From the NCBI GenBank assembly GCA_017630245.1, contig JAGBVQ010000151.1:1-40582 (forward strand): a stretch of 40,582 nt of DNA, given 5' to 3'. How positions within the stretch are numbered: position 1 is the first letter of the stretch; each line of letters starts with the position of its first letter. The stretch is from Alistipes sp. GTDB lineage: Bacteria; Bacteroidota; Bacteroidia; Bacteroidales; Rikenellaceae. Of this stretch, positions 1 through 40,582 are shown piece after piece. The notes beneath the pieces are model-generated. The model saw only the letters and a program-made list of their open reading frames with translations, was not told the origin of the DNA and made no database searches. A program made the position numbers and the translations under genes.

Positions 1-507
1 GGTGTAGTTCGATAGGAAATTGACCGAGAGTGGCGCTAACATAAAGTAACCGAAGGTTACTCCCGTAAAGAAGCAGAGTGAAACCTGCAGAACGAAGAAT
101 CTGCCACGTCGCTGCTCACTTGCGGTGAGTGCCGGTCGTATGAATCCCCACAACTCCCACAAAAGATAGGGTATAACAAGCAGCAGAGCTGTATGGAATG
201 CGATTGAGAGGTGCAGGTTGAATTGACCTGCCATTGCGGTGTTGATCAACTGCACGGGGTTAGAGTTGATGCGCAATACCTCCGACGAGAGCTCCTCGGC
301 CAGCCACGCAAAGAGTCGGTTCGTGGGGAACCACTCCGACATCGGGCCGGTGATGACCTCCATCAACTTGCCACCGAAAATGAAGGCGATGACCATAAAG
401 GAGAACAACGCCACGGCCGAGCGCATAATGCGGGGTCGTAGCGCGTCGAGATGCTCCCAAAAGGACATATCGACCTCTTCGGGCTCACTTACCTTGAAGA
501 GTGCCAT
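1..507 (-). CDS. tatC: Twin-arginine translocase TatC (5' part; runs off the window edge)
   Basis: Absent from the ORF track. Hand translation from the ATG at 507: MALFKVSEPEEVDMSFWEHLDALRPRIMRS...PYLLWELWGFIRPALT...FGYFMLAP. The MSFWEHL and W-x-F-I-x-P-A-L motifs are TatC hallmarks; lies directly downstream of tatA. Confidence 0.95.
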   Translation of the reverse strand, partial: MALFKVSEPEEVDMSFWEHLDALRPRIMRSAVALFSFMVIAFIFGGKLMEVITGPMSEWFPTNRLFAWLAEELSSEVLRINSNPVQLINTAMAGQFNLHLSIAFHTALLLVIPYLLWELWGFIRPALTASEQRRGRFFVLQVSLCFFTGVTFGYFMLAPLSVNFLSNYT

Positions 508-541
508 CGCAGATTAAGGGTTATGTTTGTCGGATTTTCGA

Positions 542-739
542 CTACTGCTTTGGTGCGGGTCTATCGCTCTTATTCTCGGTGGGGTCTACATCCTCCGAGC
601 TGTAATCCTTCGATACAGCATCCTTGAACTCCTTAACACCGCGACCCATTCCGCGCATCAACTCAGGTATCTTCTTAGCTCCAAAGAGCAACACGATAAT
701 TCCCACGATAATGAGAATCTCACTCATTCCAAATCTCAT
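542..739 (-). CDS. tatA: Twin-arginine translocase TatA/TatE subunit
   Basis: GMSEILII...LLFGAKKIPELMRGMGRGVKEFK: TM helix, FG hinge and amphipathic helix. Confidence 0.95.
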   Translation of the reverse strand: MRFGMSEILIIVGIIVLLFGAKKIPELMRGMGRGVKEFKDAVSKDYSSEDVDPTENKSDRPAPKQ

Positions 740-769
740 AATATTCCGATATTATTAGGTTATATAGCA

Positions 770-777
770 CAAATATA
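770..777 (-). promoter_or_regulatory. Putative Bacteroidetes -7 promoter element for tatAC
   Basis: Minus strand TATATTTG matches TAnnTTTG, about 30 nt upstream of the tatA start; no clear -33 TTTG. Confidence 0.55.
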
Positions 778-840
778 ATAATATATTGCGTAAAAATGCG
801 CATTATACCCGAAAATAATAACATATTCTATCCTTCAAAG

Positions 841-875
841 AGCAAAGGGCCGTCCTTTCGGACAGCCCTTTTGCT
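841..875 (-). terminator. Rho-independent terminator after the cyclophilin gene
   Basis: Minus strand GGGCTGTCC-GAAA-GGACGGCCC stem-loop followed by TTTGCTCTTTG. Confidence 0.8.
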
Positions 876-889
876 GAATTTGCGAAGCT

Positions 890-1339
890 TTACTCCTCGA
901 CGATTTTGATCGAGAGGATCAGATCGCCGCGGCGGATATCATCAATCACATCCAGACCCTCGACAACCTGACCAAAGCAGGTGTGTACGCCATCGAGGTG
1001 CTGGGTATTCTGGCGGTTGTGGCAGATGAAGAACTGCGAACCACCCGTATCCTTGCCGGCGTGAGCCATCGAGAGTACGCCACGATCGTGGTATTGGCGC
1101 GGAGCCGAGGTCTCGCACTTGATGCGGTAACCCGGGCCTCCTGTACCGTCACCACGAGGGCATCCACCCTGGATAACGAAGTCGGGAATCACGCGGTGGA
1201 AGGTCAATCCATCGTAGAATCCGTGCTGCGAAAGCTCCACGAAGTTGTCTACCGTACCCGGAGTCTCCTCGGCATAGAGCTCTACCTTCATATCGCCCTT
1301 CTCGGTCGAGATGAGAGCGTATAGTTTTTTATCCGACAT
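890..1339 (-). CDS. ppiA: Cyclophilin-type peptidyl-prolyl cis-trans isomerase
   Basis: [36 protein letters not shown] and [10 protein letters not shown] motifs. Start placed at MSDKK (1339) to avoid overlap with the upstream gene. Confidence 0.93.
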
Positions 1340-1359
1340 AGTCTTAATCTCTCTAAAAA

Positions 1360-3819
1360 TTATCTCCAAATAAAGTCGACGATTACGGGGAGGTGGTCCG
1401 AAGACTGGCTCCAGAAGTTCGAGATGCCGGTGCGCTTACCTGTGGTGAAGCCTACCTGCGGGCTCTTAGCCTTAATCATCGAGTTGAGCATAGGCTCGCT
1501 ACCATACATAAGGTCGATACGGCCACCACCCTGGGTCGACCAAACCATAATATCGCGCTTGTCGGGGCAGTTGTAAACCTTAACAAGGTCGGTTACCTGC
1601 TTCACGTTCTCGAGCATATACTTCTGGCCCCAGTAACGAGGATTCTCATAACCGAAGTTGTAGTCACGGTCATCGAGCGGAGTCGAGCAGTTCATATCAC
1701 CGGTGATGATCCAATACTTCTCATCTGCAAACTGCGGATTGAGGATCGAACGCTCCATAAATGCCTGGAACTCATCCTTACGGGTCTTGTGACCACCGTG
1801 GTTGCGGATGCTCTCTGCAGCCTCGGGAGTACCACGCTTCATACCCATCTCAAATGCCTGCGGCCAAGTGTGGAAACCTACGAGGTTAACCACCTTGCCA
1901 TCAACCTCTACCTGCGAGTGGATACCTCCGTGCGAAATGCCCTTGCCGCCCAGACGCTGAGTAAACTTGATGGGGTACTTCGAGGTGATAACTACGGGGT
2001 AGTTGTCCTGGTGAGCACCTACAGCAACGTAGGGGTGACCGAAGCGAGCTGCAAGCTCAATCCAACCGGTCGGCACAAGGTGCTCGGTCTTGCCGCGCTC
2101 ATACGACTGACCCTTGTAGGGGAGGTAGCGCTTCTCGTTCACCTGCTTGTCGCCAGTGTGGTCGATATAGATAGTCGATGCCTCGCAGAATACAGCGATG
2201 TCGATATCCTGCTCGTTCATCCACTTCACGAAGTTGTCGTAGTTGTTGTGCTGGTCGGCCCACATACCGTTCTGGATATTGTAATCCATAATGCGCAGGA
2301 TGCGCTCGCGGGGAACGCTCGAGAGCAACTTAACCTCGATGTCGTCGATGTAGAAACCATTGACATCCTTAGGCAGCGGAGATGCCGAAGTCCACGAAAA
2401 TGCAGTCTCGGCAGTAGCACCGCTAATCACGAACTTAACATCAGACCAATACTTCTTTTCGTCGTCGTTGTACGACATACGAACAGCCGTGTTAAGGATC
2501 GTTACACGCTCGATATTACTATTGATGAAGGGGTAGTTATCGCGATCGAGTGTGCGGCGAACACCATCAATCCACATCTCTTTGATAACACCTGCATTGT
2601 GAGCAGTGAACTGCAGGGGCGAAGTTGCGCGAGCCTGAGGAGAGAACTTGAACGAAACCTCAATCTCGGCAATACCATTGATATCCTTCATTGCAGGAGT
2701 TCTAACGATACCGCGATTGTCGTTGTGTACGCCTACGCCGAGAAATCCCTGATACTCCTGTGCGCGGAACATCATCTTCCAATCGGCGATGTTACGGTTG
2801 CTCAGATACTCTGCGCTCATTGTACCCTCCTCTTTGAGAGACTGCTTGTAGCCGGTCTGGAGGTAGTTTGTACCTGCAACCTCGTGAGTTACCAAGTAGA
2901 TGGGGCGCTCCGTACCGGTCGAGGTGTTGCTGATCTGCTTTTTGCCTGCCACGGGGCTGTAGCCCTTAGCGTTCTTGCCACCCATACGGTTACCTCCATA
3001 TACGAAGTTGTCGAACTTCTCCGAGAAGAGCTGATCTGCTGCGGGCTTATATGCAATCACATCGATGTCTGCAACGGCATTAACCTTAACCTCGAAAGGC
3101 TTGGTGTCAATGGTCATTGTGTGGTGCGAACGGTCGGTGATGGTCACCTTCAGACCCTTGCTATAGTTGCCTGCGGGGAGAACCATATAGAACTCCTTGC
3201 CCTCAGCTGTAAGAGCTACACCCTGGCCATTGTTGCTACAATCGAGCGTGGTGAAGTAGACACCTGCTGCTGTTGCGGGGCGCTGAATAAGGGCTCCGAG
3301 GTTATCGTCCCAGTTGAAATAACCAGAGAGGTAGATACCTTTGTTATCCTCAACCTTGATACAGTTTACTGCTGCATCACCCGAAACCTTCAGGCGGAGA
3401 AGACCACACATCGGCTTAAAGGTGAGTACGTTGTTTGTTGCCTGAACGGCACGCATAGGCATATAGATACGGTCGAACGAGCCCTCCTTGTAGAGCTGAA
3501 CGGGCATCAAGCGGAAGTTGCTGTGCTTACCCTTGTCGAGGCTCGAGCAATCAGCGGGATATGCGCCACGATAGTCGGCTTTCGAATTTGCATCAACAGT
3601 AACAGAAGCCTTGCCCTTCTTGTTTACCTTGAGGGCGTATTTCTGGCCATTAACGGTAATCTCATCACCGTTCTTGAATGTTGTAATTTCGGGATTGATT
3701 GCCGTGAGTGAAGCGTCTGCCTCGGCAGTCACCTTCAGTGCAGCAATTTGAGTTTGCTGGGCAGTGGTAGTTGTAACTGCCAGAGCAAGAGTTGCAATTG
3801 CTAAAAATATCTTTTTCAT
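1360..3819 (-). CDS. Secreted multidomain protein: fimbrillin-like and beta-sandwich N-terminal module plus C-terminal endonuclease/exonuclease/phosphatase (EEP) domain
   Basis: Signal peptide without lipobox Cys; EEP motifs [31 protein letters not shown]; N-terminal ~500 aa aligns by eye with 19401..22850. Confidence 0.85.
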
Positions 3820-3846
3820 ATCGTTCTATTTATTTCGGGTTAGAGA

Positions 3847-5391
3847 TTACTTCCACTTGAAATCTACGATTACGGGGAGGTGATCCGACGACTTGTCATA
3901 AAACTTCATCTTCGCGTTGTAGGGTGCACCTGTGAACTCATCCTTCGGGATCTCGGCATGAATTACGCGGCTCATCATCTCGTCGCTACCATACATAATG
4001 TCGATACGAGCCTGCTTCTGAGTCGAACTCATCAGCACGTCACGCTGGTCGGGCGAGTTGTAAGTCTTGGTGATATCTTTGCAGCCCGAGTGGTCGAGAA
4101 CGTAGTTGTTGCTACCATAGCGGGGGCTCTTGGGACCATAACCGAGGAATGCATCGTCGAGCGACGAACGGCAGTTGGTGTCGCCGGTGATGATCCAGAG
4201 CTTCTGGTCTGCATACTTCGGATTGTTTACGGTATTCTCGATAAAGAACTCGGTCTCGTAGGTGCGGTAGTAGTGACCGCCGAGCTCAGCTGTGCTCTCG
4301 GCCTCGATAGCCTTACCCTTGCCGCGAGTCTCGCGCGACATACCGAAGGGCCAAGTGTGATAACCTACGATGTTGATAGTCTCGCCATTAACTGTTACCT
4401 GTGCGTGGATACCACCGTGCCAGATCTCGTGCGGATTCTTATCACCGAGCTTCTGAACGAGAGTTACGGGGTACTTCGATGTTACAGTTACGGGGTGGTT
4501 GTCGATGTGAGCACCAATCTTTGCGTAGGTGTGACCCCAACGTGTACCAAGCTCAATCCAGCCTTTAGGCTCGAAGTAGGGCTCGGTGCCACGCTCCCAG
4601 CTATGGCCCTTACCATAGGGGAGGTAGCGCTCGGTAACGTCGCACTTCTCGTGGGTATCGGTCTTGTAGATGGTCTGCGACTCACAGAAGATACAGATAT
4701 CGGGATCCTGCTCCTGCATCCACTTAACGAAGTTGTCGTAGTTGTTTGCCTCATCGCCCCAGATACCGTTCTGAACGTTGTAGGTCATAATGCGGAGGGT
4801 ATTCTCGCGAGTAACGGTCGAGATAACCTTCATCTCGATATTGCTGATGCAGAAACCGTGCTTAGTCTTGTCTGACTCGGGGTTTGCAGCCCAACCAAAC
4901 GAACTCTTGGGGGTTACGCCACTTACGACCATTCGAACATTGTTCCAGGTTGTCATATCCTCGATTTTGCCCGAGTAGCGGAGGACCTCATTGTCGACAA
5001 TCAGTCTCACCTTCTCGACCATCGAATCCTCATAGGGGTAGACATCCTTGTTGAGTGAGCGCTTGATGCCGTTGATCCACAGCTCCTTAACCACGCCTGC
5101 GTCGAATGCCTGGAACTCTACAAACGAGTGCCACTTATCCTTAGGGATGATGGTGAACGAAATCTCCACCTCGTTGGTACCCTCAAGCATCGAGAGAGCC
5201 TGAGTCTTAACTCCGCGGTGAAGCTGAGTTTGAGCTGCACCTGTAGACCAGGTAACTACGCCATCTTTAGCGGCAGTGATAGTCGCTTCAACGCTGCCGA
5301 GTTCGGGCTTTGCAGCCGCCTCTTGAGCGTTAGCTGTGCTTGCGAGGCCGATGGTGGCAACTGCAAGCAGTGACATAAATAGTTTTTTCAT
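3847..5391 (-). CDS. Secreted EEP-family phosphoesterase (paralog 2)
   Basis: Signal peptide ending ANA-Q; [32 protein letters not shown]. Confidence 0.88.
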   Translation of the reverse strand: MKKLFMSLLAVATIGLASTANAQEAAAKPELGSVEATITAAKDGVVTWSTGAAQTQLHRGVKTQALSMLEGTNEVEISFTIIPKDKWHSFVEFQAFDAGVVKELWINGIKRSLNKDVYPYEDSMVEKVRLIVDNEVLRYSGKIEDMTTWNNVRMVVSGVTPKSSFGWAANPESDKTKHGFCISNIEMKVISTVTRENTLRIMTYNVQNGIWGDEANNYDNFVKWMQEQDPDICIFCESQTIYKTDTHEKCDVTERYLPYGKGHSWERGTEPYFEPKGWIELGTRWGHTYAKIGAHIDNHPVTVTSKYPVTLVQKLGDKNPHEIWHGGIHAQVTVNGETINIVGYHTWPFGMSRETRGKGKAIEAESTAELGGHYYRTYETEFFIENTVNNPKYADQKLWIITGDTNCRSSLDDAFLGYGPKSPRYGSNNYVLDHSGCKDITKTYNSPDQRDVLMSSTQKQARIDIMYGSDEMMSRVIHAEIPKDEFTGAPYNAKMKFYDKSSDHLPVIVDFKWK

Positions 5392-5415
5392 CTTAATTAG
5401 GTTTTATGGTTTATT

Positions 5416-6813
5416 TTATTTGAGTCTGAAATCAACGATTACGGGCAGGTGGTCCGACGATCGCTTATGGTGACGCAGTCCCGGCTCCTTGATTGAGGTG
5501 GTAAATTCATCCTTCGGAGTCTCGACCTTTACCACGCGCTCCATCATCGAGGGCGATGCGTAGATTATGTCGATACGGCGCTCCCACTGAATCGAGGGGA
5601 TCATCACATCTCGCTGCTGTGGACAGCAGTAGCGCTTTACGATATCGATGCAGGGGGTATTCTCGAGGATGTAGGTGTGACCCCAATAGAGCGGCGAGTC
5701 GGCTCCGTGCCCGAAGAAGCGGTCATCGAGGGGCGAAAGACAGTTCGTATCACCCATAATGAGCCAATTCTTCTGCTTGCGGAATTTCTTGTTGAGGATC
5801 GTACGCTCCATAAAGATCTGCATCTCTTCGGTACGCATCTTCTCTCCGTCGTAGCGGCGCTGGCTCTCCTTTTGCTCCTTTATGCGGTCGGTCTTGACCA
5901 ATTCGCGGCTATAGGCGTAGGGGAAGGTGTGGAAACCTACCAGATCGATCTTCTCGCCATTAACCTCCACTCGGGCGTGAACACCTCCGTGCGAAAGTTC
6001 CTCGCCACCGAGTGCCTGAACAAGCGTGAGCGGATAGCGCGAGGTAACGACTACAGGGTGGTTATCCTGATGTGCTCCGATAACCCAGTATTTGTGACCC
6101 CAACGAGCTGCAAACTCACCCCAATGTGCGGGCAGGTAGCGCTCCGGAATAGGTTCGGGCAGACGCTGGTCGATGCCGGTGACGTAGTTCGACTGCGCCT
6201 CGCAGAAGATTACAACGTCAGTGTCGGCACGGCGCATCCACTCCACAAAGTTGTCGTAGTTATTGCCCTGATCAGCCCACATTCCGTTCTGGATATTGTA
6301 ATCCATCACACGCAGATATTGGCTGCGGTCGAGGTGCTCAATGCTCTTTACCTCGATATTGCGGATGTGAAACTTCTTAAGCTCCTTGGTTGCATAGTGG
6401 GGTGTGCTCCAAGTGATTACGCTCTTCTCGGTTGCTCCGCTGATAACGATGCGGGCCTTGTGCCACCAATCGCCCTCATTCGGAACTGCTGCTCCATTCT
6501 CGATCCACAGACGCTCCACGAGCGAATCCTCGTAGGGGTAGTTGCGGTCATTGAGCGCACGCTCCACGCCGTCAATCGATAACTCGCGGATAACGCCTGC
6601 GTCGGTGATCTCGAAGAGCATATTTGTCTTTGCCGGTCGGCGATACTCGAATGTTACCTCGATATCCGAAATACCGGCTGCTATGCCGCACTGATTGATC
6701 GGCATAGAGTGCTTGCTCTCGACAACGAGCGATGTTGCCGAAGAGCTTGCAATGCCGCTGCCGGTCAATAGCGAAAGAATCGCGGTTAAAACTGCAATAT
6801 ACTTTGCTCTCAT
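5416..6813 (-). CDS. Secreted EEP-family phosphoesterase (paralog 3)
   Basis: Hydrophobic N-terminus; [32 protein letters not shown]. Confidence 0.88.
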   Translation of the reverse strand: MRAKYIAVLTAILSLLTGSGIASSSATSLVVESKHSMPINQCGIAAGISDIEVTFEYRRPAKTNMLFEITDAGVIRELSIDGVERALNDRNYPYEDSLVERLWIENGAAVPNEGDWWHKARIVISGATEKSVITWSTPHYATKELKKFHIRNIEVKSIEHLDRSQYLRVMDYNIQNGMWADQGNNYDNFVEWMRRADTDVVIFCEAQSNYVTGIDQRLPEPIPERYLPAHWGEFAARWGHKYWVIGAHQDNHPVVVTSRYPLTLVQALGGEELSHGGVHARVEVNGEKIDLVGFHTFPYAYSRELVKTDRIKEQKESQRRYDGEKMRTEEMQIFMERTILNKKFRKQKNWLIMGDTNCLSPLDDRFFGHGADSPLYWGHTYILENTPCIDIVKRYCCPQQRDVMIPSIQWERRIDIIYASPSMMERVVKVETPKDEFTTSIKEPGLRHHKRSSDHLPVIVDFRLK

Positions 6814-6831
6814 TGTGATAGATTGTGTTAA

Positions 6832-7764
6832 TTAGTCGTGCAATCCCTTGCTGCGCAAGTAGTTGATAAGCAATGCGGGACGGTCTGTCTGAATCAGCGT
6901 TGCGCCGTGTTTAACCATATAGCCGTATGCCTTCTCTACATTCTCGGCACTCTCGGCAGCGAAATCATCATCCAAACCACCGCAGAGCGATGCCCAAAGG
7001 GTATTAACCCAAACCTTTGACTTAGCCTTTACGATATTCTTGGCAGCCGCCTCGAATTTGTCGGCATAACCCGGCTTCCAGCAGAGCTCGTATGCGATGC
7101 AGGGGAACGAGTTGAGGTGAGCCTGCAAATACTCCATCTTGCCCTCCTTATGGAGATCAACGATAGGCATATACATCATATTCTTCTTGTAGCTTGCCAA
7201 CTTTGCCTGAACGACTGCCGGCTCCTCCTTACCCTTGATAAGCACCTGGTCGTGCATATTGTGCTTGTCGAGCAGAGCCATAACCTCATCGTAGAAGTGG
7301 TAACCGTGGTCTACGTTGATTACTGCGCGATCCTTGCATACGATCAGAGCCTCCTCCAAAGTAGGAACCTTGTAGCGAGTCTTTACGCCCTGACCTGCTC
7401 GCAATACCATATCCTTCATCTCGGCCAAAGTGTAGTCGCTAACCAGACCCTTGCGGTTGGTGGTGCGGTCAACCTTCTTGTCGTGCATCAGGATAAGGTG
7501 ACCATCTTTGGTCATCTTGATATCGAGCTCGATGATATCAACACCCATCTGAATTGCACTCTCGATAGCCTCCAACGAGTTCTCGGGGAAGTTGCGCCAA
7601 TCGGCACGGTGAGCAGCCACCAACACATAGTTCGAAGAGGGATTGTGCAACTCTGCATAAATTTTCTGTGCGCGAGTGAGGCTTTCAGCCTTCTTTGCGG
7701 GTTTTGCTGCGATGCAGCTCAAGGATGTTGCTACGAGGGCAACCATCAAAAGAAATCTTTTCAT
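6832..7764 (-). CDS. Exported glycerophosphodiester phosphodiesterase (GDPD/GlpQ family)
   Basis: AAHRA, PENS, ELD, LMHD, DRTT and IQTDRP motifs. Start placed at MKRFLLMV (7764), which begins a signal peptide and lies downstream of the predicted promoter. Confidence 0.92.
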   Translation of the reverse strand: MKRFLLMVALVATSLSCIAAKPAKKAESLTRAQKIYAELHNPSSNYVLVAAHRADWRNFPENSLEAIESAIQMGVDIIELDIKMTKDGHLILMHDKKVDRTTNRKGLVSDYTLAEMKDMVLRAGQGVKTRYKVPTLEEALIVCKDRAVINVDHGYHFYDEVMALLDKHNMHDQVLIKGKEEPAVVQAKLASYKKNMMYMPIVDLHKEGKMEYLQAHLNSFPCIAYELCWKPGYADKFEAAAKNIVKAKSKVWVNTLWASLCGGLDDDFAAESAENVEKAYGYMVKHGATLIQTDRPALLINYLRSKGLHD

Positions 7765-7858
7765 TTTGTTTGATATTTTAGGTTTTACATTTGTTGTTTC
7801 TCGGTTCCTGTTGGGACTGAAAATGGTGGCCTTAATGCAGACCCCTTGCAATTTATTG

Positions 7859-7866
7859 CAAATATA
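7859..7866 (-). promoter_or_regulatory. Putative -7 promoter element for the GDPD-EEP cassette
   Basis: Minus strand TATATTTG (TAnnTTTG) immediately after the rpoD terminator U-tract. Confidence 0.6.
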
Positions 7867-7868
7867 AC

Positions 7869-7909
7869 AAAAAAAAGAGCATCCGCCTAAAAAAACGGAC
7901 ACTCTTTTT
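7869..7909 (-). terminator. Rho-independent terminator of rpoD
   Basis: Minus strand GAGTGTCCG-loop-CGGATGCTC followed by a run of T, about 20 nt after the rpoD stop. Confidence 0.8.
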
Positions 7910-7928
7910 GTGATATTTTCTTGAAATT

Positions 7929-8789
7929 TTAGCCCAGGTACGATTTGAGCAACTTGCTACGCGATGAGTGGCGCAGACGGCGGATAGCCTTCTCCTTAAT
8001 CTGGCGGACACGCTCACGGGTCAGGTCGAACTTCTCGCCAATCTCCTCAAGAGTCATCTCCGAGCAACCGATGCCGAAGAAATACTTGATAATATCACGT
8101 TCACGCTCGGTGAGGGTCTCCAATGCACGGTCAACCTCCGTAGCGAGTGATTCGTTGATAAGGCCACGGTCAGCATTGGGCGAATCGTGGTTTACCAACA
8201 CGTCCAAGAGCGAGTTGTCCTCGCCATCCGCAAAGGGCGCATCCACCGAGATATGGCGACCTGCAACACGCAGAGTGTCAGTAACCTTCTCCTTCGGCAA
8301 CTCCAGCTCGGTAGCCAACTCCTCGGGCGAAGGGGTGCGCTCGTGCTCCTGCTCGAAACGAGCAAAGGCCTTGTTGATTTTATTGAGCGAGCCAACCTGA
8401 TTGAGCGGCAGACGAACGATACGCGACTGCTCGGCCAAAGCCTGCAAAATCGACTGGCGAATCCACCATACAGCGTACGAGATGAACTTAAAACCACGGG
8501 TCTCATCGAACTTCTCAGCAGCCTTAATCAGACCGAGGTTACCCTCGTTGATAAGGTCGGGAAGGCTCAAACCCTGATTTTGGTACTGCTTTGCCACCGA
8601 GACTACGAAACGCAGGTTGGCTTTGGTCAACTTCTCGAGAGCCTCCTGGTCGCCCTTCTTGATTCGCTGGGCGAGTTCTACCTCCTCCTCTACGGTGATA
8701 AGTTCCTCCTTACCAATCTCTTGCAGATACTTGTCGAGAGATGCACTCTCACGATTGGTAATCGATTTTGTAATCTTTAATTGACGCAT
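7929..8789 (-). CDS. rpoD: Primary sigma-70 factor, short Bacteroidetes type lacking region 1.1
   Basis: [63 protein letters not shown]; 286 aa. Confidence 0.97.
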
Positions 8790-8875
8790 AGTTTCTTATA
8801 TCTTCTTCTAAAAAAAATGACTGCTGCAAAGCGTGTTGCTTCGTAACAGCCATTAACATTAAATTCGGGTGACGA

Positions 8876-10372
8876 TTACTCCACAATCATATAACTTGCG
8901 GCGCGGCCGTCGGGATATACTCCGTCAATCGACTGGATCTTATCCGTTAGACGATTCAGGTCGGCAACCTCATATACGGGGTTTTCGTTGATGTGTGTAA
9001 TCACAAAGCCACTCTTGACTCTTGCTCTTGCCAGCAGACCGCCCTCCTTGAGCCCTGCCACCTGAACACCACCCTTGATGCCTAACTGACGGCACAACTT
9101 GGCGCTCGCATCGACGAATTTGCCTCCCAAAACCTCCACTACATCAACGCTTTCGCGTGTCAGTAACTCAGGCTTACCGGCCTTATTACGCAAAAGAACG
9201 TCAAAATGTTTCACATCATTGCCTCTTTTTACCGATATTTTTACCGTATCGTTGGGGCGGTGCTTGGCAATCTGCTCGGTGATGGTGGTTGTATGGTCAA
9301 TTTTTACGCCGTCAATAGCGATGATTATATCACCCTTGCGGATACCCGCCTCTGCAGCTGCTCCATCCTCTCCCACAGAAGCAACGTATGCTCCGCCAAT
9401 CTCGCTGATGCCCAACTCTTTGCCCATCTCATCGATGAAACGCTGGTCGATAGGTCGATACGAAATTCCGAGCAGTGCTCGCTGCACTACGCCATACTCC
9501 TTCAGATCGACTACTACCTTGCGGACAATGGTCTCGGGCACAGCAAACGAGTAGCCGATATAGCTTCCTGTCGATGACTTGATTACGGTGTTGATGCCGA
9601 CCAACTCTCCGCGGGTGTTGACCAATGCTCCGCCCGAGTTGCCGGGGTTTACCGCAGCGTCGGTCTGGATAAACGACTCGATGCGGAATTCGTTGGGGAT
9701 TACATCTAAGCGACGAGCCTTGGCGCTGACGATACCTGCCGTGATGGTAGATTGCAGATCGAAGGGTGAGCCGATTGCCAGCACCCACTCGCCAAGTCGC
9801 AGCGAATCCGAGCTTCCGAAGGGAATGGTCGGAAGCGCACTCGCCTCGATCTTGATAAGAGCGATGTCGGTGGTGGGGTCGGTGCCGATGATCTTTGCAT
9901 CGAATACACGCTCATCGTAGAGTTTGACACGCAACTTGGTTGCATTCTCGATAACGTGGTTGTTGGTTACGATGTAGCCATCCTCCGAGATGAGGACTCC
10001 CGAACCTCCGGCCTTGCGCTCCTGTACCTGCGGACGTCCATCATATTGAGGCTGAGGGAATCCGAAGAACTCGAGGAAGGGATCGTATCCACGCTGGCGC
10101 ATCGTCACCTCCTGTATCGCCTCGATATTTACAACGGCCTTAACGGCATTCTCGGCTGCGTAGGTCAGGTCGGGATATTGCTCTGTCTGGAATGCGGTGA
10201 AGTGTGCGTCGAGAGATGCCTCTGCGGGTGCCTCACTGCCATAATTTACCGAATCTATAATCTCTGTTGGGTGGTTGCCCTCATTCATTGATGCAACACC
10301 CCAAGCCGCAGCGCCTCCCGCAAGTGCCGAGATCGCTACGATTCCTAAAAACGAAAAAGCTCTCTTTAACAT
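8876..10372 (-). CDS. degP: HtrA/DegP (Do) family serine protease with two PDZ domains
   Basis: GSGV...TNNHV, DIAL, IQTDAAVNPGNSGG catalytic triad motifs; C-terminal PDZ-like regions. Confidence 0.93.
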   Translation of the reverse strand: MLKRAFSFLGIVAISALAGGAAAWGVASMNEGNHPTEIIDSVNYGSEAPAEASLDAHFTAFQTEQYPDLTYAAENAVKAVVNIEAIQEVTMRQRGYDPFLEFFGFPQPQYDGRPQVQERKAGGSGVLISEDGYIVTNNHVIENATKLRVKLYDERVFDAKIIGTDPTTDIALIKIEASALPTIPFGSSDSLRLGEWVLAIGSPFDLQSTITAGIVSAKARRLDVIPNEFRIESFIQTDAAVNPGNSGGALVNTRGELVGINTVIKSSTGSYIGYSFAVPETIVRKVVVDLKEYGVVQRALLGISYRPIDQRFIDEMGKELGISEIGGAYVASVGEDGAAAEAGIRKGDIIIAIDGVKIDHTTTITEQIAKHRPNDTVKISVKRGNDVKHFDVLLRNKAGKPELLTRESVDVVEVLGGKFVDASAKLCRQLGIKGGVQVAGLKEGGLLARARVKSGFVITHINENPVYEVADLNRLTDKIQSIDGVYPDGRAASYMIVE

Positions 10373-10517
10373 AATTTTACTTTAAATAAAGGTTTATAAG
10401 AGGCGATTTATATCATAGGCAATTTTTGTGTTTTCCTGGTTTTCTCGTATGATAAACGTGGCCGATGGTCGGATATTGTGTATACGACCTGAATAAATGT
10501 TCTAAAGGTGAAAAACC

Positions 10518-11261
10518 CTATCGGCGAGCCTCCTCGTTATCCTTTTCGTCGGTGTCGTCACCCTCCCAATCAAACCACTCGAATGAGCGCAGCCCTCCGA
10601 GCGAAAAACGTGTATAGGTTATGGGCAGACCCCTCTCGAGGAACATCTGCTCGTAGGCGGTCTTAACCGAGAGTACCTCATCGGCATAGCCCGAACCATA
10701 GATGTCGTCGTTGGCCACCTCGCACGGCAATGAGAAGTGGTCGATAACAGCCGAGGTGTAGGCGAAGAGGTGTTGCGAGTCGGTCTTGAGGTTGATCACT
10801 CCATCCTCTGCAAGCATCTTTGCGTATCGCTCCAGGAAGAGCGGGGCAGTCAGACGCTTCTTCGCACGGCGGGTCTTGAGTTGCGGATCGGGGAATGTGA
10901 TCCATATCTCCGAGATCTCGCCCTCACCAAAGAACGAGTTGATAAACTCGATGCGTGTGCGCACGAATGCCACATTCTTCATCTCGTTCTCCGTTGCGGT
11001 CTTCGCTCCGCGCCACATACGGGCACCCTTGATATCGATACCGATGTAGTTGCGGTCGGGGTCGCGCTGTGCCAGAGCGATTGTGTACTCGCCCTTGCCG
11101 CATCCGAGCTCGAGAACGATAGGTTTGTCGTTATGGAAGAAATCCTCGTGCCAACGACCTTTGAGGGGGTGGTCACGGTGAAAAATATCCTCAAATTCGG
11201 GCTGAATCATACAGTCGAAAGTGAGATTCTCGGCAAAACGGCGTAGCTTATCTTTTCCCAT
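10518..11261 (-). CDS. trmB: tRNA (guanine-N7)-methyltransferase
   Basis: ELGCGKG SAM motif, GIDIKGAR, ITFPDP, LKTD, T-x-YE. Confidence 0.95.
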   Translation of the reverse strand: MGKDKLRRFAENLTFDCMIQPEFEDIFHRDHPLKGRWHEDFFHNDKPIVLELGCGKGEYTIALAQRDPDRNYIGIDIKGARMWRGAKTATENEMKNVAFVRTRIEFINSFFGEGEISEIWITFPDPQLKTRRAKKRLTAPLFLERYAKMLAEDGVINLKTDSQHLFAYTSAVIDHFSLPCEVANDDIYGSGYADEVLSVKTAYEQMFLERGLPITYTRFSLGGLRSFEWFDWEGDDTDEKDNEEARR

Positions 11262-11715
11262 AGATAGTGGTCTCCTCCATTGTTAAACCTACAGCCTCGA
11301 CACCACGAATGGGCTCCATCGGCATAATTGTAAAGGTGTATTTGCCCGGCATATTGAGCAGGCAGGTGCTTCTGTATCCGATCTTCTGAATTGTGCCGGT
11401 CGGAGTTGGTGCCTTCTCCTCGTCAAAGGTCCAAAAGGCACGATCGATACTGATGCTCGAATCGGGCGAGGTGACACGTATGATTACCGGCATAGTCTTC
11501 AGATCGAAGTCTGCATTACATCTCACGAAGAAATAGATGTTGTAGAGCGCCTCGGTGTTGTTGTTTTCGTAGACGATATTGGCACCCTTGCTCCAATTTA
11601 GCGGATCGACGTGGCAGACGTTCTTCTCCTTCGGGGTGCAACCAACCGAGAGGGTAAACAACGCTACAAGTGCGAGTGCTATTTTTTTAACTTTTTGAAT
11701 CATAACGTATTGCAA
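11248..11715 (-). CDS. gldH: GldH-like lipoprotein
   Basis: Lipobox SVG-C; ~150 aa with W, YNIYFFVR, GKYTFTI, GVEAVGL pattern; position after ricT as usual in Bacteroidales. Start may be 11703. Confidence 0.65.
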   Translation of the reverse strand: MQYVMIQKVKKIALALVALFTLSVGCTPKEKNVCHVDPLNWSKGANIVYENNNTEALYNIYFFVRCNADFDLKTMPVIIRVTSPDSSISIDRAFWTFDEEKAPTPTGTIQKIGYRSTCLLNMPGKYTFTIMPMEPIRGVEAVGLTMEETTIYGKR

Positions 11716-11717
11716 AG

Positions 11718-13115
11718 CTATTGCTGGTTGTTTTGGTTATTGTTTCCGCCGCCATTTCCGCCGCCATTTCTATGGCCGTGACCACGATGGCGATTTCTCG
11801 AACGGCGATTGTTATTGTGGTTCTCGTTGTTGCCTTGAGCCTCTGCGCCGCCACCCTGAGGAGCCGATCCGTTGTCGTGATTCTGCGCCTCCTTGCGGTG
11901 CTCCTTGCGGCTCTCGTTATTGCCGTTGTTGGCCGCCTCTTCACGGTGCTCTCCTCCCTGAGGTGCGCCGTTATTGTTGCGGTTTTTGTTACGGTTCTTA
12001 TTGCGGTTTTTATTGCGCTTCTTGTTGTCGAAACGGGTGATGCTATCCTCCTCGGTGCGATATGTAGGCTCCTCAACTTCAGGTACATACTCCTCGCCCT
12101 GAAGCTGCTCGACCTTGCGGCCTGCGCGGTTGGCTGCGATAATCTCTCGAACGCGAGAGATGGGCAGTGTTACCAGATTCGACATCGATTCCTTGCTGCT
12201 GCTGAAGGTCATCGTGTGGGCAAGAATATCGCTCTTGACCAGGAAGAACTCACCATCGAGAGTCTGCAACGGCTCACGCAAACGAGGCATATCACGGCGT
12301 GCATCTGCGTAGGTGTCGTACTCATACATCAGGCAACACTTGAGCTTCGAGCACTGACCTGCAAGTTTCTGCGGGTTGGGCGAGATCTCCTGTACTCGGG
12401 CAGCACCTGTGGTGACACTCGAGAAGCTCGAAATCCACGATGCACAGCAGAGCTCACGACCGCAGGCTCCGATACCGCCAATGCGACCCGCCTCCTGACG
12501 TGCACCAATCTGCTTCATCTCGATACGGATGTGGAACTGCTCGGCGAAGACCTTGATAAGCTCACGGAAATCGACACGACCTTCGGCGATGTAGTAGAAG
12601 ATAGCCTTAATCTTATCTCCCTGATACTCAACATCTCCAATCTTCATATCAAGACCCATATCGGCTGCAATCTGGCGCGAACGGATCATCGTTTCGTGCT
12701 CGAGGGCTATGGCTTCCTGCCAGCGCTGGATATCGTAGGGTTTAGCCTTGCGATAGATCTTTTTGTACTCGCCATTGTGGGGCGTAAAACCTACACGGCG
12801 CATCTGCTTTGCAACCATATCGCCCGTGAGCGATACTGTTCCGATATCGTGGCCGGGCGAAGCCTCGACAGCGACGATATCACCACGCTTGAGGTCTAAG
12901 TTATTGACATTCTGATAGTAGGAGCGGCGCGTATTCTTGAAACGCACCTCTACGATGTCGGTCGGGATGTTTACAGGGTACTCCTCGAGCCAATCGGTCT
13001 CGTGGAGTTTGTAACAACCCTCGCAGGGGGTGGCACAAGCCTCGCCGTCGCACTCACTGAAAGCGCAACCGCAACCTAACTCGGGTTTGATATCTCTATT
13101 TTGAAAATCGAACAT
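11718..13115 (-). CDS. ricT: RicT/YaaT (PSP1 domain) regulatory iron-sulfur protein with low-complexity tail
   Basis: VEVRFK, RVDFRELIK, RIEMKQIGARQEA, GACGRELCC, LAGQCSKLKCCLMYE. Start placed at the ATG at 13115. Confidence 0.92.
   Translation of the reverse strand: MFDFQNRDIKPELGCGCAFSECDGEACATPCEGCYKLHETDWLEEYPVNIPTDIVEVRFKNTRRSYYQNVNNLDLKRGDIVAVEASPGHDIGTVSLTGDMVAKQMRRVGFTPHNGEYKKIYRKAKPYDIQRWQEAIALEHETMIRSRQIAADMGLDMKIGDVEYQGDKIKAIFYYIAEGRVDFRELIKVFAEQFHIRIEMKQIGARQEAGRIGGIGACGRELCCASWISSFSSVTTGAARVQEISPNPQKLAGQCSKLKCCLMYEYDTYADARRDMPRLREPLQTLDGEFFLVKSDILAHTMTFSSSKESMSNLVTLPISRVREIIAANRAGRKVEQLQGEEYVPEVEEPTYRTEEDSITRFDNKKRNKNRNKNRNKNRNNNGAPQGGEHREEAANNGNNESRKEHRKEAQNHDNGSAPQGGGAEAQGNNENHNNNRRSRNRHRGHGHRNGGGNGGGNNNQNNQQ
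11979..12014 (-). repeat. Three degenerate 12-nt coding repeats (NKNR x3) in the ricT tail
   Basis: Plus strand gcggtttttgtt / acggttcttatt / gcggtttttatt. Confidence 0.8.
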
Positions 13116-13132
13116 TATATGCAAATTTTCTA

Positions 13133-13140
13133 CAAAAATA
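13133..13140 (-). promoter_or_regulatory. Putative -7 promoter element for ricT-gldH-trmB
   Basis: Minus strand TATTTTTG (TAnnTTTG), 17 nt upstream of the ATG. Confidence 0.55.
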
Positions 13141-13227
13141 GTAAAAAAATGGTAATTCGGAAGATTATTTTCTTAAAGTTGCGAATATTCTTCTTTTTTG
13201 CGCTGTATTTGGGTTTGGTTGCAATCT

Positions 13228-13293
13228 TAAATCTCTGGTATTTAGCGACTTGAAATATCTAAACTTTGTAATTGCCTGATTATTAGTCATTTG
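13228..13293. repeat. Two 25-bp imperfect dyad motifs, 41 bp apart
   Basis: taaatctctggtatttagcgacttg (13228-13252) and taattgcctgattattagtcatttg (13269-13293); 16/25 identical, consensus TAAnTnnCTGnTnnTTAGnnAnTTG. Confidence 0.55.
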
Positions 13294-13305
13294 TGTAAAA
13301 TTTTC

Positions 13306-13314
13306 GGGGGGGGG
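13306..13314 (+). repeat. G9 homopolymer in AT-rich intergenic DNA
   Basis: ttttc-GGGGGGGGG-tatttt. Confidence 0.9.
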
Positions 13315-13332
13315 TATTTTGGAGGATTTTTC

Positions 13333-13364
13333 TTTGGCTGTTTGAATAAAATTATATAATTTTA
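13333..13364 (+). promoter_or_regulatory. Putative promoter of the GH2/SusCD locus
   Basis: TTTG (13333-13336), 20-nt spacer, TAATTTTA (13357-13364; one mismatch to TAnnTTTG). Confidence 0.5.
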
Positions 13365-13405
13365 CACCTTGAACTGACTATAAACTAAAAATAACCATAA
13401 ACCCA

Positions 13406-16400
13406 ATGAAAAAACTTATTTTGACCGCTGTGGCTATCGTGTGCGCGTGCGCAACGATGGCGCAAACTGCAGTTCCCAAGATGGAGCGTTGGCAGGATCC
13501 AAACATCTATGAGGTGAATCGCTCGCCGATGCGTTCATCCTTTATCGTCTATCCTTCCGCTGAGGAGGCAAAGACCGGCAGTTGTTATCTCTCATCTCCC
13601 CTCTATCGCTCGATTGAGGGCGTGTGGAAGTTTGCGTGGTTTGAGCATCGCAACACTCCGCGTCCGGCAGATTTCTACGCTGTGAACTTCGATGACTCTA
13701 AGTGGGGCAAGATGCCTGTGCCGGGTCTGTGGGAGCTCAATGGCTACGGCGACCCGATCTACGTCAATAGCGGTTTTATCTGGGATAATTGCTATATCGA
13801 CAATCCTCCCTTTACTCCCGATTGGCAGAATCATATCGGACTCTATCGCCACGAGGTGGAGGTACCTGCCGAGTGGAAGGGTAAGCAGCTCTTCGTTCAC
13901 TTTGGCTCGGTAACTTCGAACCTTGCCCTCTACATCAACGGCAAGGAGGTGGGCTATAGCGAGGATAGCAAGTTGGAGGCAGAGTTCGATATTACCAAAT
14001 TTGTAAAGTTTGGCGAGAAGAACCTCTTCGCTCTGGAGGTGCACCGCTTCTGCGACGGATCCTATCTGGAGGATCAGGACTTCTGGCGTCTGTCGGGTAT
14101 CGCTCGCGCTGCCTACATCTACGCGCGCGACAAGCGCCACTTGAAGGATGTTAAGTTCGTTGCCGAGTTGGCTCACGAGTATAAGGATGGCCACCTCGAC
14201 GTGAATGTCGAGACCACTCCGGGCGTTAAGAGCGTAAAGATGGTGCTGACCGATGCCGATGGCAAGGAGGTACTCTCGACTACGGCGACTCCCAACAAGG
14301 AGGGTAAGATCGAGGAGTGTATGCATCTGCACGATGTGAAGGCGTGGAGCGCCGAGTGCCCCAATCTCTATACGCTGAAGGTTGAGGCTCTGGATGGAGC
14401 AAATACCATCGAGGCTACCGCTTTCAATGTAGGTTTCCGCACCGTCGAGATTAAGAACTCGCAGTTGCTCGTGAATGGTCAGCCTGTTTTGGTTAAGGGT
14501 GCTAACCGTCACGAGATTCACCCCAATGGTGGTTATCACCTCACCTATGAGCAGATGGTACGCGATATCCAGCTGATGAAGGAGCTCAACCTGAACGCTG
14601 TGCGCACCTGTCACTATCCCAACAGCCCGATATGGTATGACCTCTGCGACAAGTATGGAATCTATGTCGTGGATGAGGGTAATATCGAGTCGCACGGTAT
14701 GGGCTATGGCGACAAGAGCCTTGCTCATCGTGAGGATTATAAGGCTGCACACCTCATCCGCGACCAGCGTATGGTCTATCGTGACTTCAACCACCCCTCG
14801 GTAATTATCTGGAGCTTGGGTAACGAGGCAGGTAACGGTGTTAACTTCCACGCCTGCTACGATTGGATTAAGGCCTACGACAAGAGCCGCCCCGTGCAGT
14901 ACGAGCAGGCTTCGCAGTCGCGCTACAAGCAGCGTAACTCACGCAACTATAACTCGGATATCGAGTGCCCGATGTACTTGGATTACGCCAAGTGCGAGGC
15001 TTATGTTACCTCGAATCCCGATCGTCCGCTTATCCAGTGTGAGTATGCTCACGCTATGGGTCAGTCGATCGGCTCGTTCAAGGAGTATTGGGATCTGGTA
15101 CGCAAGTACCCCAACTATCAGGGTGGTTTTATCTGGGACTTTGTCGATCAGGCATTGGCTCGTCGTGATCCGCAGGGTGTGACCTATACCTATGGCGGTT
15201 GCTATAACGACTACGATTCGACCGATGAGTCATTCTGCTGTAATGGCTTTATATCGGCTCAGCGCAAGCCTCACACTTCGGCTTGGGAGGTTAAGCACCA
15301 GTATCAGAATATCTGGGCTTCGGCTAAGGATCTTGCCAATGGCGAGGTTGAGGTATATAACGAGTATTTCTTCCGCAATCTGGAGGCATATCGCCTTGAG
15401 TGGAGCCTGACTTCGGATGGTAAGAGCGCACTCGCAGGTGTTGTTGAGACGCTGGATGTTGCTCCGCAGGAGCGCAAGGTTGTGAAGTTGGGCTATAAGG
15501 CCGAGGATGTTGCAGCGCTCAAGGGAGAGGTTCTTCTGACCGTTCGTTTTGTGCTGAAGAGTGCCGAGCCGCTTTTGAATCCGGGCCACGAGGTTGCATT
15601 CAACCAGTTTACAGTTCGTGAGTGGGATGCAGCTGCGGCGTATGCTGCTGCGACGGCTCCTGCTCAGGCTGAGCCTCTGCGTATCTGCCGTGATAGCCGT
15701 ACAGTTTATGGTCACGACTTCTCGATTACATTCGCCGGCAAGGGCTGGTTGGAGGATTATACCCTCCGTGGTCGTAAGATGATTGCCGAGCCGATCATCC
15801 CCTCGCTCTATCGCCCGATGACCGAGAATGACTTTGGTGTTCGCAAGCGTGCACGCAACGCTGAGTACTACCACTCGCACAAGGCACTGCGTAATCCGCG
15901 AATGATGATGGATCTCTTCTTGATGGAGAAGGTGGAGGATAATGTGGTTGTTACCACAAGCTATAGCCTTGAGGAGCTGGGTGCTAAGGTTCACCTTATC
16001 TACACTATCTCGCCCGATGGTACAGTGTCGGTTACCGAGAAGCTCCGCCCGAGTAGTAGCTATAAGCTCAACCTGATTACAATGTTGCGTTTCGGCGTTG
16101 CGCTGGCTATGCCCGATTCTTATGATCATATCGAGTTCTACGGAGCAGGCCCGCACGAGAGCTACTGCGACCGTAAGAGCGGTAATAAGGTGGGAATCTA
16201 TAAGCAGGCTGTAGATGAGCAGTTCTGCACAACATACGTTCGTCCTCAGGAGTCGGGTTCGCACTGCGACCTGCGCTGGTGGAGAGTTACCGATTCGACA
16301 GGTAGTGGTCTGGAGGTACGCTCGGATATCCTCTTTGCAGCTTCGGCAATTCCTTATCCGCTCTCGCAGATCGATATCCTCTCGGATGACTATCGCAAGC

Positions 16401-16561
16401 ATCCGAACTTGCTCGAGAAGACGGGCAAGACCTACGTTAATATCGATATGGCGCAGGCAGGTCTTATTTGCGAGGATTCGTGGGGCGCAATTCAGTTGCC
16501 ACAGTACCAGATTCCTTACCAGAAGCATACGTTCAAGTTCGTATTGAAGCCGTTGCGATAG
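13406..16561 (+). CDS. GH2 beta-galactosidase (LacZ-like), secreted
   Basis: Signal peptide; YLEDQDFWRLSGI, KGANRHE, RTCHYP, WSLGNE (acid/base), CEYAHAMG (nucleophile), GGFIWDFVDQ, YVRPQESG. Confidence 0.95.
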   Translation: MKKLILTAVAIVCACATMAQTAVPKMERWQDPNIYEVNRSPMRSSFIVYPSAEEAKTGSCYLSSPLYRSIEGVWKFAWFEHRNTPRPADFYAVNFDDSKWGKMPVPGLWELNGYGDPIYVNSGFIWDNCYIDNPPFTPDWQNHIGLYRHEVEVPAEWKGKQLFVHFGSVTSNLALYINGKEVGYSEDSKLEAEFDITKFVKFGEKNLFALEVHRFCDGSYLEDQDFWRLSGIARAAYIYARDKRHLKDVKFVAELAHEYKDGHLDVNVETTPGVKSVKMVLTDADGKEVLSTTATPNKEGKIEECMHLHDVKAWSAECPNLYTLKVEALDGANTIEATAFNVGFRTVEIKNSQLLVNGQPVLVKGANRHEIHPNGGYHLTYEQMVRDIQLMKELNLNAVRTCHYPNSPIWYDLCDKYGIYVVDEGNIESHGMGYGDKSLAHREDYKAAHLIRDQRMVYRDFNHPSVIIWSLGNEAGNGVNFHACYDWIKAYDKSRPVQYEQASQSRYKQRNSRNYNSDIECPMYLDYAKCEAYVTSNPDRPLIQCEYAHAMGQSIGSFKEYWDLVRKYPNYQGGFIWDFVDQALARRDPQGVTYTYGGCYNDYDSTDESFCCNGFISAQRKPHTSAWEVKHQYQNIWASAKDLANGEVEVYNEYFFRNLEAYRLEWSLTSDGKSALAGVVETLDVAPQERKVVKLGYKAEDVAALKGEVLLTVRFVLKSAEPLLNPGHEVAFNQFTVREWDAAAAYAAATAPAQAEPLRICRDSRTVYGHDFSITFAGKGWLEDYTLRGRKMIAEPIIPSLYRPMTENDFGVRKRARNAEYYHSHKALRNPRMMMDLFLMEKVEDNVVVTTSYSLEELGAKVHLIYTISPDGTVSVTEKLRPSSSYKLNLITMLRFGVALAMPDSYDHIEFYGAGPHESYCDRKSGNKVGIYKQAVDEQFCTTYVRPQESGSHCDLRWWRVTDSTGSGLEVRSDILFAASAIPYPLSQIDILSDDYRKHPNLLEKTGKTYVNIDMAQAGLICEDSWGAIQLPQYQIPYQKHTFKFVLKPLR

Positions 16562-16653
16562 GGTATACCTATATATAATAGTAAGACAACGAGGTATCAA
16601 AATCTATAAAATATCTATACAAACTATTTATTAACTAACTAATTCTATTAACT

Positions 16654-16776
16654 ATGGTTAAAACAAACATTTCGACCAATTCGACTTACGAGGCACCCGC
16701 TGTTCTCGTAGTTGAGGTTGCCATCGAGCGCGGCTTTGCTGAGTCGTTGACCTTTGGCGAGGAGGAGGAGTTTTAA
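16654..16776 (+). CDS. 40-aa peptide MVKTNISTNSTYEAPAVLVVEVAIERGFAESLTFGEEEEF
   Basis: Hand translation; below the ORF-track cutoff. AT-rich leader, coding-like GC, stop 19 nt before the next start; YxxP...ExGFAxS plus acidic tail. Confidence 0.8.
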   Translation: MVKTNISTNSTYEAPAVLVVEVAIERGFAESLTFGEEEEF

Positions 16777-16795
16777 CGTAAACACCACGACGATT

Positions 16796-19324
16796 ATGAA
16801 GAAGATTTTTTCGGCAATGATTTGCGCGGTGGTTATGTTGGCATCCGCGTGTACACAGGAGTTTAATGACGATGCAGCTCCTGTAAAGATGAAGACGATC
16901 ACTATGAGTGTATCGTACGAACTTCCTGAGGTGTTCTCTGAGGATGGCACCCGTGTAACTCTTAATGATTTGAACCAGCTGGTTTGGGAGGCTGGTGATC
17001 AGATTAAAGTGGTTTACAATGGTAGCAGCGTTGCTACTTCGACTCCGCTTGATGCGAGCGATGCAGCTGTAGGTCAGCCTATTAAGGAGCCAGCAGAGTT
17101 CTCTATCGAGATTCCTGAGAGCGCAACCATTAACTACGCTTTTTACTTCTGTGGTAGTTATAATGGTACTCCCTCTTCAACCCGTCTGCGTATCCAGCTT
17201 GCAGGTTGGACAAATGGTGCACCAGATTACGGTAACAATATGGCTACCGGCACTTCGCTGGCTGAGGTTATCCGCCAGTCGCCTGCTTCGGGTACCGTAT
17301 CGTACAATCCTACAAATGGAACAGGTAACGTAACCTTGCACAATGCAGCTTCGTTTGTTGAGGTTCAGCTCACCGGTACTGAGAAGGTATGGTCTGTTGC
17401 AGTATTAAGTAAGTCGCAGAACCTGCGCTCGAGGTATGGTGATATCAACAATATCGCGTCGGCTGAGCCTAAGTGGGCTGTTTATCAGAATGTTGAGCGT
17501 AATAGCGAGGATCCCTCGTCGATGGGTGGTGCAATCTGCCTGCCTTCTAATGGCGCAGCACTCTCGGGTACACCGACTTCGTTCTACTTTGCAATGCCGG
17601 TTGTTGATCTGCCCGCTGAGGATATGTTTATCCTTGTTCGTGCTGAAACTTTCTGCCGTCTCTATCGTTCGAAGAATGCTCACTCGTTCAAGCGCAACCG
17701 CGTAACTCGTATCAAGTCGTTCGAGGCTGCAGCTCCCGATACTGATGCTATCACTTATGAGCCGCTGGATGAGCAGGGTCTTTCGAACTGCTATATGGTA
17801 GCTCCTGCTACAACCGATAAGTATTACTCATTCTCGGTTCAGAATATCGATGGCTCGACAGTTATCTGGAATACTAAGACCAGAAACTATGGCGTATGGC
17901 CTTTGTGGGCAACCAAGGATAAGTTGGTTGAGGATATCGCAGTTGTCTATGGTAATGCTGCTGAGGGTCGTGTACACTTCAAGGTTCCGGCAAATAGCGG
18001 TAAAGGTAGCTTTATGCTGACCGGAGGTCCTATCAACTCTGCACAGATGGGTACAAACTGGTCTTGGCATATCTGGGTAACCGATGCACACGCTGTTACT
18101 TATGGTGATCCTGCAATCACAGTTCTCGACCGTGCTCCGGGTGCTCAGTGGGTACCGACTTCGAAGGAGGATGTTGTTGCAATGACTCCCGAGCAGGCTG
18201 CTCAGAGTGTCGGCTTTATGTATCAGTATGGTCGTCACAATGCATTCCCCGGCGCGAAGAGCTTGAACAATCCTGCTGTCCTGAATAAGTGGGGTTATGA
18301 GGGCACTGGCGGTGACAAGGGTGCTTTTGTTACAGGTACTCAGGATGTTGAGTTCTATAAGTTTACTCGTTGGCAGAATGGCTTTACCAATTACGACAAC
18401 CCGTCGACAGCTCCGAAGGCTTCGACCGGCGTGAAGTATTACAACATGCAGATGGTTCAGTACGGTGGCTCTTGGGCTTCTGACGTAACACAGGAGTCGA
18501 TCAATGCTGATGGTACATCGGGTAATAAGGCATACTGGAGTACTGCCGAGAAGGGTAATCAGGACCCCTGCCCGCAGGGTTATCGCGTAGCAGGTCTGAC
18601 CGAGCTTGAGCGTATCCTCCGCGAGTTGAAGGGTGATACTTCGCTCTCGCTCTACACCAACCACTATAGCCCCTCGAATAAGACCTTCTCGCGCAGCGCA
18701 AAGAATACTGTTGATACAAATGCAGATGGTACGGCAGATGCTATGGATGCTGCAAATAATGCTATTAAGTACGCTACCGATGTTCTGGGTTCGTTCTCGG
18801 ACGGTGAGGTTGGTGAGCAGAGCGCAGATGCTCGTGAGGCTGCCCTCAATGGCAACTTCGTATGGTTCCCCCACGGCGGTTTCCGTATGATGAAGCAGGC
18901 TGTAGCTAACGCTGGTGAGCACGGTTGCTTGATGTACTCGACTAACTATCTCCACGATGGTAAGAGCGTGAATACTCCCGCTGTTGGTGTTATCTGGGGT
19001 GTGCCCGATTTCGATTTGACAGAGTTGCTCAAAACCACATATATTGCAATGCCGAGCCACGCTATAACGGGATATCCTAACTATGTTTTGATTCCTTACA
19101 AGTGGGCTACAACAGGTGAGAATATCTGGACTTACAGCACATTGGCTGGCAATTCGATTGCTGTTCGCCATAATAATGCAGCAACTGCCTTCACTATCAA
19201 TAAGGGTGGTCTTCCTGCACACGATGCACTTCCCGTACGTTGCGTGAAGTTGCCCGCAGCAAGCGGTCAGGCTTCGGTAGCTCCTCTTACAGGAGCGCAG
19301 AGCGACGCTAACGCTTGGAACTAA
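16796..19324 (+). CDS. Fimbrillin-like lipoprotein with C-terminal lectin-like (FISUMP/CLec-like) domain
   Basis: Lipobox ASA-C then acidic TQEFNDD; GTRVTL...WEAGDQI; SNCYMV, WSWHIWVTD, YQYGR, DPCPQGYRV, PVRCVK. Start placed at MKKIFS (16796). Confidence 0.75.
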   Translation: MKKIFSAMICAVVMLASACTQEFNDDAAPVKMKTITMSVSYELPEVFSEDGTRVTLNDLNQLVWEAGDQIKVVYNGSSVATSTPLDASDAAVGQPIKEPAEFSIEIPESATINYAFYFCGSYNGTPSSTRLRIQLAGWTNGAPDYGNNMATGTSLAEVIRQSPASGTVSYNPTNGTGNVTLHNAASFVEVQLTGTEKVWSVAVLSKSQNLRSRYGDINNIASAEPKWAVYQNVERNSEDPSSMGGAICLPSNGAALSGTPTSFYFAMPVVDLPAEDMFILVRAETFCRLYRSKNAHSFKRNRVTRIKSFEAAAPDTDAITYEPLDEQGLSNCYMVAPATTDKYYSFSVQNIDGSTVIWNTKTRNYGVWPLWATKDKLVEDIAVVYGNAAEGRVHFKVPANSGKGSFMLTGGPINSAQMGTNWSWHIWVTDAHAVTYGDPAITVLDRAPGAQWVPTSKEDVVAMTPEQAAQSVGFMYQYGRHNAFPGAKSLNNPAVLNKWGYEGTGGDKGAFVTGTQDVEFYKFTRWQNGFTNYDNPSTAPKASTGVKYYNMQMVQYGGSWASDVTQESINADGTSGNKAYWSTAEKGNQDPCPQGYRVAGLTELERILRELKGDTSLSLYTNHYSPSNKTFSRSAKNTVDTNADGTADAMDAANNAIKYATDVLGSFSDGEVGEQSADAREAALNGNFVWFPHGGFRMMKQAVANAGEHGCLMYSTNYLHDGKSVNTPAVGVIWGVPDFDLTELLKTTYIAMPSHAITGYPNYVLIPYKWATTGENIWTYSTLAGNSIAVRHNNAATAFTINKGGLPAHDALPVRCVKLPAASGQASVAPLTGAQSDANAWN

Positions 19325-19326
19325 TA

Positions 19327-19380
19327 ATTTTTGGGCGAAAGCACCTGCGCCAATTTGGGCGCAGGTGCAGGCCCGAAAAT
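19327..19380 (+). other. Strong intergenic hairpin without U-tract
   Basis: Perfect 11-bp stem gcacctgcgcc/ggcgcaggtgc (19341-19368) with outer arms atttttgggc/gcccgaaaat. Confidence 0.8.
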
Positions 19381-19400
19381 AACCAACTAACCTAAAACCA

Positions 19401-22400
19401 ATGAAACGAATTTTTAGATTCGTGCTTATGGTAGCCGCTTTGATGGCTATCGCTTGTACTGAGGATACGACGATCGATTCTCTTGTCGAGAACGATCTTG
19501 TGGAAGAGAATGAATATATAGGAGAGAGCGTGCGTCTTTCTCTCGATACAACACGTGCATCGCTCAACGGGCTCGATATGGCTTTCCAGCAGGGCGATGT
19601 TGTCAGTGTAAACGGAAAAAATATCTCGGTGCGTATCGACAAGAGCGGAGCATATCTGCTTGTGCCGAAGGCCGAGGATAATATATATCGTGCGGTATTT
19701 CCCGCAGAGGCTGCCGTTGCATTTATGGATGCAGGCAACTGTTCGTATGTTCACTCCAATATGCAGGTATATAGCCCTGGCTCGTTTGGTAAAGATGCGA
19801 TGTGTCTGGTGTCGTACCGCGACCTTAATGGCTCGCCTGAGGGTGGCGACATCACCTTCAATGCGATGCTTGGAGTGCTGAAACTGACTGTTAAAGGCGA
19901 TGCCGAGGTGCGCTCGATTCGCCTACAAAATAATGCTTTCAATAGCGCTGATGCTTCAACTGCAATGTCAGGTCGTACCCGTTTTGTGACGGCGAAAGGT
20001 ACGCTGCTCGGCGCAAACGTAATTGAGGATGCGCATCACGCTGCCCCCGCAGGCGCTTCGGGTATGACCGAGGATATTGTGTTGATGTGTAATGATACAA
20101 ACGGAACGGGTGTAAAACTCTCGCAAGAAGGTACCGACTTCTACTTTACCCTCTATCCGCGTGAGTACGCACAGGGCTTTACAGTGACAATCTCGGATAA
20201 TGACGGTAAGTCGCAGAAGTTCTCGACATCTGGCTCGACAACCGTGGCTGTGAATACTCTTGTTGAGATGCAACCGATGACTTATGCCCCCGATAAAGAC
20301 CTTATCTTCGCGGAAAGTTTTGATGTCTGTGTCTATGGTGGCGATTTGGTTGCATACCGCACAGGTAGCAACGTATGGCGAGGCCGCTTGCCGATTCATC
20401 GCGATGGCACGGTGGTCGAGGGTCTGCCGATTCTATCGACTCACACCGACCAAGATGGCTTGCAGCCCGGATACTACTACTCGAATTCCGCTATGGCAAA
20501 GTCGGGCGATGGCGTTACTCAACATAAGATTGTGACTCCGGGTCTTATCTTTGCGGACTATACTGAGGAGGGTACGGGATACTCTGCTACGATGGCGGAT
20601 GTGATCTCGGCAGGTAAGCTGCGAGTTACTCCCGAACTGCTCAATGTGCGCGGATTCAACGATTGGTATATAAGCCGTTGCATCGAGTATCACGGATACC
20701 TTGCAGTCGGTAACGAGAGAGCTCTGAACTCTACCTCGTCATTCAAGTTTAATATGAATCCCCTCGGAGTGCTTACGACTCCATATATGCCGATAAGTGG
20801 CTCGGTGGATGTTGAGGTATTCTTCGATATTGCTGCAGGTGACGGTGTGACCGGCTACTGCAAGAAGGATAGCCCCACTGCGAGCAACTCGTTCTACACT
20901 TTCCAACCCGATGCTACGGAGGCTGACGAGGCCAACAATATCTATTGGCGTGAGGATAAGTTCCGATTCTGCGTTGTCGGTGGTACAGGCCTGGCAACAA
21001 TTATTAAACTCGAATTTGTGGACGAGAATGGTGGTGTGATGGTAAAAGAGGACGGAACGCTGATGAGCTATGAGTCGAGCGGAAGCTATGTTGAGGTTCC
21101 CGAAAGCGACATTCCCGAAGAGTGGGCTCGCGTGAAGGTATTGGTGAAAAATGCCGATGATAAGACCCGATTCCGCTTCTACAACAATCAGGCAACTCGA
21201 TATATGACCTACCATATAGACAATATCGAGGTGCGTAGGGCAGACCTGAGCTATATTCCCGAAGATGCGAATGTGACCGGTACGGTGACTTGTGAGGGCC
21301 AGCCGATGCAGGGTGTAGTGGTGTCGGATGGCGAGCACGTAACTAAGACTGATGCAGAGGGTAGATACTATCTGCAGTCAGACCTCGAAACAACGAGTCA
21401 CGTATTTATCACTATCCCGTCGGGATATGAGATGACAGGTCGAAAGAATAACATCGCGCCTGCATTCTTCGCAGCCTTGAAGAATACCGAGACGGTACAG
21501 ATTTGCGACTTCCAGCTCAAAAAGGTCGATCAGACAAACTATACGATCCTCACTATGGCAGATTCGCACGTGCTGAAAGGCGCTGCAAACTTCGGTAGTA
21601 CCAATGATCGCACGTTATTTATGAACGAATTCCTGCCCAAGTGGAAATCATACGCTAATGAGTGTCTGGCTAAGGGGCCGGTGTATGGTATCCACCTCGG
21701 TGATATGACACAGCAAGCATATTGGAAGAAGAAGGTATCTATACTTGGATATACCTATACCTACGATAACTACTCGCTGGCGAGCTATTGTGCGGATCTT
21801 AAATCTTCGCCCGTACCCATATTCAGCGTAATGGGTAATCACGACCACGATATCCCGAAGTCGGGAACATTCGGCGAGGATGAGCAGCATCTTGCCCGCA
21901 AGAGCTTTACCTCGGCAGTAGGCCCGGCTTACTACTCGTTTGAAATTGGTACCGAGCACTATATCGTACTTGATAATGTTGTTATTATCAATAGCGATTC
22001 GGGTACGAATAACTATAACGACAATACTGCTACGGGCTACAAAGTCAAGATTGACTCCAAGCAGTTGCAGTGGTTGAAGGATGATGTGGCTCAGATTGAT
22101 CAGTCGAAGATTAAGGGTGTGGTAATCTGTACCCACTGCCAATTCTACTACGCAAACAAGGGCCTGGCTACGATTCGTGCGAATGAGGTTATGGCTGCTG
22201 TAAATAAGTTCCCGGTAACGCTGCTTGTCGGCCACTCGCACGTGTATCGCTACCTCGAAGCGAATACCCCGACCTACAGCAAGAGTGTTCGTGAGTACCT
22301 TACGCCAGCATTGATGGGTACGGCTTGGCACGATTCGATGACCTGTACCGATGGTACTCCCGCCTCGTTTGTCGCCTTTACGTTTAAGGATGGAAAGACA

Positions 22401-22850
22401 AGCTCTCACGAGGTTATTCCGTTTAGTAACCTCAATAAGGAACTTACACTTCGTGCATACGACAAGAATTCGGATTATACCATCACTGAGGGCTCGTTTA
22501 CTGCCAATAAACCAGAGAATGACGATGCAACGAAGAGTGCTCCTGCGGTGATTGTTAATGCGTGGGGTGCTAAGAGTGTGACCTTCCGTGAGTCTACGGG
22601 CGGAACAGGAGTTACCAAGCAGGGTGTATTCGATCCCTACTATCGCACTTGGTTCCACCAATCTTTGGCTTCGAGCGATAGAAACTCTATTCTCTGTAAT
22701 AAGACCTATCCCGACGGCCCGGGCTGGCAGCAACCATATAATAGTAACCATATCTGGAAGTATATCCCCTCCGACCCTTCGGCAAGTGTTACGGCAACCA
22801 TTACCGATGAGTTTGGCTCTACTCGTACCCTGACATTGCAGGCTAAGTAG
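19401..22850 (+). CDS. Lipoprotein: fimbrillin-like and beta-sandwich module fused to a calcineurin-like metallophosphoesterase
   Basis: Lipobox AIA-C; TTRASL; GVVVSDG...TKTDAEGRY (MetallophosN-like); DSH, GDMTQ, GNHDHD, H, GHSH metal motifs. Confidence 0.85.
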   Translation: MKRIFRFVLMVAALMAIACTEDTTIDSLVENDLVEENEYIGESVRLSLDTTRASLNGLDMAFQQGDVVSVNGKNISVRIDKSGAYLLVPKAEDNIYRAVFPAEAAVAFMDAGNCSYVHSNMQVYSPGSFGKDAMCLVSYRDLNGSPEGGDITFNAMLGVLKLTVKGDAEVRSIRLQNNAFNSADASTAMSGRTRFVTAKGTLLGANVIEDAHHAAPAGASGMTEDIVLMCNDTNGTGVKLSQEGTDFYFTLYPREYAQGFTVTISDNDGKSQKFSTSGSTTVAVNTLVEMQPMTYAPDKDLIFAESFDVCVYGGDLVAYRTGSNVWRGRLPIHRDGTVVEGLPILSTHTDQDGLQPGYYYSNSAMAKSGDGVTQHKIVTPGLIFADYTEEGTGYSATMADVISAGKLRVTPELLNVRGFNDWYISRCIEYHGYLAVGNERALNSTSSFKFNMNPLGVLTTPYMPISGSVDVEVFFDIAAGDGVTGYCKKDSPTASNSFYTFQPDATEADEANNIYWREDKFRFCVVGGTGLATIIKLEFVDENGGVMVKEDGTLMSYESSGSYVEVPESDIPEEWARVKVLVKNADDKTRFRFYNNQATRYMTYHIDNIEVRRADLSYIPEDANVTGTVTCEGQPMQGVVVSDGEHVTKTDAEGRYYLQSDLETTSHVFITIPSGYEMTGRKNNIAPAFFAALKNTETVQICDFQLKKVDQTNYTILTMADSHVLKGAANFGSTNDRTLFMNEFLPKWKSYANECLAKGPVYGIHLGDMTQQAYWKKKVSILGYTYTYDNYSLASYCADLKSSPVPIFSVMGNHDHDIPKSGTFGEDEQHLARKSFTSAVGPAYYSFEIGTEHYIVLDNVVIINSDSGTNNYNDNTATGYKVKIDSKQLQWLKDDVAQIDQSKIKGVVICTHCQFYYANKGLATIRANEVMAAVNKFPVTLLVGHSHVYRYLEANTPTYSKSVREYLTPALMGTAWHDSMTCTDGTPASFVAFTFKDGKTSSHEVIPFSNLNKELTLRAYDKNSDYTITEGSFTANKPENDDATKSAPAVIVNAWGAKSVTFRESTGGTGVTKQGVFDPYYRTWFHQSLASSDRNSILCNKTYPDGPGWQQPYNSNHIWKYIPSDPSASVTATITDEFGSTRTLTLQAK

Positions 22851-22883
22851 AGGAGGAGTGAGTTTAATAAAATTTTAATAGGA

Positions 22884-24557
22884 ATGCGAGTGAATAGACT
22901 ATATTTTTTGAAGCGTTTAGTAGCCGTTGTCTCGATGGCCGTGCTCTTTGTCGGATGTGTCGATGATAAGCCGGGCAATGGAGGTGACTCCGATAACGGC
23001 GAACTCTACGAAAAGGAGAACGCAACCATTATGGGAGTGGTTTCGTGCGACGGTAAGGGCGTGCAAGGCGTGGCCGTATCGGATGGCACGAATGTGACCA
23101 AGACCGATGCTTTTGGCCGTTATTGGCTTCCGAGTAATATCACTCACCACGAATTTAATTTTGTCCACATCTCGATTCCGTCGGGTTATGAGCCGGTGCA
23201 AAGAAAGGGTATAGCCTCGGCTTATTGGGCTGAGATCGATAAGACGGCGTCCTATGCTCAGCAGATAGACTTCACGCTGCGCAAGGTCGATCAGTCTAAC
23301 TATACGTTGCTGGTTATTGCCGACTCGCACGTTCTGGGAGGTCACGGCAAGTTCCAGGCAGATGATGACTGCACACTCTACCGCGAGAGTTTCCTGCCCA
23401 AGTGGCGCTCGTATGCCGAGCAGTGTAAGGCTCAAGGCCCTGTTTATGGCGTACACGCCGGCGATATGACCCAGAGCGAGGCGTGGAAGAAGTACTCGAT
23501 CGCCAACTTTAGGGATGATACTACAGGTGAGATCCCAATCTTCTGTGCTATGGGTAACCACGACCACGACAATCCTAAGGATCTGGGGTTGGCATCCTGC
23601 TCGGATGAGACGCAGTACCTCACACGTAAGACCTATACTGCAGCGTTGGGCCCTGCATACTACTCTTTTAACCTTGGTACGGAGCACTATGTTGTGCTGG
23701 ATGATACATTTATTGAGAGTAATAACTCGGGTGGTTATCTCTGCAAACTCGATTCTCGCCAGATGGCTTGGTTGCGCAAAGATATCCAGGCTATCGACAA
23801 GAGGGTGATCAAGGGTATCGTTATCGTGCAGCATATCCCGATGTTCAACGCTAACGGCAAGGTTGCGATGGAGAATGGCGATCGTGTGATGGATATCTTC
23901 CGCGACTATCCGCTCACATTCCTTATCGGTCACTCGCATATGGACCGCACGGTTAAGACCCAGACCCCGAAGGGCAAGCCCGTATGGGAGTTTGTACACC
24001 CCTCGTTGGCAGGAACGGCGTGGTTTACGCTGAAGAATACCGAGGGTACTCCTGCGGCATTTTGTGCCTACCAATTCAACGATGGCGTGGGCGTAAAGCG
24101 AACCTACGTTCCCTTTGGTGAGAATGAGAACCTGCAGTATAGAGTCTACTCGAGCGTGGCGAGTGTAGGCATCAGCGATGCTTGGAGCTACGCAATTACC
24201 GAAAAGACGGGTAAGCGTTGGAGCATCGAACTCGATGCGGAGGTAGCCTCTGCGTCGGATCGCCCTGCGGTGCTGATAAATTGGTGGGGTGCGGCTCGCG
24301 TAGAGTTTATGGGTGAGGGTACGGTTACTCTGCCCGGAATCTACGACCTTACCTACCGAGATTGGTATTGGCAGGCGTTGAAAACGGGCGGTATCGGCAA
24401 GAACGCCGATGGCACGGGAGCCTCGTGGCAGAATCCCTCGAAGAACACGACCCATATCTGGCAGTATCTGCCAAATAATGCTACGGTGCCTGTGATTGTC
24501 GAAGCGTATGACGCCTACGATAACAGCCTCGGCCGTTTTATGGTCTACATAAAGTAA
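22884..24557 (+). CDS. Calcineurin-like metallophosphoesterase lipoprotein
   Basis: Lipobox FVG-C; GVAVSDG; DSH, GDMTQ, GNHDHD, QHIP, GHSH, EGTP. Confidence 0.9.
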   Translation: MRVNRLYFLKRLVAVVSMAVLFVGCVDDKPGNGGDSDNGELYEKENATIMGVVSCDGKGVQGVAVSDGTNVTKTDAFGRYWLPSNITHHEFNFVHISIPSGYEPVQRKGIASAYWAEIDKTASYAQQIDFTLRKVDQSNYTLLVIADSHVLGGHGKFQADDDCTLYRESFLPKWRSYAEQCKAQGPVYGVHAGDMTQSEAWKKYSIANFRDDTTGEIPIFCAMGNHDHDNPKDLGLASCSDETQYLTRKTYTAALGPAYYSFNLGTEHYVVLDDTFIESNNSGGYLCKLDSRQMAWLRKDIQAIDKRVIKGIVIVQHIPMFNANGKVAMENGDRVMDIFRDYPLTFLIGHSHMDRTVKTQTPKGKPVWEFVHPSLAGTAWFTLKNTEGTPAAFCAYQFNDGVGVKRTYVPFGENENLQYRVYSSVASVGISDAWSYAITEKTGKRWSIELDAEVASASDRPAVLINWWGAARVEFMGEGTVTLPGIYDLTYRDWYWQALKTGGIGKNADGTGASWQNPSKNTTHIWQYLPNNATVPVIVEAYDAYDNSLGRFMVYIK

Positions 24558-24594
24558 GAATACAACAATAATAATAACTTAAACTATTTACACA

Positions 24595-26238
24595 ATGAAA
24601 CCTATCAAATTTTCTGTTACGCTGCTTATGGTGCTCCTTCTGGGCATCGGTACGCTGTCGGCAGCCGAGACTTCAGTGGTAAAGGGTCGCGTGTTGTGCA
24701 GTGGCAGTGGCGTTGAGGGTGTTTTGGTCAGTGATGGCCACAACGTAGTAAAGACCGACAAGAACGGTGCTTACGAATTGAATGTAGATTTGAGCGAGAG
24801 CGACTTCGTGCATATCTCGGTGCCCTCGGGCTACGAGGTTGAGCGCAAGGGTAACTATCCGCTCTTCTGGGGTCGTCTTGATACTAAGGCTACCGGTGCG
24901 CAGACCTTCGATTTTAACCTTACAAAGGTAGATCAGTCGGTCTATACGCTTCTTACTATGGCAGATACACACGTCTGCGGTGGAGTGAATCGTCGAGCAA
25001 ATGCCGATGAGGTTCAGCTCTATAGTAGCGAGTTGATGCCGACGCTGCGTGAGTGTGTAGCTGGCGCAGAGGGTCGCACCTATATCATCACTTTGGGTGA
25101 TATGACTCAGGTTGGCTATCGTCCCTCGTACCGTGAGGGCAAGGAGGGTGCAGGCTATAGCTTTACTGACTATATGCGTGATACCAATGTAGACGTGCCT
25201 ATTTTCAATGTTATTGGTAACCACGACCACGATATTCCCAAAAAGGGTACAGCCTTCACAGAGTCTACTATTCGTGGCTCGCGCCGTGATTATCACGCGG
25301 AGCTCGGTCCGGTATACTACTCGATGACCATCGGTCGCGAGCACTATATTATTCTTGATAATACCTTCGTGCTTACTTCGGATGCTCACGGTACGACCGA
25401 TGAGAAGGCAACTAAAGGTAATCAGGTGAGATTGTGTAACGCTCAGGTCGAGTGGCTCAAGAAGCATATGGCGGCTGTCGATCGTTCGACCTTTGATCGT
25501 ATTGTACTCTGTATGCACTGCCCGCTGCTTAATACCAATGGCGGATTTGCGATGATGCGTCCTCACCAGATTATGGAGCCTACTGCAGGTTGCGAGATGG
25601 TGGTCCTTATTGGTCACTCTCACCGCGATCGTACGGTGAGAAGTTGGCATAACGGCCGCGTGATATATGAGTTCCTCCACCCCTCGACTGCAGGTGTAGC
25701 GTGGTATTCGCCCATCAACACCGAAGGTACGCCGGGTGCTGTTGTGTCGTATAAGTTCAAGGGTAAGACCTTCGAGCGCAAGTACCATCCTTACGGCTCG
25801 CAGAAGGGTGTGCAGTATCGTGTCTATGATAATGCAGACCACGCGTGGAAATATCCTATCAATGAGATTACAGGCTCGTATTGGAGCTACGCTCGCGAGG
25901 TTGAGAATGGATACCATAAGCATAAGCCTGCAATCCTTGTGAATATCTGGGGTGCATACTCTTGTACCTTTACCGAGTCGACAGGCGGTAAGGGTGTGAC
26001 TACGAAAGATTGTTACGATTTGGCCTACCGCGATTGGTATTGGGAGACTTACGAGAAGAGCCTTTGCGGTGAGATTCCGGAGGGTCAGATGTTGCGTAAG
26101 GCAAATTGGCAGACTCCGAGCAAGAGCAACTGTGCTTGGAGATATGTTCCTGCCGATCCGACAGCCGTGGTGACAGTTACTGCCAAGGATGTCTTCGGTA
26201 ATGTGGTTGCTCAGTTCACTGCTCGTGCAAGCAAATAA
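24595..26238 (+). CDS. Calcineurin-like metallophosphoesterase, secreted (SPI)
   Basis: Signal peptide ending LSA-A; GVLVSDG; DTH, GDMTQ, GNHDHD, MHCP, GHSH, EGTP. Confidence 0.9.
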   Translation: MKPIKFSVTLLMVLLLGIGTLSAAETSVVKGRVLCSGSGVEGVLVSDGHNVVKTDKNGAYELNVDLSESDFVHISVPSGYEVERKGNYPLFWGRLDTKATGAQTFDFNLTKVDQSVYTLLTMADTHVCGGVNRRANADEVQLYSSELMPTLRECVAGAEGRTYIITLGDMTQVGYRPSYREGKEGAGYSFTDYMRDTNVDVPIFNVIGNHDHDIPKKGTAFTESTIRGSRRDYHAELGPVYYSMTIGREHYIILDNTFVLTSDAHGTTDEKATKGNQVRLCNAQVEWLKKHMAAVDRSTFDRIVLCMHCPLLNTNGGFAMMRPHQIMEPTAGCEMVVLIGHSHRDRTVRSWHNGRVIYEFLHPSTAGVAWYSPINTEGTPGAVVSYKFKGKTFERKYHPYGSQKGVQYRVYDNADHAWKYPINEITGSYWSYAREVENGYHKHKPAILVNIWGAYSCTFTESTGGKGVTTKDCYDLAYRDWYWETYEKSLCGEIPEGQMLRKANWQTPSKSNCAWRYVPADPTAVVTVTAKDVFGNVVAQFTARASK

Positions 26239-26260
26239 TTAAACTAAAAATATATACCTA

Positions 26261-29200
26261 ATGAAACAATTTCTACAATTCAGAGAGCACTTTGCCTCAG
26301 TGCTGCTTCGCGCGACGATGTTGGTTGCGCTACTCTTCGGAGTGGTGAGCCACGCCTCGGCGCAGAGTCAGGTGACAGGTAAGGTGACCGACAAAGATGG
26401 TCTGCCGCTTATCGGTGCAACCGTCGTTGTCTCTGGCACAACTAATGGTGTGCTTACTGACCAGAATGGTAAGTATGCAATCCATGTACCATCAAAAGAG
26501 AGTATTCTTGAGATTGAGTATCTCGGTTATGCAGGTCAGAAGGTTATGGTCGGTACAAAGACCGTGATTGACGTGATTCTTCAGTCTGATACTCAGGTGG
26601 TTGAGGAGGTTGTCGTGATCGGTTATGGTGAGACCAAGAAGAGTGACCTTACCGGTTCGGTAACCAACGTTAAAATGGGCGATGTGAAGGATGCTCCGGT
26701 ATCTTCGATTGACCAGGCTCTGCAGGGTCGTGTTGCCGGTGCCGACATTATGTCAACATCGGGTGACCCGACCGCAGCAACCTCTATCCGTATCCGTGGT
26801 ACACGTTCGATTACAGCATCGAACGAGCCGTTGATCGTTGTCGATGGTATTATCGACGCGGTGCAGGATATGGGTGATATTAACCCCGCCGATATTGAGT
26901 CTATCTCGGTTTTGAAGGATGCTTCATCGACTGCAATCTACGGTGCGCAGGGTTCGAACGGTGTAATCATCGTTACAACCAAGAAGGGCGCTCCGACGGT
27001 GACCAAGCCCAATATCGTCTTCGGTACTAATCTCGGTTTCTCGATGCTTGCGCGTAATCTCGATACGATGACCGCATCGGAGTTTGCGCAGTACCGCGTC
27101 GAGGTGGATGAGTATAACGCAAAGTATGCAGCAACCAATCTGCCGAGCGGAACATATCGTGACCCTGAATCAAAGGGTAAGGGTACCAACTGGATCAATC
27201 AGATTACCCGCATCGCTCCCTATCAGAACTATTGGGTATCGATTTCGGGACGTACGAAGACCACCAACTATTGGGGCTCGATTTCGTATACCGATATGCA
27301 GGGTATCGTACTCGATTCGGGTAACCAGAAGGTGTTTGCTCGTTTCAATGTAGGCCATCAGTTCAACAAGTGGTTCAAGGTTGACTTCTCGACCAATACG
27401 ATGTATCGTCGCGATATGTGGAATAAGGCTGCTATTGGTGGTTCGAACTATTGGACAGGTGCCACATACCTCAACCCGATGTTGGACGGCTCGTCGACTG
27501 TGAATGACCTCTACCAGAACGGTACTCGCTTCAACAACCCCTACATCACTCTGCAGTTGAATACCAACTACCGTGAGGGCTTCTCGTCGACTAATACAGC
27601 GACATTTACATTTACTCCGGTTAAGGGATTGACCATCAAGAATATGGTTTCGTACTACTTGTGGCAGTCGCACAACTATCGCTACTATCCTTCGACACTG
27701 CCTATGAAGAATGATGGTGACGGAGGTGAGGCATACCGTCTTGAGCACGATGATCGTCAGATCAGCTCGGATCACACTATTCATTACAAGAAGGATTGGA
27801 ATGGTGGTCACCACTTCGATATTATGGGCGGTTTCTCGACATTCTATAAGTTCCAGAATGAGATTTCGGTAGATGCGAAGGGTCTGTTGGTTGATGACGT
27901 TATGTGGAACAACCTGAGCGGTATCCAGAGTAAGGAGAACTATACCGTAGGCTCTTGGAATACACGCATTGCCCGTATGTCGGTGTTGGCTCGTATCAAC
28001 TATAACTACCAGAAGCGTTTCTACTTCACCTTCACGGGTCGTGGTGACGGTGCTTCGAACTTTGCGGCAAATCGCAAGTGGGGATTCTTCCCGTCAGGAG
28101 CATTTAAGTGGAATATGGCAAATGAGACTTGGCTCAAGTCGAACCGCCATATTGACGAACTCTCAATTCGTCTGTCGGCAGGTCGTACGGGTAACAACGC
28201 TATCAAGGCTTACCGCTCGTTGGGAGCATTGAGCTCGTCGACCGGAGGTTATATCTTCGATGGCTCGCAGGCAACAATCTACTATCCCGACCGTTTGGCA
28301 TCGGAGAACCTGACCTGGGAGACTACCGACCTCTACAACGCAGCGCTCGATATGGCCTTCTTGAACAATCGACTCAAAATTACGGCCGAGGGTTATATCA
28401 GCAACACTAAGGACTTGTTGCTCTATGTGCAACGTGCTAACCACACCGGTTATGCTTCGTTCCTCGAAAATATCGGTAGAACATCTAATAAGGGTGTTGA
28501 GCTTACTATCGAGAGCCGCAACATTGTACACCAGAAGTTCTCGTGGACTACAGCCTTCACTATCTCGCACAACAAGCAGATGGTAGAGGATATCGGCTCT
28601 GAGGATTATGTTGTAGCGATGAGTTCGCCGGGTAACGGTTCGCAGATGATGTATGGTTACGTTAAGGGCCGTCCGCTCAATGCCTTGTGGGGCTATGAGT
28701 ATGGTGGCGTATGGAAGTCGACTGAAGAGATTGAGCGTAACCAGATTACTAAGGCTTATGCAGATCCCTCGACAAATGTACGTCCGGGTAAGGCTCGTTA
28801 TGTGGACCAGAACCACGATGGTATCCTCGATCAGCAGGACCTCGTATATCTGGGTAATGCCGACCCGATTATCTATGGTGGTCTGCAAAATACATTCAAT
28901 ATCGGTCGCCTGCGCTTAGGTGTATACTTCAACTACTCGTTGGGCGGTAAGATCTACAACTATTCGGAGTTCTATATGTCGGGTTCGTATATGACCAACC
29001 AGTATCGTTATATGATGAATGCTTGGCATCCCGATCGTAACCCCAACTCGAATTATCCGGCTGCGGGTTCGGTGGAGGTACACGTTCCGAGCTCGTTGCA
29101 GGTACACGATGCATCTTACTTGCGTTTGAAGAGCCTAAGCCTTGGTTATACGTTTGACCTGCGCAAGAAGGTTAATTGGCTTCGCGAGATTAGCGTGGCA

Positions 29201-29353
29201 TTCAATGCCGAGAACGTATGGTTGTGGTCGAAGTATAATGGTTTCGACCCCGACGTTTCGACATCGAGCGGCGACTCGACTCTGCGTCGTGTCGATATGG
29301 GTGCATACCCCCGCGCAAGAACATTTACATTTAATCTCCAAATCAAGTACTAA
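26261..29353 (+). CDS. susC: SusC/RagA family TonB-dependent transporter
   Basis: EEVVVIGYG, LTGSV, IRIRGTRS, PLIVVDG, INPADIESISVLKDASSTAIYGAQGSNGVIIVTTKKG, NLTWETT, DASYLRLK, YPRARTF. Confidence 0.97.
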   Translation: MKQFLQFREHFASVLLRATMLVALLFGVVSHASAQSQVTGKVTDKDGLPLIGATVVVSGTTNGVLTDQNGKYAIHVPSKESILEIEYLGYAGQKVMVGTKTVIDVILQSDTQVVEEVVVIGYGETKKSDLTGSVTNVKMGDVKDAPVSSIDQALQGRVAGADIMSTSGDPTAATSIRIRGTRSITASNEPLIVVDGIIDAVQDMGDINPADIESISVLKDASSTAIYGAQGSNGVIIVTTKKGAPTVTKPNIVFGTNLGFSMLARNLDTMTASEFAQYRVEVDEYNAKYAATNLPSGTYRDPESKGKGTNWINQITRIAPYQNYWVSISGRTKTTNYWGSISYTDMQGIVLDSGNQKVFARFNVGHQFNKWFKVDFSTNTMYRRDMWNKAAIGGSNYWTGATYLNPMLDGSSTVNDLYQNGTRFNNPYITLQLNTNYREGFSSTNTATFTFTPVKGLTIKNMVSYYLWQSHNYRYYPSTLPMKNDGDGGEAYRLEHDDRQISSDHTIHYKKDWNGGHHFDIMGGFSTFYKFQNEISVDAKGLLVDDVMWNNLSGIQSKENYTVGSWNTRIARMSVLARINYNYQKRFYFTFTGRGDGASNFAANRKWGFFPSGAFKWNMANETWLKSNRHIDELSIRLSAGRTGNNAIKAYRSLGALSSSTGGYIFDGSQATIYYPDRLASENLTWETTDLYNAALDMAFLNNRLKITAEGYISNTKDLLLYVQRANHTGYASFLENIGRTSNKGVELTIESRNIVHQKFSWTTAFTISHNKQMVEDIGSEDYVVAMSSPGNGSQMMYGYVKGRPLNALWGYEYGGVWKSTEEIERNQITKAYADPSTNVRPGKARYVDQNHDGILDQQDLVYLGNADPIIYGGLQNTFNIGRLRLGVYFNYSLGGKIYNYSEFYMSGSYMTNQYRYMMNAWHPDRNPNSNYPAAGSVEVHVPSSLQVHDASYLRLKSLSLGYTFDLRKKVNWLREISVAFNAENVWLWSKYNGFDPDVSTSSGDSTLRRVDMGAYPRARTFTFNLQIKY

Positions 29354-29365
29354 ACGAAAACCGAT

Positions 29366-30970
29366 ATGAATATGAAAAAATATATTTTAGCACTGTTTTT
29401 GGCTCCGGTACTTGGTCTTACGATTTCGTCTTGCTCATTGGAGGAGAAATCGGAGTACTTTGTTGGGCCGGACCAGTATTACGATACTGTTTCGCAATGT
29501 CGTATTGCTGTAAACAGTACCTATCACTATTTGAAGACAATCTACGAGTTCCGCCACTTTACAGTTACGGAGGCGCATACCGACCTTATCTATGAGGCTG
29601 CACCGACCGTTCCGATGGCGGGTTTGGAGCTCTCGCCTGCACAGCCCGGATTTGCTGAGACTCTCTGGCTCTATTGCTACAAGACAATTATGTGGGCTAA
29701 CGGAATTCTGGAGCATCTGCCTTCGTCGCCCATCGAGGATTGGGATAAGCTCAACTTTATGCAGGAGACAGCTACGATGCGAGCATTCTACTACTATTTG
29801 CTTACTTCGCATTTCGGCGATGTTCCCTTCTACACCGAGGAGGTGGCTACTCAGGAGGATATGGATCGTATCGCTCGCTATCCCCGTATGTCGGCTGTAG
29901 CAACTCGTGCGTATCTTATCGAAGAGCTGAATGGCTACCTTGCTCAGATGAAGGATGCTGATACAAATCAGAGCAATGAGACCAAGTTCTTTGTTCGCAC
30001 CTCGGAGATTAAGGAGAATCGCGCAGGTGCACCTATGGCATTGATGCTTGTGGCAAAGATGGCTATGTGGAACGCTGCGAAGGATACAGAGAACGCTCCT
30101 GAGTATTGGTACGATATCGCTCTTACCGCTCTGAAAGATTTGGAGGGTATCTACGGCTCGTTGGCGCAGTACCCATTGGAGGAGATTATGTTCCGCTACA
30201 AGAACACTCCTGAGTCAATCTTCGAGATTCAACACACCTACACTTCGGGTGCATTGACCTATGTGTCTAACTTGGCAGCAGTATGTACTCCTTACAAGAC
30301 TATTGTCGAGAAGGATGCCGAGGGTAACTGTACAGTTGCTACTTACGATGGTCTGACTGTTCCCGAACTCGGTGTTGATGCTACAACGTGGACACCTGCT
30401 CGCCCGAATCTCTATTTCAGCGCAGGTTTGCAGCTCTACAAGGGTCCTGATCAGCGTGCTGAGATCAATATGGCTTGGCGCTATCCGGCAAATGACTCAG
30501 GAACGGAGTTTAAGTCGGTGAATACCCGCCCGTGGTTAGGTCCGAAGTTCTGGTGTCCGAATATGTACACTACAAACGATTCGAATAACTACAAGGTGTT
30601 CCGTTATGCAGATGCTTTGTTGATGATGGCTGAGTGCTATTGCGCAAAGCAGGATCAGGCAAACTTCCTGAAGTATCTGAATATGACTCGTAATCGTGCA
30701 GGATTGGGCGACTATACCTTCCGCAATTGGGAGAAGGCTCTGGCCGAGATTCAGAATGAGCGTGCACGCGAGCTCTTCGGTGAGTTCCAGCGTAAGTTTG
30801 ACCTCGTTCGTTGGGGCATCTGGTATCAGCGTACCAAGGAGTTCAACGACTACGATGAGGTGCAGCTCAATATTCGTCCTTGCCACGAGTATCTGCCTAT
30901 CCCTGCAAAACAGGTTGGATATTCGAAGAATGCTCTCGACAACAAGGAGTACAACAAGTATGGTATGTAA
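29366..30970 (+). CDS. susD: SusD/RagB family surface binding lipoprotein
   Basis: Lipobox ISS-C; RAFYYY...FGDVP, ESIFEI, FRYADALLMMAE, ERARELFGEFQRKFDLVRWG, LPIP. Confidence 0.95.
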   Translation: MNMKKYILALFLAPVLGLTISSCSLEEKSEYFVGPDQYYDTVSQCRIAVNSTYHYLKTIYEFRHFTVTEAHTDLIYEAAPTVPMAGLELSPAQPGFAETLWLYCYKTIMWANGILEHLPSSPIEDWDKLNFMQETATMRAFYYYLLTSHFGDVPFYTEEVATQEDMDRIARYPRMSAVATRAYLIEELNGYLAQMKDADTNQSNETKFFVRTSEIKENRAGAPMALMLVAKMAMWNAAKDTENAPEYWYDIALTALKDLEGIYGSLAQYPLEEIMFRYKNTPESIFEIQHTYTSGALTYVSNLAAVCTPYKTIVEKDAEGNCTVATYDGLTVPELGVDATTWTPARPNLYFSAGLQLYKGPDQRAEINMAWRYPANDSGTEFKSVNTRPWLGPKFWCPNMYTTNDSNNYKVFRYADALLMMAECYCAKQDQANFLKYLNMTRNRAGLGDYTFRNWEKALAEIQNERARELFGEFQRKFDLVRWGIWYQRTKEFNDYDEVQLNIRPCHEYLPIPAKQVGYSKNALDNKEYNKYGM

Positions 30971-30991
30971 CCTTAAAACAGCTAAGAGATT

Positions 30992-32041
30992 ATGAAAAAA
31001 ACAATATATAATTTAGTAAAACTCGCACTCGTTGCCCTTCTCGCGCTGCCCGTAGGTTCGTGCCAGAAGCCTTACGAGATGGATCTGCCGCTGGCAGTGA
31101 GCCGTGCGAATTTTACGGTAAAGAAGGATGCCGGAAAGGTCTTCTTTATTGTCTACTCGCAGCAAAATTGGACTGCAGAGTTTGACGCTCCCATCACCTG
31201 GGCCCGCCTTTCGCGTACGAGCGGCGATAATCAGACTCAGGTTAATGTGGAATATGACGAAAATACCGATCTCTCGCGCGGTGTGAATATCGTCATCCGT
31301 TCGGGTAACTTGACCCGCAAGGTCTACCTGAGCCAGAATGCCGGTATGTCGGGCGATATCGCCTATAACCCCGAGCAGCAGTCGATCAGTCTGCTCAAAG
31401 AGCCGTATGCAGTTGAGATTGCAGCACGCTCGAATGTTCCGGCTGCCAATATGGCTATCGCTGCAAGTTCGGTGAACTATGTAACCGAGGGCGAGGAGTG
31501 GATTCAGAATATTGTTGTTACCGACGAGAAGGTGACCTTCGATGTATTGGAGAATGCTTCGGGTGCGGTGCGTCAGGCAATCGTACAGATCAGCTTCCCC
31601 GTGGCTGCGTGGGATGAGCCTATTACAGCGATGATTGCTGTAACTCAGGGTGCAGCTCCCGCTGCGTTTGGCTCACTTCCCGAGTCGATTGCTGCTGATC
31701 CTAACGGAATCAACCAGCTCTCTATCGAGCTTTCGCCTAACTTTGCACCGTCGCTCTACGACTATCGTGCAGAGTACTCGATAAGCTATCCGGCTGATGG
31801 ACCGCAGGATTGGTTGAGAAATACAGATTTGGATGCCGATACCTTCAAGTTTACAGCCGCAGCAAAGCCCAATCCGGCAGAGATGCGTACTGCAACTATT
31901 ACATTCACGCTGAAGGATAAGGCTAACAATGTCTGCGATACTCGCGTGGTGACCGTAACTCAGGAGAAGTCTAATATGGGTGCAACCGATGGCGGTAACG
32001 ACAGCGGTGAGGAGCCTAAGGATCCCGAGGAGGATTTTTAA
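30992..32041 (+). CDS. BACON-repeat lipoprotein with acidic C-terminal tail
   Basis: Lipobox VGS-C; three W...N...R...V-x-Q repeats (W-ARLS..EN..SR..LSQ; WI..EN..VR..VTQ; WL..PN..MR..VTQ). Confidence 0.8.
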   Translation: MKKTIYNLVKLALVALLALPVGSCQKPYEMDLPLAVSRANFTVKKDAGKVFFIVYSQQNWTAEFDAPITWARLSRTSGDNQTQVNVEYDENTDLSRGVNIVIRSGNLTRKVYLSQNAGMSGDIAYNPEQQSISLLKEPYAVEIAARSNVPAANMAIAASSVNYVTEGEEWIQNIVVTDEKVTFDVLENASGAVRQAIVQISFPVAAWDEPITAMIAVTQGAAPAAFGSLPESIAADPNGINQLSIELSPNFAPSLYDYRAEYSISYPADGPQDWLRNTDLDADTFKFTAAAKPNPAEMRTATITFTLKDKANNVCDTRVVTVTQEKSNMGATDGGNDSGEEPKDPEEDF

Positions 32042-32056
32042 TCATTAAACGATTGA

Positions 32057-34267
32057 ATGGATATGAAGAAGTTATTATATATAATTCCGGCTATGGTTTT
32101 GGCAGCTTGTTCGACCGACTTTGCGGGCGATGAGCAGGGCCAGACCCCTTCGTTGGGAGGTCAGAAGACCGCAGTGGAGGCGGTCATTGATGGAGAGACA
32201 ATTGCCGATACGCGTAACTCGCTCGTTGATGAGGCCGGCAAGCGCTTTATCCTTTGGAGTGAGGGTGATGCTATCGGTATGAATGGTGTAACGAGTGGAG
32301 CTAACATCCAGGGTGTGCTGGACGAGGAGTCTGTGGGTAAGCAGAATGGTATCTTCTGGTACGCTAAGGAGTTCCTCGAGGGTGGCGTGTCGTACGCTTA
32401 TTATCCCTATAACGCCAGTGCGAAGATTGTCAATGGAAAACTTACTACCACTCTGACTTCGAAGCAGACCTACTTGACTGAGAGTATCTTTGCTCCGAAT
32501 GTGACCGTTATGGTCGGCAAGAGTGGAGCCGATGGTGTGCTGACATTTGTGAATAGCTGCTCGATTATCGAGATTCAGCTTAAGGGTACACAGCTCTTGA
32601 CCTACTTGGCGCTGCGCTCGATTGCAACTCCGATCGCAGGAACAGGTACCGTGCTGATTGATGCAGAGGAGCCTGCGTTTGTGCTGAATGGCGAGAACGA
32701 TAAGTTTGAGATCTCGCTCGATCTGGGCGAGGGTGGTGTGCAACTGAACGCTGACGAGGCAACCTCGTTCTACTTCGTGATTCCTCCGGGTACATATAGC
32801 GACCTGCAGGTTGTTACCGAGGCTGATGGCGAGAAGTTCGTTCGCTCGCTCACGAAGGCTCACACTATCAAGCCGCGTCACATCCTGCCCACTTCGGCCT
32901 TTACGCTCGAGCCGTTGAAGGCTTCGGAGTGCACTCCGCTGAATGAGGGTGTTCCTTCGAACTGCTATATGATTCCGGCAGATGTGCGTGGTAAGCACTC
33001 GTTCGAACTCAAGCACGTTAATGGCGAGGCAATCAAGGGTACACCCGCAAAGGTGGCTCTGCTGTGGGAGGATACCCCCAATACGGTTGGTAACGTACAT
33101 TTCGACAAGGAGAGTGGTAAGGTGCTCTTTACTACCAACGGCAGCGGTAATAATGGTAATGCGTTGATCTCTGTATTCGATGCAGATATGAATATCCTCT
33201 GGAGCTGGCATATCTGGGTTAGCGACGCTGAGGATCAGGTGTTCGGTGCTGCGAAGGATGTAACCATCCTCGACCGTAACCTTGGTGCGAAGTATGCTCC
33301 CAAGTCGGCTGCAGATGTGGCTGCGATGGATGGCTTTAAGGCTGCCGAGACAGCAGGTCTCTACTATCAGTGGGGTCGTAATACGCCGCTTCCGGCCCCG
33401 ATGACTATGGACTCTTACTACTCGACCAAAGACTTCTCGATCCAGAATAAGTGGGGTTACGAGACCAAGTCTTTCAATAGCAATACAGCAAAGGTCTATA
33501 TCAACAAAGATTTGGGTAAGGAGTTTAAGTTTGAGAATCGCTACTTTGATACAGCTTCGCAGACTATCGAGGCTGCAGCTGCAACTCCGATGGCGATGAT
33601 CCACGGTAATACGAACGGTTATATCCACACTTGGGCATCGGATCTGATCAAGGTTAATGTTGGTGGTGATGCTGCTCTGTGGACTACTAATGGTAAGGGT
33701 AATATGGATCCCTGCCCTGTAGGCTATCGTGTAGCCGGCTTTAGCGAGTTGTTGCACGCTTACCGTGACTATCAGAATAGCGGATCGTCGTACTATAAGT
33801 ATGCCCACTATTTGGTGGGTAGTGGTAAAGTTAATTCGGGTAACTCGGGTAACGACAACTATGGTGGTTACTATCAGGGCGCTGAGAGTAACAACAACTT
33901 TGTATGGCTGCCGCTATGTAGTGTGCGCATTAGCTATATGCGTAACGATAGCGGTGTGCCGTGTATACCTTCGAAGCGTTCGGAGCAGGGTGCATTGTAT
34001 AAGTGCGGCTTCTATGCTCACGATACTGCAGCGACTCTTACATCAGGTTGTTTCTATATGATCGGTATTCCAGATATCGCCTGGACACCCGCAACCGTTA
34101 TGGCAACTACAGGCTCTAACCGTACAGGCTGGGGTGTGGATGGAGTATATCTCCCGGCGCTCTATATGGCACAATCGGGTAACCCATACCGCTATACTCA
34201 TAGTAGTGGCGATCGCAGCTTGGCAGTGTCGGATGCAGTTCCCGTGCGTTGTGTCAAAATGCAATAA
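32057..34267 (+). CDS. Fimbrillin-like lipoprotein with C-terminal lectin-like domain (paralog of 16796..19324)
   Basis: Lipobox LAA-C; DTRNSL...WSEGDAIG, YAYYPY, FYFVIPPGTY; SNCYMI, WSWHIWVSD, LDRNLGA, YYQWGR, DPCPVGYRV, PVRCVK. Confidence 0.8.
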   Translation: MDMKKLLYIIPAMVLAACSTDFAGDEQGQTPSLGGQKTAVEAVIDGETIADTRNSLVDEAGKRFILWSEGDAIGMNGVTSGANIQGVLDEESVGKQNGIFWYAKEFLEGGVSYAYYPYNASAKIVNGKLTTTLTSKQTYLTESIFAPNVTVMVGKSGADGVLTFVNSCSIIEIQLKGTQLLTYLALRSIATPIAGTGTVLIDAEEPAFVLNGENDKFEISLDLGEGGVQLNADEATSFYFVIPPGTYSDLQVVTEADGEKFVRSLTKAHTIKPRHILPTSAFTLEPLKASECTPLNEGVPSNCYMIPADVRGKHSFELKHVNGEAIKGTPAKVALLWEDTPNTVGNVHFDKESGKVLFTTNGSGNNGNALISVFDADMNILWSWHIWVSDAEDQVFGAAKDVTILDRNLGAKYAPKSAADVAAMDGFKAAETAGLYYQWGRNTPLPAPMTMDSYYSTKDFSIQNKWGYETKSFNSNTAKVYINKDLGKEFKFENRYFDTASQTIEAAAATPMAMIHGNTNGYIHTWASDLIKVNVGGDAALWTTNGKGNMDPCPVGYRVAGFSELLHAYRDYQNSGSSYYKYAHYLVGSGKVNSGNSGNDNYGGYYQGAESNNNFVWLPLCSVRISYMRNDSGVPCIPSKRSEQGALYKCGFYAHDTAATLTSGCFYMIGIPDIAWTPATVMATTGSNRTGWGVDGVYLPALYMAQSGNPYRYTHSSGDRSLAVSDAVPVRCVKMQ

Positions 34268-34287
34268 CTCTCAAATGTTGATATTCT

Positions 34288-36648
34288 ATGAAAATGATTG
34301 ATATAAAGAAGGTTTTTAGATGTGGCGTGGTCGCTTTGGCGACCCTTGCCACCGCCTGCGTTGTCGAGGAGACAGTTCCTGTAACAGGAAGTGAACTCGG
34401 CGCCTTGCAGAAGGTCTACGAGGTGGAGTCCGTTGCCGATATGTTGCACGTTGATGTCTACTCGAATAATACCTATACCATCTCGCTTTTGAATGATGCT
34501 GATTGGGTATCGTTCCCTGCCACCTCGTCGGGCGATAAGGGCTTTGATGTAAGCTATACCGAGAATAATGCCACACACCGTCAGGCGATCCTGCGTCTGA
34601 GTGTCGAGCAGTTCAACCACTCCGATACGGTCTATATCCGTCAGAGAGGTTTGGCTGCGCAGTACCTTAAGATGGAGGATGCGGGCATCGTTGTGGCAGG
34701 TAGTGCTGCAGGCGAGTCTACAACAACTATTGATACCAATGTCGAGGCTGACCAGATTTCGGTTAAGGCTGTGAATCTTTCGGCCGGCGATGAGTGGATT
34801 AGCGATCTGCGTGTTGAGGAGCAGGGCGGAGAGGTTAAGCTCAGCTTCAACTACGCAGCGAACGATAGTGCCGATGCACTGCGTAAGGCTCGCGTTACGA
34901 TGTCGTATGTGGATGGTTGGAATAACCACGTATCCTACGACGTGATCGTTACCCAGCGCACGGGCGATGATAAGCTCGGCGTTGCAAAGAGCTTTGAGCA
35001 GGTGCGTGCTATGGCTGACGTGAAGGGTGTAGTGCTTGATGAGGATATCCTCATTGAGGGTATTGTTGTGAGCAACCGCGAGTCGGGTAATGCCGGCGAT
35101 AATACGCAGAATTCGCCCGCAACGATCGATTACTCAATTAGCGAGCGTACGATCTACCTCGAGTCTATGGATGGTAAGTATGGATTTATGCTCAAGACCG
35201 CAACCAAGGAGGATAACATCTTCTTGTTCGGCGATAAGGTTTCGTTCTCGTTGCGTGGAGCAAAACTCTTCCGCTCGAATCCCGTGATGTCGAAGATGCT
35301 GGGTGAGACTGCCCCCGACTATTATTGGTTCACCGACGTCACCTCGTCGATGGTGGTATCGCGTGTTGAGGGTGCTACCGTTCCCGTGAAGGAGCTCTCG
35401 ATCAACCAGCTTACCGATGCGGATATCTTTACTTACGTTAAGTTGCAGAATTGCGAGATCTCGATGCGTAAGGGTCCGCTGACCCCGATTAACGAGGGTT
35501 ATGCTAATGCTACCGGCGCGAACCGTACAGCAAAGCATGCGATTTTGCTGCACGATATGAATGGTGATGCGCTCTATGTCTACACCAATACAACTTGCCT
35601 CTACCGTCGTGATGGTAAGTGTTTGCCCTACGGTATCGGAACAATGTCGGGTGTAATAGTTCATGAGTTGTATACTCGTTTCGAGTACGCTGACAACGAT
35701 ACTGGCGATGAGGATACTTATGGCAATATTGGTCGCTACCAGATCCGCCACCAGTCGTATGAGGACTTCGGTATGGCTAAGGATTCGAAGGATGCACAGT
35801 CGAAAGTTCTGGCCGAGTGGAGCTACATCACCGATCAGTATCTCACCCTCTATCCCGCAACTGCCGGTGAGGATAAGAATGCAGTGATGGATCACACTTT
35901 CCGATATACTGATAACAACGCTTCGGATTCGCGCAGACATACTTGTGTGAACTTCGATGAGGATTTCTCGTACTTGGGCCCCATTGGAAATAATGCAGAG
36001 TTTATGTTCGGCAAGAATACGGGTAACCAGAATGGTCTGGGCGTAATCTTGGACGATGGTACTAACTGGATGGCTCCGGGCTATACGGGCTATCGTAGCG
36101 AGCAACTCGTAAATATCAATAACAACTCGAGCTCTCACGCCGGTAAGGGTCAGGTTCCGAGCGCTGTAGGTTCAGGCTGGAAGGTGTGGTACAACATCGA
36201 TGCTAAGGGCCATGCTCACAGCTTCCTCTTTACGGTTTCGACCAAGAGTGTGGATGCCGGCGATAAGCTCTATGCTGTAGCTTCGATGCAGAACTCTGTA
36301 ACCAGCGGCAACTTCGGTCTTCGTTATTGGTTTGCAGAGTACTCGCTGACCGATAATACAGGTCGTGGTGATGAGGCTGAGTGGGTTACAATGGAGCGTT
36401 TCTCGGTGCCCGACCGTATTCAGTGGACTCCCACATCGCAGCTCTTCCAGAGCTCGGGATATAAGCCTGTGTTTATAGAGTTGCCGGCGGAGGTGTTGGC
36501 AGGTAAGGATGAGGTGTATATCCGTCTGCGTCCTGATGTTAAGGCCGGCTTCGGTTCGTCTCTGGACTATATCAGCGAGGGTGCACACTCGTCGGCCTAT
36601 CTGTCGTGGACTTCGATGAACTATTTTGCAGTCCGCTACAATAAATAG
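34288..36648 (+). CDS. Lipoprotein with two BACON domains and a DUF5689-like region
   Basis: Lipobox ATA-C; two W..N..R..Q repeats, then IEGIVVS...GN, TIYLESMDGKYGF, TYVKLQNCE, G-x-MSGVIV. Confidence 0.7.
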   Translation: MKMIDIKKVFRCGVVALATLATACVVEETVPVTGSELGALQKVYEVESVADMLHVDVYSNNTYTISLLNDADWVSFPATSSGDKGFDVSYTENNATHRQAILRLSVEQFNHSDTVYIRQRGLAAQYLKMEDAGIVVAGSAAGESTTTIDTNVEADQISVKAVNLSAGDEWISDLRVEEQGGEVKLSFNYAANDSADALRKARVTMSYVDGWNNHVSYDVIVTQRTGDDKLGVAKSFEQVRAMADVKGVVLDEDILIEGIVVSNRESGNAGDNTQNSPATIDYSISERTIYLESMDGKYGFMLKTATKEDNIFLFGDKVSFSLRGAKLFRSNPVMSKMLGETAPDYYWFTDVTSSMVVSRVEGATVPVKELSINQLTDADIFTYVKLQNCEISMRKGPLTPINEGYANATGANRTAKHAILLHDMNGDALYVYTNTTCLYRRDGKCLPYGIGTMSGVIVHELYTRFEYADNDTGDEDTYGNIGRYQIRHQSYEDFGMAKDSKDAQSKVLAEWSYITDQYLTLYPATAGEDKNAVMDHTFRYTDNNASDSRRHTCVNFDEDFSYLGPIGNNAEFMFGKNTGNQNGLGVILDDGTNWMAPGYTGYRSEQLVNINNNSSSHAGKGQVPSAVGSGWKVWYNIDAKGHAHSFLFTVSTKSVDAGDKLYAVASMQNSVTSGNFGLRYWFAEYSLTDNTGRGDEAEWVTMERFSVPDRIQWTPTSQLFQSSGYKPVFIELPAEVLAGKDEVYIRLRPDVKAGFGSSLDYISEGAHSSAYLSWTSMNYFAVRYNK

Positions 36649-36711
36649 ATATCCTTTTACACACAAAAGTGGCTACCTCTGCGGGTGGTCGCAATGTAAA
36701 GAAATATAGCT

Positions 36712-38310
36712 ATGAAGCTACAATTTAAAACCCTATTGATGGCGGTGGTGCTGCTTGTGGCAGCACTCCCCGCCGCAACGGAGGCTAGGGCGCAGAAGGT
36801 CTGGAAATTTGAGGAGCTGCGTACAGAGGCGGCAAAGCGCGAGATTACTAACATTGACACCGATGTTCTGATCGAGGGATTTGTTATCAGTGATCCAACG
36901 AGCGAAAACCGAGAGCATAATGGTCAAGCCTTCTTTAACTCGACTTATAATGGCAATGCAAATGTTGTCTATTTCGAGTCTTTGGATGGTAAGTATGGAT
37001 TCCGTTGCTATCTCTCATCGTCAAAAGATGTTAAGAACTTTCCTCGTTATGCACGTATGATGCTTAACTTGAAGGGTACGAACATTAAGCGATTCGGCGC
37101 TGACCGATTCTCGATTAACAAGCTCTCCAGCAAGGCCATTGTGCGTCAGTTTGCGGGCAATGCTGCGGCGCTGCCTCGCAAGGAGCGTTATATCCACGAG
37201 CTGACTCCGGCGGATATGTACACCTATGTGACACTCAAGGATTGTGAGTTTGTCTTCAAGGATGGCTCCTTCTCTAACGTCTACGAGAACTATTCGCAGA
37301 GGTCGAGTATCAATAAGTTCGGTAACGGAATGATGGATGGCTGGGCTTCGCTCTTGTGCGATAAGTACGGCTCGAAGATCTATATGTATATGAATACCAA
37401 AGTGCCTTGGCGCCGCGATGGTAGCGGTGTTCCGCAGGGTGCAGGCGATATGAAGGGTGTGCTGGTATTTACCTTTATGCCGCGCTATGGTGTTAATGAT
37501 TTCTTCGGTACGGCTGCTATCCGTCCGATGACGCGCGAGGATATTGCAATGCCTGCGGAGCCCGAAAAATCTAACTATAAGAGTATCGCCGAGTGGAATT
37601 GGAGTGACAACTCGTTTACATTCAACACCGAGAAGGGCCAGCGTAAGGCAGTCTCGACAGAGCGCATTTTGGCTGATGTTGGTAGCGGTACGCTACACTC
37701 GATGGTCGGTGGTGAGGTTATTCGCGGTCGTGACTATAATAACCTGCGCATCACTGATGGTAAGGAGTATGGCTCGAAGGGCGATCGTGGAATGGTGCTG
37801 CGTGGCGCAATGCGCATTAAGACCCCGGCCTGCAGTTGGTGGGATTGGAAGAGCGATTGTGGCCGTGGTATCGAGCTTAACTTTTCGACCGAGGGTATCT
37901 CGGGCAATAAACTGATGGTTGCATTCTCGTTTGGTGCCGGCGAAATTAACGCTCAGACGTCGTACGATTTCCCCGTATATTGGGGTGTTGAATACTCGAC
38001 CGATGGTAAGAATTTCTACCGTATAGCAACCTCTCCCAAGGCGCTGCGTTCGGTGCCCTGGTGGTATGTGAATGATATCGGAGGGGTAACCTATCCCACC
38101 TCGGAAGAGGCTGGTCTGGGCTTTACGGAGCATAGAGTGCTTCTGCCTGCGGATGCCTTTGGCTGCAAGAATGTTACGGTGCGTATCGTTCCTATTGCAA
38201 AGAATGCAGCTACGCTTGCTACTCGCAATACCGATAAGGCGGCGCTGCGCCCCAATCTGATGACAGATACCTATGTAAGTTTCGGCTCGATAGTAGTGCG
38301 TTATAATTAA
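36712..38310 (+). CDS. DUF5689-like secreted protein (SPI paralog of 34288..36648 without BACON domains)
   Basis: Signal ending ARA-Q; IEGFVIS, YFESLDGKYGF, TYVTLKDCEF, RRDG..VPQG, terminal VRYN shared with the upstream paralog. Confidence 0.7.
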   Translation: MKLQFKTLLMAVVLLVAALPAATEARAQKVWKFEELRTEAAKREITNIDTDVLIEGFVISDPTSENREHNGQAFFNSTYNGNANVVYFESLDGKYGFRCYLSSSKDVKNFPRYARMMLNLKGTNIKRFGADRFSINKLSSKAIVRQFAGNAAALPRKERYIHELTPADMYTYVTLKDCEFVFKDGSFSNVYENYSQRSSINKFGNGMMDGWASLLCDKYGSKIYMYMNTKVPWRRDGSGVPQGAGDMKGVLVFTFMPRYGVNDFFGTAAIRPMTREDIAMPAEPEKSNYKSIAEWNWSDNSFTFNTEKGQRKAVSTERILADVGSGTLHSMVGGEVIRGRDYNNLRITDGKEYGSKGDRGMVLRGAMRIKTPACSWWDWKSDCGRGIELNFSTEGISGNKLMVAFSFGAGEINAQTSYDFPVYWGVEYSTDGKNFYRIATSPKALRSVPWWYVNDIGGVTYPTSEEAGLGFTEHRVLLPADAFGCKNVTVRIVPIAKNAATLATRNTDKAALRPNLMTDTYVSFGSIVVRYN

Positions 38311-38327
38311 AATGAGGAGTTGAAGTT

Positions 38328-40430
38328 ATGCGTTTTAATAAGATAATAGTTTCGATTTTGCTCCTTGCTGCAACAAGTGTGGCAATGGCAGATAATGTGG
38401 CCGGTACGGCAGAGCGTCCCGACCCTGCAACCGAGAAGATCGCGGTGAATACAACTCCGAGTGAGGCTTATGATGCGAAGAATGTAGACTTTGCGAAGCT
38501 GACCGATATCGAGGTTGTGGGCAATCGTCTGTGGGCTTCGGTGCTTGGCGGTGGCGAGAATGAGAAGGGCTTCCTGATGTTGGCCTATAGCGACAATGGA
38601 GGTAAGTCGTGGCGTATGCCTGTGGGCGTTATCGACCCGCACGATACAGCGCTTAAGCATCCCCGTTCGGCAAATCACGGAGTGCTGTGGCTCTCGCCTA
38701 AGGGTGAGCTGTGGTACTTCTATACGGTTTCGATGTACTACTTCGATGGTCGAGGTTCTCTCTTTGCTACCGTTTGCCGCAATGCCGAGAGCGAGAATCC
38801 CGCTTGGAGCGAGCCTATGCACTTGGGCGCAGGTGTCTGCACCGGTAAGCCGGTGATTCACCCCGGTAACGGCAATTGGGTGTTGCCGGTGGCTCTCTGG
38901 GGTAGAGATTTGATCAACTACGAGGGCCGTCGCTGGATTATGTCGGCACAGAAGGGTCACAAATGGGTATCGCCCTATGCTGAGGAGTATAAGGAGTTTG
39001 ACTCGAAGCGAGGCTCGGGTGTCTATGTGTCGAGTGACGAGGGCGCAAGCTGGAGTGCACACCTCGGCGCAGTGAAGACCCCCAGTGCCGTCGCTGAGCG
39101 TTATCCCAACCCTACGCTGTATGTAAACCAGAAGGGTGGTATAACGATGGTTACCCGCTCGGCAAATACAGCCTATGCACACGCTTCGTGGTCGACGGAT
39201 GGTGTGTCGTGGAGCCCCAATGCGTGGAAACATCTTCCTGCACCTGACCAGAATATTCTCTTTACGAATCGTCCTGACGGCAAGTTGATGATGGTGCGTA
39301 ATGGCCGATTCGACCAGCCGCTCTATTGGTTGCCCGAGAAGATGTATGTCTACCTCTCGGATGATAATGGCACGACTTGGTATGGCGGTCTGAGAATCTC
39401 GTCGGATAATCTCTCGCTCGATCCCTGTGTGGCTCAGGCAAAGGATGGTACGATCTATATCGCCTACACATCCAACATTTTCGGCAAGAGTGAGATACGC
39501 CTTGTGACTACTTCGGAGGCGGAGATCGATAACGCCTCGACTGCGTTGGCCGTGAATGCTGCGAATGTGGCACCCATCCTGGCGATGCCGAAGGCTGCGG
39601 CTCGTGCCGATGCCGAGTTGAAGACGCTGCAGGCTACGCGCAAGGAGTGGGGTAAGCAGTCGTTGCGTGTGGCAACCTACAATATTCAGTATCCTACTCG
39701 TTGGAATGAGCGTCTGATTCCGCTTATCAAGACCATAGATAAGTATGATTTAGATGTGTTTGGTTCGCAGGAGCCATTTATGCCTCAGATTGAGGATATG
39801 ATGGCGCATATCGGCGACCGCTACGCTTGGATTGGTACCTGCATCGCGGGAGATGATAATGTGCGTAATAAGCACTTTAACCCTATCTTCTACAAGAAGG
39901 AGCGCTTGGAGTTGCTCGATTGGGATACCATTTGGTTTACCGATAAGGCCGGAACTCCGGGCTATGGTGCGTGGTCGGCACGTCTGCTGACGTGGGCTCA
40001 CTTCCGCGACAAGGCTACCGATAAGGAGTTCTATCTCTTCAACTCGCACTTCGACCACCTCGGTCCCGAGGCTAAGGAGGTGGCCGCACATATCTTGGTG
40101 CAGGCTGTGCGCGAGATTGCTAAGGGTATGCCGGCATTCTGTACGGGTGACTTTAACTGCGACGAGTATAGCCGTCCCTATAAGACTATCATCGCATCGG
40201 AGTTTATCAACGACTCTTTCAGAGCTGTGGCAGAGCCGACTAACGGAGTCTATCCCTCACACAGTGGCTATAGGGCTCCAAAGCCTGGTAATAGCACCCA
40301 TATCGACCACGTCTTCTTTACGCCCAATGCGGTGCGTATCATGAATTGGGAGTTGATTATCGAGGGCTATAATGGTATGTGGGGTTCGGACCACTTGCCG
40401 ATCTTTGTGGATTGTAAGATTGCGAACTAA
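38328..40430 (+). CDS. Secreted fusion: Asp-box (BNR, sialidase-like) beta-propeller plus EEP phosphoesterase
   Basis: Asp boxes SDNGGKSW, SSDEGASW, STDGVSW, SDDNGTTW; EEP motifs ATYNI, GSQE, NSHFDH, TGDFN, HIDHVF, SDHLP. Confidence 0.88.
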   Translation: MRFNKIIVSILLLAATSVAMADNVAGTAERPDPATEKIAVNTTPSEAYDAKNVDFAKLTDIEVVGNRLWASVLGGGENEKGFLMLAYSDNGGKSWRMPVGVIDPHDTALKHPRSANHGVLWLSPKGELWYFYTVSMYYFDGRGSLFATVCRNAESENPAWSEPMHLGAGVCTGKPVIHPGNGNWVLPVALWGRDLINYEGRRWIMSAQKGHKWVSPYAEEYKEFDSKRGSGVYVSSDEGASWSAHLGAVKTPSAVAERYPNPTLYVNQKGGITMVTRSANTAYAHASWSTDGVSWSPNAWKHLPAPDQNILFTNRPDGKLMMVRNGRFDQPLYWLPEKMYVYLSDDNGTTWYGGLRISSDNLSLDPCVAQAKDGTIYIAYTSNIFGKSEIRLVTTSEAEIDNASTALAVNAANVAPILAMPKAAARADAELKTLQATRKEWGKQSLRVATYNIQYPTRWNERLIPLIKTIDKYDLDVFGSQEPFMPQIEDMMAHIGDRYAWIGTCIAGDDNVRNKHFNPIFYKKERLELLDWDTIWFTDKAGTPGYGAWSARLLTWAHFRDKATDKEFYLFNSHFDHLGPEAKEVAAHILVQAVREIAKGMPAFCTGDFNCDEYSRPYKTIIASEFINDSFRAVAEPTNGVYPSHSGYRAPKPGNSTHIDHVFFTPNAVRIMNWELIIEGYNGMWGSDHLPIFVDCKIAN

Positions 40431-40452
40431 ATAAAAACGGCTTAGGTATGTG

Positions 40453-40490
40453 CAAAACAGGGAAATACGCTTTAGTATTCCCCTGTTTTG
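40453..40490 (+). terminator. Probable terminator closing the plus-strand locus
   Basis: caaaacagggaaatac / gtattcccctgttttg inverted repeat with one mismatch, 22 nt after the last stop. Confidence 0.75.
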
Positions 40491-40559
40491 TCATTATGGC
40501 GCAGCTTTCCAATAATAAGACTAAATAACCATACAGTAAAATTCAGGTGGATTCTAAAT

Positions 40560-40582
40560 AATTTTGAATTTTGAATTTTGAA
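40560..40582. repeat. Heptamer tandem repeat (AATTTTG)n, truncated by the window end
   Basis: aattttg x3 followed by aa. Confidence 0.8.

What the first reader, a model, noticed from the sequence alone, without database searches (positions are those of the whole stretch)
13406..40430. SusC/D locus built around phosphoester hydrolysis rather than glycoside hydrolysis
Seen: the SusC/SusD pair is accompanied by three calcineurin-like metallophosphoesterases and an EEP fusion, but only one clear glycosidase (GH2). A second cassette at 1360-7764 adds three EEP enzymes and a GDPD, giving eight exported phosphoesterases from three unrelated folds with intact-looking metal motifs. Established: SusCD loci usually encode the enzymes matching their substrate. 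Inference: the target is a phosphodiester-linked, possibly galactosylated polymer such as teichoic/lipoteichoic acid, a phosphodiester capsule or phosphoglycan. Nucleic acid or phospholipid head groups are alternatives.
Basis: partly seen in the sequence, partly recalled or inferred. Interest (0 to 1): 0.85.

Follow-up and report, generated by a model that had tools for sequence, protein, structure and literature searches.

The report
Phosphodiester-polymer uptake locus in gut Alistipes
A gut Alistipes bacterium carries a sugar-uptake-type gene cluster whose enzymes are almost all phosphate-ester cutters, and the same transporter lineage keeps such enzymes from gut to soil bacteria, so it likely imports phosphate-linked polymers, probably microbial cell-wall polymers such as teichoic acids, with nucleic acid as the main alternative.

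Summary
Observation confirmed. The window (an Alistipes-like gut MAG) encodes SusC/SusD with three calcineurin-like metallophosphoesterases, a BNR–EEP fusion and one GH2; a second cassette adds three EEPs and a GDPD. All eight keep their metal motifs. Two DUF5689 proteins are present; the folded one is tandem OB folds plus a CBM-like sandwich, and DUF5689 is the family of the DNA-uptake protein DdbD. The BNR domain is a sialidase fold lacking most catalytic residues. The locus belongs to a SusC lineage reaching Chitinophaga and Pedobacter: 28 of 31 GTDB loci carry DUF5689, 26 a phosphoesterase, only 4 a GH2/20/109. EEP, metallophosphoesterase, EndoIV-like barrel, S1/P1 and GDPD swap in that slot, so a phosphodiester substrate is well supported. 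Which polymer is not shown. I favour sugar/polyol-phosphate envelope polymers (0.45) over nucleic acid (0.30). Reasons: 3–7 paralogous systems per genome, a separate Ddb-type DNA locus, a BT3783-like sugar-phosphatase domain, and GlpT-like antiporters and GDPD near related loci. The galactose claim is weak. SusCD with phosphatases is known (Flavobacterium PUS); this OB–CBM-equipped family is a new variant.

The parts
13406..16561 (+). GH2 LacZ-type beta-galactosidase, SPI-type signal; accessory, not core
   Evidence: Pfam GH2 domains; NF052611 968.6 bits, cut-off 999; WSLGNE and QCEY motifs; ortholog widespread in Alistipes
16654..16776 (+). 40-aa leader ORF of a family that precedes lipoprotein genes
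   Evidence: sequence; 12 motif hits in G000, 11 of one acidic-tailed type upstream of lipoprotein-like genes
16796..19324 (+). Non-catalytic lipoprotein, inferred fimbrillin-like stalk plus Fib_succ-like end
   Evidence: weak PF09603 E 0.0067, under cut-off; paralog of 32057; start
19327..19380 (+). Strong intergenic hairpin (possible RNA stability or termination element)
   Evidence: -38.5 kcal/mol, z -7.0
19401..22850 (+). MPP1: lipoprotein, stalk + jelly-roll 'domain X' + metallophosphoesterase
   Evidence: PF16371/PF00149/PF16370; domain X residues 297-616; motifs
22884..24557 (+). MPP2: lipoprotein metallophosphoesterase
24595..26238 (+). MPP3: SPI-type (likely periplasmic) metallophosphoesterase
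26261..29353 (+). SusC TonB-dependent transporter of a lineage tied to DUF5689 and phosphoesterases
   Evidence: TIGR04056 over cut-off; relatives; tree
29366..30970 (+). SusD lipoprotein
   Evidence: PF07980, PF14322
30992..32041 (+). BACON-domain lipoprotein
   Evidence: PF13004, two stretches
32057..34267 (+). Second non-catalytic lipoprotein, paralog of 16796
   Evidence: no Pfam or PDB match; 26% identity to 16796
34288..36648 (+). DUF5689a: lipoprotein, BACON + OB-OB + jelly roll; predicted surface binding protein
   Evidence: PF18942, PF13004; homologous to DUF5689b
36712..38310 (+). DUF5689b: SPI-type protein, tandem OB folds + CBM-like jelly roll; predicted periplasmic binding protein
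   Evidence: AlphaFold2 pLDDT 93.5; OB Z 8.6 (MCM10), CBM22 Z 8.0
38328..40430 (+). Likely inactive sialidase-fold propeller fused to a BT3783-like EEP phosphatase; SPI-type
   Evidence: BNR_2 + EEP; Z 31.9 to 1eur; residue comparison; 3g6s, 3mpr and 4c1r at E 7e-39 to 3e-29
40439..40506 (+). Hairpin after the last gene, probable terminator
   Evidence: -28.9 kcal/mol, z -3.9
1360..3819 (-). EEP1: stalk + domain X + EEP of the family found in related SusC loci
3847..5391 (-). EEP2: partial domain X + EEP
5416..6813 (-). EEP3: partial domain X + EEP
6832..7764 (-). GDPD + DUF4996 glycerophosphodiester phosphodiesterase family
   Evidence: 48% identical homolog inside a related SusC locus of G009

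Best explanation
This is a SusC/SusD locus with four phosphoesterase genes and two DUF5689 proteins, and it likely captures, cuts and imports a sugar- or polyol-phosphate polymer from microbial cell envelopes (teichoic/lipoteichoic acid, or a phosphodiester-linked capsular or cell-wall glycan). Shown: gene content, intact metal motifs, conserved linkage, predicted OB-OB-CBM fold. Inferred steps: (1) surface DUF5689a and SusD bind the chain, with OB folds on the phosphodiester backbone and jelly rolls on sugar decorations; (2) surface lipoproteins MPP1 and MPP2 cut phosphodiesters; (3) SusC imports the fragments; (4) in the periplasm DUF5689b holds them while MPP3, the BT3783-like EEP and optionally GH2 trim them; (5) GDPD, the related EEPs of the second cassette and GlpT-like antiporters encoded elsewhere deliver glycerol- or sugar-phosphate to the cytoplasm.
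For: Phosphodiester substrate: 26 of 31 related GTDB loci keep a co-oriented phosphoesterase and 28 of 31 a DUF5689, against 4 of 31 with GH2/20/109. EEP, MPP, S1/P1, GDPD and an EndoIV-like barrel with conserved H/H/E/D/H/H/D/H/E (ligand set recalled) replace one another. Outside the lineage, 11 of 11 SusC genes with DUF5689 nearby also have EEP/MPP, against 26 of 111 without. For a sugar/polyol phosphate rather than DNA: the locus' own EEP is closest to BT3783 (3mpr/4c1r, E 2e-29 to 3e-29), the phosphatase of the yeast-mannan PUL (PMC4978465). The locus encodes no S1/P1 or non-specific endonuclease. G000 has a separate Ddb-type locus on C53, whose proteins lack the jelly-roll domains that SusCD-linked DUF5689 proteins carry. 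G000 has 3 paralogous systems, five close relatives 3-4, and G007 7, which suggests chemically varied substrates; ddb subtypes are mutually exclusive. GlpT/PgtP-like MFS genes lie in or beside related loci of G007 and G009, and a GDPD 48% identical to the window's lies inside one. GH20 plus GH2 follow the A. timonensis-type loci. B. subtilis recycles wall teichoic acid with a metallophosphoesterase (PhoD) and a GDPD (GlpQ) (recalled, no call).
Against: No substrate is shown. DUF5689 is the family of DdbD, a DNA-uptake protein, and its closest folds are ssDNA-binding OB domains. The EEP family of the core and of the second cassette matches L1 endonuclease, ExoIII and APE1 best (E about 1e-14 to 1e-8). 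S1/P1 nucleases sit in sister loci, and a non-specific endonuclease follows the DUF5689b/BNR-EEP pair in G001 and G005. The MPP profile matches purple acid phosphatases best, so these may be monoesterases. The GH2 is widespread and may be a bystander. The jelly-roll matches are borderline (Z 7-8).
Confidence: 0.45

Rival explanations
1. The lineage imports nucleic-acid fragments (RNA or DNA oligomers). It would be a SusD-lidded counterpart of ddb: OB folds bind single strands, and EEP, EndoIV-like, S1/P1 and metallophosphoesterases cut them to nucleotides and nucleosides.
For: DUF5689 is the DdbD family. Tandem OB folds resemble RPA, MCM10 and Teb1. The core EEP profile is nearest to DNA phosphodiesterases. 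S1/P1 lies beside DUF5689b-type genes in G000 C122, G007, G011, L090 and L106. A nucleoside symporter is divergent from a G011 locus. The minimal Chitinophaga/Pedobacter loci have no glycosidase.
Against: A separate Ddb-type locus exists in G000, G004 and G009. Up to 7 paralogous systems per genome is hard to explain for a uniform polymer. This locus has a sugar-phosphatase-like EEP and no recognisable nuclease family. Sugar-phosphate antiporters, GDPD, GH20 and GH2 recur nearby.
Confidence: 0.3
2. The substrates are head groups of phospho- and glycolipids (phosphatidylglycerol or -inositol, plant or fungal inositol-phosphoceramides, GPI anchors), cut by phospholipase-C/D-like EEP, MPP and GDPD enzymes and trimmed by GH2/GH20.
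For: The MPP profile also matches SMPDL3a (E 1e-4). GDPD is present, GDSL esterases follow some related loci, and G000 encodes a glycerol-3-phosphate dehydrogenase. EEP and MPP folds include sphingomyelinases (recalled).
Against: No sphingomyelinase is among the 60 best solved matches of the EEP profile. Tandem OB-fold binders suggest a polymer. The locus has no lipase.
Confidence: 0.15
3. The locus is a broad organic-phosphorus scavenging system (PUS-like) switched on by phosphate starvation, with no single polymer target, or the phosphoesterases mainly serve surface or defence roles on adhesin-like stalks.
For: Flavobacterium PusCD loci co-localise with PDEs, PMEs and Po transporters (PMC8115612). 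The lineage includes soil taxa. G000 has genome-wide expansions: 12 related EEPs, 7 MetallophosN and 7 S1/P1.
Against: Related loci carry ECF/FecR or DUF6377 regulators, which suggest substrate induction. Dedicated binding proteins point to a defined ligand. The ruminant gut is generally phosphate-rich (recalled).
Confidence: 0.1

Closest known systems
Phosphate utilisation systems PUSI/PUSII of Flavobacterium johnsoniae (Lidbury et al., PMC8115612; passages read)
   Same: SusCD pair co-localised with predicted phosphodiesterases/phosphomonoesterases (including a PF00149 protein) and organophosphate transporters instead of CAZymes.
   Different: DUF5689 is not mentioned in that paper (0 occurrences). 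This locus adds OB-OB-CBM binders, surface lipoprotein MPPs on stalks and a propeller-EEP fusion. Phosphate regulation was not tested here, nor orthology to PusC1/PusC2.
ddbABCDEF DNA-utilisation locus of Bacteroides thetaiotaomicron (Sharan et al., bioRxiv 2025.03.18.642099, parts 1-3 of 4 read; PMC12478041, passages)
   Same: TonB-dependent transporter plus DUF5689 protein plus exported phosphodiesterases in a PUL-like order.
   Different: Here the transporter is a SusC with a true SusD. DUF5689 carries an extra jelly-roll domain. The EEPs belong to other subfamilies and no non-specific endonuclease is encoded. G000 has its own Ddb-type locus on C53 with no significant BLAST similarity to the window proteins.
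Yeast alpha-mannan PULs of B. thetaiotaomicron, phosphatase BT3783 (PMC4978465; passages read)
   Same: EEP-family sugar phosphatase inside a SusCD locus; nearest characterised relative of the 38328 EEP domain.
   Different: There the EEP is an accessory to many glycosidases; here phosphoesterases are the main enzymes and no mannanase or mannosidase is encoded.
Ribose utilisation system (rus) of B. thetaiotaomicron (bioRxiv 10.1101/574913; passages read)
   Same: SusCD locus aimed at a non-polysaccharide, nucleic-acid-related nutrient.
   Different: rus encodes ribokinases and a nucleoside hydrolase; none is in this window.

Membership tests
SusC/D utilisation locus (PUL) | adjacent susC and susD genes | tested here: met
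   TIGR04056 over cut-off; PF07980 over cut-off; 12 bp apart
SusC/D utilisation locus (PUL) | glycoside hydrolases or lyases that match the substrate are conserved with susCD | tested here: not met
   GH2/20/109 co-oriented in 4 of 31 related loci within 10 kb; beta-helix proteins in 5; phosphoesterases in 26
SusC/D utilisation locus (PUL) | substrate-induced co-expression | not testable with these tools
   only RNA-library contigs were available
ddb DNA-utilisation locus | DUF5689 protein in the locus | tested here: met
   two PF18942 proteins over cut-off
ddb DNA-utilisation locus | DdbC-type transporter with DUF5689 as its lid, no SusD | tested here: not met
   SusC/RagA with SusD; the Ddb-type transporter of G000 C53 shows no significant similarity (E >= 0.3)
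ddb DNA-utilisation locus | secreted nucleases of DdbA/B/F type with DNase activity | tested here: inconclusive
   no PF01223 in the window; window EEPs fall outside the DdbB-like branch; activity untested
Flavobacterium PUS | SusCD co-localised with phosphoesterases | tested here: met
Flavobacterium PUS | induction by phosphate depletion | not testable with these tools
   needs expression data under defined phosphate
Flavobacterium PUS | orthology to PusC1/PusC2 | not tested
GH33 sialidase (BNR domain of 38328) | six-bladed sialidase propeller fold | tested here: met
   Z 31.9, rmsd 2.8, 304 aligned to 1eur
GH33 sialidase (BNR domain of 38328) | arginine triad, catalytic Glu and Tyr nucleophile | tested here: not met
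   by sequence register (motif positions recalled): R277 kept; first Arg is K57 (Q in family consensus); no third Arg; Tyr replaced by D365; no conserved Glu. Not checked on coordinates.
Calcineurin-like metallophosphoesterase | DxH, GD, GNH, H, GHxH motifs | tested here: met
   all three proteins
Calcineurin-like metallophosphoesterase | diesterase rather than monoesterase activity | tested here: inconclusive
   best solved matches are purple acid phosphatases, then LMO2642 and SMPDL3a
EEP superfamily | N, E, GDxN, D and SDH catalytic motifs | tested here: met
   all four proteins

The most novel reading that the evidence does not exclude
A family of SusCD loci marked by OB-OB-CBM (DUF5689) binders is the Bacteroidota machinery for eating teichoic acids and other phosphodiester-linked envelope polymers of neighbouring microbes. 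A lineage of small-genome (about 1.9 Mb) gut Alistipes has specialised on such polymers: 3 of the 5 listed SusC genes over the family cut-off in G000 are of this kind, a fourth also has metallophosphoesterases, and the genome holds a dozen related EEPs.
Probability: 0.3. Interest if true: 0.82.

Novelty: new variant of a known kind. Interest (0 to 1): 0.58.

Why it matters
Bacterial envelopes are a large pool of carbon and phosphorus in the gut and rumen, and my ten literature searches found no SusCD system assigned to teichoic acids or phosphodiester-linked capsules. This family gives named candidates in cultured strains: Alistipes timonensis JC136, A. montrealensis, and four-gene minimal versions in Chitinophaga and Pedobacter. 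The question can therefore be tested directly with a few purified proteins. If the substrate is nucleic acid instead, it would be a second, SusD-lidded route beside ddb. Either way, DUF5689 next to a SusCD pair is a useful marker for phosphoester-processing loci that CAZyme-based PUL prediction would miss. It may also help explain the niche of poorly saccharolytic Alistipes.

Tried and rejected
Rfam and ARAGORN found nothing. Sigma-70 promoter and terminator scans were at chance level. The recalled Bacteroidota promoter pattern gave no full match upstream of the locus; one -7 box lies at 7859-7866 (-), upstream of the GDPD. No solved relative by sequence was found for DUF5689b, EEP3 or the 32057 lipoprotein. 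Atlas searches gave only EEP clusters and unnamed clusters below 0.9, so 'domain X is a jelly roll' is a lead only. Domain X and the DUF5689 C-terminal sandwich are not detectably homologous (probability 0.5%). An active sialidase, and hence a mucin or ganglioside locus, was rejected on catalytic residues. Membership of ddb was rejected. The idea that phosphoesterases beside SusCD are unique to this lineage was rejected: they occur near 37 of 122 other SusC genes, and DUF5689+EEP/MPP loci occur in at least three other SusC branches. S1/P1 expansion does not track the lineage: 11-12 copies in G003, G014 and G022, where no clade SusC was found. The idea that GH2 is lineage-specific was rejected. 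RNA-library contigs from 4 runs of 3 studies cover most bins of both cassettes, but no silent control stretch was laid, so transcription is not shown. A complex prediction of DUF5689b with the BNR domain was not available, so no binding between them is claimed. Literature searches showed no paper on SusCD-DUF5689-phosphoesterase loci or a teichoic-acid PUL. One search was spoiled by word-start matches to 'susceptible', only listings were seen for most hits, and the library lacks most subscription papers. Supplements of the ddb and PUS papers were not opened and could list such loci.


Full report
Setting. The window is the whole contig C142 of G000, a 1.84 Mb, 81% complete MAG. Genomes with 87-95% identical SusC are titled Alistipes sp. 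or Rikenellaceae. Runs that hold the stretch are labelled gut or bovine gut metagenome, or carry a coded organism name.

Observation. Searches confirm the genes. On the + strand: GH2, a lipoprotein, three MetallophosN/Metallophos/MetallophosC proteins, SusC, SusD, a BACON lipoprotein, a second lipoprotein, two DUF5689 proteins and a BNR_2-EEP fusion (13406-40430). On the - strand: a GDPD and three EEPs (1360-7764). Five housekeeping genes lie between the two blocks. Metal motifs are present in all eight phosphoesterases. By eye, MPP1, MPP2, SusD and DUF5689a have a lipobox followed by the acidic export signal defined in PMC12478041. MPP3, DUF5689b, BNR-EEP, GH2 and EEP1-3 have no lipobox and are likely periplasmic (inferred). 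Hairpins lie at 19327-19380 (z -7.0) and after the last gene (z -3.9).

DUF5689b was folded with a 96-sequence alignment (pLDDT 93.5). Its N-terminal part matches OB folds (MCM10 Z 8.6, rmsd 3.2, 106 aligned; RPA tandem OB Z 7.4 over residues 28-289) and residues 287-532 match CBM-like jelly rolls (CBM22 Z 8.0). These scores are near the background the tool warns of, so they give a fold class, not a function. DUF5689 is the family of DdbD, the partner of the DNA transporter DdbC. The BNR domain folds as a GH33 sialidase propeller (pLDDT 90, Z 31.9). By sequence register it keeps one of three arginines and lacks the tyrosine and a conserved glutamate (motif positions recalled), so it is probably a binding module. 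The fusion is a conserved family: 68 hits, most with both domains. Its EEP is closest to 3g6s and to BT3783 (3mpr/4c1r), which PMC4978465 describes as a phosphatase of the yeast-mannan system.

Conservation. Five close relatives keep the order EEP cassette-housekeeping-GH2 (in one the cassette is split over contigs) and carry 3-4 paralogous SusC genes each. G007 has the full main locus including GH2 and holds the three EEPs elsewhere, without the GDPD in that stretch. A scan of GTDB genomes gave 32 loci, counted as 31 because two are halves of one gene (L089 dropped). They come from Alistipes, other Bacteroidales, Dysgonomonas, Sphingobacterium, Chitinophaga and Pedobacter. Within at most 10 kb, 28 of 31 have a co-oriented DUF5689 (the other 3 end at contig edges), 26 of 31 a co-oriented EEP, MPP, S1/P1 or GDPD, 4 of 31 a GH2, GH20 or GH109, and 5 a beta-helix protein. 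The minimal form is ECF-FecR-SusC-SusD-EEP-DUF5689. Another subtype uses a TIM barrel with the metal-ligand pattern of endonuclease IV (ligand set recalled), often with an S1/P1 protein. The SusC proteins form one branch (FastTree support 0.94 for those at 46% identity or more; 0.82 with the 42-47% group). Among 41 genomes, the DUF5689b profile matched 6, all of which also hold this SusC lineage; G020 has a 44% SusC and no match.

Control. In G004, G007, G009 and G011 I compared the 134 listed SusC genes over the cut-off with EEP, MetallophosN and DUF5689 positions. At most 44 candidates per genome were scored, so the set is incomplete. At 10 kb, 11 of 12 lineage members have DUF5689 and 8 of 12 an EEP or MPP by these Pfam models; the other four have the EndoIV-like barrel (two), a degenerate EEP or a GDPD. 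Of 122 others, 11 have DUF5689 and all 11 have an EEP or MPP (one borrows these from an adjacent lineage locus), against 26 of 111 without DUF5689. So DUF5689 plus phosphoesterase is a rule across several SusC branches and is not unique to this locus. Kin are not independent, so no test statistic is given.

The second cassette. EEP1-3 nest within the EEP family encoded in lineage loci (SH-aLRT 95), apart from the BT3783-like and DdbB-like branches. They share 'domain X' with MPP1, the TIM-barrel proteins and stand-alone lipoproteins of related loci. A GDPD 48% identical to the window's lies in a related locus of G009, next to a GlpT-like transporter. The link is therefore evolutionary and probably functional, not one operon.

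The genome. G000 has three loci of this lineage: C142, C139 and C15 continuing into C212. They are 3 of the 5 listed G000 SusC genes over the cut-off; a fourth (C165) also has two MPPs. It encodes 12 EEPs of this family (the most among 25 genomes of the genus searched), 7 MetallophosN, 7 S1/P1 and 4 GlpT-like transporters. It also has a separate Ddb-type locus on C53.

Which polymer. For nucleic acid: the OB folds and DdbD kinship; best solved matches of the core EEP profile to L1 endonuclease, ExoIII and APE1; S1/P1 neighbours; and a non-specific endonuclease downstream of the stand-alone DUF5689b/BNR-EEP pair in G001 and G005. For sugar or polyol phosphates: the BT3783-like domain; no nuclease family in this locus; jelly rolls on SusCD-linked DUF5689 proteins but not on those of three Ddb-type loci; up to seven paralogous systems per genome, whereas ddb subtypes exclude each other; GlpT-like transporters and GDPD near some loci; GH20 and GH2 after the A. 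timonensis-type loci. Against galactose as a core feature: GH2 orthologs at 62-63% identity occur in G003, G014 and G022, where the lineage was not found, and lie elsewhere in G001, G005, G009 and G011. The MPP profile is ambiguous between mono- and diesterases. I put envelope phospho-polymers at 0.45, nucleic acid at 0.30, lipid head groups at 0.15 and general scavenging or other at 0.10. An earlier AI note on a look-alike locus leaned to nucleic acid; it is not independent evidence.

Expression. Contigs of four RNA libraries from three studies cover 23-28 of 30 bins of 20700-40582 and 25-30 of 30 bins of 900-20800, at low depth. This fits expression in the gut but does not show it.

Known systems and verdict. 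SusCD loci with phosphatases are described as PUS in Flavobacterium, and DNA use through a DUF5689 system as ddb. This locus works like a PUS or ddb locus but fails the ddb transporter test and adds OB-OB-CBM binders to a true SusCD. Ten searches showed no description of this family. Papers seen: ddb preprint parts 1-3 of 4; passages of PMC12478041, PMC8115612, PMC4978465 and 10.1101/574913; abstract and outline of PMC10704324, which shows that an EEP can be a sugar-specific phosphodiesterase. No supplements were opened. Verdict: real, conserved, a new variant of a known kind, substrate open and directly testable; interest 0.58.

Noticed in passing
window 16654-16776 (+); also G000 C18, C75, C96, C97, C103, C112 (two), C154, C157, C212: A family of 35-55 aa leader ORFs with a YxxP...E.GF motif and acidic tail sits just upstream of large lipoprotein genes (11 of 12 motif hits). 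RNA contigs of two runs of one study begin at 16638 and 16647. Function unexplained.
   Followed up: partly
window 13306-13314: Poly-G9 tract in the intergenic region upstream of GH2; 14 such tracts in G000, 13 intergenic. Possible phase-variable promoter spacing, untested.
   Followed up: partly
G005 (31 matches), G001 and G014 (12), G003 and G022 (11), G020 (9), G000 (7): Large tandem expansions of S1/P1 nuclease-family genes in small Alistipes genomes, against 1-2 in most others.
   Followed up: no
G000 C96, C145, C126, C94, C159, C139: Nine further stalk + domain X + EEP proteins, mostly with lipoprotein-type N-termini where the start is on the contig, several in tandem; catalytic motifs largely intact.
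   Followed up: partly
G000 C53:1-8300 (L142): Ddb-type locus: BACON lipoprotein, non-specific endonuclease, EEP, TonB-dependent transporter, DUF5689; also in G004 and G009.
   Followed up: partly
L122:9831-16526 (G001), L124:15871-L125:2378 (G005): DUF5689b and BNR-EEP occur as a stand-alone pair behind a two-component-like gene pair, followed by a Na+/H+ antiporter and a non-specific endonuclease, with no SusCD.
   Followed up: partly
L015:3117-4406 (G000 C197): Stand-alone BNR_2 paralog that keeps the Glu, two Arg and Tyr positions lost in the fusion but lacks the first Arg; a possible non-canonical glycosidase.
   Followed up: no
L115-L118 (G007 C4): More divergent members of the SusC lineage carry degenerate EEPs together with BNR proteins, sialate O-acetylesterases, a GH5 and TPR proteins, suggesting a shift to another glycan.
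   Followed up: partly
L073, L074, L043-L044: galM and galK (with a small GDPD between them in L073 and L074) lie upstream of the subtype with the EndoIV-like barrel.
   Followed up: partly
G000 C145, C21, C23, C51, C74, C15: Eight similar PHP-family proteins, some beside the EEP or MPP paralogs.
   Followed up: no
control genomes: The DUF5689 model scores over its cut-off in Bacillus subtilis; from memory this may be the OB-fold nuclease YhcR, not checked.
   Followed up: no
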